The position numbers were made by a program, and so were the translations under genes. A DNA stretch of 64,000 nucleotides from Candidatus Binatus sp. (GTDB lineage Bacteria > Desulfobacterota > Binatia > Binatales > Binataceae). Positions 1 to 64,000 of the stretch are shown one piece after another (position 1 is the stretch's first letter; every line of letters begins with the position of its first letter). The stretch lies in the NCBI RefSeq assembly GCF_050013435.1, contig NZ_JBEKFG010000005.1, positions 12,609 through 76,608 of the forward strand, written 5' to 3'. The notes below the pieces were generated by a model, which was not told the DNA's origin, did no database searches, and saw only the letters and a program-made list of their open reading frames with translations.

Positions 1-88
1 CTCTCACGTCTGCCTCCTGCCGCTCCGGGCCGACGGCTCGCCGCTGCCCGACCTTCGCACGGTTGCGGCGTTCGCTCAGCGCTGAGGA

Positions 89-586
89 GTGTCGTCGATG
101 CGCCAACTGTTTTCCAGATTGCCGGTCCTGGTCCTCGCGATCGCGGTCGCTGGATGCGCGTCGCAAGGCGCGCAGCAGGCCGCGCAGGCCGAAGCCGCGG
201 CCGCCAAGGCTGATCAAGCCGCCGCGCATGCCGAACAGTCTGCGGCCCAGGCAACCGAGGCCGCAAACAAGGCGACCGAGGCGGCAGAACGCGCGACTAG
301 GGCGGTTGAAGACGCGACCCGCGAAATCAACCGCGTCGCCGATCATCTCGATCAAATGCGACGAGACCGCGCCGCCGCAAGTCACGGGCGCCGGGCCTCG
401 CACCTGACGAAGTCGGCCCGCAAGGCCGCGTCCCCGTCGGGCGCCTCAGCCTCTGCGTCTGCGTCTTCGGGCGGCGCCCCGGCCGCGCAGGCCTCCGCGT
501 CGCCCGCCGCGTCCGCGGCAGCATCCGCGACTTCCGACGGCGTCACGACCTCGGCCGTGGCCCCCGCGCCGCCGCCTGGGAAATAG
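89..586 (+). CDS. Ala-rich putative lipoprotein
   Basis: N-terminal signal peptide with lipobox (LAIAVAG-C). Long Ala/Gln/Glu helical region, then an Ala/Ser/Pro low-complexity tail. Overlapping ORFs in other frames look like GC-driven noise. Confidence 0.6.
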   Translation: MSSMRQLFSRLPVLVLAIAVAGCASQGAQQAAQAEAAAAKADQAAAHAEQSAAQATEAANKATEAAERATRAVEDATREINRVADHLDQMRRDRAAASHGRRASHLTKSARKAASPSGASASASASSGGAPAAQASASPAASAAASATSDGVTTSAVAPAPPPGK

Positions 587-605
587 CGCGCCTCGATCAA
601 GCGCA

Positions 606-1625
606 GTGGCTGAGCCAGTCAAATCGCAACCAGCCCGCACGCCGACCGAAGCCGACATTCGCGCCGAGAATCTCACTCCGCAAGTCCGCCGCCATACCTG
701 GATCAATATCGCGGGCCCGCTCGCCGCCATTTTTCTCGGAATTTTCGCGGCTGCGATGTACCTGCGGCCCATCGATGTCCTGCGATGGATTCAGATCTCG
801 CGGCTGGGATGGTCCGGGGTAGCCGAGAACGATCTTGCGCTGAAGGACGGGCTGATCACCTACCTGATCACCGGCGGCTACTCGGAACAGGAGCCGGTCG
901 TGATGATTCATGGGCTAGGTCCGAACGCCGCGCTGGTGTGGCGCGGGATCATGCCGCTGGTGGCGGACGCGCACTACAAAGTGATCGCGCCCAACCTGCC
1001 CGGCTTCGCCTCATCCGATCACAAGCAGGTCAAATATTCGATCGCGTACCAAGCCGAGGCGGTCGCGCAGATGATCGACGAGATGAAGCTCGATCACGTC
1101 AACCTGGTCGGCAACGATCTCGGCGCCGACGTCGCGCTCTACTACGCCGTCGAGCATCCCGACAAAGTCGAGCGGATGGTCCTGGTGTCGGGCGGTCTGG
1201 TGGGTGCGCGCGGCGCTGAAAAACTTCGCAAGGGGATGCTGCCGACGACGCCCGACGCGATCCGCGCGCAGGTCGAGGCGAGCTTCTTCGATTTGCCCCC
1301 GATGCCCGAATTCATTTACCAGCGCATGATGGGTGAACTCGGCAACGACCTTCAGGCCGAGACCGAAATGATCGATTCCGTGCCTCGCGACGAGGCGCAC
1401 ATCCGCTCCAAAATCGGCCAGGTCTTCAACACGCTCACGATCATAATCTGGGGCGCGAAAAATCCGTTCTTCTCGGCCGCCGAGGGCGAGGCGATGCACG
1501 CTGCGATGCCCGGTTCGGCCACGGTCGTCTTCAAGACCTCCGGCGCCTACCCGCAACTCGAGCATCCTGACGATTTCGCCGAGTCGCTGATCTTCGTAAT
1601 CAAGCAAGAAGAAGGCGGCCGCTAG
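606..1625 (+). CDS. alpha/beta-fold hydrolase, N-terminal membrane anchor
   Basis: 339 aa from a GTG start. One TM helix (INIAGPLAAIFLGIFAAAMYL), then HGLGPN oxyanion motif and a GNDLG nucleophile-elbow-like motif. Typical alpha/beta hydrolase layout. Confidence 0.8.
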   Translation: MAEPVKSQPARTPTEADIRAENLTPQVRRHTWINIAGPLAAIFLGIFAAAMYLRPIDVLRWIQISRLGWSGVAENDLALKDGLITYLITGGYSEQEPVVMIHGLGPNAALVWRGIMPLVADAHYKVIAPNLPGFASSDHKQVKYSIAYQAEAVAQMIDEMKLDHVNLVGNDLGADVALYYAVEHPDKVERMVLVSGGLVGARGAEKLRKGMLPTTPDAIRAQVEASFFDLPPMPEFIYQRMMGELGNDLQAETEMIDSVPRDEAHIRSKIGQVFNTLTIIIWGAKNPFFSAAEGEAMHAAMPGSATVVFKTSGAYPQLEHPDDFAESLIFVIKQEEGGR

Positions 1626-1787
1626 CAGTCCGCACGCGCGCTGCGGTCGGCACACTGGCGTCGGCCTCAGCCGGACAAAGCCAGTCATCTAGTTGTGGAC
1701 ATGGGCGGACAATTCCGATTGCCATTCCCGCGACAGGTAGTATTATGCCAAAAGCAAAACTGGCATCACTCCATCCGCTGACGTTCC

Positions 1788-2816
1788 ATGAAGCTCTCAA
1801 AGCCATTATCGGCGTTGATCCTGATAGCGTCGGCATTATTTCTAAGCGCCGGAAACAGCGTCGTCGGAAGTCCATTACCATCACCAGTTCCACCAAGGGC
1901 CGAAATAAATAAAGGCTTGCCCGAACAGAAAGCAGCACCAAGCCAGCGCGGCGAAACAGAGACTCCGGTGCGGCTGGCCCCAATCAATCCAACACCGGCT
2001 GGTGTAGTGAGCAGTTCCGCATCCGATCAGCAGGAGCAAAAATCCAAGCGCGAAAGACTCCTTCCGAGTCTCACCGACTGGATATTGGCAGGCGTCACTT
2101 CGGTCTATGCGGTAATCGCTTTCTTCACGCTGCTGGCGATCAATCGTCAGGCAAAGTTGGCTGAGACTGCCGCGATAGCGGCGCAGCAAAGCGCGGAAGC
2201 CGCGCAACAGCAAACAGGAACGCTGACTGCGACTCTCATAGCTACTCAACAAGCCGCCGACGCTGCCACGAAGAGCGCCGATACTGGAGAAAGGGCGCGC
2301 GTTGGCGCTGAGCGTCCACACATCATTGTGCAGGATTTCAAGATGGAAGGATTCAAGGAGAGAATCGAAGGCGAGAAAAAATCTCTCGCAGCACTTCCGG
2401 AACATCAACAGTTGACGATGCCGCGAACGCTGCGCCTTACGTTCAAGATAAAGAACTACGGCAAGAGCCCCGCTTTCCTGACGCAGTCGTTGATCCGGTT
2501 CGCGATGGTAGGTCAAATTCCGATTCCCTTCAATTATGGGCCATTGCCGCAACCCTCGCGTGGATGGATTCTTCCGCCCACCGAAGACCGCGCCAGTGAG
2601 CGGTTCCTCGAAGGCGGCCAATTGACCGAACAGAATCGAATGCTCGTCGTTGAAGGTAAGAGGCACTTGGTTGTATTCGGCTTTGTGAGATACGACGGTA
2701 TCTCTTCCAAGGAACATTTCTTCGGCTTCGCCTGCCGCTATGCTGTCGGCGTCGGGTCCGATCCGGGAGGTACGTTTTGGCCCATCGGCGACGAAAACTT
2801 TTGGAGATATTCTTAA
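1788..2816 (+). CDS. hypothetical secreted/membrane protein (no recognisable family)
   Basis: Signal peptide MKLSKPLSALILIASALFLSAG, an internal TM helix, an AAQQ-rich coiled segment and a C-terminal beta-rich domain. Lies in a visibly lower-GC stretch. The antisense ORF 1881..2882 is Arg/Ser/Leu junk. Confidence 0.55.
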   Translation: MKLSKPLSALILIASALFLSAGNSVVGSPLPSPVPPRAEINKGLPEQKAAPSQRGETETPVRLAPINPTPAGVVSSSASDQQEQKSKRERLLPSLTDWILAGVTSVYAVIAFFTLLAINRQAKLAETAAIAAQQSAEAAQQQTGTLTATLIATQQAADAATKSADTGERARVGAERPHIIVQDFKMEGFKERIEGEKKSLAALPEHQQLTMPRTLRLTFKIKNYGKSPAFLTQSLIRFAMVGQIPIPFNYGPLPQPSRGWILPPTEDRASERFLEGGQLTEQNRMLVVEGKRHLVVFGFVRYDGISSKEHFFGFACRYAVGVGSDPGGTFWPIGDENFWRYS

Positions 2817-2880
2817 ACCGCTAAAACACCGGCCTGTCACGTAAATCATGCCCACCAAAAGCGTGGGTGTTAAGCCCAAC

Positions 2881-2952
2881 ATAATCCCCTATGGGAATGG
2901 TTAGGGGTTAGGCTAGCTCAGATTGGGTTCCAGAACGAATCACACTGGTGAA
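2881..2952 (-). repeat. direct-repeat copy 1: orphan duplicate of the carboxylesterase 3-prime end plus downstream sequence
   Basis: Aligns to 3670..3756 at about 90% outside the heptamer tract. On the minus strand it reads IHQCDSFWNPI-stop, versus FHQCDSFWNLF-stop at the real gene end. Confidence 0.85.
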
Positions 2953-3012
2953 TGTCTCAGCTATCTGAGAACGTCGCCAGCGAACCCGTGCAGTTAGATT
3001 TGCCACTTTCAA

Positions 3013-3588
3013 CTATGGGAGATCCTCATCGACAAGTCGGCGATCCAAAGAGACGTGGATAATCTGGCTCACGACAGCGTCAGCCGGAATGTCCTTCACT
3101 GTGTCATTGATTCTGGTTCTAGGAATTACCGCACAGAAATCAAAGTCCCATCCCGTAACCGGCGCTGACGCATCACCAAATCGGCATTTTGCAGTCCACC
3201 CGTAACGCGATATTTCGGCATCGGGTTGAGGAAACCAACGCCTATCATTCGCCTTACCGGCCAGAATCAGCACTTGAACTAGGGCTGCCGATGGGTAGGC
3301 GAATCCCTTGACGATTTTGAATAGAGGCACCTTGCCGCCAGCGGGCGACTCAATGACGATCAACGGCTGGAACTCAGCGCTTCGCTGCCTTACTCCAAAC
3401 AGCACGGCCACAATCACAACGGCCAGAACTCCGAGCAAAAAGCCGAGCGCAGTATTTTGGAACGGGATGGCCTGAATTAGCCTGATCGCAATCACTGCGA
3501 CACCTGCGCGGATCCAATCGAACAGGCTCCACTTGAAGTACCATCTGTTAAACTCCGGCTCGTTAAGCCACGCACCGATTTTCGACAT
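3013..3588 (-). CDS. hypothetical membrane protein (cassette gene)
   Basis: 191 aa with two N-terminal TM helices and a soluble C-terminal domain. No motif I recognise. It is the only gene between the two repeat copies. Confidence 0.55.
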   Translation of the reverse strand: MSKIGAWLNEPEFNRWYFKWSLFDWIRAGVAVIAIRLIQAIPFQNTALGFLLGVLAVVIVAVLFGVRQRSAEFQPLIVIESPAGGKVPLFKIVKGFAYPSAALVQVLILAGKANDRRWFPQPDAEISRYGWTAKCRFGDASAPVTGWDFDFCAVIPRTRINDTVKDIPADAVVSQIIHVSLDRRLVDEDLP

Positions 3589-3669
3589 GCCGACCCCCTG
3601 ACGGTGAGATTACCTCTCCCGCCGCCAAGGAATAGCCTAGCGGTAGAGGCGCTATCCGTCCACTTCCGG

Positions 3670-3756
3670 ATAATCCACTATGGGAAGGGGTTAGGGGTTA
3701 GGGGTTAGGGGTTAGGCTGGCTCAGAAAAGGTTCCAGAACGAATCACACTGGTGAA
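3670..3756 (-). repeat. direct-repeat copy 2: authentic carboxylesterase 3-prime end plus downstream sequence
   Basis: Same sequence as 2881..2952 but with two extra GGGGTTA units. Confidence 0.85.
3687..3716 (+). repeat. (GGGGTTA)x4 tandem heptamer, canonical G-quadruplex motif
   Basis: Sequence is ggggtta ggggtta ggggtta ggggtta gg, i.e. four G4 runs with TTA loops. The paralogous copy at about 2899..2914 has only about two units. Confidence 0.9.
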
Positions 3757-5236
3757 AGGCGTTAAAACTGGACTCGACCATCGGCGCTGGCGGGACCAAC
3801 GATTGGAACTCATCGGCTGACTTGCTGTACTTCGGCCACGTCGGCTCGTTAGCCGAGTTTGGGTTGCCAGTCTTCGCGAACTGCGTCCAGTAGCTGATCA
3901 TCGCGTCGGAGAGTGCCTGCTGGTCGGTCGTAAATGGGAAAACGTCCCCTGTTACAAGCATTAGGTATTGAATTTCCGCGCCGTGAAAGGCGCCCAGCGG
4001 AAAGCTTACCCCTGTTACGGTGCCCGGAGGCGCGTTCTCGTCATTGAACTCGTAGGCATAGGTCTTCACGAATTTCGACAATAGCAGATCCGCATTGCGC
4101 GCTGGACAGCTGAAGACTCCGTCGGTACCCGAGGCAGCCAATGCCAGATCGCCGCTAGGGTAACTGGCATAGGGATAGTATTCCAATACGTACGGTTCCA
4201 ATTCCGTTGTCCACAGCGCAGTGACTGCATCCGCGTATTCACCGAAGGTCAGGATAGGATTCCCCGCTAAGTCGTACTCACCAGCTACGAAGTACCTATA
4301 TTCATCATGGCTGGAGCATCCGACACTTATCGCGACGGAACTGCCCGACGGCGCGAAGCCATCGGTTGTCTCTGCAGTCTCTATTGGCACGATAGCAGGA
4401 AAGTAGTCCTGGAAGTCTGTATACGATCCGCTCTCGGCGATCGCGCCGCGGAACAGATGTTTCGCGGTCGGAGACGCAAGATTGCAATATACGCTCTGCC
4501 CTCCGGCGGACTCACCGAACATCGTCGCTTTCTTCGGATCGCCGCCAAAGGCCTTGATGTTCTCCTGAACCCACTTGAGCGCCAATTGCTGATCCATCAA
4601 CCCATAGTTGCCACGTTCATGGCCTTCGGAATCGAGCGCGGCCTGGGCAAGGAATCCCAGCACTCCCAGCCGGTAGTTGATCGTGACAACGATCACTCCT
4701 CCCTGGTTCACGAGTGGAGTAGGGTCGTAAAGGTCGCCGCCGCCGGCCGTAAGTCCGCCGCCATGAATCCAAACCATCACCGGCAGGCCGCTTGGCTTCT
4801 TGCTTGCGGCGGTCGTCTCGTCGCCGGCTTGTTCTACCGCGTTGCCAGGTTCGGAACCGGACGGCGTGTAAACATTCAGGTACAGACAATCCTCGCTGCC
4901 AGTCGGTCCGGGCTGCGTGCACTCATTGCCGAATTGAGTCGCCTCGAAAGTTCCTCCCGCAAACTCCCCGAAAGCCTCTGGCGGCAGCCAGCGCAGAGGC
5001 CCCACGGGAGGTGTGGCGTACGGGATGCCGAGAAATTCGTCGACGCCATTAACCGTTGTGCCGAGCACCACTCCGCTTTGAGCGATAGCAAACGGCTCTG
5101 GGTATGACGCCGTCTTGGCCGATGCGGTCACTACCGGGCCCAGCGTAAATGCGCAGAAAGCGGCCAATCCGAGGGCAAGCTTGGAAATAACGCCACAGCC
5201 CTCGAGCCGCTGGTTCGCCGTCTCGCTGTTCGTCAT
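3722..5236 (-). CDS. type-B carboxylesterase/lipase, secreted
   Basis: Motifs GIPYATPPVGPLRW, EDCLYLNVY and the nucleophile elbow FGESAGG. Signal peptide after MTNSETANQ. The tracked ORF 3722..6112 is an artefactual upstream extension running antisense to the GST gene. Confidence 0.9.
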   Translation of the reverse strand: MTNSETANQRLEGCGVISKLALGLAAFCAFTLGPVVTASAKTASYPEPFAIAQSGVVLGTTVNGVDEFLGIPYATPPVGPLRWLPPEAFGEFAGGTFEATQFGNECTQPGPTGSEDCLYLNVYTPSGSEPGNAVEQAGDETTAASKKPSGLPVMVWIHGGGLTAGGGDLYDPTPLVNQGGVIVVTINYRLGVLGFLAQAALDSEGHERGNYGLMDQQLALKWVQENIKAFGGDPKKATMFGESAGGQSVYCNLASPTAKHLFRGAIAESGSYTDFQDYFPAIVPIETAETTDGFAPSGSSVAISVGCSSHDEYRYFVAGEYDLAGNPILTFGEYADAVTALWTTELEPYVLEYYPYASYPSGDLALAASGTDGVFSCPARNADLLLSKFVKTYAYEFNDENAPPGTVTGVSFPLGAFHGAEIQYLMLVTGDVFPFTTDQQALSDAMISYWTQFAKTGNPNSANEPTWPKYSKSADEFQSLVPPAPMVESSFNAFHQCDSFWNLF

Positions 5237-5407
5237 CCGTTCTGAATCCCCAATGGAACTTGCAACATATGCACAGACGGCCTCCTTACCGCAAGATCCT
5301 TTTTGGCCTCCACGGGTTCCAGCCGGGCCGGTAGGAGCGGCTTGCGCGCCGCGCAGTCGTCTGCGATAAGCGAGTTTGAACCTTCTGCAAGCGAGGAATC
5401 GACGACG

Positions 5408-6061
5408 ATGAAGCTCTACAACATGAATCTCTCGAACTTTGCCACCAAGTGCCGGCTCGTCATCTACGAAAAGGGACTCAACATCGAGATGGCGCCGATT
5501 CCCGGCGGCGATCTCCACTCCGCCGAATACGCGAAGATCAATCCGCTCGGTAAAACCCCGGCGCTCGACGTCGACGGCCTGCTCATCCCCGAGTCCGAGG
5601 TGATCAACGAGTACCTCGAGGACAAGTACCCGACTCCGCCGCTGCTTCCCAAGAGCCCCGAGGACCGCGCCAAAGTGCGAATCCTGACCCGATTCCACGA
5701 CCTCTACCTCGAGCCTCCCCTGCGTGCGCTGTTCGGCCAGATGGATCCGAAAACTCGCGACGAAAAACTCATCGCCGAAAAGGTGGCCGACTTCAAAAAC
5801 CGGCTCGACCAGCTCGAAAAGATGCTCGCGGGCGGCGGCTTCGCCTGCGGCGCCAACTTCACGCTCGCCGATTGTGCGCTGGTGCCCACGATGTTCTTCG
5901 TGACCACCCTGATGCCCGTGTTCGGGGTCATACCGCTCGACGGACATCCGAAGCTCGCGGCATGGTGGACCCACGTCCAGACCCGCCCGTCGGTAAAGAA
6001 GGGGCTGGCCGAGATGGGCGAAGCGCTGGCTGTGATGCAGCGCGGCGGCGGCATGCACTAG
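5408..6061 (+). CDS. glutathione S-transferase
   Basis: 217 aa from MKLYNMNLS. Thioredoxin-like N-domain (LGKTPALDVDGLLIPESEVINEYL) followed by a helical C-domain. Confidence 0.85.
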   Translation: MKLYNMNLSNFATKCRLVIYEKGLNIEMAPIPGGDLHSAEYAKINPLGKTPALDVDGLLIPESEVINEYLEDKYPTPPLLPKSPEDRAKVRILTRFHDLYLEPPLRALFGQMDPKTRDEKLIAEKVADFKNRLDQLEKMLAGGGFACGANFTLADCALVPTMFFVTTLMPVFGVIPLDGHPKLAAWWTHVQTRPSVKKGLAEMGEALAVMQRGGGMH

Positions 6062-6152
6062 GGATTCGTCCCGCGATTTTTTATCGGCCAAAAAAGCGGG
6101 GGTATCCGCCACGATGCTCCCGCGATCGTCACGGCACGAGGATGAACTGACT

Positions 6153-6914
6153 ATGGCTTATCTCGATCGCGACGGCGTGCGCATCTACTACGAACAGCGC
6201 GGCGCCGGGCCCGCCGTGTTGCTCTCGCACGGCTACAGCGCCAGCGCGCGCATGTGGGAGGGTCAGATGGATGCGCTGTCGGACCGCTACCACCTGATCG
6301 CCTGGGATATGCGCGGCCACGACCGCTCCGACTCGCCCGACGATCCGGCGCTCTATTCGCACGAGGCCACCATCGCGGATATGGGCGCAGTACTCGACGC
6401 TTGCGGCGCGAATCGCGCCGTGATCGCAGGCTTGTCGCTGGGCGGCTTCATGTCGCTGGCGTTTCATCTGGCCCATCCCGCGCGCACTTTGGCGCTGATG
6501 CTGTTCGACACCGGCCCGGGCTATCGGAAAGACGACGGGCGCGAGGGATGGAACCGGCTCGCCGAAAGCATGGCAGTCGCGTACGAGAAAAAAGGACTCG
6601 CTGCCGCCGGCGCCGGCGCCGAAGTGAGCGTTGCCCGCCATCGCAGCGCGCAAGGGCTTGCGCATGCGGCGCGCGGGATGCTGGCGCAGAAGGACGGCCG
6701 CGTGATCGAATCGCTGCCGGCGATCACGGTGCCGACGCTGGTGCTTGTCGGCGAAAACGACAAGCAGTTCCGGCCGTCGGCCGATTACATGTCAACAAAA
6801 GTTCCCGGCGCGGAAAAAGTGATCCTCGCGCACGCGGGTCACGCCGCCAATATCGATCAGCCCGCCGCGTTCAACGCCGCCGTGCGCGCATTCCTCGATC
6901 GCGTGACCGCATAG
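6153..6914 (+). CDS. alpha/beta-fold hydrolase
   Basis: Starts at MAYLDRDGVRIYYEQRG. HGYSAS oxyanion region, GLSLGG nucleophile elbow, C-terminal HAGHAANID. Confidence 0.85.
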   Translation: MAYLDRDGVRIYYEQRGAGPAVLLSHGYSASARMWEGQMDALSDRYHLIAWDMRGHDRSDSPDDPALYSHEATIADMGAVLDACGANRAVIAGLSLGGFMSLAFHLAHPARTLALMLFDTGPGYRKDDGREGWNRLAESMAVAYEKKGLAAAGAGAEVSVARHRSAQGLAHAARGMLAQKDGRVIESLPAITVPTLVLVGENDKQFRPSADYMSTKVPGAEKVILAHAGHAANIDQPAAFNAAVRAFLDRVTA

Positions 6915-7102
6915 CCGCAATCGTCAAGCGTCAGTTCGCTTCTTTGCCGGTGACTGGCTGGAGAACGGTGCCGCGAACCGGCATTATGTATGGGTTGCCG
7001 AGATCGGTTCCACGATCTGATTGGCGACAAGTTTGCAAACCTGATTGATCATCCAGGAGGCTGCTCCGAGATTCCTCGAGGACCCACGGGACCGATTCAA
7101 GA

Positions 7103-9550
7103 ATGGCTGTTCCTCCACTTTCCGAAATCAACCGCAACCTGTTCGACAAGCTTGTCGATCATCACATCCGGTTCTCGATGGCCAAGCGGCGCAGCGAGTT
7201 GTCGAAGCATGACTGGTATCGCGTGACGGCGCTGGTGGTTCGCGACATGCTGGTCGAAAAGATGCTGGCGACGCGTTTGCGTTTCGATCGCAACAATTCC
7301 AAGAAGCTCTATTATCTTTCGCTGGAATTTCTGATCGGACGCTCGCTGGAAAACAATCTCTACAACCTCGGCATCATCGACACCTGCCGCGATTTTCTGG
7401 CCGAGAACGGAATCGACCTGCGGATCCTGTTCGACGAGGAGCCCGACGCGGCGCTGGGCAACGGCGGCCTGGGCCGGCTGGCTGCATGTTTTCTCGATTC
7501 GTTGGCGACCCTCGATCTGCCCGGCTACGCGTATGGCATCAACTACGAGTACGGGCTGTTCCGCCAGGAGATTCGCGACGGTTACCAGGTCGAGCGGCCC
7601 GACGCATGGCAGCGCGAAACCTCGCCGTGGCTGGTGGCGCGCCCCGAGCAGTCATGCCGGATTCCGGTTTACGGGCGAATCGACCACCGCATCGATCGCA
7701 ACGGCGAATACAATCCGGCCTGGGTGGATCGGCGCGTGCTGGTCGGCGTGCCGTCCGATCTGCCGATCGCGGGATACGGCGGACGCACGGTGAACTTTGT
7801 CCGCCTGTATTCAGCCGGCGCGTCGGATGAATTCGATATGCAGATCTTCAACGCCGGCGATTACATGAAGGCCGTCGAGCAGAAGATGCTTTCGGAGACC
7901 ATCTCGAAAGTGCTGTACCCATCCGATTCGGTGGCTGCGGGCCGCGAGCTCAGGCTACTGCAGGAATATTTCTTCGTGGCCTGCGCGGTGCACGATATCG
8001 TAGGCGGATTCGTCGCTCGCGGTGAAGATTTCAGTACTTTTCCGTCGCAAGTGGCTATTCAGCTCAATGACACTCATCCCGCATTGACTATTGCGGAGTT
8101 GATGCGCGTTTTCATCGACGAGTACGATCAGGAATGGGCGATGGCGTGGGAGATTACGCGCGCCACGGTCGCATATACTAATCACACTCTTCTGCCTGAA
8201 GCGCTGGAACGATGGCCGGTGAGCCTGCTGGAACGAGTCGTGCCGCGCCATCTGCAAATCATTTACGAGATCAACCGGCGCTTTCTGGCGGACGTGGAGT
8301 CGGTCTCGCGCGACGATCCGGAACGCCTCAGGCGCTTATCGATCGTCCAGGACGGCTACGAAGTCCAGGTCCGCATGGCGCATCTGGCGATCGTCGGCAG
8401 CCATTCGGTGAACGGCGTGTCAAAGTTGCACACGGAACTTGTCAAGACGCGCCTGGTGCCCGATTTTTATCAACTCTGGCCCGAGCGGTTCAGCAACAAG
8501 ACCAACGGCGTCACGCAACGGCGATGGCTGTCGATGGCGAATCCGGGTCTGGCAAGCCTGCTCGACGCGACGATCGGTGAGGGATGGGCTATAGACCTCG
8601 GGCAGCTGAGCGCGGTCGAGAAATTCGCGGACGACGCCGAGTTCCAGCAGCGCTTCAGGGCGATCAAACGCGCCAACAAGGAGCGGTTGGCGAGAATCGT
8701 GAATCGGCTCGCCGAGGTGGACGTCGATCCCGCCGCGATGTTCGACATACAGGCCAAACGTATCCACGAATACAAGCGCCAGCTCCTGATGGCGCTGGGA
8801 ATCGTGCATCAGTACCTGCGGCTCGTCGATGACGGCGTCGAACCGCCGATGCCGCGCAGCTACCTGCTCGCGGGCAAGGCGGCGCCCGGCTATTGGGCGG
8901 CGAAAATGATCATCAAGTTGATCAACAACCTCGGTCAGGTGATCAACAACGACCCGAAAACACGGGAATTGATCAAGGTCGCCTTCCTGCCGGATTACCG
9001 GGTCTCGCTCGCGGAAAAAATCATTCCGGCTGCCGACGTTTCCGAACAGATTTCCACCGCCGGCCGCGAAGCATCCGGCACCGGCAACATGAAGTTCGCG
9101 ATGAATGGCGCGCTGACGGTGGGAACTCTCGATGGCGCGAATATCGAGATTCGCGAAGCCGTCGGTGCGGAAAATATATTCATTTTTGGCCTGACCTCCG
9201 ATCAGATTGAGGATCTCACGTTGAAGGGTGGATACCAGCCGCGCGCCTACTACGACGCTGACCCGCGACTCAAGCGGGTGCTCGACGAGTTGGCGTCCGA
9301 TCGCTTTTGTCCCGGCGAGCCGGGGCTGTTCAGATGGGTTCGCGACGCGCTGGTCAACCGCGATGACTATTTCCTGATGGCGGATTTCGGCTCGTATATT
9401 GATATCCAGTCAGAGGTATCGACTGAGTATCAACATCCGGAGATCTGGACGCGAAAGGCTATACTCAATCTCGCGCGGATTGGCGCGTTTTCGAGCGACC
9501 GTGCGGTTGCGGAATACGCTCGCGAGATATGGCATCTCGGCCAATCATGA
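7103..9550 (+). CDS. glgP: glycogen/maltodextrin phosphorylase
   Basis: 815 aa. Contains GNGGLGRLAACFLDS and the PLP-lysine region EASGTGNMKFAMNGA. Confidence 0.95.
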   Translation: MAVPPLSEINRNLFDKLVDHHIRFSMAKRRSELSKHDWYRVTALVVRDMLVEKMLATRLRFDRNNSKKLYYLSLEFLIGRSLENNLYNLGIIDTCRDFLAENGIDLRILFDEEPDAALGNGGLGRLAACFLDSLATLDLPGYAYGINYEYGLFRQEIRDGYQVERPDAWQRETSPWLVARPEQSCRIPVYGRIDHRIDRNGEYNPAWVDRRVLVGVPSDLPIAGYGGRTVNFVRLYSAGASDEFDMQIFNAGDYMKAVEQKMLSETISKVLYPSDSVAAGRELRLLQEYFFVACAVHDIVGGFVARGEDFSTFPSQVAIQLNDTHPALTIAELMRVFIDEYDQEWAMAWEITRATVAYTNHTLLPEALERWPVSLLERVVPRHLQIIYEINRRFLADVESVSRDDPERLRRLSIVQDGYEVQVRMAHLAIVGSHSVNGVSKLHTELVKTRLVPDFYQLWPERFSNKTNGVTQRRWLSMANPGLASLLDATIGEGWAIDLGQLSAVEKFADDAEFQQRFRAIKRANKERLARIVNRLAEVDVDPAAMFDIQAKRIHEYKRQLLMALGIVHQYLRLVDDGVEPPMPRSYLLAGKAAPGYWAAKMIIKLINNLGQVINNDPKTRELIKVAFLPDYRVSLAEKIIPAADVSEQISTAGREASGTGNMKFAMNGALTVGTLDGANIEIREAVGAENIFIFGLTSDQIEDLTLKGGYQPRAYYDADPRLKRVLDELASDRFCPGEPGLFRWVRDALVNRDDYFLMADFGSYIDIQSEVSTEYQHPEIWTRKAILNLARIGAFSSDRAVAEYAREIWHLGQS

Positions 9551-9590
9551 CTTGACCGGCGCCGAATCGAGCCGCGCGCGAAGCAACCGG

Positions 9591-10022
9591 TCAGGCGTCC
9601 GCAATCAGCCTCAAGCCCAGCATCGCCGCGGCGCCGCTGAGCGCATCGTCGAAGCAGGCGAAGCTGACCGACGATCGAATCGCCGCCTGGAGCAAATCGG
9701 CCGTTGCAAGGTGCAACGCGTCGTAGGCGCGCAAGCGATATTGTTCCGCCAGATCCCCCGCACGGCGGATCGTCGTGGCGTCGACCGGTAACCGATTGAG
9801 CCGGGTCCAGTCGCGCTCGAATTCGCGCTTGTGCCGCCGCAAGGCAGCGTCGTCGATGTCAGCCAGGCGATGCTTTCGCGCCAACGCCGACCTGGTCTCG
9901 ACATATGCGACGAGGCTTGTCGCAACCAGATCCGCCCGAGCCACCGCCTCCTTCACCTCGGTACTGCCCAGCTCTCGCGCGTAGAGCTTCACGAGAGCGG
10001 AGGTGTCCAGGTAGAGGATCAC
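9591..10022 (-). CDS. vapC: PIN-domain type II toxin
   Basis: 143 aa with the N-terminal MILYLDTSALVKL acidic PIN signature. Overlaps the upstream antitoxin gene by 4 nt. Confidence 0.85.
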   Translation of the reverse strand: MILYLDTSALVKLYARELGSTEVKEAVARADLVATSLVAYVETRSALARKHRLADIDDAALRRHKREFERDWTRLNRLPVDATTIRRAGDLAEQYRLRAYDALHLATADLLQAAIRSSVSFACFDDALSGAAAMLGLRLIADA

Positions 10023-10309
10023 CTCCGCTCCTGGAGCACCAACTCAGCAACCGCTTTCTGGCCTCGGCCGATAATGATTGGACGCGACGACCCACGAGGC
10101 TTGCCATCCCTGGCCGCGAGCATGCCCGGGATCCGCTTCAGACGCCGCTGGAGTTCCGAGGCGGCCGGCTCCGGGCTGGCCGCCGTAGCCAGCGCCAGCA
10201 ACCGCGCAATGGGCCGGCCACGCGAGGTAATTATCACATCCTCGCCGTTGTCGGCCTTCTGCAGGTACATAGATAGCCGCGCCTTGAACTCGCGCACTGA
10301 TGCTTTCAT
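10019..10309 (-). CDS. Phd/YefM-type antitoxin
   Basis: 96 aa. MKASVREFKARLSMYLQKADNGEDVIITSRGRPIARL is typical of Phd/YefM. Translationally coupled to the PIN toxin. Confidence 0.8.
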   Translation of the reverse strand: MKASVREFKARLSMYLQKADNGEDVIITSRGRPIARLLALATAASPEPAASELQRRLKRIPGMLAARDGKPRGSSRPIIIGRGQKAVAELVLQERR

Positions 10310-10311
10310 GA

Positions 10312-10335
10312 GACCACATTATAGACAATGTGGTC
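10312..10335 (-). promoter_or_regulatory. candidate vapBC promoter/operator
   Basis: 9-bp inverted repeat gaccacatt-N6-aatgtggtc. A perfect minus-strand TATAAT (10318..10323) overlaps the left arm and spacer of this repeat and lies only 8 nt from the ATG. Confidence 0.55.
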
Positions 10336-10369
10336 ACATCGCGCTATGGCGAAGGGCGATCTCCGGAGT

Positions 10370-10909
10370 TTACTTCCGGACCGGGCGCAGAATTTTTTGC
10401 AGCCATTCGCCGCCGATCGCGCCGGTCATCGACGACCTTGCGCCACCCGGCGCCACCGGCTCAGGGGTGGCGCGGTGGCCGGTAATCTCCACGATGTGAA
10501 TGCGGTAGAAGAACGCCGCCAGCGGGCGTTCTGTGTCGTGCAGTATCGTTTTCGCGTAACCAGGCTCCCACCAGATGGCGTTGCGTTCCAGCAGTTTTTT
10601 GCGGGCGTATTCGCGGGCGCCGCGCCATTCGGGGATATTTGGCAGTTCCTCGTAGCGGCCGAAGACGATCACGCTCACCCACTGCTGCGGACTTACCACC
10701 TCGTCTGCTTCGACGCAGACCTTGGGGTTGGCGCGCATCCACTCGATCTTTTGCCCGACGGTGGAGAAGCTGTATAGGTACTCATTGTCGTAGGCGAAAT
10801 AGACCGGCACAACGTATGGCTGAGTCTTTTGGGCGCACGCCAGTCTGCCGAGATGCGCACGGGCCAGCAGGTCCAGACTCTCCTGCCTGCTCAGTTCCTG
10901 GATCAGCAT
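10370..10909 (-). CDS. pyridoxamine 5-phosphate oxidase-family FMN-binding protein
   Basis: Start at MLIQELSRQESLDLL. Split-barrel pattern LGRLACAQKTQPYVVPVYFAYDNEYLYSFS. Confidence 0.7.
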   Translation of the reverse strand: MLIQELSRQESLDLLARAHLGRLACAQKTQPYVVPVYFAYDNEYLYSFSTVGQKIEWMRANPKVCVEADEVVSPQQWVSVIVFGRYEELPNIPEWRGAREYARKKLLERNAIWWEPGYAKTILHDTERPLAAFFYRIHIVEITGHRATPEPVAPGGARSSMTGAIGGEWLQKILRPVRK

Positions 10910-11210
10910 GACTATGACTCTCCGGCGCCATCCGCTATGAGGCGGCATTTATTTGCGCTGCTGGCGAATAAGAATACACATACAATTGGTTCACTACTCG
11001 TGCCACGGGAGATTGGTAACCTGCCGAACATTTTCATCAAAAATCGGGCGCGCACCGCGTTGCAGACCGTTTGCGTCAGCGTCGAGGCGCTGACGTGTAT
11101 CCGACCGCGCCAATTGACTGCCGCTGAGAAGCCAACTTATTTGGCAGGCGGATTGCAATAGTAAGAAAGTTCGAAAAGACGATCAGGTTGCATTGAAAGG
11201 GGCGATAAAA

Positions 11211-13712
11211 ATGCCAGCCGCGGCCGCCGACCCGCTCGGCGGCCTGAGTCACGACGAGGCGGCGCGGCGCCTGAAGCGGTACGGGCCTAACCGCCTGGTG
11301 CGCGCATCGCGCGGCGCCGCAATCCTGGCGTTTCTCAGAACCGCCGCGGACCCGATGGCATTAATGCTGGCCGCGGCCGGCGCGGTTTACTACGCGCTGG
11401 GCGAGCGGACCGACGCGTACGTCCTGTTCGCAGCGATCGTTCCGGTGCTTGCCGTCGATGTAATCCTCGAGGCGCGATCGCGCACCGCTCTCAAGAAGCT
11501 TGCGGGCGTCGTCGCGCCGCGGGCGCGAGTGGTTCGCAGCGGTGTCCAGACCGAGGCTGCGACCGCGGACCTTGTCCCCGGCGATCTGCTGGCGCTGAAA
11601 GAGGGCGACATCGTTCACGCCGATGCGGTTGTGCGTTCGAGTTCCAATCTCGCGCTCGACGAATCGCAGCTCACCGGCGAAGCGGAACCCGTTTCGAAGC
11701 GGCCGTGCGAAACACCCGGAGCCATGCCGGATGCCGCGGAGGACAGCCGCGTGTATGCGGGCTCGCGCGTGCTCGAGGGCCAGGGGTTTGCCGAGGTAAC
11801 GGCGACCGGGGAGCGCACCCGCTATGGCGACCTGGCGCGCCTGGTCGCGGAGGTCGGCCCGCGTCCTACCCCGCTTGAGCGCAAGACCGGGCGCATGGTG
11901 CGCTGGATGGTCGGCGTGGCGATTACCGTTTCGGCGCTGCTGTTTGTCGTGCGCATGCTCGGCGGCGCGCCGGCGGGCAAGGCGTTTCTGTATGCGGTCA
12001 GCCTCGCGATGTCCGCCGTTGGCGAAGAGTTCCTGCTGGTGCTGACGATGTTCCTGAGTATCGGAGCGTATCGCCTTAGCCAGCACGGAGTCCTGGTGCG
12101 CCGCCTGGCCAGCGTCGAGACGCTCGGCTCAACCACCGTCATCTGCCTCGACAAGACCGGCACTCTGACGGCCGGCGAGTTCGTGCTCGAGGAGCATCTG
12201 CCGCTGGGGCCGGAGATGCCGGAGGACGCGTTGCTCGAGGCGGCCGCGCTCGCCTGCGAGCCTCAAGCCGCCGACACGATGGAGAGAAAGATTCTCGCCC
12301 ATTGCACGGAGCACGGGATCAACGTCGATGCGCTTCACTCGCGATGGCATCTGGAGCACGACTACGCGTTCGACCCGGTCGGCAAACACATGTCGCACGT
12401 CTGGAGCAGCGGCGACGGCGCCGGGGGCGCACAGCGAATCGTGGCGAAGGGCGCGCTGGAAGGGATAATCGAGCATTGCGATCTGTCGCAGGCGGATTTC
12501 GCTCGCGCCGAGAGCGCCAATGCCGAGATGGCGGGGCGCGGAATGCGCGTGCTTGCCGTGGCCGGCCGCGATGCGCGGCCGGGCGGATTCAACGGCGTGC
12601 GCGGGTCGGACGAGCGCGGGCTTCGTCTGTTCGGGCTGCTCGGGTTTCGCGATCCGCTGAGAGCCGCGGTTCCCGACGCGGTCGCGCAATGCCAGCGCGC
12701 CGGGGTGGAACTCAAGCTGATTACCGGCGACCACGCGCTCACCGCGCACGCAATCGCCGACGCCGCCGGAATCGCGCACAGCGACGACGGCATCGTCACC
12801 GGCGCGCAACTCGACAGCGTTGACCAGCCGGCCTTCGAAGGGCTGGTTCGCCGCTGCAGCATCTTCGCGCGCATCCGCCCCGAACAAAAATATGCGATCG
12901 TCGAGGCGCTGAGGCGCGCGGGCGAAGTCGTCGCGATGACCGGCGACGGGATAAACGACGCGCCGGCGCTGCGCCGGGCGGACATTGGCGTGGCGATGGG
13001 CCGGCGCGGAACGGAGGTCGCACGCGCGGCTGCGGACATCGTGCTGCTCGAGGACGATTTCTCCGCGATGGTCGCAACGATTCGCGAAGGCCGGATTTTG
13101 CTCGACAACATTCAGCGCGCCTTCCTTTACCTGGTCGGCTTCAAGGTGATGCTGGTATCGCTCACGCTGTTGGCGCCGGTCTTCGGCCTGCCGCTGCTGC
13201 TATTGCCGGTGAATTTGGTGTGGCTCGAGATGATCGTACACCCGGTCTCCGCGCTCGCTTTCGAGGGCGAGCCCGCCGTCGATGACGTGATGCGGCGGCC
13301 GCCGCGTCCTCCCTCAGCGCCGATCGTCGAGCGACCCGCCGCTTACCGTGCGGCTTTATCCGGGGCGCTGCTGACGGTGATGGCGCTTGCGCTCTTCGCG
13401 CTTCGACTCCGCGACGGCGAGAACTACGCCCGCAGCGTCGCGATGGTCGTCGCCGTGGTGGGGAGCCTGTTTCTGGTCTGGGCGGAGTACGCAGGGACCC
13501 GTCGATGGTGGCGGGTTCGCGCGCCGGAGCAGCGGCGATTCTGGCTTGTGATCTTTGCCGTAGCCGCCAGTCTGCCGGCATTCATGCTGACGCCGCCGCT
13601 GGCTAAGCTGCTGATGATCCGCCCGATTGCTCCCGCCGATTGGGGGATCGCAATATTGGCGGCGGCGATCGCCGTCGGTTGGCGCGCGTTCGGCACCCGC
13701 AGCGTCAGATAG
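11211..13712 (+). CDS. cation-transporting P-type ATPase (P2/P3-like)
   Basis: Phosphorylation motif CLDKTGTLT, hinge MTGDGINDAPAL and a TGE-type actuator motif (LTGEAEP). About 10 TM helices. ATG at 11211 is preceded by aaagggg; a TTG at 11193 is also possible. Confidence 0.9.
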   Translation: MPAAAADPLGGLSHDEAARRLKRYGPNRLVRASRGAAILAFLRTAADPMALMLAAAGAVYYALGERTDAYVLFAAIVPVLAVDVILEARSRTALKKLAGVVAPRARVVRSGVQTEAATADLVPGDLLALKEGDIVHADAVVRSSSNLALDESQLTGEAEPVSKRPCETPGAMPDAAEDSRVYAGSRVLEGQGFAEVTATGERTRYGDLARLVAEVGPRPTPLERKTGRMVRWMVGVAITVSALLFVVRMLGGAPAGKAFLYAVSLAMSAVGEEFLLVLTMFLSIGAYRLSQHGVLVRRLASVETLGSTTVICLDKTGTLTAGEFVLEEHLPLGPEMPEDALLEAAALACEPQAADTMERKILAHCTEHGINVDALHSRWHLEHDYAFDPVGKHMSHVWSSGDGAGGAQRIVAKGALEGIIEHCDLSQADFARAESANAEMAGRGMRVLAVAGRDARPGGFNGVRGSDERGLRLFGLLGFRDPLRAAVPDAVAQCQRAGVELKLITGDHALTAHAIADAAGIAHSDDGIVTGAQLDSVDQPAFEGLVRRCSIFARIRPEQKYAIVEALRRAGEVVAMTGDGINDAPALRRADIGVAMGRRGTEVARAAADIVLLEDDFSAMVATIREGRILLDNIQRAFLYLVGFKVMLVSLTLLAPVFGLPLLLLPVNLVWLEMIVHPVSALAFEGEPAVDDVMRRPPRPPSAPIVERPAAYRAALSGALLTVMALALFALRLRDGENYARSVAMVVAVVGSLFLVWAEYAGTRRWWRVRAPEQRRFWLVIFAVAASLPAFMLTPPLAKLLMIRPIAPADWGIAILAAAIAVGWRAFGTRSVR
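13643..13708 (+). repeat. 66-bp direct repeat, copy 1 (last 22 codons of the ATPase)
   Basis: 64/66 identical to 16505..16570. Confidence 0.9.
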
Positions 13713-13902
13713 GTTTTGTCGATCACGTCTGTGACCGGGCATTGTCGCCATGCGCTAACCGAGACATCGCCGCATCATCCTTTCTAGCCGGTCGCATTCG
13801 ATCCTTTGCATTCAGGCGGAGTACAATTGCCCAATGCCATGCTCACTTGGGCCGCAACTGGCTGGCGATGCGCAACTCTGCCGAACCTGAAGAGCTTCTC
13901 GA

Positions 13903-15216
13903 ATGACGCGACGACCGCCGCGCGCCACAGTGTCCGAAGCGGACGATAGGCCAACTATCGTTACTCGCGACTCGGACCCGGACAGGCGGCCCTCCGCGCG
14001 GAGCTTGCGCGGACTCGACTGGCTCAACTTCCTGCTCGCCGACGTGCAAAGCGGTGTGGGGCCGTTCCTCGCGATCTACCTTGCCGGCTATGGCTGGAAC
14101 GAGCAGCGCGTGGGCCTTGCACTCACGATTGGAGGAATCGCCGGTATCGCATCGCAAACACCGGCCGGCGCTTTGGTGGACCGGCTCAAGTCCAAAAGAG
14201 CGCTGATTGCGGCGGGAGTGGCCGCCTTGGCTATCGGCGCTCTCTTCATTGCGTTCTTTCCGTCGTTCTGGCCGGTGGTGACAGCGCAAGTGCTTATCGG
14301 CGCAATGTCCAGTTTCTTCATGCCTGCCATCGCCGCAATCTCTCTTGGGATTGTGGGACATAGACTCTTCAATCTCCGCCAAGGACGAAACCAGGCATTC
14401 AATTCGGCCGGCAACGTGGTCGCCGCCCTAATGATGGGGCTGATCGGTTATTTCATTTCGAACCGCGGCGTCTTTTTCTTTGTCGCGGTTCTCGCAGTCC
14501 CGACGATCCTGTCGCTGTTGCTCATCCGCCCCGACGAGATCGACTACGAACTGGCCAGGGGAGCCAGGGACGGCGAGGATGATCGAAATCCGGCAAGTGT
14601 CCTGGAACTGATCGAGGATCACCCGCTGATGATCTTCCTGTGCTGCGCGGTCATGTTTCATTTCGCCAACGCAGCGATGCTTCCGCTGCTCGGCGAGATG
14701 CTGGCGAAAGGCAAGGGTCGCACTTCGATGATGTTCATGTCCGCCTGTGTCGTGACAACGCAGTTCACGATCACACTGCTCGCGGCACGGGCAGGCCGGA
14801 GTGCGGGCTCATGGGGCAGAAAGCCCCTGCTGCTCGTAGGATTCGGAGTGCTGCCGATCCGCGGCGTCCTTTACACCCTCACCCACAACCTCTACCTGCT
14901 GGTCGGCATCCAGGTGCTCGACGGCATCGGCGCCGGCATTTTCGGCGTCGTTTCCGTATTGGTGATCGCCGACCTGACGCGTGGCACCGGGCGGTTTAAT
15001 CTTACGCTCGGCGCGATCGCAACGGCCGTGGGAATCGGCGCGGCTCTAAGTCAAACGATCGCCGGATCTATTGTTCACCACTTCAGTGACCGAGCCGGGT
15101 TTCTGTTCCTGGCCTCCGTGGCGGCGGCGGCCTTTGCGATCCTGTGGCTCTTCATGCCCGAAACCCTTGACTGGAAAGCCGGCGCTCACGCGCCGACGTC
15201 GGTGGCGAAGCGTTGA
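13903..15216 (+). CDS. MFS transporter
   Basis: 437 aa, about 12 hydrophobic helices with a central loop. Charged N-terminal extension. Confidence 0.8.
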   Translation: MTRRPPRATVSEADDRPTIVTRDSDPDRRPSARSLRGLDWLNFLLADVQSGVGPFLAIYLAGYGWNEQRVGLALTIGGIAGIASQTPAGALVDRLKSKRALIAAGVAALAIGALFIAFFPSFWPVVTAQVLIGAMSSFFMPAIAAISLGIVGHRLFNLRQGRNQAFNSAGNVVAALMMGLIGYFISNRGVFFFVAVLAVPTILSLLLIRPDEIDYELARGARDGEDDRNPASVLELIEDHPLMIFLCCAVMFHFANAAMLPLLGEMLAKGKGRTSMMFMSACVVTTQFTITLLAARAGRSAGSWGRKPLLLVGFGVLPIRGVLYTLTHNLYLLVGIQVLDGIGAGIFGVVSVLVIADLTRGTGRFNLTLGAIATAVGIGAALSQTIAGSIVHHFSDRAGFLFLASVAAAAFAILWLFMPETLDWKAGAHAPTSVAKR

Positions 15217-16481
15217 CGATTGCCAATGACACTATCTGGGCAATCGCCGCGCTGAGCACCCTTGGTGTGATCGTCCGCCCTTGGAACCTGCCCGAGGCGA
15301 CCTGGGCTGTGACCGGCGCGGTCATGCTGATCGTGTTCGGTCTGCTGCCATGGAGCGACGCGCTGAAAGCGGTCGCCAAGGGGACCGATGTGTACCTGTT
15401 TCTGAGCGGCATGATGCTGCTGGCGGAGTTGGCGCGCAAAGAGGGTTTGTTTGACTTTCTGGCCGGGCGAGCCGCTCGCTTGGCGGGCGGCTCCGCGGCG
15501 AAGCTGTTCGCGCTGGTTTATGGCGTCGGCACAGTAGTTACAGTTTTTATGTCGAACGACGCTACTGCGGTCGTCCTCACGCCAGCCGTGTTCGCCGCGA
15601 CCAAGGCCGCCAAGGTGAAGGACCCGCTGCCCTACCTGTTGATCTGCGCGTTTATAGCAAACGCGGCAAGCTTCGTCCTGCCGATCTCAAATCCAGCCAA
15701 CCTGATCATCTTCCGCGACCACATGCCGCCGCTGCTGCAATGGCTCGGGCGATTCGCGTTGCCATCGATCCTGTCGATCGCGGTTACCTATGCTGTCCTG
15801 CGGTTCACGCAGAGCGATTCGCTGCGGCAGGAGGTAATGGCCGCTGAGGTCGATGTACCTGGCCTGTCCAGCGGCGGCCGCATGACCGCTTGTGGCATCG
15901 TGGGCACGGGAATCGTGCTGCTGCTTGTCTCCGGCTTCGGCGTTGACCTTGGACTGCCGACATTTGTGGCCGCAGTCGCGACTGCCGCCGTAGTGCTTTT
16001 TCTAAAGCGCCAGTCACCGTGGAGTGTGATGAAGGACGCTTCCTGGGAAATCTTGCCGCTGGTGGCCGGTCTGTTCGTGCTGGTAGAGGCGCTTGATCGC
16101 AGCGGCGTGCTCAAAGCGCTCATTCATATTCTGCAGATAGGAGCAGATCGCTCTGCGATGGTGACGACTTGGATAGCGGGCGTGACTCTGGCCCTGATTT
16201 GCAACCTGGTCAACAACCTGCCGGCCGGTCTGCTGGCAGGCTCGGTTGTGTCTGCTGCGCATGTACCGCGGCAGGTCGCCAGCGCAGTGCTCATCGGGGT
16301 GGACCTCGGACCGAATTTGTCAGTTACCGGATCGCTGGCAACCATCCTGTGGCTGTCCGCGCTGCGGCGGGAAAATCAGAATGTGAGCGCCTGGAGTTTT
16401 CTGAAACTCGGTGCGTTGGTGATGCCGCCGGCTTTGATTCTCGCGATTGCGGGACTGCTGGTCACCGGCTCCGTTCGCTAG
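15213..16481 (+). CDS. ArsB/NhaD-superfamily permease
   Basis: 422 aa polytopic protein resembling arsenical-pump/citrate-transporter family permeases. TTG start overlaps the MFS stop codon. Confidence 0.7.
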   Translation: MTIANDTIWAIAALSTLGVIVRPWNLPEATWAVTGAVMLIVFGLLPWSDALKAVAKGTDVYLFLSGMMLLAELARKEGLFDFLAGRAARLAGGSAAKLFALVYGVGTVVTVFMSNDATAVVLTPAVFAATKAAKVKDPLPYLLICAFIANAASFVLPISNPANLIIFRDHMPPLLQWLGRFALPSILSIAVTYAVLRFTQSDSLRQEVMAAEVDVPGLSSGGRMTACGIVGTGIVLLLVSGFGVDLGLPTFVAAVATAAVVLFLKRQSPWSVMKDASWEILPLVAGLFVLVEALDRSGVLKALIHILQIGADRSAMVTTWIAGVTLALICNLVNNLPAGLLAGSVVSAAHVPRQVASAVLIGVDLGPNLSVTGSLATILWLSALRRENQNVSAWSFLKLGALVMPPALILAIAGLLVTGSVR

Positions 16482-16504
16482 TCCGTCCAGCGCCGAAACC
16501 TTTC

Positions 16505-16570
16505 GGGGATCGCAATATTGGCGGCGGCGATCGCCGTCGGTTGGCGCGCGTTCGGCACGCGCGGCGTCAG
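16505..16570 (+). repeat. 66-bp direct repeat, copy 2 (orphan ATPase 3-prime end)
   Basis: Same frame reads GIAILAAAIAVGWRAFGTRGVS with no stop. Overlaps the stop codon of the convergent acyl-CoA dehydrogenase. Confidence 0.9.
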
Positions 16571-17799
16571 CCCTTCGGCAAGCCCAGCACGCGCTCACCG
16601 ATGATGTTGCGCTGGATTTCGCTGGTGCCGCCCGCGATCGTAAACTCCCGCGCGGCGAGTATCCGGCTGGCCCATTTGCCACCTTCGACGGCTCCACGCG
16701 ACCCGCTCTCCAGATTCGCGTAAGCACCGAGCATCTCGTCGGCGAACATCGCCATGCGCAGGCTGAGTTCCGTCGCGCACAGTTTCCCGATCGAACTCTC
16801 CGCGCCGGGCACTCGCCCCTTGAGCTGTGCGGTCATCGCGCGATAACGGCCGAGCCGGATACATCGCGCCTCCGCGGCAAATTGCGCGAGCTTCTGGCGG
16901 ATGTACGGGTTGCTCCACGCGGGCACGGCGTCAAAAGCCACGGTCTTCGCCAGCGCGATCAATTCGCCCATCGTGCGTTCCACCGGATGACGCACTCCGC
17001 CCGACGCCCGCTGAAACATCAGCGTTGCGATCGACACTTGCCACCCTTCGTTCAGCTTGCCGACCATGTTCTGCTTCGGCACTCGCACGCCGTCGTAAAA
17101 GACCTCGTTGAATCCCATCTCGCCGGTGATCTGCATGAGCGGCCGGATCGTGATTCCCGGACTGCGCAGATCAACCAGCAGATACGAAATTCCTCGATGC
17201 TTGGGCGCGGCCGGATCGGTGCGGACCAGCAGTACCTGGTAAGCCGCGCGATGCGCGTTGCTGGTCCATACCTTCTCGCCGGTGACCACGAACGAGTCGC
17301 CGTCGAGCACCGCGCGGGTCTGAAGTCCCGCCAGATCGGAACCTGCGTTAGGTTCCGAGTATCCCTGGCACCAGATTTCTTCGCCCGTGAGCATCGGCGC
17401 CAGGTAGCGTTTTTTTTGCTCCTCGGTGCCGAGCAGCATTATCGTCGGGCCGATCCGATCGACCGCGAAATTGTTCGCGCCGTACAGCGGCAGCCCGAGC
17501 CGCAAAGCCTCGTCCTGGTAAATCGATTGCTCGACCACCCCGGCTTCGCTCCCGCCCCAATTCTTCGGCCAGTGAAGCGCGAGATACCCGGCGTCGTGCA
17601 ACCGCCGATGGTACGTGAGGATCTTCTGCCAGAGTTCGTCGTCGCGGCTGTAGAGCAGGCTCTCGATTGTTACGCTTGGCGACTCGACCAGATCGCCAAA
17701 TAGTTCCGACGCCGTCGCCTCCATCCATGCGCGCAGCCGGCTGCGGAATTGCTCCTGCTCTGGTGTGTAGTCGAAGTCCACCGAACTAGACGTTTGCAA
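16567..17799 (-). CDS. acyl-CoA dehydrogenase
   Basis: 410 aa. C-terminal FTIAGGTSEIQRNIIGERVLGLPK signature plus a YSEPNAGSDLAG mid-domain motif. Confidence 0.9.
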   Translation of the reverse strand: MQTSSSVDFDYTPEQEQFRSRLRAWMEATASELFGDLVESPSVTIESLLYSRDDELWQKILTYHRRLHDAGYLALHWPKNWGGSEAGVVEQSIYQDEALRLGLPLYGANNFAVDRIGPTIMLLGTEEQKKRYLAPMLTGEEIWCQGYSEPNAGSDLAGLQTRAVLDGDSFVVTGEKVWTSNAHRAAYQVLLVRTDPAAPKHRGISYLLVDLRSPGITIRPLMQITGEMGFNEVFYDGVRVPKQNMVGKLNEGWQVSIATLMFQRASGGVRHPVERTMGELIALAKTVAFDAVPAWSNPYIRQKLAQFAAEARCIRLGRYRAMTAQLKGRVPGAESSIGKLCATELSLRMAMFADEMLGAYANLESGSRGAVEGGKWASRILAAREFTIAGGTSEIQRNIIGERVLGLPKG

Positions 17800-17825
17800 G
17801 CCGCCTGCCGGCAGCTGGTCCTGCG

Positions 17826-18335
17826 CTACGCGAACAACATTCTTCTGAGCGCCGGGAACAGGCGCATTTCCTCGCTATCGATCAAATCGTCGAGCTTCAC
17901 CGCCAGCACACATAGAGCTTTGCCGGCCACGGCCACAACTTTATCCGCATCTTTCTCGAACGACACTCCGTTAAGCTTGGCTATCAGCGAGCGCATTTCG
18001 AGGTGGCTCTGCTTGATTCGCTCGATCACCTCGGGAGCAAGGCCGCCGGCAAGTTCCGCCCACGGCAGCACTGTTTCATCTTCGCTCAACAGATGCTGAT
18101 TGAGTCGCGGCTTGAGAGTTTCCCAACAGCGCTGCGCCTGCGCACGCATCTCGCGATCCGACGGCTTGAAGCCCAAAATGGCGCCTGCCACTGCCGCGTC
18201 CAGCAGCCGCATCCCCAGCCGGTATTGTTCACGGTCCAGTTCTTCCGTGAGTTTTCTGATCTGGCCCGTGCCGGGGGCCTTTTCGGCCCCGATCGCTAAT
18301 GGCTTCTTGGCGGTAGTCATATTCATCGTCCTCAC
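17826..18335 (-). CDS. hemerythrin-like (HHE cation-binding) domain protein, tentative
   Basis: 169 aa all-helical protein with spaced His/Glu residues (NQHLLSEDE, KQSHLEM, EEMRLFP). Weak recognition only. Confidence 0.45.
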   Translation of the reverse strand: MRTMNMTTAKKPLAIGAEKAPGTGQIRKLTEELDREQYRLGMRLLDAAVAGAILGFKPSDREMRAQAQRCWETLKPRLNQHLLSEDETVLPWAELAGGLAPEVIERIKQSHLEMRSLIAKLNGVSFEKDADKVVAVAGKALCVLAVKLDDLIDSEEMRLFPALRRMLFA

Positions 18336-18698
18336 GATTGCAAACTGACTCTAGCAGGATGTTGAAAATTTGGGATCAGTCGTCGTTTTCGATTTCAAGC
18401 TTTTCAACACCCACCCCTGCCTGCCGTTGTATCCGTTGAACACACAGCCTGTTTCCCTTGGCGACACTACCGGATCAAATCGACGGATTTCACGATTTCG
18501 ATATCGAGACGAAACAGCGTCGACATTTCGTGCTTTCGACTGAAATAAGCAAAGATCTAGTTCCGCATAACCAAGCGCATAAGGCCGTCTCATCATTGAT
18601 CGCAGCGATACTTGCGGCCATCCGATCATTTATGCCAGAAGTTCCCGGAGATATTGGCCGATGGGCCGTGATGTTCAGCAGGGGACGGCTGATCTTCT

Positions 18699-18714
18699 GG
18701 GCACAAATGTTGCT
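18699..18714 (+). promoter_or_regulatory. sigma-54 (-24/-12) promoter candidate upstream of the porin-cytochrome cluster
   Basis: gGGCACaaatgTTGCt matches TGGCAC-N5-TTGCW in both conserved blocks with correct spacing. The GC dinucleotide lies 46 nt before the ATG at 18759. Confidence 0.65.
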
Positions 18715-18758
18715 CCGCGACGAATGCGCCGACTACTTGGGCGCCGATTGGAGGAATT

Positions 18759-20318
18759 ATGCCAGCCAGACGAATTTTCTCGATATTTCTCCTCGCATTT
18801 GGCCTCGTGGCGTTATCACGGGTGGGTCTGGCGCGCGCGGCCGACAGCGACGGCAGCGCCGCCGATCTCAAGGAAATCAAAAGCGAGATGCGTCAGTTGC
18901 GCGAGGAGCGCAAGCGTGACCGCGAAGTAATTCACTCGCTCGAGATCAAGGTTCAGCAACTCGAGACGAAGGATTCAAAGGTCGCGGCCACCACTGAGCA
19001 GTTGCACGCCACGGATCAGAAGCTCAAGGAGACGACCCTCGAGCTTCAGCAGACTAACGCCCAGGTGCAGACTTTGCAGACCAAGGTCGATGCGCCGATC
19101 GCGGCGTCGGAGTTTGGCGATGCGGTTAGTCGATACCTCGGAACCCACTCGTTCACCGTGGCCGGTGCCGCCGGCGGCAGCTTCATCTATGACCAGCAAA
19201 GCGGCGGCCTCGACGGCGTTTCTCATGTATCGCAGAATTCGTTCTTTTTCGATTGGGAGCCGATGTTTCTGTATCGCCCGACTGACTGGATCATGTTCGA
19301 GGGCGTGATCAGCACCGCGTTTGGAAGTACCGGGACGGGAGCCGATCTGTCGACCGCTGATTTTCAGATTTTTCTTAACGACTATATGACGGTCGTGGCC
19401 GGGCTTTTCGATCAGCCGTTCGGTGACTGGTACGAGAACCAGAGCCCGATGTGGGTGAACCGGTTTGTCACGGCGCCGCTGCCGTTTGGAGTTGAGCCCG
19501 TGGTTCCGCCGGGGGAGATTGGAGTCCAGCTTCGCGGCGGCATGCAATTCGGCGCGCTCGGTCAGGATTTCGACTACACCGTCTGGGGCGGAAACGGCCC
19601 CAATTTCAGCTCCAACGTCCTCGGCGCCGCGCTCTCGAGTCCAACCGCCGTCGCCAACAGCCAGACCAACGGCAAATCGATCGGCGCGCGTTTTCGCATC
19701 TATCCGCTCCCGGTAGATTCTCAAATGGGCCGCCTCGAGCTCGGAGCCTCCACCTACAACGGCAAGTGGGCAAATGGAAATTGGTACAATTCATGGGGCG
19801 TCGATTTCAACTACTTCATCGGCAACTTGCAGGCCCGCGGAGAATGGATGGAATCGTACCGTCAGATGCCCGACGGTATGGGCTCTGACAATCGCCAGGG
19901 ATGGTACGTGCAAGCCGGTTACGTCCTGAACGATCTCAACGTCCCGTGCTTCCCCGACAAGCTCAACGGCTATCTCCATCGATTTGAGCCGCTGGTGCGC
20001 TATTCGGGAGTCAACCAGCGCGCCGTTGCAAGCGACGACATCGAGGCCGCTACCGGCGTCGGCCAGGGCGGCTTCCAGACCGGTCTGGTTCCCGATTTCG
20101 GCATCAACGGGTCGCCGGCCACCTACGCGCCACACGCTCGCGAAGTCGCGTTGGCTCTCGACTATTGGATCGCACCATCGATCGTTTGGCAGAACGAATT
20201 CGACCTCGAGTTGCCGCAAAATGGAGGAGCATTCGTCTCACCCAGCGGCGCGGTGACACCCGCGGGTCCAATTCCCAACGATCGCGCCTTCCTCAGCCAA
20301 TTCACGATCGGATTCTGA
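18759..20318 (+). CDS. outer-membrane beta-barrel porin with N-terminal coiled coil (porin O/P-like)
   Basis: Signal peptide, about 90-aa heptad coiled coil, aromatic-rich alternating beta-strand pattern, C-terminal ...FTIGF. Confidence 0.65.
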   Translation: MPARRIFSIFLLAFGLVALSRVGLARAADSDGSAADLKEIKSEMRQLREERKRDREVIHSLEIKVQQLETKDSKVAATTEQLHATDQKLKETTLELQQTNAQVQTLQTKVDAPIAASEFGDAVSRYLGTHSFTVAGAAGGSFIYDQQSGGLDGVSHVSQNSFFFDWEPMFLYRPTDWIMFEGVISTAFGSTGTGADLSTADFQIFLNDYMTVVAGLFDQPFGDWYENQSPMWVNRFVTAPLPFGVEPVVPPGEIGVQLRGGMQFGALGQDFDYTVWGGNGPNFSSNVLGAALSSPTAVANSQTNGKSIGARFRIYPLPVDSQMGRLELGASTYNGKWANGNWYNSWGVDFNYFIGNLQARGEWMESYRQMPDGMGSDNRQGWYVQAGYVLNDLNVPCFPDKLNGYLHRFEPLVRYSGVNQRAVASDDIEAATGVGQGGFQTGLVPDFGINGSPATYAPHAREVALALDYWIAPSIVWQNEFDLELPQNGGAFVSPSGAVTPAGPIPNDRAFLSQFTIGF

Positions 20319-20326
20319 GCGGAGTC

Positions 20327-20614
20327 ATGGCCATGAGAAAAATATTCGCGGCAATCGTACTTGCGACTCTAACGATCGGATTTGTCGGCGCTCCCGCTTC
20401 GGCTCAGGAGAATCTTTCCCCGGCCGAGCACAGACGCCTGTTTCGGGAGGGCGCCCAACTCTGGCCGGTTTACTGCAACACCTGCCATAATGCGCGACCG
20501 GGATCCGAGAAGGCGCCCTATGAGTGGGACCTGATCATCATGCATATGCGCACGCTGGGAAATTTACCGGCCGGCGACACCAGGGCGCTGGTGGAATACC
20601 TCAAGGCCCGTTGA
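20327..20614 (+). CDS. monoheme cytochrome c
   Basis: 95 aa with signal peptide and a single CNTCH motif. GGAG lies 5 nt upstream of the ATG. Confidence 0.8.
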   Translation: MAMRKIFAAIVLATLTIGFVGAPASAQENLSPAEHRRLFREGAQLWPVYCNTCHNARPGSEKAPYEWDLIIMHMRTLGNLPAGDTRALVEYLKAR

Positions 20615-20653
20615 ATCGCCCTCGGCGGCGCGAACATTGAACCGGAGGACAAC

Positions 20654-21010
20654 GTGAACCGACTTATCTCGACCATTGGTGTGTGCGCGATCATCGCATG
20701 CGCGTTTGTGCCTGCGCGCGCGGCCGACATGGCTGCCGCCAAGCAGAGCTACAATACGTTTTGTATGAAGTGCCACGGCACCGATGGCCAAGGCGACGGT
20801 GCTGCCGCGGCTACCCTTGCCACCAAGCCTCGCAATTTCACTGATTGCGCGACGATGGGCAAGATTACCGACGAGACCCTGTTCAACGCGATCAAGAACG
20901 GCGGCGCCTCGGTTGGTCTCAGCAAAGATATGCAGGCGTGGAGCACCGGTTTCGGGGACGACGAGATCCACGACCTCGTCGCTTACGTCAGGGCCTTCTG
21001 CAAGAAGTAA
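20654..21010 (+). CDS. class I monoheme cytochrome c
   Basis: 118 aa from a GTG start after GGAGG. Signal peptide, CMKCH heme site, distal Met region (SKDMQAW). Confidence 0.85.
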   Translation: MNRLISTIGVCAIIACAFVPARAADMAAAKQSYNTFCMKCHGTDGQGDGAAAATLATKPRNFTDCATMGKITDETLFNAIKNGGASVGLSKDMQAWSTGFGDDEIHDLVAYVRAFCKK

Positions 21011-21021
21011 GCGCGACCTCG

Positions 21022-22941
21022 ATGCCCGATGGAAATTTGATTGACGCGATCCCGCGCGACTTGTGGTGGTTTCGCAAGAACGTGCCGTGCCTTGAAGCGT
21101 GCCCGGTCAAAACCGACGCCGGCCGCTACGTTCAACTGGTCGCCGAAGGACGCCTGGCCGAAGCATATCGCGTTGCGCGATCGCCCAATCCGATCGCGTC
21201 CATATGCGGCCGCGCTTGCGGCGCGCCATGCGAGGACGCGTGCCGCCGCGGCAAGATCGACGCGCCCGTGACGATTCGCGCGCTCAAGCGCTTTCTCACC
21301 GAGCAATTCGGCCCCGAAGCACTCTCGGCCCGCGGCATCCGTGACATGATCGCCGGACCATCCGGCGGCGGCAGCGTCACTCCCGGTCATCTCGATATTC
21401 TCGGCGCACGGCCCGACGCCGGCGCGCCCAGGCGCAAAGTCGCAGTCGTCGGCGCGGGTCCGGCCGGGCTCGCATGCGCACACGATCTGGCCGTGATGGG
21501 CTACAGCGTCACGGTTTTCGAGGCGATGCCGCATCCGGGCGGGATGCTTCGCTACGGGATTCCCGCCTACCGTCTTCCGCGCGACGTGATCGACTGCCAG
21601 GTCGGCGAGATCGAAGCGCTGGGTGTCGAGTTTCGCTACTCGACGCCGCTTCGACCCGGCTTCGGAGTTCAAGAACTCAAAGAGCAGGGCTATGAAGCTA
21701 TCTTTCTCGCCGTTGGAGCGTCGCGCGGCCGCGCGGTGCCGATCGAGGGGGTCGATACCGACGGCGTGATCAAGGCGATCGACTACCTGCTCAATATCCA
21801 TCGCGGCTTCCGCGTTCCGCTCGGCGGCAAGGTGGTCGTTATAGGCGGCGGCCTGGTCGCCATCGATGCGGCCCGAACCGCGGTTCGCACCCTCCTGCCC
21901 GGACTCGTCATGTCGCAGGAGGAAGAACAGAGCGTCGCGGCCGGCACGATGCGCGTCGCACTCGATGCGGCGCGCGAGGCGGCGCGGCGCGGTGCGCTCG
22001 AAGTTACGGTCGCCAGTCTTGAGTCCGAGCCCGAGATGCCGGCGATGAAATCCGCGCAGGGCCGCGAGGAACTCGATATCGCGCGCGACGAGGGCGTCAC
22101 TTTTCTCCCCGGTTGGGGCCCCAAGCGAATCGTCAGCCGCGACGGCCATGCGGTCGGAATCGAATTAGTCAAATGCGTCAGGGTATTCGATGAAGCGGGC
22201 CGCTTCCGGCCGCAATTTGACGAAAACGATCGCCGCGTCGTTGACGCCGACGGCGTGATCCTCGCCATCGGGCAGGCGCCGGACCTGTCGTTTATCAAGC
22301 CGCAAGATGGTGTCACCATCACGCCCGCCGGAACTGTCAAGATCGACCCGGTCACTCTCGAAACCGGCATCGCCGGCGTATTCGCAGGCGGCGATGCGGC
22401 CTTTCCACCTTCCCTGCTGATCACCTGTGCACAGCACGGCAAGGTCGCCGCGCGCGGCATCGACGCCTATCTCCGCGGGATACCGCTCGGCCAGCCGCGC
22501 ATGCACGTCACCATCGAGGAGCTGCCGACCGACAGCTACACGATGGTTGAACGTTACGAGCAGAAGCCTCGCGAGGTTCCGCTGGTCCCGCTCTCGCGCC
22601 GCACCGGAATCACCGAAGTCGAGTCCGTGTTAAGTCCGGGCGACGCGCACGAGCAGGCCGAGCGATGCCTCTACTGCCATATCCATCCGATCTACAACGG
22701 CTCGGCATGCATTCTGTGCAATCGATGCGTGGACATTTGCCCGGAGCATTGCCTGCATTTCGCCCCCGCCGGCGAGATCGCCGATCAGGAGCGGGTTGCC
22801 GGCGTGATGACGGAGGCGCCGACGCGCAGTGCTTTTCTCTACGACGAGACCAAATGCATCCGTTGCGGCCTGTGCGCGATCAGGTGCCCGACCTCGGCGA
22901 TTACCATGGAACGCTTTCAGTTCGAAGAGACGGCCGTCTGA
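21022..22941 (+). CDS. GltD/SudA-like FAD- and NAD(P)H-binding oxidoreductase fused to a 2x[4Fe-4S] ferredoxin domain
   Basis: N-terminal Cys cluster (CLEACP...[13 protein letters not shown]). Dinucleotide fold [15 protein letters not shown] and a second Rossmann [15 protein letters not shown]-terminal [12 protein letters not shown] and [12 protein letters not shown]. Confidence 0.85.
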
Positions 22942-23402
22942 TGGACAGCGATCGGCGAAGAATTCTGCGCTTCATCGGCAAAGGCTCGGTGTTGGCCGCC
23001 TTCCTTGGCCAGATCGGCGCTGCCGGCAGGGCATTCTATCCCAACGTGCTCTACGAGCCGCCCAGCCGCTTCAAACTCAAGCGCCCCAACGATTACCCCG
23101 ACGGCTACACCTTTGTCGAAGCGCACCGCCTGTTTGTGATTCGTCAAAAGGAGGCGTTCCACGTCATCTCCGCCATCTGCACGCATCTGGGATGCACAGT
23201 GCAGTGGAAAGATACCGAGTTCGATTGTCCGTGCCATGGCAGCCGCTTTAATCCCGACGGCACGGTGATTTCGGGCCCTGCGCCACGTCCTCTCGATTGG
23301 TTTGCGACGACCGTTTCGCCCGACGGGTTCCTCGAAGTTGACAGCGCCACCGACGTTGCGCGCGACTTCAGGCTGCTCGTCGGCGGAAAAGGCAAGGCTT
23401 GA
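22941..23402 (+). CDS. Rieske [2Fe-2S] subunit with Tat signal
   Basis: RRRILRF twin-arginine motif. CTHLGC ... CPCHGS cluster-binding boxes. ATGA start/stop overlap with the upstream gene. Confidence 0.9.
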
Positions 23403-23405
23403 TCC

Positions 23406-24707
23406 GTGGGCGATAAGATCAAGGCGCTCTGGCGCAAGACTTTGTGGGCGTGGTCGCCTGACAGCGAGCGCGAATCGTCGGAATCAATCGTCAAGAACTT
23501 CTGGCTCCACTGGTTCCCGGCCAAAGTCGCGCGCGCCAGCATGGATTGGAACTACTCCTTCTGGCTCGGCACCGCGTCGGCATCGCTGCTGATGATCCTG
23601 ACCGTCACCGGCGTGATGCTGATGTTCTATTACGTGCCGTCCACCGAGCGCGCCTACGGAAGTATCAAGGATCTGGAATACGCCGTCAGCTTCGGCCGCC
23701 TGCTCAGAAATCAGCATCGATGGGCGGCGGAGGGGATGGTTGCGGTTGTTTATATCCACATGGCGCGAGTGTTCTTCACCGGCGCGTACCGCGGCACCCG
23801 CGCGATCAACTGGGTGGTCGGGGTAATTCTTTTCCTCGCGACATTGCTTCTGTCCTTCACCGGTTACCTGCTGCCGTGGGACCAGCTCGCATTCTGGGCG
23901 ATCACCGTGGGCACCAGCATCGCGAAGCAAGCGCCGGTGGTCGGACCTACTATCCAATTCATTCTGCTTGGCGGCAATGAGATCGGACAGCAGACCTTGC
24001 TGCGTTTTTACGTGCTGCACGTTTTCTTCCTGCCGGTCTTCGCGTTGGTGCTGTTCGCTTATCACATGTGGCGCGTGCGCAAGGACGGCGGTCTCGCGGC
24101 GATCGAGCGCGTCCGCCATGAGCGCGCGATGGCGCCGAAGGCGACTCCCAAGACCAAAAGTTACTCGCTGTTCGGGATTACGCCGGGCACCTCCGTGCAG
24201 GTGATGAGTTCGACCGGTCTCGAAGAGTCCGATCAGGTTTTCTCGTCGCCGAATATGTCGCGGCGAATCGCGCTGGTCTTCCTGGTCGTGTTCAACATCA
24301 CGCTGCTGGCCGCGTTGATGTTCAATGCGCCGCTGGAGGGTCTCGCCAATCCATCGGTGACGCCCAATCCGGCGAAAGCGCCGTGGTATTTCGTCTGGCT
24401 GCAGGAGTTGGTCGCTTCAACAACTGTTCGCATGGGCGGGTTTACCGTCAGCGGCGCGTTGCTGGGCGGAATACTGCTGCCCGGATTTCTGCTCGCCGTG
24501 CTCACGCTATGGCCGTTCATCGATCGTTCGTCACTTCGGACCGAGGGGCGATGGCTCGCCCCCGAGCGCAGGCGGCAGAACGTAACCTTCGCGCTGGCGA
24601 CGCTCGCGATCATCGTGCTGATCGTGGTCGGGGTTTACTTGCGCGGTCCCTACTGGCGGATCTACTGGCCCGGACAGCCGCGCCCCGAGATGCCGCGGCT
24701 TTACTGA
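23406..24707 (+). CDS. cytochrome b (fused b6 plus subunit IV-like)
   Basis: 433 aa. Contains RNQHRWAAEGMVAVVYIHMARVFFTGAY and LLPWDQLAFWA; conserved heme-ligand His pairs. GTG start. Confidence 0.9.
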   Translation: MGDKIKALWRKTLWAWSPDSERESSESIVKNFWLHWFPAKVARASMDWNYSFWLGTASASLLMILTVTGVMLMFYYVPSTERAYGSIKDLEYAVSFGRLLRNQHRWAAEGMVAVVYIHMARVFFTGAYRGTRAINWVVGVILFLATLLLSFTGYLLPWDQLAFWAITVGTSIAKQAPVVGPTIQFILLGGNEIGQQTLLRFYVLHVFFLPVFALVLFAYHMWRVRKDGGLAAIERVRHERAMAPKATPKTKSYSLFGITPGTSVQVMSSTGLEESDQVFSSPNMSRRIALVFLVVFNITLLAALMFNAPLEGLANPSVTPNPAKAPWYFVWLQELVASTTVRMGGFTVSGALLGGILLPGFLLAVLTLWPFIDRSSLRTEGRWLAPERRRQNVTFALATLAIIVLIVVGVYLRGPYWRIYWPGQPRPEMPRLY

Positions 24708-24708
24708 A

Positions 24709-25668
24709 ATGGCTGAAATCGGCAACAAGAACGAATCGTTCGAGGCCAAGGACTTCGGCTGGATGGTCGCGATGTCGGTCCTGTTCTTCGGGCTGGTCGT
24801 GGTTGGCTTCTGGTTTGAGTTCAGCACCGATTGGGGAGCTTATCAGCGTGAGTTTCCTCAACTGCTGAGCCACTACGGTAAAGTCGAAGACGCGCGCGAC
24901 TTCCGCGAGGGCATCAAACAGATCTGGATACCCAAGATTGGCGTCACCGATCGCTGCATCACGTGCCATCTCGGCTACGAATGGTCTTCGGTTCTTCCGG
25001 CCACGATCGCCGAGCCGCTGAAGCCGCACACGATGAACGATTGGCTCGCGAAGCATGAATTCGAGCGCTTCGGATGCACGCCATGCCACGGCGGCGACGG
25101 ATCGGCAACAACTCTCGCGGGATCTCATCAAGGGGGAAAGGGATGGGAAGATCCAATGCTCTCGCGCGCGCTGGCAGAGCGAAACGGGCTCACGATGAAC
25201 GAGATGATGCAGATGCGATGCAACTTTTGCCATCGCCGTGATGCCGCGACGCCGGGGATGGACGAGATCAATCTCGCCAAACGGCTCATCGTCAAGAAAA
25301 AGTGCCTGATCTGCCATACCGTCGAAGGGCGCGGCGGCAACACCGGACCCGAGCTGACCTACGAGGGCGACAAAAACCCCGAGTTGCTGAGCTTCGCGCA
25401 CGTCAACGGCGAACGCACGATGTTCAATTGGAACGTGCAGCATCTGACGCAGGCGAGCGTGGTTACGCCGAACACGCAGATGCCCGATTTCAACATGAAG
25501 CCCGAGGAATCGAGAGCGCTGACGCTGCTTCTGCTCAGCTGGCGGCGGCTGCCGTATCCCCCGGAATACATCCCGGATCCGGAATTGGCCGCAGCGGCGA
25601 TGCAACCGTCGCCGTCGCCTGCCTCAAGCGCGACTCCGGCTCCGGCCGCGACGCCTATCGCGCGTTGA
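24709..25668 (+). CDS. membrane-anchored tetraheme cytochrome c
   Basis: N-terminal TM helix. Four CXXCH motifs (CITCH, CTPCH, CNFCH, CLICH). Pro/Ala/Ser tail. Confidence 0.85.
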   Translation: MAEIGNKNESFEAKDFGWMVAMSVLFFGLVVVGFWFEFSTDWGAYQREFPQLLSHYGKVEDARDFREGIKQIWIPKIGVTDRCITCHLGYEWSSVLPATIAEPLKPHTMNDWLAKHEFERFGCTPCHGGDGSATTLAGSHQGGKGWEDPMLSRALAERNGLTMNEMMQMRCNFCHRRDAATPGMDEINLAKRLIVKKKCLICHTVEGRGGNTGPELTYEGDKNPELLSFAHVNGERTMFNWNVQHLTQASVVTPNTQMPDFNMKPEESRALTLLLLSWRRLPYPPEYIPDPELAAAAMQPSPSPASSATPAPAATPIAR

Positions 25669-25700
25669 GTATTCCGAGTTAAATATCGTTTGGTGAATCG

Positions 25701-26126
25701 ATGAAGCTGAAATTGTTGGCGTCAATCTTTGCGCTAGGCGCCGCGCTGTCCGTCGCGCAGCCCGCGCTGTCTGCGGGCAATGACGTGAGCGACGGGCACC
25801 GTTATTTCCTTCGCTACTGTGCGTCATGCCATGGTCTGGACGGTCTCGGAGACGGTCCGGTGGCGAAGAGCCTGTCCACGCCGCCGACAAGTCTGCGCAA
25901 GCTCGGCGACAAATATGGCGTGCCGCTGCCGGCGCATCGCATAGCCGAACTGATAGACGGTCGAGATACACCCAGGGCGCATGGGACTCACGAGATGCCG
26001 GTATGGGGAGAGCGCCTTTACGAGCTTGGCCAGGGTGAAAGGGGCGAATACGGGATCGGTGAAGTGATCGGCAAAATTATTGCCTACCTCAACATGATTC
26101 AGGATCGCCGAACTGCGATGCGATAA
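25701..26126 (+). CDS. monoheme cytochrome c
   Basis: Signal peptide, CASCH motif, HEMPVW distal Met region. Confidence 0.85.
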   Translation: MKLKLLASIFALGAALSVAQPALSAGNDVSDGHRYFLRYCASCHGLDGLGDGPVAKSLSTPPTSLRKLGDKYGVPLPAHRIAELIDGRDTPRAHGTHEMPVWGERLYELGQGERGEYGIGEVIGKIIAYLNMIQDRRTAMR

Positions 26127-26132
26127 CGCTGC
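26087..26132 (+). repeat. 46-bp direct repeat, copy 1 (last 12 codons plus stop of cytochrome c)
   Basis: 42/46 identical to 27321..27366. Confidence 0.85.
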
Positions 26133-26339
26133 AATGATGCGGGCGCGGCCCGCCAGCCCCGGTGCTGTCTTAATTCGGGACTGAGTGGTTGAATTTGAAT
26201 CCGCGAGTGTCTTAATTCGGCGCAATGCAACTAGGGTAAATTACCCTATTTAATTTTGCTTGAGCGGTGCAGGTTTCGAACCTTCTGATCTTGGCATCGC
26301 TTGCAATTTGACGCCGTCCAACTCTCCGACTGCCATCAT

Positions 26340-26750
26340 TTAGGGTGTCGGCAGGAACGCCGCCGGCGAGACGTGAAACCGCGCGGCAAGTTTTTTGATC
26401 TGATGCACATTGAGTTCGCGCTTTCCGCGCAGCACTTCCGATACTACGCCTTGGCTGCCGATCTCGGGCAGATCAGACTGCGTCAGGTCGTGCTCCTCCA
26501 TCAGATACTTGAGCACTTCGAGCCCGGAGGCGTCGGCTAAAGCATGATGCTCCACGTCGTATGCCTCGATCAGCACGCTCAGCGTTTCGATGAAGCGGTA
26601 ACGTGGGTCCCGCGGGTTGTCGCCAATCTCGTCAACCAGTTTGTTGAGCTGATTGACGGCCGTGTCGTATTCGCGGGCGCTGTGAATCGCGAGGAGCGGA
26701 GCGAATGCGGCCGGGTTCTTTAGGGTTCGAGTGGTAGTCCGACTTTTCAT
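26340..26750 (-). CDS. higA: HigA-type HTH (XRE) antitoxin
   Basis: 136 aa. C-terminal HTH LTQSDLPEIGSQGVVSEVLRGKRELNVHQIKKLAARFHVSPAAF. 4-nt overlap with higB. Confidence 0.85.
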   Translation of the reverse strand: MKSRTTTRTLKNPAAFAPLLAIHSAREYDTAVNQLNKLVDEIGDNPRDPRYRFIETLSVLIEAYDVEHHALADASGLEVLKYLMEEHDLTQSDLPEIGSQGVVSEVLRGKRELNVHQIKKLAARFHVSPAAFLPTP

Positions 26751-27046
26751 TTTTTCCAGCCACCTCTGTCGTATTCTGCATGGGTCAAGATGTAGCGGAT
26801 GAACAGCATTTGCCTGTTGAAGTGAATCGCTGCGATCAGCCTGTACTTGTTACCAGCAATATTGAAAACGTAGAAATCGCCCTTGCCGGTCGGCACGTAG
26901 TCCACCGATCCGAAGGTTCGCTTCAGCTCGGCCAGATTTGAATACGTTCCACTTTTTACCAGCTTGCACCATACTCGCAGCGGCGCGTCAGCATCGGGGT
27001 ATTGTTGCGCGAAGTCCCTGAGCGCCTTCTCCGAGACAACCCGCAT
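26747..27046 (-). CDS. higB: HigB-type mRNA interferase toxin
   Basis: 99 aa, toxin-first arrangement. Contains FNIAGNKYRLIAAIHFNRQMLFIRYILTHAEYD. Confidence 0.85.
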   Translation of the reverse strand: MRVVSEKALRDFAQQYPDADAPLRVWCKLVKSGTYSNLAELKRTFGSVDYVPTGKGDFYVFNIAGNKYRLIAAIHFNRQMLFIRYILTHAEYDRGGWKK

Positions 27047-27052
27047 GTCGAG

Positions 27053-27081
27053 AATATATCTCAGGATGAGATAGATGTCAA
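27053..27081 (-). promoter_or_regulatory. sigma-70 promoter candidate for higBA (near-leaderless)
   Basis: Minus strand reads TTGACA-17 nt-TATATT, and the -10 box ends 6 nt before the higB ATG. Confidence 0.6.
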
Positions 27082-27320
27082 CTCAAATTGCGATGAATTT
27101 TATTACTTCTTCGCCTTGCGCTTTTTGGCTCTCACCGCGGCGTGGCGGATATTCATGGACAGTGAGTTAGCAGGCGGTCGCGGGACCGGCAAACGGCGGT
27201 GGCGCAGAGGCGGCCGGGCGCGAGCGGAAATGCGGCCGCATCGCGAGATCGTTCCGACGAGTGTTGAGCGCAGCGGGAAAGAACTCGTGCGCCTGACCCG
27301 GGATTTTCGGGTACTCATTT

Positions 27321-27366
27321 CCTCAACATGATTCAGGATCGCCGAATGGCGGCGCGATAACGCTGC
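27321..27366 (+). repeat. 46-bp direct repeat, copy 2 (orphan cytochrome c 3-prime end)
   Basis: Retains the frame and stop (LNMIQDRRMAAR-stop versus LNMIQDRRTAMR-stop). Confidence 0.85.
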
Positions 27367-27378
27367 GCGCGGGCGGGC

Positions 27379-29049
27379 TCAGCGGGCGCCTGAGTTGCCA
27401 GGTTCGCAGGGCGTACGATGCAGCAGGGGTTCGAGCGCATCGTCGATTTCCGTGACAAGGCATTCGCGCGGCCGGGTGGTATCGATGCGCAGGTGGTTGC
27501 GCGCCGCAATCTCGCCAAGCGGCTCGAACTCGGCGCGCTGGCGCTGGTACACCTCCGGCGTAGCGTCTGAGACTTCACCGTGTATCGACGCGCGCCGCTC
27601 CAGCCGGCGTATCGCTTCGTCCTCACTGACGACGCATTCAACGAAAAGCACCGGCACGCCGTGGCGCGCCGCTATCGCCAGGGAGCGCTGCCTTTTGGCG
27701 GACGCCTTGAACGTCGCGTCGAGAATCGCTCCGCGGCCCTCGCTCAGGAGGCTCTCCGCTTCGTCGAGCATCGCGTCGTAGGTGATTGTCGTAAACCTGT
27801 CGGAATATATATCGGCTCCGTAATCCGCGCGGACGTGCTCGTGTGCGGAGACAGCTGCCAGGCGCTTGCGGACGCGGTCCGAGTTGATGATCTCGAAGCC
27901 CTTGCGATGCCGGAGCATGCGGGCGACGGTCGATTTGCCGGTGCCCGAAAGCCCGCACACTACGATCAGAGCCGGCGATGCGCCACGGGCATAGCGCCAC
28001 GCGAGCTCGAAGTAACTCCGCGCGAGTTGCCCAGCGCGCTCGTTATCCGCCGCGCCAACCTCGCGCTCGAGGCTTCTCAGGCTCTCGACCTTGCCGCGCA
28101 CGCATGCGCGATAGCACTTGTAGAACGGAACGAACAGCGCAAGCTCTTCGTCGCCGGTGATCTCCGCGTAGTCCTCGACCAACTCTTCGGCGAACCCAGG
28201 CGCGCCGAGCCGCTCGAGGTCCATCGCCAGGAATGCGATCTCCGAAGCGACGTCGCCGTAGCGCAACTGCTCGCTGAACTCGACGCAATCGATCACATCG
28301 ATTTCGTTTTCGTTGCCCACAAGGCAGATATGCTCGGCGCGCAAATCGCCGTGGCCTTCGCGCACCCGGCCCTCGCGCGCCCGCTCATTCAATGGCCGCC
28401 AATGAGCCGTGATAAAGGCGCGGCAGAAGGCGTCGATCGCGGTGAATTGGTCTTGGCGAAGCGTGCGACCGATAAAATCCCGGCTCTGCGCGATGTCCCC
28501 GATCACGCCGCGCCAGATTGCCGCGGCTGAACCGTAGGCCCATCCACGATTCGACGGCGCGCTCGCATGAAACTGCGCCATACGCGCCGCAATAGCGCGA
28601 ATCGTGCGGCTATCCACCTGGCCCGCGGCGAGCAGCCGATCGAGCATGCGGTCTTCGGGCAGCCGGCGCATCTTGACCGCGTACTCGACGGCTTCGGGAT
28701 GCTCGACGCGAACCTCGGGTCCGAGCACGAAGCAGTCCGCACGCTTAAGAATCGCGAACACGCCGAGGTACACACTTGGCGAAAGACGCGCGTTGAGGCG
28801 CACCTCCTCGATGCAATAGTGGAACCGGCGCGCGAGCCTGGAACAATCCAGGAATGCAAAATGAACCGGCTTCTTGACCTTGAAAACCGTTTCTCCGGCG
28901 ACAAAGACGTAAGATATGTGCGTCTGCTTGAGTTCGACGCGAGCGGGCGAGTCCGGGTAGAACTCCGGCCGCATCATTGCCTCGACCAGCGCCGCGACAC
29001 CGCCCGCGCGATCTCCGCCAGGCCTCGGCGTCCCGCATGGTTCCATCAT
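27379..29049 (-). CDS. bifunctional phosphotransferase (APH-like kinase fold) plus P-loop kinase (AAA_33-like) protein
   Basis: Start at MMEPCG. N-terminal kinase-like region (HGDLRAEHI catalytic loop). C-terminal Walker A CGLSGTGKST. Confidence 0.75.
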   Translation of the reverse strand: MMEPCGTPRPGGDRAGGVAALVEAMMRPEFYPDSPARVELKQTHISYVFVAGETVFKVKKPVHFAFLDCSRLARRFHYCIEEVRLNARLSPSVYLGVFAILKRADCFVLGPEVRVEHPEAVEYAVKMRRLPEDRMLDRLLAAGQVDSRTIRAIAARMAQFHASAPSNRGWAYGSAAAIWRGVIGDIAQSRDFIGRTLRQDQFTAIDAFCRAFITAHWRPLNERAREGRVREGHGDLRAEHICLVGNENEIDVIDCVEFSEQLRYGDVASEIAFLAMDLERLGAPGFAEELVEDYAEITGDEELALFVPFYKCYRACVRGKVESLRSLEREVGAADNERAGQLARSYFELAWRYARGASPALIVVCGLSGTGKSTVARMLRHRKGFEIINSDRVRKRLAAVSAHEHVRADYGADIYSDRFTTITYDAMLDEAESLLSEGRGAILDATFKASAKRQRSLAIAARHGVPVLFVECVVSEDEAIRRLERRASIHGEVSDATPEVYQRQRAEFEPLGEIAARNHLRIDTTRPRECLVTEIDDALEPLLHRTPCEPGNSGAR

Positions 29050-29090
29050 TTCACCCGGGTCCGCGCATCGCTCCCGCCTGCCCGCCGTGC

Positions 29091-29897
29091 TCAGACTCGC
29101 GCGGTCAGCGCCTCTAGCACGTCGCCCGTGGTTATCACGCCGGCGAGCTTGCCGTCTTCCAGCACTGGCAGCCCTCCGATCTTCCGGTCGCGCAGCAAGC
29201 GCGCAGCCTCTCGAATATCGGTCGATGGCGTGACAGTTATCAGCGTTTCGCTCATCGCCTTGCACGCCTCGGTTTGATCCAAAAGGCCGGTGTGCTGGCG
29301 GATGTCGCGGTCGGTCACAATTCCGACCGGGACGCCTTCATTGAGGATCGGCACGCATCGAAAGCCTCCCGCGTGCATCTTGGTTGCGATGGAGGCAAGC
29401 TTCTCGTGCGGAGTCGCGGTGATCGGATTTTTCGTCATCCAGGTGCCGACCAGGTCGCTTTGCGCGGGCGTGCAGCGCACGGTCACCACCGGGCACATGG
29501 ATTCGCGCAAGACGACCTCGGCGATGCTGCCAAGGAAAAAGCGCTTGAAGCCACGGCGCCCGTGCGTGGCCATTACGATTACGTCGGCGCTGGTTTTCTT
29601 TTCGGCGTTTAAGATGGCACCGGCCGGCTCGCCGGTATGGGTCAGAACTTCGTACTTGAGTCCGTCCAGTCGCTTGTGTGCGATCTCGAGCAGCTTGGCG
29701 CGGGCAGTCTCTTCCTGCCCCTTGTAGAGGTCGACATAGATCGGCATCCCCGTCGGCGCGAGGATCATCGGAACCACGTGCAAGACAAACACGGTGCCGT
29801 CGCTCTCGCGGGCGAAATCCGCGGCAGTATCGAGCGCCTGCATCGAGTTATCGTCGAAGTCCACCGGGCAAAGAATTCTGCGGAATGGGTATGCCAT
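29091..29897 (-). CDS. universal stress protein domain fused to a CBS pair
   Basis: Start at MAYPFRRILCPVDF. USP motif VMATHGRRGFKRFFLGSIAEVV, then two CBS repeats (GIVTDRDI, GVITTGDV). Confidence 0.85.
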   Translation of the reverse strand: MAYPFRRILCPVDFDDNSMQALDTAADFARESDGTVFVLHVVPMILAPTGMPIYVDLYKGQEETARAKLLEIAHKRLDGLKYEVLTHTGEPAGAILNAEKKTSADVIVMATHGRRGFKRFFLGSIAEVVLRESMCPVVTVRCTPAQSDLVGTWMTKNPITATPHEKLASIATKMHAGGFRCVPILNEGVPVGIVTDRDIRQHTGLLDQTEACKAMSETLITVTPSTDIREAARLLRDRKIGGLPVLEDGKLAGVITTGDVLEALTARV

Positions 29898-29945
29898 GAA
29901 AATATGCTCCTTCGAGGTCAGGCGCGGCGCGATACTCAGTGGACT

Positions 29946-29961
29946 AGCGAATGCCGTGCCA
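29946..29961 (-). promoter_or_regulatory. sigma-54 promoter candidate for the USP-CBS / kinase operon
   Basis: Minus strand reads TGGCACggcatTCGCt. The GC dinucleotide is about 50 nt upstream of the ATG at 29897. Confidence 0.6.
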
Positions 29962-30164
29962 TCCCCGGTTTTGGATTTTCGCGGCTCGCAATGACGATTC
30001 GATCGCGCACCGCGATGACCTGCATCCGATCGCAGCACTCAGACACTTCCATGCTAAAGCATTCTTCAGCGAGCTTATAGCCGTCAAGAGATGCTCTCGC
30101 CACTCCGTAACCTTTATCGGTTCCGAGCGTCTTGCTGTTCACGACGGTATCTTACGGTCAATTT

Positions 30165-30461
30165 ATGAAACTCATCGCTTCAATATCGTTTGCCGCGGCC
30201 CTGTTAATGCTAGCGCCCGCCCTGTCGGCGCAGGCTCAGCCGAATTCAGTAGTAATCCCGTCCGCTAACGGCGCAAGCCAGAGCGCTCCGTCCGGTGGCG
30301 AGACGAATAAACCGGCAGTGGCCGAGACCGGGAAGCCGGCGGCTCACAAGGCCGCTCATCCCAAGAAGAAAAAGACCTCTTTCATGCATAAGATGCGTGA
30401 CAAGGCAGAGCAGCAAGTTCAAAAGCTGCTCGGCTCGAAACAACAACCAAAACCGCAATAG
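30165..30461 (+). CDS. small secreted Lys-rich protein, unknown function
   Basis: Signal peptide MKLIASISFAAALLMLAPALSAQA followed by a low-complexity basic mature part. Confidence 0.45.
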   Translation: MKLIASISFAAALLMLAPALSAQAQPNSVVIPSANGASQSAPSGGETNKPAVAETGKPAAHKAAHPKKKKTSFMHKMRDKAEQQVQKLLGSKQQPKPQ

Positions 30462-30668
30462 CTCCTGATCGTCCCTCAAGAGCCGCGTTGCTCTCGCAGA
30501 TACTCAGCCTGCGGAAGCGCAGCATCGATCGCGAAGATGTATCGCTTCGCGTCATTTCGCAAACGTCGATGCGGCTGATGGGCAGGATGAGACGGGGAGC
30601 GTTTACTGTCCAGCTCACAAAAGCCCGCACCTTCATTGCAGACCATAGCATCGACGCCTAGCCGCCGA

Positions 30669-30684
30669 TGGCAAGCGAATTGCA
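30669..30684 (+). promoter_or_regulatory. sigma-54 promoter candidate for the CBS-pair gene
   Basis: TGGCAAgcgaaTTGCA, with a single mismatch to TGGCAC-N5-TTGCA. 33 nt before the ATG at 30716, which has a GGAGG RBS. Confidence 0.6.
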
Positions 30685-30715
30685 CGCTCATCAACTGACT
30701 CTTCGGAGGACAAGG

Positions 30716-31108
30716 ATGCAGATTGTCAACTTGATGACCCCGGACCCCATCGTAATCAATCCTGATGACACATTGGCGAACGCCAAGGCCGTCATGGACG
30801 ACGGCCGGTTCAGGCGATTGCCGGTGGTGGAGGGCGGGCGGCTGGTCGGGATCCTCACCGAGCGCGATATACGCGAGCACATGGGCTACCTGGGATCGAC
30901 GCGGGTGAATGCGGCGATGCGCACCGAGCTCATCACCGTCGCGCCGCATAGTACGGTGGAAGACGCGGCCCGGCTGATGCTGAAGCACAAGATCGGTGGA
31001 CTGCCGATCGTCGCCGACGGCAAGCTGGTCGGCATCGTCACCACGAGCGATTTGCTGAGGGCGTTCCTGCTGGTGGTTGCGGGAACCAGCAAGATCATGA
31101 ACGGCTAA
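30716..31108 (+). CDS. CBS-pair domain protein
   Basis: 130 aa. Two CBS repeats (GILTERDI, GIVTTSDL). Confidence 0.85.
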   Translation: MQIVNLMTPDPIVINPDDTLANAKAVMDDGRFRRLPVVEGGRLVGILTERDIREHMGYLGSTRVNAAMRTELITVAPHSTVEDAARLMLKHKIGGLPIVADGKLVGIVTTSDLLRAFLLVVAGTSKIMNG

Positions 31109-31146
31109 GGGCACGCAAGGAGCAGCGAATCGCAAAGAGGCATCGA

Positions 31147-31674
31147 ATGAAGCAGACCACCGGTAACACTCCCCGCAAGGGACTCACCCGCAGCCTCGAC
31201 CGCCGCGGCACGCGCTCCGACATGAGCCCGCCTGTCGCGCAGAAGCAGCGCCCACCCAAAGATCCCTCGGTTTGCGACGTCTGTGGGAGCATTTATACGG
31301 CCAAAACCTGGCGGCGCAATCGGACGCTCCCCGCCAAACTGATCAACGCGGCGGCATGGACTATCTGCCCGGGGTGCAAGCAGGCGAAAAGCGGCGAATA
31401 CTTCGGGCGGGTGCTGGTGCGCGGCTCGAACGCAAGCTCAAACCTGGAGGCGATCCGCGCGCGGATCGCCAACGTCGAACGGCGCGCCGAATTCACTCAA
31501 CCCGAGCGGCGGATTGTCTCCAGCAAATGGAATGGCGCGACGCTCGAGGTCCTGACCACGTCGCAAAAGCTGGCGCATCGTATCGCCCGCGAACTGCAGA
31601 AAGCTTTCGGCGGACGCGCGCGTTACAACTGGTCTGACCAGGACGGCGCCCTTACGGCCGTCTGGGAAGCGTAA
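31147..31674 (+). CDS. zinc-ribbon protein of unknown function
   Basis: 175 aa. CDVCG ... CPGCK four-Cys pattern, basic N-terminus. A weaker -24/-12-like site lies at 31109..31124. Confidence 0.55.
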   Translation: MKQTTGNTPRKGLTRSLDRRGTRSDMSPPVAQKQRPPKDPSVCDVCGSIYTAKTWRRNRTLPAKLINAAAWTICPGCKQAKSGEYFGRVLVRGSNASSNLEAIRARIANVERRAEFTQPERRIVSSKWNGATLEVLTTSQKLAHRIARELQKAFGGRARYNWSDQDGALTAVWEA

Positions 31675-31695
31675 ACGCGTGCGTCGCGCGCCTGA

Positions 31696-33198
31696 TCACT
31701 CGATTCCGTACTTCACGATCTTGGCGTAGAGCTTCTTGCGGGAGATCTTCAGCAGCTTGGCAGCCTGCACCTTGTTGCCTTCAGTCGCATCGAGCGCGCG
31801 GCGGATAAGGGCGTGCTCGGCATCGGCGAAACTGCCGACCGGATTTACCCTGGCGACGGGTTCGCGTTCGGCGGCGTGCGAACCGGCGATCGATGCCGGC
31901 AGGTCCTGCAATCGGATCACGGGCGAGCGGCTGAACGTGAATGCGCTCTCGATCGCGTTGGCAAGTTCGCGCACGTTGCCCGGCCACGAATACCGTCGCA
32001 TGGCCTCGATCGCTTCGTCCTCTGCCCCCGTGACCGGAACTCCCCGCATCTGCCGTGCGTTGAAGAGCTCGATGAAATGTTCGACCAGCAGCGCCACATC
32101 CTCAAGCCGCGCCCGCAGCGGCGGTATATGAATGACGCCCGCCTGCAGACGGTAGTAGAGGTCGTCTCGAAGGCGGCCGGCCTTCACCTCCTCCTGGGGA
32201 TCGCGGTTGGTCGAGGCGATCAGGCGCACGTCCACTGCAATCTCTCTGGTCGAGCCTACCGGACGCACCGAGCGCTCCTGAATCGCGCGCAGCAGCTTGC
32301 TCTGCGTGTCGGCGCTCATCTCCGTGACCTCGTCCAGGAACAGAGTTCCGCCGTCAGCCGCGCGGAACAGCCCCAGGTACTCGGCGTTCGCTCCGCTGAA
32401 CGCGCCGCGCTTGTATCCAAATAGCTCGCTTTCGATCAGGTCCTTGGGTACCGCCGCGCAGTTGAGCGCGACGAACGGCGCCCCCGGCTGCGGGCCGCAT
32501 TCATGAATGGCGTGCGCTACCAGCTCCTTGCCCGTGCCGCTCTCGCCGACGATTAGGATCGTGCCGCGCGTGACGCCGGCCGCCTCCACCCGGTCGTACA
32601 GCTGGCGCATCGCCGCACTGGCGCCGACCATCCCGTGGAACCGGCTGCGAGAATGATTTGGAAGCGTCGCGGCTTCGCGCTCGAGCGCCATTATTCGCGC
32701 TCCGGAGACGGCGGTCTTCGAGCGGAAGTAGGTATCGGCGAGCACGACGATCCGGATGTGACTTAGCTTGTCGAACGCCTGGTAGGTCCGCCCCGTTAAT
32801 GGCGGGAAGGTAGGAAACGCGGTGGCCGCGCTCTCCTCGAAAAGGTGGATCGAGACGATCAATTCCTGGAATGGCACCCCGCGTTCGGCGAGCTGTTCCC
32901 CGATTCGTGCGACGTTGGCGGCGAAGCCGTCCATGTCTTTGCCGAGTAAATCCTTCAGCGTGGCATCGAGTTCGCTGCCGTAAATCTCCATGAATTCCGT
33001 CTTCGTCAGCGCGCGGCTGTCGGCAAAGTGCAGCACGTAGAGCTGATACCAGTGGTCCAGCACGCGGTTGCGATGCTTCTGGACGGACTCCAGGACCGGA
33101 CGCAGCTCGTCGAGTTCCGTGTCCCACAGCAGGTGAAAATAGCGCGGCCCGCCGCTGGGCAGAGCAGCAGGAGCCGGTGCGTTGGTGTTTGTCTTCAT
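31696..33198 (-). CDS. sigma-54-dependent transcriptional activator (bacterial enhancer-binding protein)
   Basis: AAA+ core with GESGTGKE Walker A, GAFSGA (GAFTGA-loop variant) and ESELFGY. C-terminal Fis-type HTH ([20 protein letters not shown]). About 190-aa N-terminal sensor domain I cannot recognise. Confidence 0.9.
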
Positions 33199-33342
33199 TC
33201 GTCAGGTTTCCGGGTCAAATGGCTCGAAAGGCGTCAATCCGATTAAAAACTGCACTCAGCGGGGACAATTCTTTTTTAACATATGTTGCCTCAAAAACCA
33301 AAATCGTCGGATTTCAGCGGCGTTTTGCCCGGGCAGTCGCGT

Positions 33343-33358
33343 TGGCATGTTTCAAGCA
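33343..33358 (+). promoter_or_regulatory. sigma-54 promoter candidate, divergent from the activator gene
   Basis: TGGCATgtttcAAGCA has correct GG/GC spacing but a weaker -12 box. Confidence 0.45.
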
Positions 33359-33394
33359 AGAGCAGAGATGTCAGGTTGCCAGCGTGACAAATCA

Positions 33395-33886
33395 ATGCTC
33401 CAGCAGCACAAACGACTGAAGCTCGCATCGAGCTCCTCGGAGGGCAAAGTGAGCCGCAAGTCTGGACCCCGGCTTGCGCTTGCCTCACAGGCGGACCCGG
33501 CAGGAACCACGGGCGGAAAGCGCGGGGCGATAGCAGTTTTCTCGCGCGACGAATCGGTCGTGCAGATAATCGCCGAGGGCGTGAGCGATGCCTGGGTCAT
33601 TGCGAAATTTGCCGATCCGCATGACGGGCACGCGTTCCTGCTCAAGCCGGACGTCAAGATGGTGGTAATCGACGACGAAGCTCTCGAGGAATCGACCCGC
33701 GCCTGGCTGCTTGACCAAGTGCGCAAACACGCCCTCCATGCACTCGTTGCCTACATCGCCGCGAATCACAGTCCCGAGACCGAACGGCAAGCGCGTGCAT
33801 ATAGCGTCCAGTACTACACCTCGAAGCCGATGGATCGAGAACGCACGCTCAGGGTTTTGCATTCGTTCGAGCACGCGGTTCATTAG
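33395..33886 (+). CDS. hypothetical protein
   Basis: The in-frame Met (MLQQHKRL) downstream of the candidate promoter was chosen as start; the tracked ORF starts earlier at 33182. No family recognised. Confidence 0.4.
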   Translation: MLQQHKRLKLASSSSEGKVSRKSGPRLALASQADPAGTTGGKRGAIAVFSRDESVVQIIAEGVSDAWVIAKFADPHDGHAFLLKPDVKMVVIDDEALEESTRAWLLDQVRKHALHALVAYIAANHSPETERQARAYSVQYYTSKPMDRERTLRVLHSFEHAVH

Positions 33887-33954
33887 GCCGCCAAATAAGC
33901 GCCGGCCTGGCGCTGCGCGCGACGGCGCTAATGGATAAGCACTCGCGGCTCGCG

Positions 33955-34419
33955 TCACTTCTGCTGGATGCTCTCGACGAATCGCGCCATCGCTTCGATT
34001 CTTCTCTTCACCTCGGCATCGCTTTCGGGCGTGAACTCCTGGCCCGGCTTCTGAAGGGTTGTCCCCCAAAAGGGCATCTGGAGCCGCGCGTGCGACGGTA
34101 TATTCTTGCGGCCGTCGATTGAGTCCACGACCTCATCGAAGGGAAATTTCCCGCCATTTTTCCTTGCCATCTGAGTGAGGTCGTTCGGCGGCGGGTTCAT
34201 CGGAATGCTCAAGCGGGAGGGGCCGTCGCCCTTACCGGTAAGCCCATGGCACTCGGCGCAGTAATTTTGGTAATCCCGGATTCCGGACTGCGCGGCGGCG
34301 GTCCGGGCGCTAGTCGCGAGCACCAGCGTCAGCAACAGGAACCCGGCCGACGCCTGCGCCAATGCCGTGAGTACTCTGCCTGGGAGCGCAATCGCGATGC
34401 GATTATATCGGCCCGTCAT
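33955..34419 (-). CDS. monoheme cytochrome c
   Basis: Signal/anchor helix, CAECH motif, distal Met region (LQMPFW). Confidence 0.8.
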   Translation of the reverse strand: MTGRYNRIAIALPGRVLTALAQASAGFLLLTLVLATSARTAAAQSGIRDYQNYCAECHGLTGKGDGPSRLSIPMNPPPNDLTQMARKNGGKFPFDEVVDSIDGRKNIPSHARLQMPFWGTTLQKPGQEFTPESDAEVKRRIEAMARFVESIQQK

Positions 34420-34902
34420 GGTGCGGGGTCCTTTCTGTGGTCATTTGAAATCGCCATTACACGCAGCTCATTAGGCGCGCTTTGCGTCTATTCAGCAACC
34501 TTACGACGCCACGCGAGAGACGCCCACGAATCATGACGCCAACGGCACCACCAGGTGACGCGATCGGCGGCATGATTCCTCGATCTATGCTTGCCCGCCG
34601 ACCCCAAAAGCCCGGAAACATCTTGTTTATGAGCGGAAGAAATGTGGCCCAAGCTGGATTTTAACTGCCGACCCTCATTCAGTTTTGATCGGGGAAATCG
34701 TCTGCGAATCTGGCGAGGTATTCGGACCAAAATAAAAGCAGCAGTGCTGGAGAGAATCTTCTTGTCGAGAATTCGCCTCGCATTTTCACCCTAACGGTCG
34801 GACGGCTGATTCGGCTTAGCGATCTGTCGAACCAGACTCCTCCAGGCGATTGTCGAAGGCCGACCGCCGCGGTTCAGATCCTCTTTTTGGTAGCGACAAA
34901 CG

Positions 34903-35652
34903 TCAGGATCGCAGGCTAGCCTGAATTTTTACCGAGTCGATGATGAAACGGCGGTGTTCGCGCGTCACCACGCCTTCAGCAACGAGACTCTTGAGGCACT
35001 CGCTCACTTTCGGCCGCGAGGACTCCACCAGGTCCGCTATGTCCTGACCGCTTAGACCCAGATCTATGATCATCGCGTGGTCGTCTCGCTGACCGAACTT
35101 GCGGCCGAGGTCGAGCAAGGCGAGCATGATTTTCTCTCGAACGGTTTGACTGAGAAAGTTTGAATGGCGCTCCAGAAGCGTCCACCATCGGCCGACCGTC
35201 AAATTGAGCGCCTCGTTAAACTCGCGGAATGGAATGCCAACGATGCCCTCCACGAGCGCGGTTGGGCTTATTAAACCGATTTGACAATCCGTGAACGTCT
35301 CGCAGGTGAGTTTATGATGGATATCGGGCAATAATGACGGAATCTCGATCACGTCGCCGGGTCCCAGCACCTCGAGCAGATTGCGTTCCCCTTTTCGATT
35401 GAGGCAGATAAGCCGGGCGATTCCCGAGAGCACGATGTACACGGCTTCATCTGATTCCCCCTCCTTATAGACGATCGAGTGTCTGGAAAACTGCCGAATC
35501 CTCATCCTGGCACGCAAGGCTTCCAATTTGCGTAAGGAAAGACCCGCCAGCCCTTTCAATTTCCCTAAATCTTGAGCGCTGACTGCGCGAGGTTGAGGAG
35601 GCCTGGCCCCCCTTTGCCTGATGTATCTGCCGCGTGACGAGCGTGGTGCCAT
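34903..35652 (-). CDS. Crp/Fnr-family transcriptional regulator
   Basis: Start at MAPRSS. cNMP-binding-like barrel (VYIVLSGIARLICL) and C-terminal HTH (SGQDIADLVESSRPKVSECLKSL). Confidence 0.8.
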   Translation of the reverse strand: MAPRSSRGRYIRQRGARPPQPRAVSAQDLGKLKGLAGLSLRKLEALRARMRIRQFSRHSIVYKEGESDEAVYIVLSGIARLICLNRKGERNLLEVLGPGDVIEIPSLLPDIHHKLTCETFTDCQIGLISPTALVEGIVGIPFREFNEALNLTVGRWWTLLERHSNFLSQTVREKIMLALLDLGRKFGQRDDHAMIIDLGLSGQDIADLVESSRPKVSECLKSLVAEGVVTREHRRFIIDSVKIQASLRS

Positions 35653-35865
35653 GGGTGGAAAAATTGAAGCGATCTCGGTGTCCCTTAAGTCTAACTTGCG
35701 TCCGTCGAATCGCAGCCGTCGAGCGCAGTCGCCGGATGTAACGACAATCGGTGCGAGAAAACAACGGAGGAGTCGTTCCTTTTGTAACAGAATCGGCCTT
35801 GAACGTAACTTTATTTGGCCTAGAACATGCTCCAAATTCAGGCTTATCCGTTGTAAGCGCCAACG

Positions 35866-36642
35866 GTGTATACGCCCGATCTGGGCGGTGCGATTTTGAA
35901 TGAGAAAAGAGCTTCCCGCGAAACAGACCTCGACAGACTAAGCCGGCTCAAGGTTTTGTCGTGGCTTTCTCCGTCTGAGCTCAAACTTTTGGCAAGTGCG
36001 CTGTCGCTTTCCGACTACAAACGACACGCGTTAATTCTGCGCGACGTTGCGCAGGCGCAAAGTGCCCACATTCTGTTGGCAGGAATTGCGCGCATCACCT
36101 GCCGCAACGCGCGCGACGAGCGTGTCACGGTGGCGATGCTGGCGCCGGGACCGATTCCGGAATTCCCAGCGCTGCCGCTCAGTCAGTCTGGTTTTCAATG
36201 CGAGGCTTACAACGATTGCCGCGTTGGAACTGTGAGCTGGGCTGACTTCGGCGGCATTACCCCAAATGCTCCCGAGTCCGCCTTCAAGCAATTTCACAGC
36301 AACGATTTGAAGCAGTGGTACCGCCTCCTGCTGCGCAGCTCGAGTTTCCTGAACCTTGGCCTGCACGAACGAATCGCCGTTGCGCTGTTGGAGCTGTGCT
36401 CGGACTTTGGAGTCGAGGAATCGCGCGGCACGCTGCTGCGCGTATCTTTCAGCCATAAGGACATCGCCAACCTGGTCGGCGCCTCGCGGCCCAGAGTGAC
36501 CGAGCATCTGGCGCGATTGGAGCGCGAAAAGTTCGTCATTCGCCAGGGACGACAGATGGTCGTGCAGGTCGCCAAGCTTCTCGATTCCATGAATGCTCAG
36601 GCCGGGCCGCATGTTTTGCGGGTCGATCCGCGACGTGAATAA
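35866..36642 (+). CDS. Crp/Fnr-family transcriptional regulator
   Basis: Barrel region (AHILLAGIARITCRN) and HTH (SHKDIANLVGASRPRVTEHLARL). Start codon uncertain (GTG at 35866 or a downstream TTG). A weaker -24/-12-like site lies at 35816..35831. Confidence 0.75.
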   Translation: MYTPDLGGAILNEKRASRETDLDRLSRLKVLSWLSPSELKLLASALSLSDYKRHALILRDVAQAQSAHILLAGIARITCRNARDERVTVAMLAPGPIPEFPALPLSQSGFQCEAYNDCRVGTVSWADFGGITPNAPESAFKQFHSNDLKQWYRLLLRSSSFLNLGLHERIAVALLELCSDFGVEESRGTLLRVSFSHKDIANLVGASRPRVTEHLARLEREKFVIRQGRQMVVQVAKLLDSMNAQAGPHVLRVDPRRE

Positions 36643-36671
36643 GGCGAGCGGTTCGGCGCGAGGTCAGTCTT

Positions 36672-36868
36672 AGGATGGACCTAGCAAAATCGCGAGCGGA
36701 TAGGTTTTGCGGGGTTCTTGCGATTTGCGCCGTCGGAGGCGTTCTCCGGGTCCGCGCACGATCTGGAATCGCGCGCACACGCGCGCTTTTCGCGCGATTC
36801 TCCGACACGTCCGAAAATCCAGAGATTGAATGGTGGAGCAGAGTGGATTTGAACTGGCGACCCCCACT
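36672..36868 (-). repeat. decayed copy of tRNA 3-prime part plus about 160-bp tRNA-downstream element
   Basis: 36834..36868 matches the acceptor/T-arm end of tRNA-Ala, but its T-stem no longer pairs. 36672..36833 aligns at roughly 75-80% to 42120..42286, including an identical 27-mer gaatcgcgcgcacacgcgcgcttttcg. Confidence 0.75.
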
Positions 36869-37153
36869 TCGCCTTCTCATCGCAAAATTGTCCGCGGAGT
36901 TGGCGACTAATTTGCAAAAGATTAAAACAGCGCTGCTGGAGAGAGCATTATCGCCACGCGTTCGCCTTGAATGTTTCTCTCCCAAGGTCGCAGCCAGGGC
37001 GTGATTTTTGGCCATCTTCCTCAGCATCTTTTCTATACGCGGCTATGATCTCGTCTTACGTAGTGGCCACCCGCCGTTCCTCCGCCATTGGATTGCTTAG
37101 CCTCTGGCGCCGCGCTATTTCTGTGGACAACAGACTGATTATGAACTGACGGT

Positions 37154-38833
37154 TTGATTGCAGAGTCGAGAGTAAGCTGCGCTTGCGACGACCGCAGGCT
37201 CCAACCGCGCAGGCGGGGAAATCCAATTAAACGCCAACAAAAAATAGGACGGATTGGCGTTATCGTATCCTTGAGTTTGGCCGCTTGCGCTTTGCTCATA
37301 GTGTCGACGAGCGCGCCACGTGCACAACTGGCGTCTTCCCCTTGGCCTGTGTTTCGGCACGATTCCGCGCACACCGGCCAAAGCCAGGTCGATACCAGCA
37401 CTAACAACGGCGTCCAGACATGGTTGTTTGTCTACCCGGGAGGCACTTTTTTTGCGCCGCTATCGTCGCCCACACTTGGCGCAGATGGAACGATCTATTC
37501 AACTCCCGGAGACGACAACCTCTACGCATTTAATCCGGACGGGACGCTGAAGTGGACTTTTGTAACCCCCTGGCCAATGGACTCTTCACCCGTGGTCGGA
37601 GCCGATGGAACCATCTACGCTCCTTCACAGGGCGATATTCGAGACGGTTATCTGTACGCCGTTAACCCCGATGGGACGCTGAAGTGGACTTTCCAAACCA
37701 GCTTTTCATGCGAGTCTTCTCCTGCCATCGGTTCCGATGGGACAATCTACATTTACTGCGATGACGGCAAGCTGTATGCGATCAACCCCGATGGCACGAC
37801 GAAGTGGGTGCTGGCGGAAGGATTTGATGGAACCAATGAGATGTCCTCTCCGGCGATCGGTGCCGACGGAACGATTTACTTCGGTTCCGCTAACTACAAC
37901 CTCTACGCGGTAAACCCAGACGGCACGTTGAAATGGGCGTTTCAGACGCCTGGCGACGTGGAGTCCTCTCCGGCAGTAGGGCCAGATGGTACCATCTATG
38001 TCGGTTCCGAATACACCAATGGCTATCCACATAGTATCGCCTACCTGTTCGCCATCAATCCGGACGGTTCCTTGAAGTGGCGGTTCCAGTCACCGAATTA
38101 CTGGGTGCTGTCCTCGCCGGCAATTGGGACCGATGGCACAATCTATTTTGGAGACGGACTCAGCTTGTGGGCGTTACACCCCGACGGCAGTCTCCGGTGG
38201 CAAGTCATTCCCGACGATACTGGGGGCTTCAACCAAGCGGTAATCTCCTCGCCCGCGATCGGAGCCGATGGCGCTGTTTATGTCGGGACCAACGACGGAA
38301 AGATCTATGCGGTAAATCCCGATGGGTCGGTTAAGTGGAAGTTCCCCGTCGGCCTTTCGCTTGTTGAGGGAGCGCCGGCGATCGGCGCTGACGGAACGGT
38401 CTACATCAACGTGTGTCCTTTTGGCCCAAATCGTCTTTACGCAATAGGCCACGGCGTTCCGCCAACGCCCACACCAACGCCCACGCCGGTGCCGGTCAAA
38501 CTCGAGATCAGACCGAAGTCGCTAAATTTCGGCACCGTGGAGGTCGGGAAGCATAAGGGACCCAAACATGTCATCGTGCGCAATCCCAAAGGGGGCAAGA
38601 AGACGCCCGGTATTACGGTGACGATTTTAGGGCTCAGTGGAGGGGGCAGTCCGTTCAGCGTGACGAATGGCTGCAGTGTATCGGACCTGTCCCCAGGCGA
38701 TGGGTGCTCCTTCGAAGTTACGTTCGCGCCGACCGCCGCCGTATCGTCTACTGCCACCCTGATGATCATCGACAATGCGGAGCAGCAGTCGGTGGACCTG
38801 TCGGGAAAGGGGCAAGCGCCGAAGAACAGATAG
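37154..38833 (+). CDS. secreted PQQ-like/BamB-like beta-propeller repeat protein with PT linker and C-terminal Ig-like domain
   Basis: About nine repeats of DGTIY...L(Y/F)A(V/I)NPDGTLKW. PTPTPTPTP linker, then a roughly 110-aa beta-sandwich-like tail. Signal peptide present; true start may lie downstream of 37154. Confidence 0.8.
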   Translation: MIAESRVSCACDDRRLQPRRRGNPIKRQQKIGRIGVIVSLSLAACALLIVSTSAPRAQLASSPWPVFRHDSAHTGQSQVDTSTNNGVQTWLFVYPGGTFFAPLSSPTLGADGTIYSTPGDDNLYAFNPDGTLKWTFVTPWPMDSSPVVGADGTIYAPSQGDIRDGYLYAVNPDGTLKWTFQTSFSCESSPAIGSDGTIYIYCDDGKLYAINPDGTTKWVLAEGFDGTNEMSSPAIGADGTIYFGSANYNLYAVNPDGTLKWAFQTPGDVESSPAVGPDGTIYVGSEYTNGYPHSIAYLFAINPDGSLKWRFQSPNYWVLSSPAIGTDGTIYFGDGLSLWALHPDGSLRWQVIPDDTGGFNQAVISSPAIGADGAVYVGTNDGKIYAVNPDGSVKWKFPVGLSLVEGAPAIGADGTVYINVCPFGPNRLYAIGHGVPPTPTPTPTPVPVKLEIRPKSLNFGTVEVGKHKGPKHVIVRNPKGGKKTPGITVTILGLSGGGSPFSVTNGCSVSDLSPGDGCSFEVTFAPTAAVSSTATLMIIDNAEQQSVDLSGKGQAPKNR

Positions 38834-39266
38834 GCACGGATCGAGTCTCCACGATCGGGCTACTTTAGCGGGCTTCACTCTCTTGAAATTTCCGTCCGCA
38901 ATGCTGAGCGGAAGCTTGAGCAACCTGACGCTGCCGGTCACTGTGATCGCGGGACAAGGGTATCCAGGCCTCTTGAGCCAGAGGCGACGGCTACGGTCAG
39001 ATCACGTTTCCAGCCCCAAATGGCGGGCGTGGAGCATTCGGCATTGCCCTGGTTATCAAATGAGTGCTCAACTGAACTTCGGAATCTTTCTTTGGAGGGC
39101 GGAAGCCGCACAGAGATAGCTGGTCGAGGCCTCGCCAATCTAAAGCGCACGAAGGGCCGACCGTGATCCAAGGCTAAGGCCCCATCGAGAGCGATGATTG
39201 GCTCAAGTACATTTCGGTCTTATCGGCTCGCCTCAAGCACTTCGTCGCGCGCGTATCAAACGGCCC

Positions 39267-42017
39267 CTATTTCGACTTGCCCGTGATTTTCACCTTGATC
39301 GCTTTCTTATGCGTGGGATCATCGCTCGTGATCGAGATCTGATCGGTCCTCGATCCTTCCTTCATCGGCGTGTACACGATTATCACCTGGTGGTTCAAAC
39401 CCGGCCCGATCAGGATCCCGCTTCCTCCCTCAACCTCTGTGAATGGTGGGGCGTGTTTCGGTGCGGTTACCTTGGCCGTCAGTGGGCCAGTCCCGGTGTT
39501 GCCAATAGTGATAATCGCGGACGCCGTAGCCGCTGGCGACGCGTTGAGTTTGACCTTCTTCGGGTTCACCGAGATGCGCCCGCCACCAGGCGTCGCAGTC
39601 GCCGTCGGCGTTGGGGTCTCAGTTGCAGTCATTGTTGCCGACGGAGTCGCAGTTGGCGTCGCAGTTGGCGTCGGCGTGCCGCTAGTTGAGGTTGCCGTCG
39701 GCGTGCCGCTACTTGAGGCAAATGCCATCACGAGATTGGTGGCATTGACGGTCCCGATGCCGGTATCGAAGTCCCATCCGGCGTTCGCTGCAAATGCATC
39801 CTGGAACGATGAGTTCGAGGTGGACAGCACGCCGACTCCGACTTCGTAGGTAGGTAATCCGCCAGCGAAGCAGTCTGGGTCGCCTACAAAGCATGGTTGG
39901 TCGTTATCGCCTTGGGTTATGTCGTAGAAGATGCACGAACTTGAAACTTCGTTGCCCAGGCTCGACTCGCAACTGGCGTTGCCACTCGAGCCATACTCAG
40001 CGCGCGCGAGCGAATAGTAGGTGGTATTCGGGTTGCCTTGATCGCCGCCAGCCTTCTGATTGGCCAGAGCCTGGATGCCGGCCATTATCGGCGAAGCAAA
40101 CGACGTCCCGCCCGCGCAGGGCCACGTGTCGGTGTCGCCCGCGCATGAATTCAGGTCTGCAGGGTTGGAATTGCAAAACACGTAGCAGTGTCCCCACAAT
40201 CCGTCGGCGGCGAACAAGGCGACGTCGGGAAGATCGCGGACGCCGTCGCTCGGATTGCCAAAAACCGATTGGTAACCAGGCTTGGTCCATCCTGTACAAC
40301 TCCCACTTACCACGCCGGTCGTGGACGGCGCTCCGCTCGCACAGGAGCTTGGGCCACCGCCGCCGCCTACGACTTCCAGTGAAAACTCGGGTTGGGGACA
40401 AATGCCGCTCCCCAGCCCATCACAACACCCATAGGGCTCCTGGTTAGCCGTGCAGATACCGGGTCCCAACAAAGCAAGTTCGCACAAGCCGCTTGGGCCA
40501 TAGGTTGAAACCGTGCCAATAAAGCCAGACAAGAGGTCGCTCGCGCAGGAATCGTTCCACGGGATTTCCGGCAAATAGGACGTCGCCGAGCCGCCGTTGG
40601 TGCCGTTCGACGCATTCCAGTAAGTGGAGCTTGTGCTGGTTAAAAAGTCAGCGAAATCGGTGCCACCCACCGCCACGTCATTCGGGCTGGACGCAAATCC
40701 GCTGACGCTGATTCCGTACTCCCCCGCCCAGGGAGGAGGCTGCCTATCTAAGTCATTGGCATCAGCGCCGGAATCGCCCGCGGCAACGAAAATTGAGGTG
40801 CCTCCCGCAACTCCCGTCTGATACAGCGAGTCGATGGCGGCGTTGGAGGCTGCGCCGTTAACTACCTCCGATTCAGCGTAGCTGACGCTCACAACATCCG
40901 GCTTGGGGCTAAGCGCGCCGTTGAGAATGTTCTGAAGTGCGACAAAAACTCCCGAAGCCAACGTCGTCCCAAAAGGGCCGGTAGAGACGTCCGCGCACGA
41001 GCCCACGACAATGGTCGCGTTGGGCGCCGAAGCGCTGGCCCATTCCGCATCGATGATCGCCTCGACATCAACGTCTGGGACGGCGCCCGGATCGCTACAA
41101 TTGTCCGGGCCGCTGGGTGGTTGCGGCTGGAACTCGCGGAAGCTCCCGTTCGGGAAGGAGCTGCTAAGACCAAACGCATTGCGAAAGGTGTTCCAATCCT
41201 CAGCATTAAAGACGTCGCTGTCTTCGACCACCACGATCGTCTCGCCCTGTCCGGTGATGCCGCCGGAAAAGAGCGGATTCAAGTTGTAGATGGTTGCCAG
41301 GTCCGCGGGTACGACCTCTTCGCACGGAGCGCCTAACGGACCGCAAGCGCCGCCCGGTGAGAAGTCGGTTTTCGTCTTCGTATGCATCGGATGCGGCCTG
41401 AAGTCATTCAGCGAGACGATGCCGACCACTGCCGGCGCCAGCGCGGCCGGAATCCGCGGATCGCTCATGTTGGCGATATGTTGCCTACCATCCACGTCAA
41501 GGCGATGAATCGAGGTGTGGAAAGCCTTGCGCACCTCGCCCGCCGTACCCAAGAAGTCGATCACGATGCCATTGGGATAAACGAGATTGACGGTGAAGCC
41601 ATGCGATCGCAGCCAACCCGTAATCGTCGCCATATCTTCAGGCGCCAAACCGTAACGCTGTCCGATTTTCTGCGGGGTCAACCAGTGGTGATAGTTTGGT
41701 GACTTGGAGTCGCTCTGCTGTTCCATGTACTGCCGAAGGGCCTGCTCCGCTTGCGGAGAGCGTCGCAACTCCAGGAACATGTGGTCCATCCGAAAGGTGT
41801 CAGCGACCGGCCCGCGATCGTAGCGCGCATTCGCTTCTGGACGCGCATTACCCGTGAGCGTGACCAGCTTGGTGTCGCTGACCGGTTCAGTAATCAAAGC
41901 TCGGGGTTGTGATTGCGCGCCGACAACCTGCCAGTAGCCCGCCATCGCAGCGAGGAGAATCCCGCATCCCAACACCACGCGCATACGATAGGTTGAACGA
42001 ACTCTGGATGATTTCAT
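39267..42017 (-). CDS. secreted S53 (sedolisin/kumamolisin-like) peptidase with PT linker and C-terminal Ig-like domain
   Basis: Start at MKSSRVRS with a signal peptide. Pro-kumamolisin activation-domain-like N-terminus. Catalytic Ser context GGTSFASPIMAG. TPTATPTATPS linker and a tail resembling that of the 37154 gene. Confidence 0.8.
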   Translation of the reverse strand: MKSSRVRSTYRMRVVLGCGILLAAMAGYWQVVGAQSQPRALITEPVSDTKLVTLTGNARPEANARYDRGPVADTFRMDHMFLELRRSPQAEQALRQYMEQQSDSKSPNYHHWLTPQKIGQRYGLAPEDMATITGWLRSHGFTVNLVYPNGIVIDFLGTAGEVRKAFHTSIHRLDVDGRQHIANMSDPRIPAALAPAVVGIVSLNDFRPHPMHTKTKTDFSPGGACGPLGAPCEEVVPADLATIYNLNPLFSGGITGQGETIVVVEDSDVFNAEDWNTFRNAFGLSSSFPNGSFREFQPQPPSGPDNCSDPGAVPDVDVEAIIDAEWASASAPNATIVVGSCADVSTGPFGTTLASGVFVALQNILNGALSPKPDVVSVSYAESEVVNGAASNAAIDSLYQTGVAGGTSIFVAAGDSGADANDLDRQPPPWAGEYGISVSGFASSPNDVAVGGTDFADFLTSTSSTYWNASNGTNGGSATSYLPEIPWNDSCASDLLSGFIGTVSTYGPSGLCELALLGPGICTANQEPYGCCDGLGSGICPQPEFSLEVVGGGGGPSSCASGAPSTTGVVSGSCTGWTKPGYQSVFGNPSDGVRDLPDVALFAADGLWGHCYVFCNSNPADLNSCAGDTDTWPCAGGTSFASPIMAGIQALANQKAGGDQGNPNTTYYSLARAEYGSSGNASCESSLGNEVSSSCIFYDITQGDNDQPCFVGDPDCFAGGLPTYEVGVGVLSTSNSSFQDAFAANAGWDFDTGIGTVNATNLVMAFASSSGTPTATSTSGTPTPTATPTATPSATMTATETPTPTATATPGGGRISVNPKKVKLNASPAATASAIITIGNTGTGPLTAKVTAPKHAPPFTEVEGGSGILIGPGLNHQVIIVYTPMKEGSRTDQISITSDDPTHKKAIKVKITGKSK

Positions 42018-42119
42018 CTCGTTCCCCCCGGCCGCGGAGTCCCGCATCTCCACGTCCAACGTCCCCCGCGGGCGTTTAGGCTATGAAATGCATGCCCGGA
42101 ATAATAGCGAATCTAAAGC

Positions 42120-42286
42120 GAGGATCCGCGGACCCAGCCAAATCGCGCCCGGATAGGTTTTGCCCGATTCTGCCGATTTGCGCCGACCAAGGCGCTCTCT
42201 GGGTCCGCGCGTGATCGCGAATCGCGCGCACACGCGCGCTTTTCGATCGATTCTCTGGCATCTCCAGAAATCTGGAGACTGAAATG
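42120..42286 (-). repeat. tRNA-downstream element, copy adjacent to intact tRNA-Ala
   Basis: Homologous to 36672..36833. Contains hairpin tctccag-aaat-ctggaga (42261..42278) and an alternating pyrimidine-purine tract cgcgcgcacacgcgcgc. Confidence 0.75.
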
Positions 42287-42359
42287 TGGAGCAGAAGGGA
42301 TTTGAACCCTCGACCCCTACGTTGCGAACGTAGTGCTCTCCCAGCTGAGCTACTGCCCC
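42287..42359 (-). tRNA. tRNA-Ala (anticodon CGC)
   Basis: GGGGCAGTAGCTCAGCTGGGAGAGCACTACGTTCGCAACGTAGGGGTCGAGGGTTCAAATCCCTTCTGCTCCA folds as a cloverleaf. G3:U70 identity pair, anticodon loop TTCGCAA, CCA not encoded. Confidence 0.9.
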
Positions 42360-42381
42360 ATCCAAGATCGAGACGCAATTA

Positions 42382-43248
42382 CTATTGTGAGATAACTGAC
42401 TTCAAGTAAGCTCGCAACCTCTCGGCCAGATCGGCGCGTTTCAATCCGAAGCCGATTTGCGCCGAGATGAACCCCACGCGATCGCCCAGGTCATAGCGGA
42501 CGCCCTCGAACTGGTAGCCGTAAATCTTGCGGCGCCCCGTCAGCGCCATCAGCGCGTCGGTCAACTGAATTTCGCCGCCAGCGCCCGGCTTGCCCGCGGC
42601 CAGCAGTTCGAAGATATCGGGCGTCAGCACGTAGCGGCCCATGATTGCGAATTCGCTCGGCGCTTTTTCGGGCGCCGGTTTCTCGACCATCCCACGCAGT
42701 TCGTAAGTCCGCTCGCCGACGGCTTTCAGATCGACGATGCCGTACTTCGAGAGCTCGCTGCGTGCGACCTTGAGCAGCGCGACCACCGGCGCGTCACGGG
42801 TCTCGGCCACATCGAGGAGCTGGCGCAGGCACGGCCGCGGGCAATCGAAAATGTCGTCGGGGAGCATCACGGCAAACGGTTCGTCGCCGACCGCCTCGCG
42901 CGCTTGCAGCACCGCATGGCCCAGCCCGAGCGGACGCTGCTGTTCGGCGATCGTAATCCTGGCCGGACGGTTGCTGCGCCGGACCAGTTCGAGGATGTCG
43001 CGTTTGTCGCGGGCTTCGAGATAGCGCTCGAGTTCCGCGTTGGGCTCGAAGTGATCGGCGACGGTGGTCTTGCCGGGGCTGATGACGAGAATGACTTCCG
43101 TGATGCCGGAGGCGACCGCCTCCTCGACGACGACCTGGATCGCCGGCGTATCGACCACCGGCAAAAGTTCCTTGGCGATCACCTTCGACGACGGAAGCAT
43201 CCGCGTGCCCATTCCGGCCGCAAGGATAACCGCCTTTTTTACTTTCAT
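42382..43248 (-). CDS. galU: UTP-glucose-1-phosphate uridylyltransferase
   Basis: KAVILAAGMGTRMLPSSKVIAKELLPV N-terminal signature; 288 aa. Confidence 0.9.
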   Translation of the reverse strand: MKVKKAVILAAGMGTRMLPSSKVIAKELLPVVDTPAIQVVVEEAVASGITEVILVISPGKTTVADHFEPNAELERYLEARDKRDILELVRRSNRPARITIAEQQRPLGLGHAVLQAREAVGDEPFAVMLPDDIFDCPRPCLRQLLDVAETRDAPVVALLKVARSELSKYGIVDLKAVGERTYELRGMVEKPAPEKAPSEFAIMGRYVLTPDIFELLAAGKPGAGGEIQLTDALMALTGRRKIYGYQFEGVRYDLGDRVGFISAQIGFGLKRADLAERLRAYLKSVISQ

Positions 43249-43279
43249 AGCAGTGGGATTTTCCGGGTTGGAGGCGTGC

Positions 43280-43657
43280 TCAGATCTTCTGCTCGCGCTC
43301 TTCCTGTGCGGATTTGCATGCGATGCAACGCGTGGTGACGGGGCGCGCCTTGAGCCGCTCGAACCCTATTTCGCCGCCGCATTCCTCGCATCGCCCGTAC
43401 GAACCGTCTTCGAGTCGCGCGAACGCCTCGCTGATTTTGCTGAGCAACTTGCGCTCGCGATCGCGCATCCGCAGCAGGAAATTGCGATCCGATTCGAGCG
43501 CGGCCCGATCGGTCGGGTCTGCGCAGGCCTCTTCCGACTCATTGTTCATGGCGCCGACCGCGCGCTCCGATTCCTGGAGAATGTCGCGTTTGCGGCCTTC
43601 GAGCAATTTTCTGAAGAGCTTGAGGTCTCTTTGCCTCACGGTTGAATTGTCCGTCAC
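43280..43657 (-). CDS. dksA: DksA/TraR-family C4 zinc-finger protein
   Basis: Coiled-coil region with acidic tip, and CEECGGEIGFERLKARPVTTRCIACK. Confidence 0.85.
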   Translation of the reverse strand: MTDNSTVRQRDLKLFRKLLEGRKRDILQESERAVGAMNNESEEACADPTDRAALESDRNFLLRMRDRERKLLSKISEAFARLEDGSYGRCEECGGEIGFERLKARPVTTRCIACKSAQEEREQKI

Positions 43658-43709
43658 GAGCCGAGTTTTTGATTCTATCGACGCCCTGCTACCATGTAAA
43701 GGTTGCGGG

Positions 43710-44903
43710 ATGAAAACGGCTTATCTCGACGCGTTCTCCGGTCTCAGCGGCGACATGATTGTCGGCGCAATCCTCGATTGCGGCGCGGATTTTGACCAGT
43801 TCGAGCGCGCGATCAAGTCGGTGCCGATCGCAGGTTATCGGCTCTCGACCCGGCGGATAATCTCAAGCGGCATCTCGGCGCTCAAGTTCGATGTCGCCGT
43901 GACGGAGCCGCAGCCGCAGCGTCATTTCGGCGAGATTCGCGCGCTGATCGAGGCATCTACCCTCGCCGCGACCGTCAGGCATCGCGCGATCTCGATCTTC
44001 GAAGTGCTTGCCCAGGCCGAGGCGAAGATTCACAACATCACACCCGACCGCGTTCATTTTCACGAAGTCGGCGCGGTTGATTCGATCATCGACATTGTCG
44101 CCGCGGCATGGGGACTCGAGCATCTCGGCGTCGGCGACGTGATCGTGTCGGTGCTCCCGATGGGCGGCGGATTCGCGCGCACGCAGCACGGAGTCATTCC
44201 CGTGCCGGCGCCGGCGACGATGGAGCTGCTGTCGGGATTCCCGGTGAAAATCGGCGATGGTGCGCGCGAGATGGTCACGCCGACCGGCGCGGCGGTGGTC
44301 CGCGCGCTGGCGCGTCCGGCGGCAATCCCGCTTGGGTTCGAAGTCGAGAAAATCGGCTACGGCGCGGGCGCGCGCGAGCTGGAAGATCGGCCCAATGTGT
44401 TGCGCCTGATGCTAGGGCGCGAGCGGGCCGCGTTCGACAGCGACGAGATGATCGAGATCTCCGCAAATATCGACGATCTCAGCCCGCAGATTTACGACCA
44501 TGTGATGAGTCGCCTGTTCGCCGCAGGCGCGCGCGACGTGACGATTACGCCCACGATGATGAAGAAGAGCCGCCCGGCGGTAACCCTGGGCGTGATCGCC
44601 GAGGCCGCGCGCCGAGACGCGATCGCGGAGATTATCTTTGCGGAGACCTCGACGATCGGACTGCGGTTCCACGGCGTCGAGCGGCTGAAATTACATCGCG
44701 AGATTCACGAGGTCGAGACGCGATGGGGCAAGGTTCGCGTCAAGACATCGGGCGCGCATGGCCGCGAGCCGACTACGATTTCGCCGGAGTACGATGACTG
44801 CCGGCGAATCGCCGCGGAGCACAAGGTAGCGCTGCGCGTCGTGATCGAGGAAGCGCGGGACGCCGCACGAGCACGCGGACCGGCGCATCGCGGCGAAAAA
44901 TGA
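43710..44903 (+). CDS. larC: LarC-family nickel insertion protein (DUF111)
   Basis: Start at MKTAYLDAFSGLSGDMIVGAILD. HFHEVGAVDSIIDIV motif. The tracked ORF start at 43314 is an antisense extension over dksA. Confidence 0.8.
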   Translation: MKTAYLDAFSGLSGDMIVGAILDCGADFDQFERAIKSVPIAGYRLSTRRIISSGISALKFDVAVTEPQPQRHFGEIRALIEASTLAATVRHRAISIFEVLAQAEAKIHNITPDRVHFHEVGAVDSIIDIVAAAWGLEHLGVGDVIVSVLPMGGGFARTQHGVIPVPAPATMELLSGFPVKIGDGAREMVTPTGAAVVRALARPAAIPLGFEVEKIGYGAGARELEDRPNVLRLMLGRERAAFDSDEMIEISANIDDLSPQIYDHVMSRLFAAGARDVTITPTMMKKSRPAVTLGVIAEAARRDAIAEIIFAETSTIGLRFHGVERLKLHREIHEVETRWGKVRVKTSGAHGREPTTISPEYDDCRRIAAEHKVALRVVIEEARDAARARGPAHRGEK

Positions 44904-45553
44904 GCTCCGAACGCCTGCATATCAACGAAATCTTTTACAGCATCCAGGGCGAATCCACGCACGCGGGCCGTCCATGCGTGTTCGTGCGGCTAACCGGATG
45001 CAACCTGCGATGCAAATGGTGCGACACCGAGTACGCATTCTACGAAGGCCGCCAGATGCCGATTGCCGAGGTCGCCGAAATAATTCGCGGCTATCGCTGC
45101 GACCTGGTCGAGGTGACCGGCGGCGAACCGCTGCTGCAGGAGGGCGTATATCCGCTGGCGGATGCGATGCTCGAATCCGGCCGGACCGTGATGATCGAGA
45201 CGTCGGGGGCGGTGGACGTCAGCCGGCTCGACCCACGCGTCATCAAGATCATGGACCTCAAATGTCCGGGCAGCGGGGAATGCGACCGAAATCTTTGGAG
45301 CAACCTCGACCATCTGACCCGGCGCGACGAGATCAAATTCGTAATCGCCGATCGTGCGGATTACGAATGGGCCAGGGACGCAATCGCCGCCCGCGACCTT
45401 GCCCGGCGCGTGGGCGCGCTATTGTTGAGTCCGGTGTCCGGACAACTGGCGCCCGCCGCGCTCGCGGCGTGGATACTCGAGGATCGATTGCCCGCGCGGC
45501 TGCAATTGCAGATGCATAAGCAGATCTGGCCGGGCATTTCCCGCGGCGTGTGA
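44900..45553 (+). CDS. queE: 7-carboxy-7-deazaguanine synthase (radical SAM)
   Basis: EIFYSIQGEST and the cluster motif CNLRCKWCDT. ATGA overlap with larC. Confidence 0.85.
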   Translation: MSSERLHINEIFYSIQGESTHAGRPCVFVRLTGCNLRCKWCDTEYAFYEGRQMPIAEVAEIIRGYRCDLVEVTGGEPLLQEGVYPLADAMLESGRTVMIETSGAVDVSRLDPRVIKIMDLKCPGSGECDRNLWSNLDHLTRRDEIKFVIADRADYEWARDAIAARDLARRVGALLLSPVSGQLAPAALAAWILEDRLPARLQLQMHKQIWPGISRGV

Positions 45554-45609
45554 TTGCGGCAGGGGCCGCGCGCGACAACGGAGCGCGGCCTTAACACTGG
45601 GTGCAGGGG

Positions 45610-46617
45610 TCACCCCTGCCGCGCCGGCGACGCGGAATGCTGCCGGACGGGATCGCCCGACAGCAACTGCTGCGATTTTCGCAGCGCCGCCTCGGTCTCG
45701 CGCAGCAGATCGGCGAACACTTCCGCCGTCGGCTTGATCTCGTGAATCAGTCCCGCGCCCTGCCCGGTCGGCATGAATGTGCGATTGGGATCGAAGCCGT
45801 CGCCGCGCAGCCCGCTGAAGTTCATGACTCCGTTGCGCTGCGACGTCATCGCCTGCATGGGGAACGGCTGAATCTTCGAAGGATCCTTTTCCCACTCGAG
45901 CGCATATTCGGTGCGGATGACGCGGCAGGTCTTGCCGGTGTACGCGCGCGTGCGCATGGTGGAATCCTCGTGCGCCTTTACGATCGCCTCGCGGTAGCCG
46001 GCCGCCGCCTGCGCCTCGGGCGTTGCGATAAAGCGCGTTCCGATCACGACGCCCTGCGCGCCGAGGGTGAGCGCGGCGGCGATCTGTCGTCCGTCGGCGA
46101 TTCCTCCGGCGGCCAGCACCGGCAGCCTCACCGCGTCGATCATCTGCGGCACCAGCGAGAGCATCCCGATCTCGCCGGTATGTCCTCCCGCCTCGGTGCC
46201 TTGCGCGACGACCACGTCGGCGCCGGCGTCCTGCGACTTGACGCCGTGATGCACCTTGCCGCACATCACGACGATCTTCATCCCGTTGTCGTGCATCACC
46301 TTGACGAATTCCTGCGGTACCGAGAGTCCGGCGACGAAGATCTTGATTTTTTCCTCGACCATCACCGGTACGTGCGGGCGCATCATGTCGGGAATCGGCG
46401 CGAGCAGATCGACGGCGAACGGCTTGTCGGTCAGCTCGCGAATCTTGCGGATTTCCGCGCGCAGTTCGTCGGGGCTGAGCGACGCGGCGCCAAGAACGCC
46501 GAGACCGCCGGCGTTGGAAACCGCGGCAACCAGCTTGTGCATCGCGACCCCGCCCATCCCGGCGAGCAGAATCGGATACTTGATTCCAAAGTAATCGCAA
46601 ATCGGCGTGTGCAGCAT
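45610..46617 (-). CDS. nitronate monooxygenase / FabK-like FMN oxidoreductase
   Basis: Start at MLHTPICDYFGIKYPILLAGMGGV. QGTEAGGH motif. The upstream part of the tracked ORF is an extension. Confidence 0.85.
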   Translation of the reverse strand: MLHTPICDYFGIKYPILLAGMGGVAMHKLVAAVSNAGGLGVLGAASLSPDELRAEIRKIRELTDKPFAVDLLAPIPDMMRPHVPVMVEEKIKIFVAGLSVPQEFVKVMHDNGMKIVVMCGKVHHGVKSQDAGADVVVAQGTEAGGHTGEIGMLSLVPQMIDAVRLPVLAAGGIADGRQIAAALTLGAQGVVIGTRFIATPEAQAAAGYREAIVKAHEDSTMRTRAYTGKTCRVIRTEYALEWEKDPSKIQPFPMQAMTSQRNGVMNFSGLRGDGFDPNRTFMPTGQGAGLIHEIKPTAEVFADLLRETEAALRKSQQLLSGDPVRQHSASPARQG

Positions 46618-46729
46618 CGAAGCGTTCTCCAATAGTGAGCCGTCTATGCGACTGGCCCCTGATGACATCTTTAGTCTGGCTGGTGCGGCGCGATCAAGCG
46701 CTATGGCCGCGCAGGTTGGCGTGATGCAT

Positions 46730-47380
46730 TCATCGTGGCCGGCGCTCCCGAATCCTGAGAGCACGAGCGGTTGCCTTTGGGGAAAAGTAAGCGGCCAGTA
46801 TCGCTTGCGCAGCTTTGGAGAACTCGGCGACGTCGGTTCGCTCATCCCATGCCTGCTGAAGGATCAGCCCATAGAACATCGCAATCAGAACCCGTGCTGC
46901 GGCCTCGGGATTCAGCGTTCGTGGCAACTGTCCGCTGCTCTGAGCTTTTGCGATTGCATTGGACAGCAGCTTCAGCGGCTGGTTGTTCCCGCGCCGGATC
47001 AGGGTGAGAACCTTCGGGTTGCACAGCGCCTCGGCCCACAGATGGATCTCGAGCCGCCGCTCCTTGCGAACCCTGGATGAGGCAAGCAATTCGGCGGATA
47101 AGCTTCTGAACAACTCGCGCACCGACGCGGCCCACTCGTCTCGATTCAGCGCCGCTTCGATGATCCGCTTCTCGCGTTCATGGCGCTGGTCGGCGAGCGT
47201 CTCGATGATTTGGTCTTTGCTCTGAAAGTAGCTGTATATTGCGCCAGCGCTCAGGCCCGCCTCCCGGATGATGTCTTCCATCGTCGTGCGCTGAAAACCG
47301 TCGTGCGCGAAGCACTCGATCGCCGCGTCGAGAATCTGCCGCCGGCGATTTTCTCGATGAGCTTCACTTACCTTCGGCAA
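46730..47380 (-). CDS. TetR-family transcriptional regulator
   Basis: N-terminal HTH TTMEDIIREAGLSAGAIYSYFQSKDQI. Confidence 0.85.
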   Translation of the reverse strand: MPKVSEAHRENRRRQILDAAIECFAHDGFQRTTMEDIIREAGLSAGAIYSYFQSKDQIIETLADQRHEREKRIIEAALNRDEWAASVRELFRSLSAELLASSRVRKERRLEIHLWAEALCNPKVLTLIRRGNNQPLKLLSNAIAKAQSSGQLPRTLNPEAAARVLIAMFYGLILQQAWDERTDVAEFSKAAQAILAAYFSPKATARALRIRERRPR

Positions 47381-48276
47381 CTGGTTCCCTCCCGTTTGCG
47401 AACCTCCGCGATTGCGACATGGTAAAATTCATAGCCCTTCATTTCGTCCTTGCTTGCGCCCATGCAGAGCGCTCCGTACTCGATCGCTCCGAGATCCTGC
47501 TTCAGCTCAAGGCCGCGCGCGCGCAAGTACGACGCAAGCTCCGTGGGATAGAAGCCGAACGTCCATGGCTCTCCCGCGCGCTGCAAATGCCGAAGCACGT
47601 TGGGACTCACCGAGAAGGCGCCGGAGCCATCGAGCAGCCCGCGATGCGTGTATGTGAACACGATCTGGCTGCCAGGCGCATTGCTGCCGACGAACCGTAG
47701 CGTGGCATCCACGGCTGGTTCGTCGAGATAGTTGGTAACGCCCTCCCAGATGAAAAAGGCCTTGCGTTCCCGATCGAACCCCGCTGAGGCTAGAACCTCG
47801 GCAAGCGTCTGTTTCATGAAATCCGTCTCGACGAACGCGACGTGTGGCGGAAATGGGCAAAGGCGCTGCATAAGCGCTCGGCGCTTCATCGCCTGCGTTT
47901 CGCGGCGATCCACCTCGAAAACCCTGGCGTCCTCGATCCCTTCGATGCGGTAGGCGCGAGAGTCGTAGCCGGCGCCAAGGATTACCACCTGCCTTATCTC
48001 CGCCATCAGCGCCTGCCTAAGCGTGCGATCGATCAAGCAGGTTCGCGCTACGGCCGATGCTCTCCCTCCGGGCCAGCGCCGATCGATCCAGGCGATGAGT
48101 CGGTTTCGCGCCGCGGCGGACTTTTGCGCGATCCGGGCTGCAAGGCGCATCGATGGACTCAGGAACATCGCGGCGAATTCATCCGCGAAGAGCCTTTCCT
48201 TTGGTGGGCGGGCGGATTCGAGCGCTCGAAAAATGGCCATCGATTGGGCGGTGCGGCTTGCCTGATTCTCTTTCAT
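47368..48276 (-). CDS. class I SAM-dependent methyltransferase (LCMT/TIGR00027-like)
   Basis: ASRTAQSMAIFRA N-terminus and VVILGAGYDSRAYR SAM motif. 13-nt overlap with the TetR gene. Confidence 0.8.
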   Translation of the reverse strand: MKENQASRTAQSMAIFRALESARPPKERLFADEFAAMFLSPSMRLAARIAQKSAAARNRLIAWIDRRWPGGRASAVARTCLIDRTLRQALMAEIRQVVILGAGYDSRAYRIEGIEDARVFEVDRRETQAMKRRALMQRLCPFPPHVAFVETDFMKQTLAEVLASAGFDRERKAFFIWEGVTNYLDEPAVDATLRFVGSNAPGSQIVFTYTHRGLLDGSGAFSVSPNVLRHLQRAGEPWTFGFYPTELASYLRARGLELKQDLGAIEYGALCMGASKDEMKGYEFYHVAIAEVRKREGTSCRR

Positions 48277-48523
48277 CGCGGCTCTATAAAAAACGAAGAT
48301 TCATTCTTTATTATCAGAGCAGCAAGCGGCCGTCAATCACGACAACGGCAGCACGGCGGTCCAGGTTCAATTCATCGGTTCGGGCGGCGGGTTCGGCAGT
48401 GGCGGGCGCTTTCAGACCTGCATTCTGATTCGAGGCATCGGCGCGAACATGGCGAGGGCGGATCCCCCTAAATTGACGAACTGGCCCCGCAGGTTGGCGT
48501 GATGCATAATCGCGTTCGCGTGC

Positions 48524-48615
48524 GGAGAGGTGGCCGAGCCCGGTTTAAGGCGCACGCCTGGAACGCGTGTAGACTCGAAAGGGTCTCGGGGGTTCGAATC
48601 CCCCCCTCTCCGCCA
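48524..48615 (+). tRNA. tRNA-Ser (anticodon GGA)
   Basis: GGAGAGGTGGCCGAGCCCGGTTTAAGGCGCACGCCTGGAACGCGTGTAGACTCGAAAGGGTCTCGGGGGTTCGAATCCCCCCTCTCCGCCA. Long variable arm, CCA encoded. Confidence 0.9.
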
Positions 48616-48652
48616 ATCAGTCTGACATGTTTCCCTACATTTTGGAGAAGCG

Positions 48653-50326
48653 ATGAAATCGGCGCGTGGGGCGCGATTCACGCGCGGCAGTGGACCCGGA
48701 GAATGCAAACGACCGCGTCTGACGGCAAAAATCGCTCAAAATTCTCTGTTCGCGATTTTGGCATGTCCATCGGCGAACCGGCCGACATTTTGCGGGGAAG
48801 CGTCCTCGGGAAGAACGCCTGACGCAAGCAACTACGCCCGCGTGAGTCTATCGGATTTCCAGAGCTTGCTGCTGCGCGCTCCAGAGCGGGGGCAGTTCGA
48901 TTCTTTGGGTCATCGCGATGGCGCTGAGGTCCGCAGGCTGGCGGCCTTCGACGATCGCCTCGAGGATCCTGGGCGCCAGAAACGCCAGCCGCATCACGCG
49001 GCGCAGGGGAGCGCGACACTCTCGTATGCGTACGACAGCGCGGGCCGGCTGTCGAGCATGACGCTGCCCAATGGCGTTGTGGTGGCGTATAGTTACGATG
49101 CCGGCTCGCGCATAGCGGCGATCGCATACAGCAACGGGAGCGGATCGTTGGGGAATTTGAGCTACAGCTACGATGCGGACGGGCGGACGGTTGGCAAGGG
49201 CGGGAGCCTCGCGTCGATCGTGATGCCGCAGCCAGTCAGCGGCAATACATTCAACGCCGCCAATGAGATGCAGAACTTCGGCGGACAGCCGCTAGCCTAC
49301 GACACGGACGGGAACCTGCTCGGCGACGGGACCAACAGCTATACTTGGGATGCCCGAAATCAGCTGGCGTCGCTCGCTGGCCCCACGTCGGCCAGCTTCG
49401 CTTATGACGCATTCGGTCGGCGGGTGGGCCAGACGATCACTGGCGCATTGACCGGGTATCTGTACGATCTCGCCAATGCAGGCATGCCGCTGCAGGAATT
49501 TTCCAGCACCGGCGCTCCGCTCTTGTCGGGGCTTGGTGCAAGCCGTGTTGATCTAAGCGGCACGATGACTTTTCTTTCCGACGCGCAGAACAACACGATC
49601 GCGCTAACCGACAACACCGGCGCGATCCAGACTCAGTACAGCTGTGGCCCCTTCGGCGCGGTGTCGATAACGGGCGCCGCCAGCACAAATCCGTACCAAT
49701 TCGGAGATATGCAAAACGATGGCACGGGACTGTATTATGCATCGGGAGGGTATTACAGCGCCACCTTTGGACTTGGCATCGGCGGCTCTGCACTCGCCAC
49801 AGGCGCGAGTCAAAACGCATCCAGCTCCGGGAACGGTTCGTGTGACAAATGTCGGGCTCAGTTAAAATACCACCCTGTAGACTATCCCCTCATTAGCGAT
49901 ATCGCCAACCACGCGTTTTGGGATGTACACATGGCAGATGATGGGAGTCCTGGGACCATTTATAGTGGTCAATCTTCAAAATATATGGATGGCACTTACC
50001 ACCTTAATGACTGGGGTTACCTGGCACGGTACGAATGGGCGGATAACAGCCCGGCGCCACCCCATGTAAGTGACAATAAGGACGACGACACCTCGTACGA
50101 TTCCTTTTTTAGCTCAGACCTCTGTCAAGCCTGCCACTTGCTGGATTATGCTGCCTCGTTTTGGCCGCAGGGGCAGATTACCTATTGGCCAGCATGGGGA
50201 CCAAACAGCAATACTTTGGCAAACCATCTTGGCCTATGCGGGGGATTTCCGGACGGACCTCCTCCCCTCACCACAGGTAAAGGCGGGTGGGATAATCCGG
50301 TGGCTCAACAGGTGCCCTGCTTATAG
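48653..50326 (+). CDS. 5-prime-truncated (orphan) RHS/YD-repeat protein fragment with unrecognised C-terminal tip
   Basis: YD repeats begin abruptly at about 48996 (QGSATLSYAYDSAGRL..., YSYDADGRT, YTWDARNQL, FAYDAFGRR). Core-end-like GLYYASGGYYSATFG, then about 170 aa of lower-GC novel sequence. The first roughly 115 codons are not RHS-like. Confidence 0.7.
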   Translation: MKSARGARFTRGSGPGECKRPRLTAKIAQNSLFAILACPSANRPTFCGEASSGRTPDASNYARVSLSDFQSLLLRAPERGQFDSLGHRDGAEVRRLAAFDDRLEDPGRQKRQPHHAAQGSATLSYAYDSAGRLSSMTLPNGVVVAYSYDAGSRIAAIAYSNGSGSLGNLSYSYDADGRTVGKGGSLASIVMPQPVSGNTFNAANEMQNFGGQPLAYDTDGNLLGDGTNSYTWDARNQLASLAGPTSASFAYDAFGRRVGQTITGALTGYLYDLANAGMPLQEFSSTGAPLLSGLGASRVDLSGTMTFLSDAQNNTIALTDNTGAIQTQYSCGPFGAVSITGAASTNPYQFGDMQNDGTGLYYASGGYYSATFGLGIGGSALATGASQNASSSGNGSCDKCRAQLKYHPVDYPLISDIANHAFWDVHMADDGSPGTIYSGQSSKYMDGTYHLNDWGYLARYEWADNSPAPPHVSDNKDDDTSYDSFFSSDLCQACHLLDYAASFWPQGQITYWPAWGPNSNTLANHLGLCGGFPDGPPPLTTGKGGWDNPVAQQVPCL

Positions 50327-50343
50327 TCTCGGGTTTTTCAGCG

Positions 50344-51240
50344 TTGACTATGCGACTCTGGCAATCATCGCACTTGCTGTTGCAGCGAATTCGGTGCCCG
50401 CTGGCTATAGCTGTAGGACTGGCGATTGGCGGGACAGTGCTCGGGGTGGGGTGTCGTGGCTCGGGGCAGTCCCCGCCGCAGCAGGGCGGGCGCGCCCAAC
50501 GTCGTCCGGGCGCTGCCTTCCGGGACTGTGACGAATGCCCGGAGATGGTAGTGGTCCCTGCCGGGAGCTTCATGATGGGTTCGCCGCCGTCGGAGTTTGG
50601 ACGAGTCTATAACGAAAGTCCCCAGCACCGGGTAACGATCGATTACGATTTCGCGATCGGTAAATTTCCCGTCACGCGTGCTGAATATGCAAGGTTCGCG
50701 GCTGAAAGTGGCTATAATGCTGATTACCACTGGAAAGAGCCGGGCTATTTGCAGAACGGCAATTACCCCGCGGGATACGTTAGTTGGGATGACGTGAAGG
50801 CATACGTGCGATGGCTGAGTGATAAGTCCGGAAGTAAATACCGTTTGCCATCAGAAGCAGAGTACGAGTACGCGGAGCGGGCGGGGACGACGACAGCCAA
50901 CTGGTGGCGCGATGGCGCTGACGCGTTATGTTCATATGTCGAATGCAGCGACGACGGCATAGGGCCAGTTGGGAGTCATCCAGCAAATGCTTTTGGATTA
51001 TGCGACATGGCAGGAGGTGTGCATGAATGGACCGAAGACTGCTGGCACCGCAACCATGATGGCGCGCCAACCGATGGAACGGCTCGGACGACTTGGTGGT
51101 TTGGGCGGTGTGATGATCATGCCACTCGCGGAGGAGGGGGAGGTGGGCCAGCGTGGCTTCACCGGTCCGCCATCCGCCAGGGATACTTTTCCGACGACCG
51201 TGCCAACATTTCCGGTTTTCGCGTGGCCAGAACACTGTGA
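50344..51240 (+). CDS. FGE-sulfatase (SUMF1/formylglycine-generating-enzyme-like) domain lipoprotein
   Basis: Possible lipobox LGVGC. MVVVPAGSFMMGS, YRLPSEAEYEYAERAG, FGLCDMAGGVHEWTEDCW and C-terminal GFRVAR. Confidence 0.85.
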   Translation: MTMRLWQSSHLLLQRIRCPLAIAVGLAIGGTVLGVGCRGSGQSPPQQGGRAQRRPGAAFRDCDECPEMVVVPAGSFMMGSPPSEFGRVYNESPQHRVTIDYDFAIGKFPVTRAEYARFAAESGYNADYHWKEPGYLQNGNYPAGYVSWDDVKAYVRWLSDKSGSKYRLPSEAEYEYAERAGTTTANWWRDGADALCSYVECSDDGIGPVGSHPANAFGLCDMAGGVHEWTEDCWHRNHDGAPTDGTARTTWWFGRCDDHATRGGGGGGPAWLHRSAIRQGYFSDDRANISGFRVARTL

Positions 51241-51271
51241 GTTCTTTCATTATGAATTCTTTACTTCGTGA

Positions 51272-51919
51272 TTGTCACCGGACGACCTGTACTTACTAGA
51301 AATTAAATCCGGCCTAAAAGGGAAGAAGTTTGCGGGGTTCGGCTATAACGGAAGCGGCTACGAAAGCACGATCAGCTACCAGTATGACAATAGTGACAGG
51401 CTGACCCAGGTAGTTGATTCGATAGCCGGGACGATTACGCGGACTTACGATAACTTCGACAACTTGATTGACGAACAGACGCCGCAGGGGGAAGTCACTT
51501 ACAGCTATGACGCCGACCATCGGCTCCAAACCCGTACGGTGGTGGGTGAGACTCCTGTCAACTATTCGTGGGACGCCGCCGGCAATCCGCTGTGCGCGGT
51601 GCAGGGGAGCGCGACACTCTCGTATGCGTACGACAGCGCGGGCCGGCTGTCGAGCATGACACTGCCCAATGGTGTTGTTGAGACATTTGGTTACGACAGC
51701 GACTCGCGCATCGCGGCGATCACATACAGTAATGGGACCGGGCCGTTGGGCAACCTGACCTACAGCTACGATGCGGATGGGCGGACGGTTGGCAGGGCAG
51801 GAAGAATTTGCGTGGGACGGGCCAGCAACCGACCAAGCGCTGAAGTTGATCGATCATGCGTTCGAAGCGACGTATCGGCAAGAAGCAACGAAAGTAATCT
51901 GAAAAAAGAACGAGGCTAG
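51272..51919 (+). pseudogene. internal RHS/YD-repeat fragment
   Basis: YD repeats (YQYDNSDRL, YSYDADHRL, YSWDAAGNP, LSYAYDSAGRL, YSYDADGRT) with no N-terminus. Loses RHS character after about 51800. Confidence 0.65.
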
Positions 51920-52196
51920 CGCACGAGACACCAGCCCGGCGCCGACTCGAAGGGGGGGCAAACCCCGGGGTTCTGCCACCGATGAAGGCGTTCAGCTTAA
52001 GGACGCTGGATCTGAGAGCTTCGTGGCTTGGGAACTAACAGGACGGCGGACAGCTATCTTCCGACTGCGTGCCGAATCGTGTTCAGCATATAGATCAGAT
52101 CGCGAGGCGAATGAATTTCCCCAAGACCTATCGCCGCAACGGAAATATGGGGAAGCACTTCGACGCGGACGCCTTACATGTGGATACCGGTACTGG

Positions 52197-53861
52197 CTAC
52201 GATTGTTCCGGCACGGTGTCGATCCGCACCAGATTCGGTGCTTGTCCATCGGTTTGGGGCACAAATCCGGAACTCTTGAACTGAATTGCCTGACAGTTTT
52301 CAGCTTCCAGAATCTCGGCGACTTGCCGCGCATAGCGGATGAAGTGGTGCCCGGAAAGTGCAAGTTCGAATCCAAGCCGCCGCTTGCGCGGGTTCAATCC
52401 CCAGCGCTTCATGAGCCGTCCCAAAAATTGCCAGTAAGCTCGGCGATAGCCGGACAGCACACCCTGCCTCCAAACCGATTTGAACATCACCCTCAACAGG
52501 TACAGCACGGAATGCGCGGTAGATTGCTGTTCCGGTTGAACCTGCCAGCGTTCCAGGGAATCGAACACACGTTGGTAGAAGCGACGCGGCTCGTACAACG
52601 TAAGCATCATCCGCTTGGTGCCGCCGAGCAGTTCGGATAGGGGTAGCACGGTGCGGAAGTTCGGGGGGCTAAAGTTGGTGGGTTCGGGGCTGGCTTGAAC
52701 GAGTCGTCCCTCATTTTTCATGCGTTCATATAACGGAGTGGTAGGCGGTGCCTGTAGGACCCCGGCCATCGCCCAAGGGATAGCGGCCCGCTCTATAAAC
52801 TCAATCTGCCGGTCAAAAATATCCGGTGGGTCGTGATCAAAACCGACGATGAAGCCGCCCATCACCCAAAGCCCGCGCTGTTGAATAAGGCGTATGCAAT
52901 CCAATGGGTCGCGACGGAGATTCTGAAATTTTTTCGTTTCCTTTAGCGACTCCACCGACGGTGTTTCGATCCCGATGAACACACGGCAGAAATTTGCTCT
53001 GACCATCGCGTCCAATAGTTCCGAGCGCGAAGCAAGATCCAGCGAAGCTTCGGTGAAGAACGCGAACGGATAGCGGTTGCGGCGCTGCCACCGTTCCAAC
53101 TCGATAGCGAGCTGCAAAGCCGCCTTGTGATTTCCGATAAAATTGTCGTCGACGACGAATACTTCTTTGCGCCAGCCGAGCTGCAGCAGCGCGTCGAGTT
53201 CCGCAATCAATTGCTCCGGGGACTTCGTCCGCGGACGGCGTCCGTACAGCGTGATGATGTCGCAAAACTCACAGGTGAACGGGCAGCCTCGCGAAAATTG
53301 CACCGACATGGAACTGTATTTCTTTAGTGCCAACAGATCGAAACGCGGCACCGGGGTGCGACTGACATCAGGCTTCTCCGTTACACGGTACAGCCTGCGG
53401 GCTCGGCCGGCTTCGAGGTCCGTGGCAATCTCCTGGAAGATTTCGTCCGGCTCACCCACGACCACATGGTCGGCTAGTGACAGCAATACCTCGGGTTCGC
53501 TGCTGGCATAAGGGCCTCCGATCATGGTTCGTCGACCCAGCTTGGAAGCGCGTTCGAGTATTTGACGCACCTCTTCGCGCTGGACCGCCATCGCACTGAC
53601 CATCACAAGGTCGGCCCAGAGGAGGTCCTCATCGCGCAACTCTTCAAATGCGAGGTCAACTAGACGGATTTCCCATTGTTTGGGACAAAGCGCCGCCACT
53701 GTGATGAGCCCGAGCGGAGGAATGAGAGAGCGCTCCGGGACGATTTCCGTCACCTCTCCAAGGCTCCAAAAGGAGGCGGGAAAGCGCGGCCAGACCATTA
53801 GAACCTTGATCGCAGGTCCGAGTGGCGGGAAAACCCTCACGTCTTCGAGATCTCGGTCCAT
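52197..53861 (-). CDS. B12-binding-domain radical SAM protein
   Basis: Start at MDRDLEDV. N-terminal Rossmann-like B12-binding region, cluster motif FSRGCPFTCEFCDI, long C-terminal extension. Confidence 0.85.
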   Translation of the reverse strand: MDRDLEDVRVFPPLGPAIKVLMVWPRFPASFWSLGEVTEIVPERSLIPPLGLITVAALCPKQWEIRLVDLAFEELRDEDLLWADLVMVSAMAVQREEVRQILERASKLGRRTMIGGPYASSEPEVLLSLADHVVVGEPDEIFQEIATDLEAGRARRLYRVTEKPDVSRTPVPRFDLLALKKYSSMSVQFSRGCPFTCEFCDIITLYGRRPRTKSPEQLIAELDALLQLGWRKEVFVVDDNFIGNHKAALQLAIELERWQRRNRYPFAFFTEASLDLASRSELLDAMVRANFCRVFIGIETPSVESLKETKKFQNLRRDPLDCIRLIQQRGLWVMGGFIVGFDHDPPDIFDRQIEFIERAAIPWAMAGVLQAPPTTPLYERMKNEGRLVQASPEPTNFSPPNFRTVLPLSELLGGTKRMMLTLYEPRRFYQRVFDSLERWQVQPEQQSTAHSVLYLLRVMFKSVWRQGVLSGYRRAYWQFLGRLMKRWGLNPRKRRLGFELALSGHHFIRYARQVAEILEAENCQAIQFKSSGFVPQTDGQAPNLVRIDTVPEQS

Positions 53862-54071
53862 AGAGTTATCCTTGTTAGGATCCGGTATCACAAGATGCGT
53901 ACCGGATTTGCGAACTCGACTCTGTCTTTGCGCAAGAGCATACGGCAGCCACCCTCTGGTGTGTCAAGCTCGGAGGAAGCTGGGTTGATAGATGCGAACC
54001 AGGACAGCGGTTCAAACGCGCCAAAAGCAGCTCCATCAAATCGATCGGACCATTGCAGTGTGGCGGACAAC

Positions 54072-54180
54072 CCTGTCCTTACCAAAAATTCCATCTGGAC
54101 AGGAATTCGAGCGGCTGCGAGAATTGTTATCGAATTGATGCGCTTAAGTGAGACGGGATGCGATCTGAACCACAAGCGGC
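54072..54180 (+). repeat. about 110-bp inverted repeat, left copy
   Basis: Reverse complement of 59101..59211 aligns at roughly 85-90% by eye. Core: ggctgcgagaat..tatcgaattgatgcgcttaa..gagacggg.tgc.atctgaaccacaagcggc. Confidence 0.8.
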
Positions 54181-54280
54181 CGACCCCTCATCAAGATCGA
54201 AAAACACTCCGATACCGAGTCTTCAGGCGACGGCGTACCGGCCGCCGCGCAACCATTGGTGAGCAGGAATCCGGGACGAA

Positions 54281-55303
54281 TCAGGCGGCGACGCGTTCGT
54301 AGCAATGATGCAGGCCACCGACCTGCGGGATGGCGACGGCTCTTCCGATTCTGGGCGGATGGATTGGGCGGGGGTCCGGACAATCCTTGTCGAGCGAAAG
54401 ATGCGTGCGGGTGCGTTGGTAATAGTCGACGTACGAGGAGAGGACTCGACGCAGATGGCGCTCATTGAAGATCACAATGTGATCGAGACATTCGCGCCGG
54501 ATCGAACCGATCACCCGCTCGACGTACGCGTTCTGCCAGGGTGAGCGCGGCGCCGTGATGACTTCCGTGATGCCCATCGCTTCGACCCGGCCGCGGAAGT
54601 CCGAGCCATACGATGCGTCACGGTCGCGCAGCAGATACCGCGGAGCGGCATCCCATGGGAAGGCTTCGGTCACTTGGCGCGAGAGCCACGCTGCGGTCGG
54701 ATGCTTGGTGACAGCGGTGTGCACGATATTCCTGCGATCGTGGGCCAGAATGATCATCACATAAAGCAGCCGAAACGATGCGGACGCCACAACGAACATA
54801 TCGATCGCAGCGATACCTTGGGCCTGATTGCGCAGGAAAGTCCGCCAGTTCTGAGAAGGCGTTCCCCGCCTTCGCACCATGTACTTCGCGACGGTCGCTT
54901 GGCTGACCTCGACGCCGAGCTTGAGCAGCTCACCATGGATCCGAGGCGCACCCCAGAGCGGATTGGCGCTGCTCATCTGCCGAATCAGATCACGAATCTC
55001 GCACTCTACTGACGGCCGCCCGGGTCTCGAACGCCAACGCCAAAACAGGCGAAATCCCTGACGGTGCCATTGGATCACTGTTGCTGGCTTGACCAACACC
55101 ATCATTTCCAGACAGCGCGGCCACAGTCGGTAGAGCCCGACCCAGGGCAAGCGGTCGAAAGCAAATAGACGCAGCCGACCCGGCCGCTGGCAGCGAAGAA
55201 CGTGCAGTTGATGACGGAGGGCGAGGTTCTCTAGTTCCACAAACGCCCGACTGCGGCATCGGCATACACGCCGAGAAACGATCGATCGGACCAGCTTAAG
55301 CAT
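54281..55303 (-). mobile_element. DDE transposase/integrase (rve core domain), IS481/IS3-like
   Basis: Start at MLKLVRS. HTH GAPRIHGELLKLGVEVSQATVAKYM. Catalytic core ending PRSPWQNAYVERVIGSIRRECLD. The IS termini were not identified. Confidence 0.85.
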
Positions 55304-55536
55304 GCCGGCGATATTGCATCGGTGAATCCAAAAACTCCAGACTTTCCGGCGCGTTCGGAGTTTTTGGTAGCCACAGCCGGTCAAGAAGGTCGGACTTTTA
55401 GACGCTTCCCCTGTTTTCAGTTGGCAGGGATAGCCACCGGCCACGGGCATCGCGTTGCGGTGCTTCCACTCCTAGGCGGGTTGCAGCATCAATACGTCCG
55501 GCTTTAGGTTTTGACTCAAGGCGCAAGGGTTGACAG

Positions 55537-56562
55537 CTATTGCGGATCGCCGAGCTGCAGCAACTGCTTGCCGAAGTTTGCTCCTGTGAACAGGCGGATT
55601 ATTGTTTTGGGTGCGTTCTCCAAGCCTCGTTGCAGGTCGATTTGGTTTTTCAGTTTTCTTTCTGCGTGCCATTTCGACATTTCGGTTATCGCTTCGGGAA
55701 AGCGCTTGGCGAATTGGGACACCAGGAAGCCCTCCATCCGCGCGCCTCGCGTGATCAGATTGAGGTAATTGCGCGGCCCGGTGGGCGGTTTGGTGCCGAA
55801 GTCGTTGTACTGCGAAATCGCTCCGCACAGCACGACCCGCGCGCCGTTGGCAATCCGCGCGAGCGCGCGATCGAGGATCTCGCCGCCTACGTTGTCGAAG
55901 TACACGTCGATGCCCTTTGGGCAATACTTAGTCAGAGCCGCACTTACCTTCTCATTCTTATAGTCAATCGCGGCGTCGAAGCCCGCCTCCTTCAATAGCC
56001 AGTCGCACTTTTCGGGTCCGCCCGCTATACCAACTACGCGGCATCCCTCGATTTTGGCTATCATCCCGGCCAGCGAACCGGTTGCGCCCGCGGCGCCCGA
56101 GACTACGAACGTTTCTCCGGCTTTTGCCGCACCGACCGCGAGCGTGCCGAAGTAGGCCGTCAGGCCCGTGGTTCCGAGCAGCGAGAGCGCCAGGATCGGG
56201 TCGGCGCCGCGCGGCAGCTTGCGCAATCCCATCAAGCCTTCGCCGCTGGTGACCGTGTAGTCCTCCCATCCGAAGAGTCCCTGCACGAGGTCGCCCTTGG
56301 CAAATCCGGGACGTTTGGAATCCAGGACCTGTCCTACGGTGCCTGCCTTCATCGTCTGGCCGAGCGGAAGCGCCGGAATGTAGGTGTCCATCGACATCCA
56401 GCCGCGCTGCGTGGGATCGAATGAGAAGGCGAGGTTGCGGACGAGGACCTGGCCGTCTTCCAGCGCGGGGACGACGGTTTCATTCCAGCGGAAATCGTTT
56501 TCCTTGATCATCCCGTGTGGCCGCGCCACCAGCAGCCATTGCCGATTCTTCAGTTCTGCCAT
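55537..56562 (-). CDS. NADP-dependent medium-chain oxidoreductase (PTGR/YncB-like)
   Basis: 341 aa. Cofactor motif VSGAAGATGSLAGMIAKIEGCRVVGIAGG. Confidence 0.85.
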   Translation of the reverse strand: MAELKNRQWLLVARPHGMIKENDFRWNETVVPALEDGQVLVRNLAFSFDPTQRGWMSMDTYIPALPLGQTMKAGTVGQVLDSKRPGFAKGDLVQGLFGWEDYTVTSGEGLMGLRKLPRGADPILALSLLGTTGLTAYFGTLAVGAAKAGETFVVSGAAGATGSLAGMIAKIEGCRVVGIAGGPEKCDWLLKEAGFDAAIDYKNEKVSAALTKYCPKGIDVYFDNVGGEILDRALARIANGARVVLCGAISQYNDFGTKPPTGPRNYLNLITRGARMEGFLVSQFAKRFPEAITEMSKWHAERKLKNQIDLQRGLENAPKTIIRLFTGANFGKQLLQLGDPQ

Positions 56563-56797
56563 CTGAATTCCTTTAATCCGATAGTATTTTCACGGTTCGC
56601 AGTCCTCCGGATTTATCCGATAAGTACGGCTCAGACAAGGAACGTGACTGCGGTGAAACCCGCCGTGGGTTTCACGCTTCGCCGGGCAGGAAAATCGCGT
56701 TTGTGAAGTGGCTGGCGCCTGTGCGACGCTGAGGCTGGATTTCAAAACGGAATTCCCGGACCAATCTTACTACCTCGCTCAGAAGGACAAAGGGACA

Positions 56798-57775
56798 ATG
56801 AAGACGCGCATTACAGAACTCTTCGGTATCAAGCATCCGATCATCCAAGGGGGCATGCATTTTGTTGGGCTTGCAGAACTGGCGGCAGCCGTCTCGAATG
56901 CGGGCGGGCTTGGAATCATCACAGGCCTGACCCAGCGAACGCCTGCCGATTTGGCACGCGAAATTGCCCGCTGTCGCAAGATGACCGACAAGCCATTCGG
57001 CGTGAACCTGACATTCCTGCCCGTCATTAGTAACCCGGATTATCCGGGTTATGTGAAGGCCATCATCGATGGCGGCGTGAGAATCGTTGAGACCGCAGGC
57101 AATAATCCGCAGAAGTGGCTACCCGCGCTCAAGGAAGCCGGCGTCAAGGTCATCCACAAATGCACTTCTGTTCGCCACTCGCTGAAGGCGCAGGCGATTG
57201 GGTGCGATGCGGTGAGCGTCGATGGCTTTGAATGCGGCGGGCACCCCGGCGAAGACGACATCCCAAATATGATCCTGGTGCCGCGCGTCGCAGAGGAATT
57301 GAAGATCCCCTTGGTTGCTTCTGGCGGTATGGCAGATGCCCGATCCTTGGTGGCCTCTCTGGCATTGGGCGCTGATGGAATGAACATGGGCACCCGCTTC
57401 ATTGCCACCAAGGAGGCCCCGGTTCACGAAAACGTCAAAAAGGCCATCCTCGCGGCTTCGGAACTCGATACCCGCCTGATCATGCGCCCGTTGCGAAATA
57501 CGGAGCGGGTACTGGCAAATAAGGCGGTCGATCACATTCTTGAGAAAGAACGGTCGTTGGGTGCCAACCTGAAATTCGAAGATATCATCACGGAGGTTGG
57601 CGGCGTTTATCCCCGCATCATGACCGAAGGTGATATGGATGCGGGCGCCTGGTCCTGCGGCATGGTTGCCGGCCTGATTCACGACATACCGTCATGCCAA
57701 GAACTGATCGACCGCATTATGGCCGAGGCTAAGACGATCATTCGCCAGAGGCTGGAGGGATTTTTGGAGGCTTGA
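56798..57775 (+). CDS. nitronate monooxygenase (second paralog)
   Basis: Start at MKTRITELFGIKHPIIQGGM. DGFECGGHPG motif. AAGGA lies upstream of the ATG. Confidence 0.85.
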   Translation: MKTRITELFGIKHPIIQGGMHFVGLAELAAAVSNAGGLGIITGLTQRTPADLAREIARCRKMTDKPFGVNLTFLPVISNPDYPGYVKAIIDGGVRIVETAGNNPQKWLPALKEAGVKVIHKCTSVRHSLKAQAIGCDAVSVDGFECGGHPGEDDIPNMILVPRVAEELKIPLVASGGMADARSLVASLALGADGMNMGTRFIATKEAPVHENVKKAILAASELDTRLIMRPLRNTERVLANKAVDHILEKERSLGANLKFEDIITEVGGVYPRIMTEGDMDAGAWSCGMVAGLIHDIPSCQELIDRIMAEAKTIIRQRLEGFLEA

Positions 57776-58020
57776 GGCCCTGTCACACAGATCTAATTTT
57801 CGGCGTTGACAGCGGTCGGCAGATGAGCATGGCGATTTGATGGCGCAGGGCGATTGCCTCCAACAGCAGCGCAGTTCAGGTTCGGGGTTCGCTGCGCACG
57901 AGCGGCAGCGCTGCGCTTGTCGGCGTCGCCATAAAGGAGGCTGGCTATGCGTTCGAAACCACCAATGAATCCGTGCCGATTCAGTTTTGAGAAGCCACAA
58001 GTATCATCGTGTCGCGCATA

Positions 58021-58773
58021 TCAATCGATGCGCATGATACCGCGACGTAGTGTTGCTGATCCGTAGGTCTCCTGCGTCAGTGGCGCTCCCAATTCGGCGA
58101 GCACCGCTCGATGCTGCTTTAACGGTGTGCGTAACAATCGATCCTCGATTGGTTTGAGCTTCCCAAAGCTCTCGTGTCTTAGTGCGCGTTCAACAAACGC
58201 GGCCGTTAGAGGCCATCGCACAGCATCGACTCGAAATCGTGTAAATTCTGCGTTCCGAAAGAAGCACGCGATACTGATGTCCGCGATGGAAAGCTTGCCA
58301 AAAATGAAACCCTCAGTCGGAACTTGTTCCTCAAGATAATCGAGGATTTGGGGCATATCTTCGCGGAGAGTCTTTTCGACCGCTGCCTTGTCGGTCGGTT
58401 CACCCCATACGTTCGGTTTGATTGCGACCTGGTTGAATAACCGCCATATGAAGACCTCGCCCATCCGCGAGTCGGCATATTCTTCGAGCCAGCGGGCGCG
58501 AGCTCGCTCAACGATGTTAGTCGGGTATAGCTCAGGCTCCGGATAACGGTCTTCCAGGTACTGGCAGATAACAGAAGAGTCGGCAAGCGTGGTTTGGTCA
58601 TCGATGAAAACTGGAATCCGGCGCAGTGGACTTATACGGGAGAAGCTATCATTGCCGGAGAAAGGTATAATCGGGTCGATCTTATAGGAAATACCTTTCA
58701 GGTCGAGAACCACCAACACCTTGCGAACATAGGGTGACAGATAGCCGCCAATGATCTGTACTGGATGCGACAT
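58021..58773 (-). CDS. glutathione S-transferase family protein
   Basis: 250 aa. N-terminal thioredoxin-like fold (ISPLRRIPVFIDDQTTLADSSVICQYLEDRYP). Confidence 0.8.
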   Translation of the reverse strand: MSHPVQIIGGYLSPYVRKVLVVLDLKGISYKIDPIIPFSGNDSFSRISPLRRIPVFIDDQTTLADSSVICQYLEDRYPEPELYPTNIVERARARWLEEYADSRMGEVFIWRLFNQVAIKPNVWGEPTDKAAVEKTLREDMPQILDYLEEQVPTEGFIFGKLSIADISIACFFRNAEFTRFRVDAVRWPLTAAFVERALRHESFGKLKPIEDRLLRTPLKQHRAVLAELGAPLTQETYGSATLRRGIMRID

Positions 58774-59100
58774 GGTTCCTCCTTATTATTCAACTTGCTT
58801 ATTTCCGGAGGGGAGGCGAATCAGATATAGCCTCGCGCTTTAGGTGCCGCTTACTTCTTCATCATCGCAGGAAGGGTAGCCTGCTGTCTAGCGAGCATCT
58901 CACTGGTTGAAGAACGCACTTGCACGTTTGTCCATCACAGCGCTAAGTTCTGCCGGCCCTACAATTGCACCTGTTGTGGCTACCAACTGGCCTGCCCCCC
59001 GATGCCCATCAGGTGAGAAGTAGGGTCGTTTGATGTATGACCTGCCCCGCAAAAGCTAGTACGACCAGGAGTTGAGAAATCGACCCGGTGTGGTTGGTGA

Positions 59101-59211
59101 GCCGCTTGTGGTTCAGATAGCAGCCCGTCTCGTTTAAGCGCATCAATTCGATAGCGATTCTCGCAGCCGACTCAAATTCCGGTTCAGATGGGAATTTGTG
59201 GCAGGGACAGG
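59101..59211 (-). repeat. about 110-bp inverted repeat, right copy
   Basis: See 54072..54180. Confidence 0.8.
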
Positions 59212-59444
59212 CATAAACACGCCTTGGCTGAATTGAAATAAGAGCCAAGGGTCTCATGCCCAGAAAATAATGCGCAGCAAGCCCGCCCCGATTCGGCGTA
59301 TTTCCTCGTTCGGCCTGCAGCCGATCAAGGTTCCTTCACATTATGGTTTCCTGCTGATTAGCAAAGCTCTCCCCGCAAGAGCGGGGACTAAGATGAGCAA
59401 CATCATTCACGCGCGATCTCTCCCGCGCGCGAACTGTGATTCCG

Positions 59445-59753
59445 TCACGTCAGTTCAATCGATAAGAGCCGGACGTATTGCTGCCCCTGATGCATATCGC
59501 GCTCTACAACCCCGCCCTGTGGAGTTTTGCGCGGAAAGGAAATTTTCACCACGTTCAGGTTATCGACCGCGAAGTATTTTACCAGCGCCGGATCGACGCC
59601 GTATGCCTCCGCGATGCGAGGTGGCGAGATCGCTTCGCTCGCATGGTACTTCCGAAAGCTCTCGTGGTCCTTGAAAAAGAGGTCGATCGTCACCCAAAAG
59701 GGTCCGGCGTTCTTTGACCGGATATAACGGCACGCGTCGCGCAGGTTCGGCAT
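59445..59753 (-). CDS. DUF4387-like small protein (AtuA partner)
   Basis: Start at MPNLRDACRYIRSKNAGPFWVTIDLFF. Sits immediately downstream of the AtuA-family gene, the usual pairing. Confidence 0.7.
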   Translation of the reverse strand: MPNLRDACRYIRSKNAGPFWVTIDLFFKDHESFRKYHASEAISPPRIAEAYGVDPALVKYFAVDNLNVVKISFPRKTPQGGVVERDMHQGQQYVRLLSIELT

Positions 59754-59755
59754 CG

Positions 59756-61141
59756 CTAGGCCTTCGCGTCGAATCGCTTGACCCACTCAATTCGGACCAA
59801 TTCGAGTGGATCATTCACGGCGACAACGTGGTTGAGCTTGAACTCGTAGACGCGTCCGCGTTCGATTTCGGCCGGCGAAAACGGAAACCCGTAGCTCGGA
59901 AGTTCAGTTCCGGCCTCGAGCGGGAAATGAAAGAAATAAGGATTGCAGGTCTTCGCGATCCTGGTGGCCATTTCCTGGGAGGGCGCCGTCGCGACAAACA
60001 GCACACCAACTTCGCGAGGCGGGGTGGCGTCCGATGGCACCGGCAGACCCGATACCGCGTTCCATCCATAGAGCCTCAGCGAAATGTCATAATCCACGCC
60101 TTCACCGATCGAGCGCGACACGCGGCCATGAAGCGCGGCCAGCATGCGATCGTGAAACCGGTCCAGGTTGGCGAGAACGGAAGGGTCCTGGATCCCAATC
60201 AACATGATCGTCTGAAAAGGCCCGCCCGCCGCGCCTTCGAGCTTCATCGTGTACGGTCGCGTCTCCCACCGCGAACCGACGACACGGACCGAACGTTCGT
60301 CAAGCCGATGGTATCGTGCCGCAGTCACGTCCAGGATGCCTCCGGGCTCGATCAGCCGGAACGGATCGCTGTTCTCATAGAGCATGTGCGCCGACACGCT
60401 GTAGGTATCGCAGCGGATCCCCGTCGAAAGCGGTTCCACCACGAAACTGTCCTCGCCGATTCGAAGGAAAACGCCGGAGCCTCGAGCAGGGTCGGTCGTG
60501 CATAGCGCACCGCATTCCGCGATTTTTGCCGCATGCCATGCGGCGCCGGCGCCGCTACCGCGCATCAGAGGAAGCGCCGCGATCACCGCGGTGTCCGTAG
60601 TTCGTCCGCCAAGCACGATATCGGCGCCGGCGTCGAGCGCCGCCATATACGGTTCGGCTCCCATTGCACCGACGATGTGATCGCACGAATCGATCAGCGC
60701 GTCGGTCATCGGATTCGGCGGAAGTAACGCCTGAATCTTGCCCTGGGCGTTCTTTTCCTTCAGCACGCGCTTGTCCTGTTCCGAATAGAGCAGGGCGATA
60801 CGCGGGTGCAGCTTCAGCTCCTCGGCAAGTTCGACGACGATATCCCGTGTCCAGTTCACGCCCGCATCGCCGCCTGCTTGTCCGCACGATCCGATCGTCA
60901 GCGGTATTCGCGCGCGGGCCTGCGCTTCCATCAGAATTTGCAGATCGCGTTTTACTGCCGCGCAACTGTTCTTGGACATTCCCATGGCAAGATAAGCGGC
61001 GCCGCTGTCGGTCGATCCCGCGTCGACGGCGATCGCATGTGCACCCCACGCGATCCCGTTGGCCACCTCCTCGGCACGAATGCCACCCCCAAGCTGCCCA
61101 ACGGGAACAAGAACATTCACTGTCTGCTTCGTGGGGTTCAT
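59756..61141 (-). CDS. AtuA-family (DUF1446, acyclic terpene utilisation-like) protein
   Basis: 461 aa. N-terminal VLVPVGQLGGGI...AIAVDAGSTDSGAAYL. Confidence 0.75.
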   Translation of the reverse strand: MNPTKQTVNVLVPVGQLGGGIRAEEVANGIAWGAHAIAVDAGSTDSGAAYLAMGMSKNSCAAVKRDLQILMEAQARARIPLTIGSCGQAGGDAGVNWTRDIVVELAEELKLHPRIALLYSEQDKRVLKEKNAQGKIQALLPPNPMTDALIDSCDHIVGAMGAEPYMAALDAGADIVLGGRTTDTAVIAALPLMRGSGAGAAWHAAKIAECGALCTTDPARGSGVFLRIGEDSFVVEPLSTGIRCDTYSVSAHMLYENSDPFRLIEPGGILDVTAARYHRLDERSVRVVGSRWETRPYTMKLEGAAGGPFQTIMLIGIQDPSVLANLDRFHDRMLAALHGRVSRSIGEGVDYDISLRLYGWNAVSGLPVPSDATPPREVGVLFVATAPSQEMATRIAKTCNPYFFHFPLEAGTELPSYGFPFSPAEIERGRVYEFKLNHVVAVNDPLELVRIEWVKRFDAKA

Positions 61142-61568
61142 GTCATAGCTTCGCGGGGGCTATGCCGCTATGCCGACGTCGGCCAGATATCGCCGAGCTG
61201 CCGATTTCAGGGAAGGTCTCGGACTTTGGCAGATGATGCGTTCCAAGCAGGTATTGCTTGTTCCTCGTCGCCGGCGATTTGCGTCGTAAGCCGTATCGCT
61301 TCCCCAGCGCCTGCCATACGCGATCACACGACTTCCGCATCGGCACGAGCGATGGGGCCGGGAAGCTGCACGATCCCTAGACGCTCGAATTCATCCCGCT
61401 GCTCAGTGGTAAGCGTGGCGACTCCGCACGAGCGGAAATCCAGATTCTGAAACACCATAGTCAGTGAGACAAGGAGCTTGCAACCGCCAACGGCCGGTAC
61501 TGGTCCGGTCTGGCCGGTTCGACCCGATGTCAACGCCCGACCGCGACCAGATGTACCACCGTCGCGTG

Positions 61569-61624
61569 CCTGTGTGTGGCGAATTGCTGATTCTTGGGGA
61601 AATCAGCAATTCGCCACACACAGG
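61569..61624. repeat. 56-nt palindromic element (24-bp perfect stem, 8-nt loop)
   Basis: cctgtgtgtggcgaattgctgatt-cttgggga-aatcagcaattcgccacacacagg. Confidence 0.95.
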
Positions 61625-61693
61625 TCGAACTCGCGCCAATCTGATCGCGCGGCGGCATTGGCAGCGAGCAACGGCGGCGCTAGTTTGCTGACT

Positions 61694-62491
61694 ATGCCAA
61701 AGCAGTGGGTACGCGATATTGAGATCTATTATGAAGTGCACGGCAGCGGGCCGCAGACGCTGGTGATGGTCCGCGGCCTCGGCTCGAATCTGTGCGCGTG
61801 GTACGAGCAGACCCCGGTGCTCGCGCGTCATTTTCGCACCGTGGTTTTCGACAATCGCGGAGCGGGACGCACCGACAAGCCTGACGCGCCGTACTCGATG
61901 CGGCAGATGGCGGCGGACACGGTCGGGCTGATGGACGCGCTCGCGATTGATCGTGCGGCGCTGCTGGGAATCTCGATGGGCGGAATGATCACGCAGGAGT
62001 TCGCGCTGAACTATCCGGAGCGGCTGAGCGCGCTGATCCTCGGCTGTACGAATTTCGGCGGACCCACTGTGGTGCAGGCCGAGCCCGAAATTATCTCGGC
62101 GGTGATGGCCGGGGCTAACCCGACTCCCGAACAGCGGCGGCTGCAACTCCGCGCGTCGTTCTCGGACGCATCGATCGAAGGCAGACCCGAGTTCCTCGCC
62201 CGGGACGAAGAAATGCGCGCGCTCTATCCGATTCCGCCATTCGCATTCATGCGCCAAATGCAGGCGATCACCGGACACGACACCGGAGCGCGACTCGGCG
62301 CCATCAAGACTCCCACCATGGTGATGGCGGGGCGCGATGACCTGCTGGTGCCGCCGGTAAATGCGAAAATGCTGGCGGAGAAAATTCCCGGAGCAATTCT
62401 CAAGGAGCTGCCGGGCGGACATCTGTTTTTCACCGAGTTTCCGGAGCTGTTCAATCCGCTGGTGATCGAATTTGTGCGATCGCATCCCTGA
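61694..62491 (+). CDS. alpha/beta-fold hydrolase
   Basis: Start at MPKQWVRDIEIYYEVHGSG. GISMGG nucleophile elbow, C-terminal GGHLFF. Confidence 0.85.
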   Translation: MPKQWVRDIEIYYEVHGSGPQTLVMVRGLGSNLCAWYEQTPVLARHFRTVVFDNRGAGRTDKPDAPYSMRQMAADTVGLMDALAIDRAALLGISMGGMITQEFALNYPERLSALILGCTNFGGPTVVQAEPEIISAVMAGANPTPEQRRLQLRASFSDASIEGRPEFLARDEEMRALYPIPPFAFMRQMQAITGHDTGARLGAIKTPTMVMAGRDDLLVPPVNAKMLAEKIPGAILKELPGGHLFFTEFPELFNPLVIEFVRSHP

Positions 62492-62557
62492 CGCGAGGGC
62501 AGATCGTGATGACGATGCGAGAACGAATCTTAATTTATGATTGAACCGCGCCTCCAG

Positions 62558-62612
62558 CCTGTGTGTGGCGAATTACTGATTTCCCCAGAATCAACAATTC
62601 GCCACACACAGG
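62558..62612. repeat. 55-nt palindromic element, inverted copy of 61569..61624
   Basis: cctgtgtgtggcgaattactgatt-tccccag-aatcaacaattcgccacacacagg. The loop is the reverse complement of the first copy's loop minus 1 nt. Two stem mismatches. Confidence 0.95.
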
Positions 62613-62728
62613 CGATCGCGGTTGCGGTTGCGACGTCTGGAATCGACAGCGGTGCGGCGTTTGCGGCCGTGATCGGACTCCTCATCGAAGTACCTGTCAT
62701 GATCGGACTGGTCGATGTTTCGCGCTGA
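62613..62728 (+). pseudogene. acr3: C-terminal remnant of an ACR3-type arsenite efflux permease
   Basis: [36 protein letters not shown] matches the conserved last TM segment of Acr3. Homology starts exactly at the hairpin edge. Confidence 0.7.
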
Positions 62729-62820
62729 GCGCGACGCAGATATTTTCCTACATCGCAGGCCGCAATCGAGGCGGAAGGTAGTCGCAGCGTGAAGAGTGCA
62801 TAACGCCCGCCGGTAGGTTG

Positions 62821-62838
62821 GATGCTCATATGAGCATC
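62821..62838. promoter_or_regulatory. 18-bp perfect palindrome, candidate ArsR operator
   Basis: gatgctcatatgagcatc lies about 60 nt upstream of the likely arsR start. Confidence 0.5.
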
Positions 62839-62899
62839 CGTGGGATCACGGAGCAGGCGCTTGCGTCGTTTATATTTCGATGATACTAGAATTATCGTA

Positions 62900-63271
62900 G
62901 TGAAAGAATTTGTGTCACAACTGAGTGCGCTTGGACAATCCGGCCGGCTGGAGATCTTCCGCCTGCTGGTGCGCGCCGGCCCGGATGGAGCCTGCGTCGA
63001 TGAGATCAGGCGCCGGGTCAAGATGCCGGGCTCGACCCTGTCTCATCACCTCGACGCGTTGACCCGAAGTGGGCTGCTGACGGCGCGTCGCGCGGGGCGA
63101 TTCATCTACTACGCAGTCAATTGGCCGAAAGCCGCGAAGTTGATCCAGTTCATGACCGAGGACTGTTGCGCCGGCCTCCCCAAGCGGCTGGGCGCATCGC
63201 CGGATCGTACGCAATCCGCTAATCGCCCCTGCCGTAAAATAACGGGCAGGTGTGGAGGCCACGATGAGTAA
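62900..63271 (+). CDS. arsR: ArsR/SmtB-family metalloregulator
   Basis: Winged HTH (LGQSGRLEIFRLLV...VDEIRRRVKMPGSTLSHHLDALTRSGLL) and a C-terminal Cys pair (EDCCAG). Start uncertain: GTG at 62900 or 62840. Confidence 0.8.
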   Translation: MKEFVSQLSALGQSGRLEIFRLLVRAGPDGACVDEIRRRVKMPGSTLSHHLDALTRSGLLTARRAGRFIYYAVNWPKAAKLIQFMTEDCCAGLPKRLGASPDRTQSANRPCRKITGRCGGHDE

Positions 63272-64000
63272 CGAATCGATAAGGGAAAAAGTCAGGGAGG
63301 AGTACGCGGAAGTGGCGCGGCGAGCCGCTAACCAGGGCGGCTCATGCTGCGGCGCGGCGGTGCCTGCGGCGAACCCAATCGTGCCCCGGCCGTCTGATCT
63401 TTAAGGCGAGGGCGAGATTGCGTCGCTTCCCGCCGAGGCGGTTGCGGCGTGGGCGGGATGCGGAAATCCAACCGCACTCGCCGAGCTGAAGCCCGGCGAA
63501 ACCGTGCTCGACCTTGGCTCCGGCGGCGGGATCGACGTGCTCCTTTCCGCGCGAAGAGTGGGGCCAACGGGCAAGGTGTACGGGCTCGACATGACCGACG
63601 AGATGCTCGCGGTCGCGCGCGATAGCCAGCGCAAAGCGGGCGTCCAGAACGTCGAATTCCTCAAAGGCGAGATCGAGCATATCCCGCTGCCCGATAATTC
63701 GGTGGACGTGATCATCTCGAACTGTGTGATCAATCTTTCGGCCGACAAGGATCGCGCGCTGCGCGAAGCGTTCCGGGTGCTGAAACCGGGCGGCCGTTTC
63801 GCCGTTTCGGACATCGTGGTGCGCGGCGAGATGCCTGCCGAGATTCGCCGCCGCATCGAGTTGTGGGCCGGATGCATCGCGGGTGCGCTGGAGGAATCGG
63901 AATACCAAACGAAGCTCGCTCAGGCGGGATTCGAGCAGATCGAAATTGAACCGACGCGGATCTACACGGCGGCTGATGCGCCGGCATTTCTTGCGGATAA
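63264..64000 (+). pseudogene. arsM: arsenite S-adenosylmethyltransferase interrupted by an in-frame TAA; runs off the window
   Basis: N-terminal VREEYAEVA...GGSCCG. TAA at 63402..63404. The same frame continues ...[61 protein letters not shown]...[11 protein letters not shown]...[13 protein letters not shown]. Confidence 0.8.

Follow-up and report, generated by a model that had tools for sequence, protein, structure and literature searches.

The closest described relatives of the genes reported here encode the anammox complexes Kuste4569-4574 and Kustd1480-1485 of Kuenenia (Kartal et al. 2013; Hauser et al. 2025, PMC12954380), and the flavoprotein-bearing design has until now been discussed only for anammox bacteria. 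Biochemically, subunit co-migration and Rieske potentials are all that is known of these complexes (PMC12954380). The transfer of electrons from quinol to NAD(P)+, for which the same paper sets out the energetic argument, is hypothetical even in anammox bacteria. In the anammox models all clusters are strung in a row from haem to FAD, His43 of Kuste4571 is the AF3-predicted ligand of an extra haem, and the S-F type Rieske protein Kustd1480 has a measured potential of +335 mV (PMC12954380). For the APWY clade of Rieske/cytochrome b complexes, the work of Kao & Hunte (PMC4122944) links the pairing of an APWY motif with an S-F or S-Y Rieske protein to mid-to-high potentials, and argues that these complexes run in reverse, which speaks against forward flow.

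The window, which is the whole 64-kb stretch of Candidatus Binatus DNA analysed, encodes a relative, from outside the anammox bacteria, of the two Kuenenia complexes kuste4569-73 and kustd1480-85. An earlier note on this DNA had pointed to similar gene sets with an NAD(P) oxidoreductase from anammox bacteria, and all four core subunits are indeed homologous to those of a kuste4569-73-type locus (L002), with identities of 34% for the flavoprotein over its full length, 37% for the Rieske protein, 46 and 32% for the cytochrome b halves and 23% for the multihaem cytochrome c.

Layout of the cluster and its porin-cytochrome trio

The cluster consists of eight genes, all on the forward strand, with intergenic gaps of 8, 39, 11, -1, 3, 1 and 32 nt in order, as expected from the earlier description of a co-directional, tightly spaced set. 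It is made of two modules side by side, a Binatia-specific trio and a four-gene core. The trio encodes a 519-aa porin with a signal peptide (18759-20318), a small periplasmic monohaem cytochrome c of 95 aa with one CNTCH (20327-20614) and a periplasmic class-I monohaem cytochrome c of 118 aa with one CMKCH (20654-21010). The core encodes a cytoplasmic NfnB/GltD-like FeS flavoprotein of 639 aa (21022-22941), a membrane-anchored Rieske [2Fe-2S] protein of 153 aa (22941-23402), a cytochrome b of 433 aa (23406-24707) and a membrane-anchored cytochrome c of 319 aa (24709-25668). The last gene (25701-26126) encodes a periplasmic monohaem cytochrome c of 141 aa with one CASCH; it is lineage-specific, with conservation limited to L007, the closest relative (81%). 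The count of three monohaem cytochromes c is correct, as is the absence of cytochrome c1, since no protein of the cluster matched Cytochrom_C1 in a Pfam search.

The flavoprotein and Rieske genes do not overlap by ATGA as first described; the Rieske ATG at 22941 shares a single base with the flavoprotein stop codon (TGATG). This overlap, together with gaps of only 1-3 nt between the other core genes, is a point for one complex. Inside the cluster, terminator-like hairpins are no more frequent than chance would give (9 against an expected 8.9), and the sole intergenic terminator-like site of the region is a hairpin (26232-26248; 26232-26258 with its T-run) on the forward strand, 3' of the last gene.

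At the other end, a sigma54-type -24/-12 element (GGCAC-N5-TTGCT, 18700-18714, forward strand) lies 45 nt 5' of the porin ATG, and the start that the earlier note gave for the cluster, 18699, falls on it. It is the single match in the 64-kb window (0.42 expected by chance), falls within an invariant block of the upstream alignment with the related loci L007 and L008, where it holds the same place, and is also found 5' of the stand-alone porin trios L088 and L089. We infer that the element acts as a promoter, from which the trio is probably co-transcribed.

The porin with an N-terminal coiled coil stands by its fold: the AF2 model shows helices at residues 33-127 followed by a beta-barrel of about 16 strands, and Foldseek matched OprP/OprO, OmpM1, OmpC and DcaP (E 1e-12 to 1e-9). 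The Pfam Porin_O_P match fell below threshold (E 8e-4). Homologues of the porin were found in Binatia only. The CNTCH cytochrome shares 74 and 59% identity with the porin-adjacent gene of the stand-alone trios L088 and L087. The CMKCH cytochrome (Pfam Cytochrome_CBB3/Cytochrom_C) has homologues of 54 and 46% in stand-alone trios, and in L001, L009 and L048 further homologues lie 5' of the core. The porin-cytochrome-cytochrome trio, free-standing in other Binatia genomes, is a separate Binatia module and the porin lies outside the conserved system, rather than being an operon-head feature of the Rieske/cytochrome b system as had been proposed. The trio may supply or drain periplasmic cytochromes.

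Subunits of the core

The Rieske protein (Pfam Rieske) carries an RRR Tat motif, in line with the Tat dependence claimed before, and the cluster-binding motif CTH...CPCHGSRF of the S-F type. Its top two PDB matches, 9rk3 and 9rk4 (E about 1e-23), are the anammox proteins Kustd1480 and Kuste4569, identities confirmed in PMC12954380; for the b6f Rieske protein E is 1e-15. By the S-F rule of PMC4122944 the potential of the protein would be no more than about 200-260 mV, which counts against a quinol-to-NADH reading.

The cytochrome b is of the fused b6/subunit-IV type (Pfam N and C domains in one chain), with seven TM helices, haem ligands H104/H118 and H205/H220, a 14-residue His spacing in helix D and an APWY Qo motif at 325-328. 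Among PDB entries b6 (1e-39) ranks ahead of bc1 (1e-31). No cysteine was found in the cytochrome b, so that haem ci is absent; the modelled anammox path includes this haem, and its absence speaks against electrons reaching NAD+ here. His35, the equivalent of Kuste4571 His43, is invariant across all family cytochromes b and absent from a canonical paralogue. The APWY motif is likewise family-wide, and all family Rieske proteins are S-F or S-Y. The cytochrome c has four CxxCH motifs and an N-terminal TM helix, in keeping with the membrane-anchored tetraheme protein of the earlier note. In every related locus cytochrome b is followed by a homologue of this protein with 5 or 8 haems; the tetrahaem protein here replaces c1/f. 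With its APWY Qo motif, its helix-D His spacing and the lack of c1, the cytochrome b/Rieske pair is not an ordinary bc1.

The flavoprotein combines Fer4_20, Pyr_redox_2 and a C-terminal 2x[4Fe-4S] domain (Pfam), as described before. The PDB sequence search matched NfnABC (9bov/9bp5, 2e-77), NfnB and GltD, and FwdF for the C-terminus; Foldseek agreed with these matches. They are also the structural relatives that Hauser et al. give for Kuste4570 (NfnABC 9bp5/9bov, FwdF 5t5i; PMC12954380). The nucleotide site reads 'SLE', with a Glu, in 80/80 non-anammox family members and 'YRR' in anammox, which suggests an NADH-type site, probably for NAD+ rather than NADP+. R568, the equivalent of Kuste4570 R511 modelled at the extra haem, is Gly in about half of the family, an observation that does not favour a quinol-to-NADH path. 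The AF2 model of the flavoprotein is of low confidence over its FeS domains, where pLDDT is under 50.

The flavoprotein could instead have a partner beyond NAD(H), as an NfnB/SudA-type protein with two FeS branches that serves ferredoxin or another low-potential carrier; flavin-based bifurcation could even be set on top of the quinone-based one. The nearest solved relatives are subunits of the electron-bifurcating NfnI, NfnABC and StnABC, and three (C549, C552 and C577) of the 11 conserved Cys of the C-terminal ferredoxin-like domain are beyond the standard 2x[4Fe-4S] set. We consider this very unlikely, given that the second Rossmann nucleotide site is conserved in full, that no conserved ferredoxin or NfnA-like gene was found in the operons, and that the anammox models leave no cluster off the line from haem to FAD (PMC12954380).

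Distribution of the core and direction of electron flow

The core is far from rare: scanning genomes at species level yielded at least 567 hits. Among the best 80, the order flavoprotein, Rieske protein, cytochrome b, multihaem cytochrome c was found in 76/76 loci with sufficient downstream DNA, spread over about ten phyla, some of which include cultured bacteria. The order is kept despite rearranged surroundings and two different cytochrome b architectures. Since all related loci that extend far enough share it, the arrangement is far beyond chance, and the coupling of a Rieske/b module to a GltD-like protein, earlier thought unusual, is widespread and strictly syntenic.

This bears on whether the flavoprotein is an independent GltD-like enzyme whose gene happens to be in the operon of an ordinary Rieske/cytochrome b complex. 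GltD/NfnB-like proteins are very common and no curated family covers the flavoprotein (the best NCBIfam model, PRK12771, scores 404 bits with a cut-off of 516, and no model reached its cut-off). JGI annotation labels its homologues 'formate dehydrogenase beta subunit' or 'glutamate synthase beta-like'. The synteny, the overlapping stop and start codons, the family-specific invariant His of cytochrome b that accompanies the flavoprotein and the co-migration of the homologous anammox subunits (cited in PMC12954380) make such adjacency without coupling extremely improbable.

We put at about even chances that the products of the four core genes form a single complex in the membrane, a quinol oxidase of the b6f-like Rieske/cytochrome b kind that, by analogy with the anammox proposal, would make NADH. 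Its P side would carry the membrane-anchored tetrahaem cytochrome c and its N side the NfnB/GltD-type FeS flavoprotein, attached on the cytoplasmic face. Menaquinol would be oxidised at the APWY-type Qo site. The first electron would go downhill to the Rieske cluster, of medium-to-high potential, then to the tetrahaem cytochrome c and on, via the small periplasmic cytochromes, to a high-potential acceptor. This would drive the second electron by way of haems bL and bH to an extra haem held by His35 of both cytochrome b monomers, and on through the 4-5 FeS clusters of the flavoprotein to FAD, which after two turnovers would reduce NAD+, probably not NADP+. The NADH could serve biosynthesis or be re-oxidised by complex I with a higher H+/e- yield. 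The overall reaction should be reversible.

The P-side neighbours vary among relatives and include NosZ, cbb3 oxidase, a HAO-like protein and Cyc2-like porin-cytochromes. Close relatives of the core (about 50% identity, fused cytochrome b, 5-haem c) directly precede NosZ in at least 18 loci from Acidobacteriota, Bacteroidota, Ignavibacteriales, Calditrichaceae, KSB1 and Anaeromyxobacter. We found no treatment of the flavoprotein's role in N2O respiration in the literature. No nosZ was found in the 64-kb window where, in contrast to these loci, the module ends with the monohaem cytochrome c and the terminator-like hairpin. The high-potential sinks NosZ, cbb3 and HAO-like protein fit forward quinol oxidation. 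Binatia, Acidobacteriota and Bacteroidota heterotrophs have no obvious need for NADH from quinol, which does not favour that reaction.

The same complex might take NADH as donor, passing electrons from FAD through the FeS chain and the extra haem to haem bH, so that they reduce quinone at an N-side site or feed the b chain. It would then be a built-in NADH dehydrogenase feeding a Q-cycle, a net NADH:cytochrome c reductase, much like b6f-bound FNR in cyclic flow; FNR does co-purify and couple functionally with b6f (cited in PMC5600118). The chain is reversible in principle, the 'SLE' site is of the NADH type, the carriers are mostly heterotrophs with NADH as their main reductant, and the operons adjoin terminal reductases and oxidases in need of electrons (NosZ, cbb3). 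We nevertheless hold this to be possible but doubtful. A high-potential S-F/S-Y Rieske protein in menaquinone lineages is expected if the low-potential branch must reach NAD+ and is superfluous for a plain Q-cycle (PMC12954380); carriers generally encode complex I too (for Binatota, PMC8262859), and an intact N-side quinone site is only putative.

In many relatives, Cyc2-like fused cytochrome-porins and a cupredoxin-like protein are encoded on the borders of the operon, a gene set reminiscent of the iron-oxidation chain of Acidithiobacillus. With the porin and two small cytochromes that precede the core in the window, it could point to uphill operation. A periplasmic or outer-membrane donor would feed the trio (Cyc2-like proteins in relatives), then the multihaem cytochrome c and the Rieske protein, and at Qo these electrons would combine with low-potential ones from NADH to reduce menaquinone, an electron confurcation into the quinone pool. 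Such a direction, which Kao & Hunte propose for the APWY clade (PMC4122944), appears unlikely to us. It spends NADH to make quinol, with doubtful benefit, and the NosZ- and cbb3-linked versions need forward flow. The window porin has neither CxxCH nor haem, and homology to the relatives' Cyc2-like proteins, putatively assigned to Cyc2 by architecture only, was not detected (hhalign probability 8% and 0.3%); the free-standing trios of other genomes also speak against it.

Comparison with known systems

The core and the anammox complexes share the flavoprotein with its C-terminal ferredoxin domain, homologous Rieske, cytochrome b and membrane-anchored multihaem c subunits, the His proposed as ligand of an extra N-side haem, the APWY motif and the S-F/S-Y Rieske type, and both do without c1/f. 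They differ in that cytochrome b is fused here and split into b6 and subunit IV in anammox, the haem-ci cysteine and the HAO-like partner are missing, the c subunit has four haems instead of six or eight, the flavoprotein gene comes first and the 'SLE' nucleotide site carries a 30-residue insertion. Identities are only 23-46%, and the host, a soil heterotroph of aerobic type, has no anammoxosome.

NfnB, GltD, SudA and the NfnB-like module of NfnABC/StnABC have the same Fer4_20 two-cluster N-terminus and FAD and NAD(P) Rossmann domains (PDB E 1e-77 to 1e-37, Foldseek E 1e-32 to 1e-23); the flavoprotein here differs by its extra ferredoxin-like domain with 11 conserved Cys and by being encoded together with membrane cytochromes.

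With the APWY clade (Kao & Hunte 2014, PMC4122944) and groups A1/A2 (Baymann et al. 2012, PMC3509893), the core shares the APWY motif, the b6-like helix-D spacing and the mid-to-high-potential Rieske signature; these papers treat cytochrome b and Rieske protein only, and no flavoprotein partner is mentioned in the passages searched. The cytochrome b halves score 257 and 66 bits against Geobacter ExtP and ExtQ (NCBIfam NF040969/NF040970), just short of the curated cut-offs in both cases. Within the APWY clade, the complexes linked to the flavoprotein appear to form a subset that is set apart by the extra His.

Cytochrome b6f is alike in its best-matching b6, Rieske type, 14-residue spacing and seven TM helices and, with ferredoxin:NADP+ reductase, in having a pyridine-nucleotide flavoenzyme on the N side. 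It differs by its cytochrome f, haem cn and small subunits, all missing here, where cytochrome b is fused and the flavoprotein is an operon-encoded NfnB/GltD-type FeS protein, not FNR.

Gene content of the cluster

Eight genes lie on the + strand at 18699-26126, and the description of them as co-directional and tightly spaced was borne out, the successive gaps being 8, 39, 11, -1, 3, 1 and 32 nt (-1 to 39 nt). The Pfam profile search proposed in the earlier note, together with motif inspection, returned the domain content claimed there. The first gene (18759-20318) encodes a secreted protein of 519 aa that contains a coiled coil and matches Porin_O_P below threshold. It is followed by two small monohaem cytochromes c, of 95 aa (CNTCH) and 118 aa (CMKCH), which form a trio with it. 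The core then consists of a cytoplasmic flavoprotein of 639 aa (21022-22941), a Rieske protein carrying the Tat motif RRR (22941-23402), a 433-aa cytochrome b in which the N- and C-terminal domains are fused (23406-24707) and a membrane-anchored cytochrome c of 319 aa that has a TM helix at its N terminus and four CxxCH motifs (24709-25668). The last gene encodes a 141-aa monohaem cytochrome c. No Cytochrom_C1 domain was detected by Pfam, in agreement with the claim that cytochrome c1 is missing, and NCBIfam gave no model above cut-off for the flavoprotein, cytochrome b, tetrahaem cytochrome c or porin. The overlap between the flavoprotein and Rieske genes, described earlier as ATGA, is in fact TGATG, with one base common to the stop codon and the ATG start at 22941.

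Terminator-like hairpins within the cluster occur at chance rate and fall within coding sequence, so internal terminators isolating the flavoprotein gene were rejected; the hairpin search gave no terminator of the kind that the earlier note had named as evidence against its reading. The sole intergenic terminator-like hairpin of the region follows the last gene (26232-26248). Directly downstream of it lies a HigB toxin/HTH antitoxin pair (26340-27046, - strand). An RHS-repeat protein (48653-50326, + strand) and an integrase-core (rve_3) ORF (54281-55450, - strand) suggest mobile or polymorphic-toxin elements unrelated to the cluster. The Rfam scan of the window found only two tRNAs, at 42287-42359 (- strand) and 48524-48612 (+ strand), distant from the cluster.

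The porin-cytochrome trio and its predicted promoter

For the first product, the claim of a porin was supported in its fold by AF2 and Foldseek but not by Pfam, since Porin_O_P scored 19.2 bits against a gathering threshold of 20.9; the assignment is based on the predicted fold rather than on Pfam. In the AF2 model (mean pLDDT 67, moderate), helices at residues 33-127 precede about 16 strands, and the barrel strands reach 75-89. The Foldseek matches were OprP/OprO, OmpM1, OmpC/OmpU and DcaP (E 1e-12 to 1e-9), with TM scores of 0.57-0.67 normalised to target for a model of moderate overall confidence. Cyc2, a fused cytochrome-porin, has one CxxCH immediately behind its signal peptide, joined to a beta-barrel, whereas the haem motif is absent from the window porin. 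A Cyc2-type identity of this protein was therefore rejected, as there is neither a CxxCH nor profile similarity; hhalign against the Cyc2-like proteins of relatives gave probabilities of 8 % and 0.3 %.

Homologues of the porin were found in Binatia only. Two other Binatia genomes have the trio by itself, surrounded by unrelated genes, with identities for the porin, 95-aa and 118-aa proteins of 66/74/54 % and 64/59/46 %, and one of these stand-alone trios lies about 40 kb from its own genome's flavoprotein-Rieske-cytochrome b operon. The juxtaposition of trio and core seen in the window occurs only in the closest relatives, at loci L007 and L008. The cluster is thus composed of two modules.

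Upstream of the porin gene, the sequence GGCAC-N5-TTGCT at 18700-18714 is the only such match in the 64-kb window, falls within an invariant block of the upstream alignment with L007 and L008, and is also found upstream of the stand-alone trios. We infer that it is a sigma54-type -24/-12 element, and hence a predicted promoter. Trio and core would likely share one transcript, since the gaps of 8-39 nt leave no space for a promoter before the flavoprotein gene. No FNR/Crp box was found in the 420-bp upstream region, window-wide matches being at chance level.

Several regulatory genes were observed nearby. Within 10 kb downstream, all on the - strand, lie genes for a universal-stress plus CBS protein (29091-30038), a sigma54-dependent activator (31696-33198) and a Crp/Fnr-type regulator (34903-35835), and sigma54 response regulators adjoin the module in five other loci. 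Divergent from the operon and 420 bp upstream is a gene for a hemerythrin-HHE-domain protein (17826-18335, - strand), with a homologue in the same place in L007; it is a possible O2, NO or iron sensor.

Distribution of the core and its neighbours in relatives

One genome per GTDB species was scanned with the flavoprotein alignment as query. At least 567 stretches encode relatives of the flavoprotein, and the best 80 loci were analysed. They come from Binatia, Bacteroidota, Ignavibacteriales, Calditrichaceae, KSB1, Gemmatimonadota, Anaeromyxobacter (including the cultured sp. PSR-1), Eremiobacteraceae, Limnocylindrales and, within the Acidobacteriota, Terriglobia, Blastocatellia, Vicinamibacterales, Thermoanaerobaculia, Holophagae/Geothrix and Sulfotelmatobacter. 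The closest database relatives of the flavoprotein (65-96 % identity) bear the names Candidatus Binatus, Binataceae and Binatia, and the nearest genome locus, L007 (OY970324.1, a 4.58-Mb MAG chromosome), shows 90 % identity. Two architectures were found, one with a fused cytochrome b and a 4-5-haem cytochrome c of about 400 aa, as in the window, and one with split b6 and subunit IV and an 8-haem cytochrome c of about 700 aa. Among the best 80 loci, all 76 having enough downstream DNA keep the order flavoprotein-Rieske-cytochrome b-multihaem c. Because of this synteny and the overlapping genes, it is very unlikely that the flavoprotein and the Rieske/cytochrome b genes are merely adjacent, and the same two observations suggest that the subunits may form one stable complex.

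The flanking ORFs were clustered and representatives annotated. In at least 18 fused-type loci, NosZ (nos_propeller plus cupredoxin) and a 221-aa membrane protein directly follow the multihaem cytochrome c (L010, L014, L015, L017, L019, L020, L025, L027-L030, L033-L035, L037-L039, L045; for example L017:12171-14135, and L034 from the cultured Anaeromyxobacter sp. PSR-1). The flavoprotein complex therefore appears to belong to many clade-II-type nos clusters, which fits the published description of clade II nos clusters as containing cytochromes of the b and c types along with FeS proteins (PMC9697520). No nosZ is present in the window. In Anaeromyxobacter loci, what looked like fusions between the c subunit and NosZ were discarded as ORF-calling artefacts in high-GC DNA, the reading frames being different.

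Next to the split-type operons lie genes for a cupredoxin-like protein of 199 aa, for a Big1 plus cytochrome c protein and for two families homologous to each other (hhalign 98.7 %). About 30 loci (L040-L086, e.g. L076:1667-2266; L001:6700-7943) encode, upstream of the flavoprotein gene, a secreted protein of 199-212 aa in which a CarboxypepD_reg-like domain is combined with a type-1-copper-like motif (H...C-N-V-H-P-x-M). The two homologous families (L040-L086; L086:4679-6190, L061:13771-15135) have about 450-500 aa, a signal peptide, a C-terminal aromatic residue and, right after the signal peptide, a single CxxCH in the motif P-A/S-F/Y-S/A-R-K/Q-x-x-T/L-x-C-x-x-C-H; by architecture they are putative Cyc2-like fused cytochrome-porins. 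In the Binatia locus L048, a Cyc2-like gene (L048:4281-5669) followed by a homologue of the 118-aa cytochrome lies upstream of the flavoprotein gene. In a split-cytochrome b locus (L004/L005:11010-16353), genes for DsbD_2, a dihaem cytochrome c and a cbb3-type oxidase (COX1, FixO, FixG) come after the module, and a FixS-like 69-aa ORF lies between the flavoprotein and Rieske genes. The P-side partners thus differ from locus to locus, being N2O reductase (NosZ), cbb3 oxidase, an HAO-like protein or putative Cyc2-like cytochrome-porins of the outer membrane, and the N-side flavoprotein is constant.

The four-subunit design is already known from anammox bacteria, and the scan extends it to hundreds of species. 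A full-text literature search found the flavoprotein-bearing complex discussed for anammox only, an earlier mention of a wider distribution being possible. Alternative complex III appears in the Binatota overview, which says nothing of a Rieske/cytochrome b complex (PMC8262859).

Working model and comparison with known complexes

The flavoprotein matches NfnABC (9bov/9bp5), StnABC, NfnI-L and GltD in the PDB, with FwdF for its C-terminal domain, and its Foldseek matches agree, although its AF2 model was poor (pLDDT 60; FeS domains below 50) and served for the fold match only. The two-cluster Fer4_20 domain (PF14691, 1e-16), the FAD domain and the NAD(P) Rossmann domain typical of NfnB/GltD-like flavoproteins are all present (PF07992, Pyr_redox_2, 4e-29), followed by the C-terminal 2x[4Fe-4S] domain recognised by Pfam and motifs. 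The anammox protein reads VYRR where beta-2 of the nucleotide Rossmann fold ends, and all 80 other sequences have (S/C)LE there, with an insertion of 20-45 residues. By the usual Rossmann-fold rule, the (S/C)LE site suggests NADH over NADPH; the cytoplasmic partner may also be other than NAD(H). In the C-terminal domain each of 11 Cys is kept in at least 97 % of 84 sequences. Besides the two standard CxxCxxCxxxCP motifs there are the extra conserved C549, C552 and C577, the last absent in Kuenenia, which may form a third cluster site. The CLYCH at 549 lies in the cytoplasm and is no haem c site. The Kuenenia flavoprotein residue Kuste4570 Arg511 was rejected as a family-wide haem contact: its equivalent is Arg in the window (R568), and across the 84 sequences it is Arg in 38 and Gly in 45, about half of the family.

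In the AF3 models of Hauser et al., His43 of the Kuenenia b6 protein Kuste4571 serves as ligand to a further b haem at the interface of the dimer (PMC12954380). It aligns with His35 of the window cytochrome b, which is invariant in every family cytochrome b examined and has no equivalent in a canonical paralogue, and by this analogy His35 is a candidate ligand of an extra b haem. The Qo motif APWY (residues 325-328) is found in 72 of 72 family cytochromes b. The window Rieske protein has CPCHGSRF and is of the S-F type, as are 60 of 80 family Rieske proteins, the other 20 being S-Y. Kao & Hunte 2014 defined an "APWY clade" with S-F/S-Y Rieske pairing (PMC4122944), into which the window proteins would fit by motif pairing rather than by tree. 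Their account of the clade describes no characterised member and favours reverse operation (PMC4122944). For the S-F type, 200-260 mV is predicted by the older rule as stated there (PMC4122944), and +335 mV was measured for the Kuenenia Rieske protein Kustd1480, also S-F (PMC12954380).

Beyond the observed gene content, homology, synteny and conserved ligands, the best-supported working model, by analogy, would be the anammox one (PMC12954380). The flavoprotein would dock on the N side of the cytochrome b dimer and be wired to haem bH through the extra His35-ligated haem and four to five FeS clusters. Quinol would be oxidised at Qo, one electron passing to the mid-to-high-potential Rieske protein and on to an acceptor of high potential, and this downhill electron would drive the second one through the b haems to FAD and then to NAD+. 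The high-potential sinks beside the operons of relatives fit this forward operation. Alternatively, NADH may feed the b haems, or the complex may run in a reverse, confurcating mode with electrons from periplasmic donors.

It is possible, though we hold it to be rather doubtful, that the core represents a kind of respiratory enzyme that is widespread and has so far gone unrecognised, a "complex III that makes NADH", which by quinone-based bifurcation sends one menaquinol electron to NAD+ and the other to N2O, O2, nitrite or an outer-membrane redox conduit, and which in Binatia is wired under sigma54 control to the trio as an unfused counterpart of Cyc2-type cytochrome-porins. If this is true, Acidobacteriota, Bacteroidota, Binatia, Myxococcota and others would have an extra coupling route in their respiratory chains, and such an enzyme would underlie clade II N2O respiration. 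To the published respiratory chain of Binatia, which has alternative complex III only, the complex would add a second quinol-oxidising branch. In many lineages the module lies directly upstream of clade II NosZ, so its energetics may matter for the efficiency with which N2O, a greenhouse gas, is consumed by soil bacteria. The proposal that a Rieske/cytochrome b complex reduces NAD(P)+ by quinone-based bifurcation has so far been stuck, being tied to anammox. Anammox bacteria grow slowly, and we know of no genetic tools for them. With the same design in hundreds of species, including the cultured Anaeromyxobacter sp. PSR-1 and major soil phyla, the hypothesis becomes testable, and His35, the "SLE" nucleotide site and the APWY motif are residues offered for mutation.

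The earlier comparison of the gene set with anammox bacteria held, all four core proteins being homologous to counterparts at a Kuenenia sp. locus, which was reached with a Kuste4569 (Rieske) fragment from the PDB match as query. That locus has the order Rieske, flavoprotein (581 aa), b6, subunit IV, multihaem c, HAO-like. Identities are 34 % for the flavoprotein, a homologue of Kuste4570/Kustd1483, over its full length, with every Cys motif kept, 37 % for the Rieske protein, 46 % and 32 % for the N- and C-parts of cytochrome b, and 23 % for the multihaem cytochrome c. The best PDB matches of the Rieske protein were 9rk3 (Kustd1480, E 1.8e-23) and 9rk4 (Kuste4569, E 6e-23), followed by b6f Rieske proteins at about 1e-15, and Hauser et al. 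found for Kuste4570 the same structural relatives as those of the window flavoprotein (PMC12954380). By homology the core is assigned to the anammox type.

Canonical bc1 has c1, a PEWY-type Qo motif, a 13-residue helix-D His spacing and an eight-helix cytochrome b, whereas the window has no Cytochrom_C1, APWY and a spacing of 14 residues (H205/H220). Its cytochrome b ranks b6 (1e-39) before bc1 (1e-31) in the PDB and has a subunit-IV-like C-terminal part. With the b6f complex, the window set has in common only a b6-like spacing of the His residues and a Rieske protein resembling that of b6f; b6f has split b6 and subunit IV, a haem cn cysteine and cytochrome f, but the window cytochrome b is fused and Cys-free, and cytochrome f is missing. 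The anammox complex also has split b6 and subunit IV with a haem-ci (cN) cysteine, in contrast to the single 433-aa cytochrome b with zero Cys; the haem-ci position reads FWLG in the window versus TWCMGG in Kuenenia, and among the compared family cytochromes b only the anammox sequence has this cysteine. No HAO-like gene lies alongside the window core. The anammox complex, without c1 or f, has a 6-8-haem cytochrome c and an HAO-like partner, and the window has the homologous membrane-anchored four-haem cytochrome c. Judged from these sequences, the window cluster would be the four-subunit anammox design with a fused cytochrome b, no haem ci, a tetrahaem cytochrome c and a putative NADH-type site, preceded by a lineage-specific trio under predicted sigma54 control.

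Follow-up and report, generated by a model that had tools for sequence, protein, structure and literature searches.

Related Regulatory Systems

The closest known system to the locus described here is the NmpRSTU oxygen regulon of Myxococcus xanthus, in which, under hypoxia, the sigma-54 activator NmpR, acting downstream of a protoglobin kinase, controls CBS, USP, P-type ATPase/cbb3 and hemerythrin genes (PMC11841059). Both systems combine a sigma-54 activator, intergenic -24/-12 promoters and upstream dyad sites, and the likeness extends to gene content, with a CBS-domain protein, a USP, a P-type ATPase with a respiratory oxidase and hemerythrin in the Nmp regulon (PMC11841059). A sensing module of the globin family is also common to both: the protoglobin kinase NmpU is homologous to AfGcHK, the best structural match of the Binatus activator's N-terminal domain. 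NmpR is, however, a receiver-domain response regulator ending a multi-kinase phosphorelay, whereas the Binatus activator has no receiver and carries a globin-like domain, lacking the proximal histidine, fused to AAA+. Moreover, the Nmp sites are paired GCGCA-N5-TGCGC sequences, in contrast to a single 17-bp TGGYGCGATCGGATACA in Binatus, and the pump beside cbb3 is a copper pump, whereas the Binatus ATPase is of the Ca/Mg type (Cation_ATPase_N, _C).

Globin-coupled sensors (AfGcHK, HemAT, DosC, BpeGReg) and the RsbR N-domain share with the Binatus protein an N-terminal globin-fold module that continues through a long helix into an output domain. The Binatus protein differs from the globin-coupled sensors in its output, a sigma-54 AAA+ activator, and in an N-domain that matches Pfam Protoglobin below threshold and has no conserved F-helix histidine. 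We found no description of a globin-like domain fused to a sigma-54 AAA+ activator in the searchable literature.

Other systems resemble the locus in part. The one-component enhancer-binding protein NorR detects NO with a non-haem iron GAF domain and uses three sites that have GT-N7-AC as their core; its sensory N-domain represses and derepresses the AAA+ domain directly, without phosphorylation, and its upstream dyads serve a small stress regulon beside its own gene, including a divergent promoter. Both features recall the Binatus system as proposed below, in which, by contrast, the N-domain has a globin-like fold and promoters usually have just one 17-bp dyad. The DosR regulon of Mycobacterium tuberculosis is similar in cargo, as it comprises USPs, the CBS-pair protein Hrp1, the P-type ATPase CtpF and alpha-crystallin/HSP20, and trehalose and PNPOx-like genes, a further likeness, lie behind dyad-plus-promoter pairs in related Binataceae loci. 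In these loci, two further genes simply neighbour the activator: WS/DGAT, which has a sigma-54 site but lacks a dyad, and RtcB, for which no site was found. DosR itself, a response regulator of the NarL type, receives its input from haem-GAF kinases and works on sigma-70-type promoters, whereas the Binatus machinery consists of sigma-54 and an AAA+ activator. Finally, the NifA UAS, TGT-N10-ACA, resembles the Binatus site as a TGT...ACA dyad placed about 60-150 bp upstream of a -24/-12 promoter in a helix-face-dependent manner. The Binatus spacer is, however, 11 nt rather than 10, its inner bases (GCGATCGGAT) are strongly conserved, and the sensory domain of its activator is unrelated to the NifA GAF domain.

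Sigma-54 Promoters of the Locus

The window, that is, the whole 64,000-nt stretch of Candidatus Binatus sp. DNA analysed, contains 66 TGGCAC-N5-TTGC-like matches with at most two mismatches (66.5 expected) and 6 with at most one (5.0 expected). In other words, the total number of matches is at chance level, whereas their placement is far from chance. Specifically, the four top-scoring matches to a sigma-54 PWM, an approximate one modelled on the published consensus rather than taken from a curated matrix, are those at 30669, 11142, 29946 and 18699. All four are promoter-competent, namely intergenic, correctly oriented and 15-100 nt upstream of a start codon, as are just 2.1% of window positions (hypergeometric P = 2e-7), and they stand 32-49 nt from the start codon. 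In eight related loci, 24 of 35 PWM matches of at least 12 bits are promoter-competent, against 0.9 expected. The background scan proposed in a preliminary description of this DNA shows no excess by raw numbers and favours the promoters by placement. Other sigma-54-like matches, at 37441 and 40651, lie within genes. No rpoN was found in the DNA examined, in which this genome is represented in part.

On sequence evidence, five genuine sigma-54 (-24/-12) promoters are present in the window, at 11142, 18699, 29946 (minus strand), 30669 and 33343 (Table 1). They are judged real because of their placement, their deep conservation amid diverging flanking DNA and the helically phased upstream dyad shared by three of them, which co-occurs with the activator family across Binataceae.

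Table 1. Coordinates and properties of the features of the locus
Positions	Strand	Feature	Details
11096..11112	-	UAS of ATPase promoter	TGGCGCGGTCGGATACA; 29 nt from -24 box; 23.9 bits
11142..11157	+	Sigma-54 promoter, P-type cation ATPase	TGGCAGGCGGATTGCA; 15.3 bits (PWM), second best of window; intergenic
11193..13712	+	P-type cation-transporting ATPase	Pfam E1-E2_ATPase, Cation_ATPase_N, Cation_ATPase_C
18428-18444, 18450-18466	.	Two weak TGT-N11-ACA dyads, candidate distal UAS of porin promoter	6.3, 7.7 bits
18699..18714	+	Sigma-54 promoter, porin-cytochrome operon	GGGCACAAATGTTGCT; 13.9 bits; 45 nt upstream of ATG 18759
18759..26126	+	Eight-gene porin-cytochrome operon	Pfam
27379..29897	-	USP-CBS gene, then APH/AAA_33 kinase-like gene	Pfam Usp, CBS, AAA_33, APH
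29946..29961	-	Sigma-54 promoter, USP-CBS/kinase operon	TGGCACGGCATTCGCT; 14.7 bits; 49 nt upstream of ATG 29897
30021..30037	-	UAS of USP-CBS promoter	TGCTGCGATCGGATGCA; 22.8 bits; 59 nt upstream of -24 box
30538..30554	-	Degenerate second UAS copy	TGACGCGAAGCGATACA; 12.2 bits; 114 nt upstream of CBS promoter
30669..30684	+	Sigma-54 promoter, CBS-pair operon	TGGCAAGCGAATTGCA; 16.1 bits, best of window; 32 nt upstream of ATG 30716
30716..31674	+	CBS-pair gene (30716-31108) and gene for zinc-ribbon, NMD3-like protein (31147-31674)	Pfam CBS, NMD3
31696..33198	-	Sigma-54 activator (bEBP)	Pfam Sigma54_activat (PF00158) 3.9e-64, HTH_8
33343..33358	+	Divergent sigma-54 promoter, unusual -12 region	TGGCATGTTTCAAGCA; 12.6 bits
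33395..33886	+	Conserved receiver-like protein gene, divergent from activator	Start codon uncertain; weak Pfam Response_reg, E = 0.11

All six -24/-12 sequences quoted in the preliminary description are present in the DNA at the positions given there, and the three that it ranked as strong (18699, 29946 and 30669) are borne out by tens of orthologous Binataceae loci and by their place among the top four PWM matches; its count of 13 of 16 at 18699 is slightly off, as 10 of 12 specified positions match. Its gene labels (porin-like protein, cytochromes, USP-CBS, kinase, CBS pair and two Crp/Fnr genes) are likewise correct.

The USP-CBS promoter recurs as TGGCAC-N5-T[CG]GCT in 48 of 59 orthologous loci, 34-57 nt upstream of the start and down to about 60% protein identity, and in 42 of these 48 a dyad lies upstream of it. 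The USP-CBS gene (29091-29897) and the kinase-like gene (ORF 27379-29265, true start further downstream) are kept as a pair in the related loci L001, L002, L004 and L007. The CBS promoter is near-identical in L001, L002, L004, L006 and L007, and present in all six EBP loci that have a CBS gene; the CBS-pair and NMD3-like genes also stay together in related loci. In L006 and L007, the P-type ATPase gene is found within the CBS operon, after this CBS-pair and zinc-ribbon gene pair. In the window, the ATPase promoter, absent from the earlier list, extends the regulon beyond the range described there. It is identical to the CBS promoter at 13 of 16 bases and lies 36 nt upstream of the first start codon of the ORF (TTG, 11193) and about 55 nt upstream of ATG 11212, the likely start.

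The products of the porin-cytochrome operon include a porin-like protein, cytochrome c, an Fe-S flavoprotein (GltD-like), a Rieske protein, cytochrome b, a multihaem cytochrome c and a further cytochrome c, and gene order is identical in L001 and L002. Its promoter was found in about 38 of 70 orthologous loci: most porin orthologs of at least about 70% identity keep [GA]GGCAC-N5-TTGCT 41-48 nt upstream of the ATG, as do some at 57-62% identity. The divergent promoter at 33343 is kept in 15 distinct loci as TGGCA[TC]G[TC]TTCAAGC[AT], 127-147 nt from the activator start codon; a conserved TGGCTCGAAAGGCGTCA stands nearby, at 33220-33236. In the receiver-like protein encoded on this side, conservation among the window, L001 and L007 covers roughly the last 120 residues.

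The 33343 site is thus the one of the three weaker candidates to hold. A second candidate, at 31109..31124 (+) (GGGCACGCAAGGAGC), in the 38-nt intercistronic CBS/NMD3 spacer, is a -24/-12 look-alike, as the GC of its -12 element is lost in L001, L010, L011, L012 and L066. The third, at 35816..35831 (+) (TGGCCTAGAACATGCT), upstream of a Crp/Fnr gene, is unsupported: its 10.5 bits fall in the range of many coding-region matches, it has no UAS, and no diverged, informative ortholog was found for comparison. Since neither site is supported, the window offers no support for counting the Crp/Fnr genes as cargo, and the idea of a local stress/redox regulon around the activator stands in its core, by placement, conservation and phased dyad, without this part.

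A Shared Upstream Dyad

The ATPase, USP-CBS and CBS promoters have in common an imperfect dyad of 17 bp, TGGYGCGATCGGATACA (TGT-N11-ACA type), which lies upstream of them at 11096, 30021 and 30538, respectively; a search for a shared inverted repeat had been suggested earlier. With a UAS PWM trained on other loci only, the window contains 5 matches of at least 12 bits (0.77 expected) and 2 of at least 20 bits (0.03 expected), both directly upstream of top sigma-54 sites. The ATPase dyad is unusually near its own promoter. The degenerate copy at 30538 has an 18.1-bit counterpart in L001 at an equal 114-nt distance, and compact loci (e.g., L002 and L004) have one UAS for both divergent promoters. 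A perfect palindrome, TGTCGCCATCGGCGACA, is found in L119.

Across the Binataceae loci, 95 of 116 dyads are accompanied, within 200 nt, by a sigma-54 site that points outward. The spacings cluster around 19, 29, 40, 50, 61, 72, 82, 93, 103 and 114 nt, repeating every 10.6 bp or so, and this helical phasing is significant in each orientation (Rayleigh p about 1e-11). All activator-anchored loci but one have dyad-plus-promoter pairs within 10 kb, and the genes recurring behind these pairs encode CBS, USP-CBS, P-type ATPase, HSP20, hemerythrin and PNPOx proteins.

No good dyad was found in the window for the porin promoter or for the divergent one, where no UAS match lies upstream. The two weak dyads of Table 1, 232-254 nt upstream of the porin promoter, score best on the porin side. 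Of 33 distinct porin-ortholog loci, about 20 have UAS-like dyads at 115-297 nt upstream; within the distal range of the window's pair (195-297 nt), a strong one is seen in L110 only (TGTATCGATCGGATACA, 22.1 bits). The TTTCG tract at 18485-18545, formerly put forward as an activator site, is a direct-repeat pair that does not match the shared dyad.

The Activator

The activator gene is, as previously described, the only sigma-54 activator gene in the window. Its product has no receiver domain and consists of a globin-like N-domain (residues 1-190), an AAA+ domain with a GAFSGA loop and a C-terminal Fis-type HTH. The N-domain is predicted to adopt a globin fold closest to that of AfGcHK: in Foldseek searches with the AlphaFold model (pLDDT 83), the best match is the AfGcHK sensor globin (TM-scores 0.58-0.73), and all top matches have the globin fold. 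The Pfam Protoglobin score is 13.8 bits, under the cut-off of 25, and sub-threshold matches are obtained for 4 of 15 members of the N-domain family. In addition, there is no proximal histidine, position 95 being N here and D/E/N in most family members, and no conserved histidine was found on the predicted F helix of the family; on the helix assigned as B, the aromatic residue Y54 never varies. With the proximal histidine missing and the Pfam score sub-threshold, it is doubtful that the domain senses O2 directly through haem.

Proposed Mechanism and Alternative Explanations

We consider it likely that the sigma-54 promoters, the dyad and the neighbouring activator form a local regulon, in which the activator binds the dyad and is gated by its globin-fold domain. 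Most likely, the activator would bind TGGYGCGATCGGATACA as a dimer-of-HTH unit, the predicted target DNA carrying TGGCGCGATCGGATACA. From a dyad on a fixed helix face, 29-114 nt upstream of the -24 box, it would oligomerise and loop to the closed E-sigma54 complex, and its ATP hydrolysis would open the promoter. Gating is probably exerted by the N-terminal globin-fold domain and not by phosphorylation, in which case the activator would be a one-component system.

A tentative alternative accepts the regulon and assigns it a signal other than oxygen or energy (metal, envelope or stationary-phase stress), with an N-domain that is haem-free like that of RsbR. The lack of a proximal histidine would fit this view, as would the conserved residues H22, H57, H118, E121, E122, D143 and H147, which suggest a different ligand or metal, a weak RsbRD_N match in one family member, and the presence of HSP20, Cpn60, FtsH and acyl-CoA dehydrogenases among the cargo of other loci. 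However, the cargo overlaps the mycobacterial DosR regulon, and in P0137 an activator-type N-domain is fused to a hemerythrin domain. Furthermore, cytochromes, hemerythrin, USP, CBS and P-type ATPase proteins belong to the gene classes that NmpR controls in hypoxia (PMC11841059).

It appears unlikely that the promoters are real and the dyad is bound by another protein, either an EBP encoded elsewhere, such as a paralog, or a Crp/Fnr-type co-regulator, with the activator being syntenic only. In 26 of 60 loci, a homolog of the activator N-domain is encoded no more than 6 kb from the USP-CBS gene, and the 6-kb flanks of the other 34 lack the activator; paralogs exist at about 50-60% identity, and the 6-N5-6 geometry of the dyad fits any HTH dimer, including the Crp/Fnr family, members of which are encoded nearby in the window and, in L008, behind a dyad-plus-promoter pair. 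On the other hand, sigma-54 promoters depend on an AAA+ activator, the dyad has the range of positions and the helical phasing typical of enhancer sites, dyad-plus-promoter pairs accompany the activator within 10 kb in all anchored loci but one, and a dyad of L008 overlaps the start codon of the activator gene itself.

That a short degenerate pattern has simply turned up by chance in GC-rich DNA is highly improbable: whole-window counts equal to the shuffled expectation and matches inside genes agree with it, and it is the best reading for 31109, 35816, 37441 and 40651, but it is refuted for 11142, 18699, 29946, 30669 and 33343 by their placement, their retention across dozens of diverged loci and their coupling to a phased dyad.

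Under the regulon model with the activator at the dyad, the promoters and the activator would together probably turn on genes for stress, energy sensing and respiration. The output might be a low-oxygen, energy-stress or dormancy-type programme, and a role in hypoxia or energy stress is suggested by gene content and by analogy with the Nmp system of Myxococcus (PMC11841059).

Gene content of the locus

The genes of the window, whose GC content is 58-64%, were mapped by Pfam scans covering essentially all long open reading frames. Orthologs of the encoded proteins come from Candidatus Binatus or other Binataceae metagenome-assembled genomes (MAGs), the nearest relative being the peat MAG palsa_1114 (PLDK01000029; locus L009 among the related loci fetched), with 98% identity. 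In agreement with the preliminary description, these scans detected just one sigma-54 activator in the window.

Genes of the locus and predicted dyads (scores from the dyad matrix)
Feature	Position	Strand	Basis or score	Remark
Glycogen phosphorylase	7103-9550	+	Pfam	
Dyad	11096-11112		23.9 bits	29 nt 5' of the ATPase promoter
P-type cation ATPase	11193-13712	+	Pfam	
MFS and CitMHS/ArsB-type transporters	13903-16481	+	Pfam	
Hemerythrin	17826-18335	-	Pfam	
Porin-like protein, cytochrome c, GltD-like Fe-S flavoprotein, Rieske, cytochrome b, multihaem c, cytochrome c	18759-26126	+	Pfam	operon
HigB/HigA toxin-antitoxin pair	26340-27046	-	Pfam	between kinase gene and cytochrome operon
APH/AAA_33 kinase-like gene	27379-29265	-	Pfam	
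USP-CBS gene	29091-29897	-	Pfam	
Dyad	30021-30037		22.8 bits	59 nt 5' of the USP-CBS promoter
Small ORF	30132-30461			secreted Lys-rich 109-aa protein; same in related locus L001
Dyad	30538-30554		12.2 bits	114 nt 5' of the CBS promoter
CBS-pair gene	30716-31108	+	Pfam	
NMD3-like zinc-ribbon gene	31147-31674	+	Pfam	
Sigma-54 activator	31696-33198	-	Pfam	
Conserved receiver-like gene	about 33395-33886	+	weak Response_reg match, E = 0.11	divergent from activator
Cytochrome c	33955-34419	-	Pfam	
Two divergent Crp/Fnr genes	34903-36642	-, +	Pfam	

Some features of the map deserve a separate mention. The multihaem cytochrome of the respiratory operon has a weak MtrC-like match and the combination of genes is unusual; the operon could encode a periplasmic or extracellular electron-transfer module. 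At the junction occupied here by HigB/HigA, two related loci (L002 and L004) carry a PhdYeFM/PIN pair, which suggests that this is a hotspot for the insertion of toxin-antitoxin modules. Finally, two RHS-repeat reading frames (48653-51919 and 54281-55450) lie on either side of an FGE-sulfatase-like gene, with an rve_3 integrase gene nearby, and probably mark a mobile or polymorphic-toxin region with no relation to the regulon.

Sigma-54 promoters and their conservation

The preliminary description had listed six -24/-12 promoter candidates (18699, 29946 on the minus strand, 30669, 31109, 33343 and 35816), and all six of the quoted sequences are found in the window. Matches resembling TGGCAC-N5-TTGC number 66 with up to two mismatches and 6 with up to one, against 66.5 and 5.0 expected from shuffled sequence. 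As these totals equal the shuffled expectation, counting alone proves nothing, and it was dropped as evidence in favour of placement statistics. All positions of both strands were accordingly scored with a position weight matrix (PWM) derived from the published consensus TGGCACG-N4-TTGCW, with matrix values approximated by us. The four top matches, at 30669 (16.1 bits), 11142 (15.3 bits), 29946 on the minus strand (14.7 bits) and 18699 (13.9 bits), are all intergenic, directed towards a gene and end 32-49 nt upstream of a start codon. Because merely 2.1% of all positions are promoter-competent, the probability that all four fall there is 2e-7. In other words, the number of pattern matches is at chance level, but the placement of the best PWM matches is far from chance. 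Similarly, eight loci fetched around activator orthologs contain 35 matches of at least 12 bits, and 24 of these are promoter-competent, against 0.9 expected. The intergenic site at 33343 scores 12.6 bits and, together with 11142, 18699, 29946 and 30669, has GG and GC exactly 10 nt apart in a TGGCAC-N5-TTGC-like context (12.6-16.1 bits), a criterion on which 31109 and 35816 are marginal. The hemerythrin gene, the cytochrome c gene at 33955-34419 and the minus-strand Crp gene have no sigma-54 site above 5 bits, and an RpoN box was not found in any of the fetched DNA, a result that does not bear on the genome as a whole; indirect support for rpoN comes from the intact activator.

Comparative evidence was obtained from 60 Binataceae loci fetched around USP-CBS orthologs and 80 around porin orthologs. 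Positional conservation of the promoter while the flanks diverge is seen for the USP-CBS, porin, CBS and 33343 sites. Specifically, 48 of 59 loci have the USP-CBS promoter as TGGCAC-N5-T[CG]GCT, 34-57 nt upstream of the start codon; it is kept down to about 60% protein identity, while the DNA around it cannot be aligned. The porin promoter, [GA]GGCAC-N5-TTGCT at 41-48 nt from the ATG, is present in most orthologs of at least about 70% identity and in several at 57-62%, and the CBS promoter is near-invariant in five loci (L001, L002, L004, L006 and L007). The 33343 site, TGGCA[TC]G[TC]TTCAAGC[AT], has an odd -12 region (AAGC) and lies 127-147 nt from the activator start codon in 15 distinct loci, with related forms in more distant orthologs. 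Thus, four of the six initial candidates (18699, 29946, 30669 and 33343) stand as promoters conserved in orthologs, and two do not. The site at 31109, in a 38-nt intercistronic spacer, shows no such conservation and was rejected, its -12 GC being lost in L001, L010, L011, L012 and L066. That at 35816 is unsupported: with 10.5 bits it scores, like 37441 and 40651, as many matches within coding regions do, and the sole homologous stretch found, in the 96%-identical L009, is uninformative.

Two further observations concern weaker or variant sites. Near-identical -24/-12-like sequences of 9.3 bits each occur at 7022-7037 (TGGCGACAAGTTTGCA) and 36901-36916 (TGGCGACTAATTTGCA); the former is intergenic, 66 nt upstream of the glycogen phosphorylase gene and close to a weak dyad-like TGCCGAGATCGGTTCCA at 6996-7012, and glycogen phosphorylase could be a further member of the regulon. 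Moreover, the HSP20 promoters of L003 and L008 use TGGCGN variants.

A shared dyad in helical phase with the promoters

A shared inverted-repeat upstream activator site (UAS), which the preliminary description had suggested looking for, does exist: a 17-nt dyad is found upstream of the ATPase, USP-CBS and CBS promoters. When the upstream DNA is aligned, the 17-nt element TGGYGCGATCGGATACA precedes the USP-CBS promoter in 42 of 48 loci, and in 30 of these 42 its 13-nt core has no mismatch. The element has the form of an imperfect TGT-N11-ACA dyad, a version of which, with the half-site GGATACA, is TGGCGCGATCGGATACA; the copy in L110 reads TGTATCGATCGGATACA and that in L119 is a perfect palindrome, TGTCGCCATCGGCGACA. 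A dyad PWM trained on the other loci only was then run over the window, where five matches reach at least 12 bits (0.77 expected) and two at least 20 bits (0.03 expected). Throughout the Binataceae loci, dyads scoring at least 14 bits are mostly (95 of 116) accompanied by a sigma-54 site of at least 11.5 bits that lies within 200 nt and is directed away from the dyad. The distances from dyad to promoter fall into classes of about 19, 29, 40, 50, 61, 72, 82, 93, 103 and 114 nt, so that in either orientation one class follows the next about every 10.6 bp (Rayleigh p about 1e-11 for each orientation). Such helical phasing is the signature of a protein that has to keep to a single face of the DNA helix with respect to the polymerase.

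In the compact loci L002 and L004 the divergent USP-CBS and CBS promoters have a single dyad between them, which would serve both, while in the window the reading frame 30132-30461 appears to have split this intergenic region, each promoter retaining a dyad copy of its own. Two extra weak dyads of the window, at 34556-34572 (12.5 bits; intergenic, between the cytochrome c and Crp genes) and 62223-62239 (14.2 bits), have no sigma-54 site within 200 nt. In the paralogous locus L008, a 22.6-bit dyad (10002-10018) overlaps the start codon of the activator gene of that locus and would serve a divergent hemerythrin promoter, a position that hints at autoregulation by occlusion.

Upstream of the porin promoter the best dyad matches of the window, 18428-18444 (6.3 bits) and 18450-18466 (7.7 bits), are 232-254 nt away. 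UAS-like dyads are present in about 20 of 33 distinct porin loci, 195-297 nt upstream of the promoter or 115-163 nt in distant orthologs, and several of them are strong (19-22 bits); for this reason the porin operon probably belongs to the same regulon, its candidate site being degenerate in this genome. A k-mer search for a proximal element returned CGATACTT, present in about one third of the orthologs at variable distances. The TTTCG/CGAAA tract at 18485-18545, initially regarded as a possible activator site, consists of a pair of 15-nt direct repeats that score below 0 bits against the dyad PWM; it was rejected as the common site and could be a bending or other site. For the divergent promoter at 33343 no dyad was found upstream. 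A conserved 17-mer, TGGCTCGAAAGGCGTCA, lies at 33220-33236, between the activator start codon and this promoter and 106 nt upstream of the latter; its sequence is the same or almost the same in L001, L002, L004 and L005, its two ends are of the form TG-N13-CA, and it does not score as the shared dyad. It may serve autoregulation, represent a variant site or belong to another factor. The receiver-like gene behind this conserved promoter may in turn encode a protein that works with the activator or feeds back on it.

The activator and its N-terminal domain

The activator is a bEBP with an AAA+ sigma-54 domain (PF00158, E = 3.9e-64), in which the GAFTGA loop takes the conservative variant GAFSGA, followed by a C-terminal Fis-type helix-turn-helix (HTH_8, 1.1e-10; roughly residues 450-500). 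No receiver, GAF or PAS domain was detected in it, and Response_reg is absent from the highly conserved residues 1-190 even at E = 1 in Pfam. A response regulator of the NtrC/NmpR type is ruled out by the lack of a receiver domain and by the predicted all-helical globin fold of this N-terminal region. In 26 of 60 loci a homolog of the N-domain is encoded no more than 6 kb from USP-CBS; there are also paralogs. On the basis of synteny and architecture, we infer that the activator binds the dyad.

The identification of the N-terminal domain as globin-like derives from a fold search and from sub-threshold Pfam matches only. In particular, the Protoglobin match to residues 1-190 spans nearly the whole model with E = 0.059 and 13.8 bits, against a cut-off of 25, and similar sub-threshold matches occur in 4 of 15 relatives (best E = 0.003); searches of the PDB with the single sequence and with a profile gave only noise and no globin. 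The AlphaFold model, built from 15 sequences, is all-helical (pLDDT 83). Its top Foldseek match is 5ohe/5ohf, the sensor globin of AfGcHK, a globin-coupled histidine kinase from Anaeromyxobacter (21% identity, TM 0.58-0.73, with modest E-values of 5e-3), and all leading matches are globins or phycobiliproteins. The predicted F helix (residues 89-105, mapped on the model and not by structural alignment) has no conserved histidine: N95 and V96 are found here, and at position 95 most of the 205 relatives have D, E or N, a histidine occurring in just 14. The near-invariant residues are H22, W50, Y54, H57, H118, E121, E122, D143, H147 and R149. As the fold matches, yet a conserved F-helix histidine is missing and the Pfam scores are sub-threshold, the domain is, according to the model, a globin-fold sensory module, and we do not class it as a haem-binding globin-coupled sensor. 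The family is small (209 clusters among 1.84 billion representatives) and modular: the domain also forms the N-terminal part of a PAS-histidine-kinase-receiver protein and of GAF proteins, and the C-terminal part of a DUF2249-hemerythrin protein, a distribution that points to a portable signalling module linked to oxygen or iron chemistry. Fusions of the family were seen in proteins P0137, P0204 and P0240-P0265.

Regulon content and comparison with known systems

Taking the window and the related loci together, the genes found behind a dyad and a sigma-54 site encode USP-CBS with the kinase, CBS/zinc-ribbon proteins with or without the P-type ATPase, HSP20-CBS-Cpn60, FtsH, the trehalose synthase TreT, acyl-CoA dehydrogenases, hemerythrin, a PNPOx-like protein, a Crp-family regulator and the porin/bc operon. 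In mycobacteria, USPs, Hrp1, CtpF and HspX belong to the regulon of DosR, a NarL/LuxR-type regulator with haem-GAF kinases. The likeness to DosR is limited to the cargo, and Pfam scans of the long reading frames found no gene for a DosR-type regulator or haem-GAF kinase in the window. A closer counterpart of the regulator is offered by NmpR of Myxococcus xanthus, a sigma-54 NtrC-like regulator that activates CBS, USP, P-type ATPase/cbb3 and hemN-hemerythrin operons in hypoxia, downstream of the protoglobin kinase NmpU, a homolog of AfGcHK (PMC11841059). The Binatus cargo overlaps the NmpR regulon too, whereas the mechanism would differ, as NmpU acts on NmpR via a phosphorelay and the globin-like module is here fused to the AAA+ motor. 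In other phyla, hypoxia and dormancy programmes with such cargo are placed under quite different regulators, DosR in mycobacteria and NmpRSTU in myxobacteria. Given the overlap with both regulons, the function of the Binatus regulon is most likely a response to oxygen or energy limitation, as far as signal and physiology can be deduced from cargo, and it would be mediated by a one-component regulator in place of a phosphorelay.

A more specific reading is possible, although we hold it tentatively. The Binatota would possess one-component sigma-54 activators of a class not described before, whose AAA+ motor is joined directly to a sensor globin devoid of the haem histidine and bearing a conserved His/Glu/Asp cluster of its own. 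A signal from oxygen, redox state or a metal would then be conveyed to a dormancy-like regulon through the phased 17-bp dyad, the NmpU-NmpR phosphorelay being collapsed into a single protein. Under this hypothesis, the cluster formed by H57, H118, E121, E122, D143 and H147 could be the binding site of a metal or of a new cofactor, and the regulon would comprise USP, CBS, P-type ATPase, HSP20, hemerythrin and the bc-type respiratory complex.

Significance

The Binatota are abundant, uncultured bacteria of soil and peat. Our literature search turned up no earlier publication on sigma-54 regulation in this phylum, and full-text searches found no description of a globin-fold module fused to a sigma-54 activator. 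Sigma-54 promoters with a nearby activator are of an already known kind, and a sigma-54 hypoxia regulon of similar cargo was published in 2025; the phylum, the operator and the fusion of globin fold and sigma-54 activator appear to be new. The locus provides a directly testable regulon, with five predicted and mapped promoters, a candidate regulator and a defined 17-bp operator whose helical phasing is strict. With the sigma-54 and dyad PWMs, regulons can now be annotated across hundreds of MAGs of the Binataceae, and peat metatranscriptomes can be searched for a response to a shortage of oxygen or energy. If the globin-like domain is indeed the sensor, it would represent both a new output class for globin-coupled signalling and a new input class for sigma-54 activators.

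Follow-up and report, generated by a model that had tools for sequence, protein, structure and literature searches.

A higBA cassette between 46-bp direct repeats of a cytochrome c gene end in Candidatus Binatus

The entry of small cassettes without mobility genes into bacterial chromosomes is poorly understood. One form of it, insertion with long target duplication, has been known since 2000, still lacks a mechanism and has been tied to DNA cutting by restriction-modification systems. The locus analyzed here raises the question of how a block with a different cargo, a toxin-antitoxin operon, came to lie between two copies of the end of a neighboring gene. It is located in a window of 64,000 nucleotides (the whole stretch of DNA that was analyzed) from Candidatus Binatus, an uncultured bacterium from peat with an assembly of 3.57 Mb.

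The repeated gene end and its empty sites

The cytochrome c gene, whose body is native, closes the Rieske/cytochrome b cluster and faces a convergent kinase gene (Table 1). A self-comparison of the window confirmed what the first-pass annotation had reported, namely that the tail of this gene is repeated in front of the kinase gene with frame and TAA stop preserved in each copy (42 of 46 bases identical). The alignment tool extended the pair to 63 nt at 81%, and by our own estimate such a repeat is expected by chance about 1e-10 times per 64-kb window. The 46-bp sequence has just two copies in the assembly and is not a multi-copy genomic repeat. Its left part of 26 nt is identical in the two copies and is followed by a diverged part, the 4 differences being confined to 8 nt (P = 0.009). 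The 1,188 bp between the copies contain an intact higB-higA operon, and the second, orphan copy leads directly into the native spacer and then the stop of the kinase gene. Metagenome gene calls give a kinase length of 531-532 aa, and the true kinase start therefore probably lies downstream of the first GTG.

Table 1. Features of the higBA locus and of the ATPase-tail case in the same window.
Feature	Positions	Strand	Description
ATPase-tail case	13640-13708 / 16502-16570		repeat pair
Cytochrome c gene	25701..26126	+	monohaem, 141 aa; PF13442 and PF00034
Direct repeat copy 1	26087..26132	+	in-use cytochrome c tail ending in LNMIQDRRTAMR, stop, 6 nt more
Inserted DNA	26133..27320		1,188 bp; no counterpart in G002 or G013
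Block A	26161..26220	-	element of ~60 nt, conserved genus-wide
Hairpin	26232..26258	+	7-bp stem, then T-run
tRNA 3'-half-like fragment	26257..26300	-	T-arm GAAGG-TTCGAAA-CCTGC, then ACCGCTC
higA	26340..26750	-	antitoxin, 136 aa; HTH_3 PF01381 at residues 80-130
higB	26747..27046	-	toxin, 99 aa, RelE-like; PF09907
higBA promoter	27053..27081	-	TTGACA, 17 nt, TATATT; 11/12 consensus matches
Block B and stub	27103..27199	-	promoter-like leader and start codon of small secreted-protein family
Direct repeat copy 2	27321..27366	+	orphan tail ending in LNMIQDRRMAAR, stop, 6 nt more
Kinase gene	27379..29265	-	AAA_33/APH-type; convergent, intact despite insertion

Uninterrupted cytochrome c/kinase junctions were found in the relatives G002, G013, G001, G023 and G047 and in the metagenome contigs L122, L125 and L126. 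Their presence in the closest relatives supports the earlier interpretation of the block as an insertion. G002 and G013 are sister species with empty sites, and in the alignment that had been proposed as a check the flanks of G002 overlap by exactly the 46-bp repeat. A foreign 1.2-kb higBA block is inserted between the two tail-to-tail genes, and the 46-bp duplication kept the end of the cytochrome c gene complete. Insert and repeat are stable in the population. Twenty independent metagenome contigs (JGI, ENA, Logan) show 99.7-100% identity over positions 25701-27700 of the window, and the ten that span these full 2 kb are 100% identical.

Contents of the insert

The toxin gene lies upstream of the antitoxin gene and overlaps it by 4 nt in one operon. 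HigB matched PF09907 with an E value of 3.8e-28 (98 bits against a cut-off of 27 bits) and the PDB HigB chains 5ifg_A and 5ycl_B with E values of about 1.5e-13, while the higA product, which has a C-terminal helix-turn-helix, matched the PDB HigA chains 5ycl_A and 5ifg_B (E about 2e-16). By its toxin domain, its antitoxin helix-turn-helix and its gene order, the pair is a predicted type II toxin-antitoxin system HigBA. The ATG of higB is located 6 nt beyond the -10 hexamer of the predicted strong promoter, and an inverted repeat (27054-27063 / 27067-27076) across the spacer and this hexamer likely represents a HigA operator. HigB-HigA of E. coli K-12 (PDB 5IFG; related 5YCL) has the same toxin-first order, 4-nt overlap and promoter palindrome, and its proteins are of the same type, the toxin being RelE-like (PF09907, about 100 aa) and the antitoxin (about 137 aa) carrying its helix-turn-helix at the C-terminus, although the sequence similarity is only distant (E values of about 1e-13 to 1e-16). 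Closer copies of the higBA core exist within the genus. The one in G050 is 96% identical and lies in another context, and the one in G004 is 90% identical and lies between 51-bp repeats of the 3' half of tRNA-Arg, so that the same higBA with a different flanking repeat, for which a search had been suggested, does occur.

The mean GC content of the insert is about 0.55, compared with 0.62 for the genome; it is low (0.50-0.53) over 26100-26400 and again over 26700-27200, while the right-hand 200 bp are GC-rich (0.64-0.66). On sequence grounds, the insert is a composite: besides higBA, it contains a weakly tRNA-like fragment and the two conserved ends of a small-protein gene unit that occurs in multiple copies. 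The first-pass annotation had recognized only higBA, its promoter and spacer DNA. The operon and its promoter are indeed present, but the block also holds both ends of another gene unit, and a promoter-like block with a 17-codon secreted-protein stub (27103-27199) had been missed.

One end of this unit, block A, consists of three TGTCTKAATT direct repeats spaced about 20-22 nt apart. Its usual place is immediately downstream of small secreted-protein genes, with an intact unit at G000:C89, and relatives contain dozens of matches at 77-93% with sharp alignment borders. The gtcttaattcgg motif, described earlier as occurring twice, is real (26166-26177 and 26208-26219) and belongs to block A. The other end, block B (27137-27199), recurs in many relatives. 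Members of the secreted-protein family start with M, then N or K, then LRHAAALALVGWYLM; in the window the stub is reduced to 17 codons, MNIRHAAVRAKKRKAKK followed by a stop. A 71-aa open reading frame at 27103-27318 on the reverse strand was rejected as a gene, as only its last 17 codons match a conserved gene start, and the rest was treated as non-coding. An Rfam scan of 25600-27500 at E <= 1 yielded no match, so that neither block belongs to a known RNA family.

The 7-bp palindrome that had been noted in the insert was also recovered (26232-26248), and because a T-run comes next, the hairpin resembles a terminator for transcripts of the cytochrome c operon. The stretch likened to a tRNA T-arm exists as well, but none of the genome's 43 tRNAs matches it well (the best local score was 16, with 25-55 positions aligned), and ARAGORN detected no tRNA within the insert. 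As a weak lead, this fragment may be an old attachment-site remnant. A partial tRNA-Arg copy is found in G004 on the same side of higA as the tRNA-like fragment of the window.

Possible routes of entry

No integrase or recombinase gene was detected in or near the insert, and the only such matches of the genome, three to tyrosine recombinases (PF00589) and two to serine recombinases (PF00239), are all located on other contigs. The ends of the insert carry no terminal inverted repeats, and none of its open frames encodes a transposase, for which there would be no room. An IS1634-like transposon was rejected for lack of terminal inverted repeats and of a transposase. Integrons use an IntI integrase and attC sites, which are imperfect inverted repeats with RYYYAAC / GTTRRRY cores. 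An integron gene cassette was rejected as well, as the repeats of block A are direct, not inverted, the insert has no inverted ends and no PF00589 match lies nearby. Repeats of 55-70 nt on contigs C14, C18 and C10 were considered as attC sites and proved to be REP-like double hairpins or gene-start repeats unrelated to the insert. The genome contains no Ku gene, so that Ku-dependent end joining was rejected; this absence argues against just one class of end joining. Genes for ComEC and DprA, which are found in most bacteria, are present.

The annotated repeat stands, but its two copies are not equivalent. The orphan copy ends in RRMAAR-stop, as in G002, and shows no difference from contig L122 in the block where the two copies diverge or in the stop; besides the orphan copy of the window, G002 and metagenome relatives have this M-A-A allele. 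The in-use copy ends in RRTAMR-stop, and its distal T-A-M allele, present in most of the genus, differs from that of the closest relatives, G013 and G007 having M-A-V. Thus, the orphan copy by the kinase gene appears to be the native tail, and the in-use copy appears to be another allele brought in with the insert. A T-A-M tail also occurs in G051, next to a different insert, which carries a channel-like gene as in G007. Within the last 103 nt of the cytochrome c gene, 8 lineage-unique substitutions were counted where 1.8 were expected (P = 6e-4), 4 of them to the left of the repeat (26030-26086, P = 0.02), and the excess covers the last ~75-100 nt of the gene. Both repeat copies share a T, forming an ATG codon, that is seen in no relative, which requires either gene conversion or a donor having it. 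The metagenome collection contained no same-species empty allele with this codon, and a donor arrangement with block A directly after the cytochrome c tail was absent from 60 relatives and from the metagenome scan.

In relatives, at least five other cargoes have entered the same junction, and the joints there overlap by +99, +58, +58, +46, +2, -2, -13, -28 and -71 bp. A single tail was seen at uninterrupted junctions and at those with pLGIC-like, 0.6-kb and short inserts (G007/G051, G050/L124, G017), while G019 and L123, with other cargo, have extra tail copies that each bracket their own insert. The first-pass annotation had called the locus the third case of the same architecture, which is correct and understated: besides the ATPase case in the window, the genome contains at least ten more repeat-flanked inserts, whose repeats are unrelated and whose cargo is ordinary. 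For the ATPase-tail insert, too, G002 and G013 have exact empty sites. Transporters, stress proteins and enzymes were also acquired in this manner, at this junction and in the genome. No end motif recurs across about 25 repeat-flanked inserts, and inverted ends are lacking in such inserts. Of the small ones, a disproportionate share carries toxin-antitoxin pairs.

Genome-specific variants are shared by the two repeat copies of the ATPase insert in G000 and G007 and by those of the C8 insert in G002; such copies are homogenized, evidently by gene conversion. The presence and absence of both inserts is incongruent among G000, G002, G007 and G013. Both repeat copies look native at these two loci; a foreign tail is therefore not general, and a mechanism that duplicates in situ is possible.

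We consider, with a probability of about 0.62, that the locus is a horizontally acquired 1.19-kb composite cassette that needed no recombinase of its own and is flanked by a 46-bp target duplication, i.e., an insertion with long target duplication. As its route we favor one-sided homologous recombination combined with illegitimate recombination, a step that we infer. The donor would be another Candidatus Binatus lineage in which the cassette was already located downstream of the cytochrome c gene. The left side of the incoming DNA would have recombined homologously inside the cytochrome c gene, at about 26030-26090, and the right end would have been joined illegitimately 46 nt upstream of where homology stops, which would leave the recipient's own tail as an orphan. 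Such an overlapping-joint product would need two target copies, as in a replicated region, or a staggered break. Selection would retain only products with both convergent genes whole, and it is because of this demand that overlapping joints, i.e., duplications, would be observed. Later gene conversion between the copies would produce the shared unique ATG codon, and the addictive HigBA pair would penalize loss of the insert via recombination between the repeats.

A broader proposal, which we put forward tentatively and regard as possible rather than probable, is that long target duplications are what selection leaves of a general insertion process that is independent of the cargo and has no dedicated enzyme. 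In Candidatus Binatus, incoming DNA would form two joints near a tail-to-tail gene junction, largely independent of each other and in many cases with homology guiding one of them. The survivors would be those that leave both gene ends whole, so that duplications of 40-180 bp would be enriched.

Four other readings were weighed against this acquisition by one-sided homology. The repeats could be the attL and attR of a decayed site-specific element that targeted the 3' end of the cytochrome c gene, with its integrase and other genes deleted and the addictive higBA pair as the last survivor in a CIME-like remnant. Elements of this type yield repeats like the 46-bp one, which rebuild a gene 3' end, and the identical 26-nt left part followed by divergence could mark a crossover core. 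In G004, higBA lies between repeats of the 3' half of tRNA-Arg, which is a typical integrase target; this position would agree with such an origin, as would the tRNA-like fragment beside higA in the window and the surplus of toxin-antitoxin pairs in small repeat-flanked inserts. Nevertheless, we judge this reading unlikely. A comparison by eye of the cytochrome c tail of the window with tRNA-Arg of G004 showed no convincing common core, and the crossover is not fixed, the joints varying from -71 to +99 bp between events; other cargoes occupy the same junction at other coordinates and with other repeat lengths. Moreover, all five recombinase matches lie elsewhere in the genome, away from the insert, the ten or more further inserts combine unrelated repeats with ordinary cargo, and the lineage-unique substitutions reach to the left of the repeat.

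A Campbell-type single crossover would involve a circle carrying the cassette and a relative's 46-bp tail, integrated in a RecA-dependent manner within the 26-nt identity. It would account, with no special enzyme, for the hybrid nature of both copies, the left one combining a native left part with a foreign right part; repeat-flanked inserts could in principle loop out as circles, for example via the donor's own repeats, and the incongruent distribution of the ATPase and C8 inserts is consistent with this. However, by the minimal homology that RecA-dependent recombination needs in E. coli, a length of 26-46 bp lies at the lower limit. Such a crossover would also leave unexplained why unique substitutions are in excess at 26030-26086 (P = 0.02) and how the first duplication originated, and no circular junction was seen in the assembled sequences. 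We likewise think that a single crossover is improbable here.

Another reading is the transfer of the full structure from another Candidatus Binatus lineage by a double crossover through the cytochrome c and kinase genes, which would explain spread and not origin. If the structure arrived ready-made in this way, the genome would be silent on the origin of the duplication. Combinations of non-sister species have the ATPase and C8 inserts in common, and the excess of unique substitutions sets in some 100 nt ahead of the end of the gene, as at the border of a recombination tract. In contrast, no other sampled species has the insert at this junction, and the kinase side matches G002, G013 and G007 at 89-91%, like the rest of the region, with no obvious change of affinity. 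We give this possibility a low probability.

The last reading takes the second copy for what is left of a tandem paralog of cytochrome c that has decayed, or else the repeat for an assembly artefact. It has nothing in its favor beyond the second in-frame tail, and both the empty sites and the independent assemblies refute it: relatives without a repeat-flanked insert have a single tail abutting the kinase gene, no such paralog is conserved in relatives that lack higBA, the extra tails of G019 and L123 bracket their own inserts, nothing cytochrome c-like lies upstream of 27321, and 20 independent assemblies have the same sequence.

Known insertion systems and implications

Insertion with long target duplication has been described for restriction-modification complexes (Nobusato et al., 2000, Gene 259:99; Furuta, Abe and Kobayashi, 2010, PMC2853133), and double-strand breakage, which is common to all restriction-modification types, was suggested to be involved (PMC2853133). 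Two Haemophilus influenzae cases have a 46-bp repeat, and the same study mentions a Mycoplasma transposon whose target duplications vary in length from tens to hundreds of bp (PMC2853133). Furuta et al. (2010) required a repeat of more than 30 bp, an empty site, an insert of less than 20 kb with no integrase or transposase, and a repeat that is not multi-copy (PMC2853133). The higBA insert agrees in all four respects, with a repeat of 46 bp, an empty site, 1,188 bp and two copies. Its cargo is HigBA and not a restriction-modification system, a requirement that defined the original survey and not the signature of insertion. The resemblance extends to a small insert without a mobility gene, an addictive cargo, and a repeat that is single-copy in an insert-free relative and overlaps the 3' end of a neighboring gene. 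Unlike the published cases, HigBA here has no DNA-cutting activity, and one repeat copy is a foreign allele. The cargo at the same junction and in the same genome is varied and non-nuclease; therefore, the idea of double-strand breakage does not fit.

Homology-facilitated illegitimate recombination during natural transformation was reportedly observed in Acinetobacter by de Vries and Wackernagel in 2002 and is said to have been found in Streptococcus pneumoniae by Prudhomme et al. in the same year. It resembles the proposed route in having one homology-anchored and one non-homologous end and in using no enzyme of an element. Experimental products usually delete rather than duplicate recipient DNA; this is the difference from the present locus, where recipient DNA is duplicated. 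The tRNA-targeting integrative elements and CIMEs share with the higBA loci that the repeats rebuild the 3' end of the target, and higBA of G004 even lies in tRNA-Arg with a 51-bp repeat; in the window, however, there is neither an integrase nor a conserved core, the joints are variable and the target is protein-coding. The Mycoplasma transposon mentioned above is presumably a member of the IS1634 family. Elements of the IS1634 type likewise make long target duplications of variable length, whereas here transposase and terminal inverted repeats are lacking and the cargo is unrelated from case to case.

Taken together, the locus fits a clear new example of the known, mechanism-less insertion with long target duplication, here in cargo-independent form. 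It provides a well-controlled non-nuclease example, with exact empty sites, native and imported tail copies and a natural series of independent insertions at one junction, which together argue for a process independent of cargo. The same evidence suggests that incoming homologous DNA recombined and that selection then favored products in which the gene ends were intact. If long target duplications are indeed a selected subset that needs no enzyme, the range of joint overlaps at this junction, the foreign allele of the in-use tail and the lack of DNA-cutting cargo would account for what Nobusato and Kobayashi (2000) attributed to restriction enzymes. Gene conversion between the repeat copies and the incongruent distribution of inserts matter for how gene gain and loss are read in metagenome-assembled genomes.

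The higBA operon and its flanking gene ends

Sequence comparison bore out the repeat described in the first-pass annotation: the end of the cytochrome c gene in use (copy 1) recurs as an orphan tail (copy 2), 42 of 46 positions being identical with frame and stop preserved. Each copy spans 12 codons, the TAA stop and another 6 bases. A chance match as good within the window was estimated at ∼1e-10, and no third occurrence was found in the assembly under study (G000; 3.57 Mb, 150 contigs, the window lying in C5). Window positions 25701-27700 are matched at 99.7-100% by 20 independently assembled contigs (JGI, ENA, Logan); 10 of these cover the full 2 kb, all 100% identical to the window. Because 20 independent contigs agree, the repeat-plus-insert structure is real and fixed in the population.

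The insert carries higBA, with higB first and overlapping higA by 4 nt. HigB matches PF09907 (3.8e-28) and the HigB structure chains 5ifg_A and 5ycl_B; HigA has its helix-turn-helix at the C-terminal end and matches HigA structures. An inverted repeat covers the spacer and the -10 hexamer of the predicted promoter (TTGACA, 17 nt, TATATT; 6 nt from -10 hexamer to start codon). In one contig (L101, ENA ERZ27250065), two substitutions, at window positions 26552 and 26555, introduce a stop at residue 67 of HigA; being near the contig end, this could reflect misassembly instead of a true antitoxin-null variant.

Features of the cytochrome c/kinase junction (window coordinates)
Feature	Position	Strand	Remarks
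Monohaem cytochrome c gene	25701-26126	+	End of Rieske/cytochrome b cluster
Copy 1	26087-26132		Tail in use
Insert	26133-27320
Block A	26161-26220		Three TGTCTKAATT repeats ∼20-22 nt apart; sharp borders
Hairpin	26232-26258		Putative terminator
higBA core	26326-27148
higA antitoxin gene	26750-26340	-	Downstream of higB
higB toxin gene	27046-26747	-	First in operon
Block B	27137-27199	-	Promoter-like leader and start codon of small secreted-protein family
Copy 2	27321-27366		Orphan tail
AAA_33/APH-type kinase gene	3' end at 27379	-	Convergent

Empty sites and the origin of the two tail copies

In two relatives, G002 and G013, both window flanks align onto a single uninterrupted stretch, and in G002 the flank alignments share exactly 46 bp of subject coordinates. 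G001, G023, G047 and three metagenome contigs (L122, L125, L126) likewise have the two genes joined directly, ∼18 nt apart; the relatives' sequences originate from peat and soil metagenomes. The search for uninterrupted junctions suggested in the first-pass annotation thus succeeded, and its reading of higBA as inserted between tail repeats is sound, given these empty sites. A decayed tandem cytochrome c paralog was rejected as the source of copy 2, because a second tail is absent from every examined relative that has no insert at this junction.

Copy 2 encodes ..RRMAAR* and continues into a spacer and kinase end matching those of the closest relatives. Among the C-terminal residue alleles of the tail, T-A-M is found genus-wide, M-A-V in G013 and G007, and M-A-A in G002, several metagenome relatives and the orphan copy; judged from sequence, such a stepwise series is expected of a tail in use until recently. 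Copy 1 has T-A-M, with an ACT codon. All 4 mismatches between the copies fall inside 8 nt (P = 0.009), and the last 103 nt of the cytochrome c gene hold 8 substitutions unique to G000 versus 1.8 expected (P = 6e-4), 4 of them left of the repeat (P = 0.02). We read this as a putative foreign tract starting within the cytochrome c gene and running on into the insert. The donor was not necessarily distant, since a clade member, G051 (93% identity), retains T-A-M. The T of the ATG codon, common to both copies and found in no relative, can be explained by gene conversion. Such conversion occurs, because paired copies share genome-specific variants at two other repeat-flanked inserts, the ATPase-tail locus (G000, G007) and the C8 locus (G002).

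Composite make-up of the insert

The insert had been described as holding only higB-higA, its promoter and about 200 bp of AT-richer DNA; the operon is there, but the insert is composite and includes two blocks, A and B, of another unit, both dispersed over the genus. The higBA core has copies in G050 (96% identical), G004 (90%) and G011 (86%), all in different contexts. The same operon with other flanking repeats, proposed earlier as something to look for, exists in G004, where it stands alone between 51-bp repeats (98% identical) representing the 3' half of a tRNA-Arg(TCG) gene. In G050 it adjoins a second toxin-antitoxin-like pair carrying its own 46-bp flanking repeats. This HigB/HigA-like pair is bracketed by positions 2426-2471 and 3245-3290 of L022 (G050:C35; repeats 93% identical), and the repeat apparently interrupts a small gene on the minus strand.

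Candidatus Binatus genomes each carry several copies of block A (∼60 nt; 77-93% conserved; also G000:C89:10185-10244; L033-L052), which usually lies directly downstream of small secreted-protein genes. Its repeat spacing equals roughly two helical turns and it looks like a putative protein-binding array; Rfam gave no match for it. Block B was aligned 5' of other members of the secreted-protein family in relatives. The conserved family leader (TTGTCG, 17 nt, TAACTC; ATG 7 nt further) suggests that the transcripts may be leaderless. The family has about ten members of roughly 100 aa (M[NK]LRHAAALALVGWYLM ... C..DDPRLK): the ORF at G000:C89:9842-10138, followed by block A in an intact unit (G000:C89:9842-10250), and about 9 paralogs on C85, C16, C7, C67, C11, C81, C23, C45 and C3. 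Several copies lie in variable regions, and one unit has a trmD-like gene and rplS as its neighbours. The order in the window is block B, 17 codons only, higBA, a weak tRNA-like fragment, the hairpin and block A; higBA appears to have taken the place of the unit's body before, or while, the whole piece arrived at the junction.

Recurrent insertion, possible mechanism and consequences

At least 5 distinct cargoes occupy the cytochrome c/kinase junction.

Joint overlap (left versus right joint in native-junction coordinates) in the genome under study, relatives (G) and their contigs (L)
Source	Cargo	Overlap (bp)
G000	higBA	+46
G019	Antiporter-like gene plus Usp	+99
G019	MFS gene (second insert)	+58
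L123 (G044-like)	Antiporter cargo, same as G019	+58
G050 / L124	0.6-kb insert	+2
G017	Short insert	-2
G007 / G051	Channel-like gene	-13
L129	Antiporter cargo and one extra gene	-28
G012	0.6-kb insert	-71

The L123 insert is possibly the G019 antiporter event, trimmed afterwards. On L120 (G019:C185) the junction is present in three copies (1360-1456, 3346-3442, 4745-4800) around two successive inserts, antiporter-like gene and Usp first and MFS gene next, and was hence hit twice. The channel-like insert replaces the kinase's last few codons in G007 and G051. It encodes a 361-aa membrane protein (L004, G007:C29, 1991-3076; L149 in G051), by appearance resembling a putative pentameric ligand-gated ion channel.

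The first-pass annotation called higBA the third case of its architecture; self-comparison of G000 revealed at least 10 more inserts, 0.4-3 kb in size, with repeats of 37-176 bp of which one copy is a neighbour gene's 3' end. The cargoes are of an ordinary kind and comprise an amidohydrolase, MFS plus ArsB/CitMHS-like transporters, a beta-propeller repeat protein (assigned by eye; it has tandem SSPAIGADGTIY repeats), a porin, an aminoglycoside-type phosphotransferase, a short-chain dehydrogenase, and HigA-like and ParE-like proteins, Pfam being the basis for the transporters only. The transporter insert (13709-16501; 69-bp repeat at 13640-13708 and 16502-16570) consists of an MFS and an ArsB/CitMHS-like gene at a P-type ATPase gene end, and cost the ATPase ∼10 native codons that formerly overlapped the convergent gene. 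G002 and G013 lack it and have the exact empty site; G007 has it, with 160 bp deleted at its left joint.

Other repeats were observed as well. Direct repeats of 54 bp (2899-2952 / 3703-3756), starting with GGTTAGG/GGGGTTA heptamer runs, surround a 191-aa ORF with no Pfam match in DNA of lower GC (0.54). Three copies of a near-perfect hairpin, its stem 25 bp long (GCCTGTGTGTGGCGAATTGCTGATT ... AATCAGCAATTCGCCACACACAGG), occur at 61568-61624, 62557-62612 and G000:C5:81929-81983, at spacings of about 1 kb and 7 kb. In some regions (G000:C14:25029-36266, C18:3324-6106), copies of a REP-like family follow one another at intervals of 1-4 kb; each is ∼55 nt long and has two GC-rich hairpins (GGCAGGGCTGAGCCCTGC ... 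GGCCGCGCTCCGTTGTCGCGCGCGG).

The overlap spread fits what is expected of two largely independent joints plus selection against truncation of either gene; because the native spacer is only 18 nt, most harmless products need overlapping joints. In the favoured route, DNA from another Candidatus Binatus lineage would enter, its left side being anchored by homology inside the cytochrome c gene; an illegitimate joint would attach its right side 46 nt upstream of where homology ends. ComEC and DprA are present in G000, a weak support for uptake since most bacteria have both; Ku was searched for in G000 and is absent. Physically, overlapping joints could form through two sister copies, through a staggered break or by way of a circular intermediate.

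A decayed integrative element is an unlikely origin. Recombinase matches exist in G000 (three PF00589, two PF00239), all on contigs other than C5; the insert is too short to hold such a gene, its ends showed no terminal inverted repeats, and about 25 two-copy repeat-flanked inserts of G000 revealed no common end motif. A site-specific enzyme would not yield joints ranging from loss to duplication at one junction. Campbell-type integration of a circle is similarly unlikely. The C8 insert occurs in G000 and G002 and not in G013 or G007, and this distribution, incongruent with that of the ATPase-tail insert, implies either spread via flanking homology or precise loss via the repeats; for higBA, import of the ready-made structure by double crossover is also unlikely.

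Inserts shorter than 20 kb, without mobility genes and with an empty site in a relative, form a published class, insertion with long target duplication; its survey includes two 46-bp Haemophilus influenzae cases that overlap gene 3' ends (PMC2853133). The survey's authors link such insertion to double-strand breakage of DNA, which all restriction-modification types have in common (PMC2853133). In contrast to restriction-modification inserts, the cargo here is HigBA, a predicted ribosome-dependent RNase pair, and neighbouring events carry transporters and enzymes, which makes the process look independent of cargo. Cytochrome c probably kept its length with two C-terminal residues altered, the kinase gene is likely unaffected, and the hairpin may now terminate the cytochrome c operon. 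Repeat-mediated loss of the insert would delete higA along with higB and should carry a penalty, which fits the insert's uniform presence across all sampled contigs. The locus is a clean, well-controlled new case of a known, unexplained insertion class. The useful hints at mechanism that it adds are the foreign allele in one tail, the range of joint overlaps at a single junction and the gene conversion within repeat pairs.
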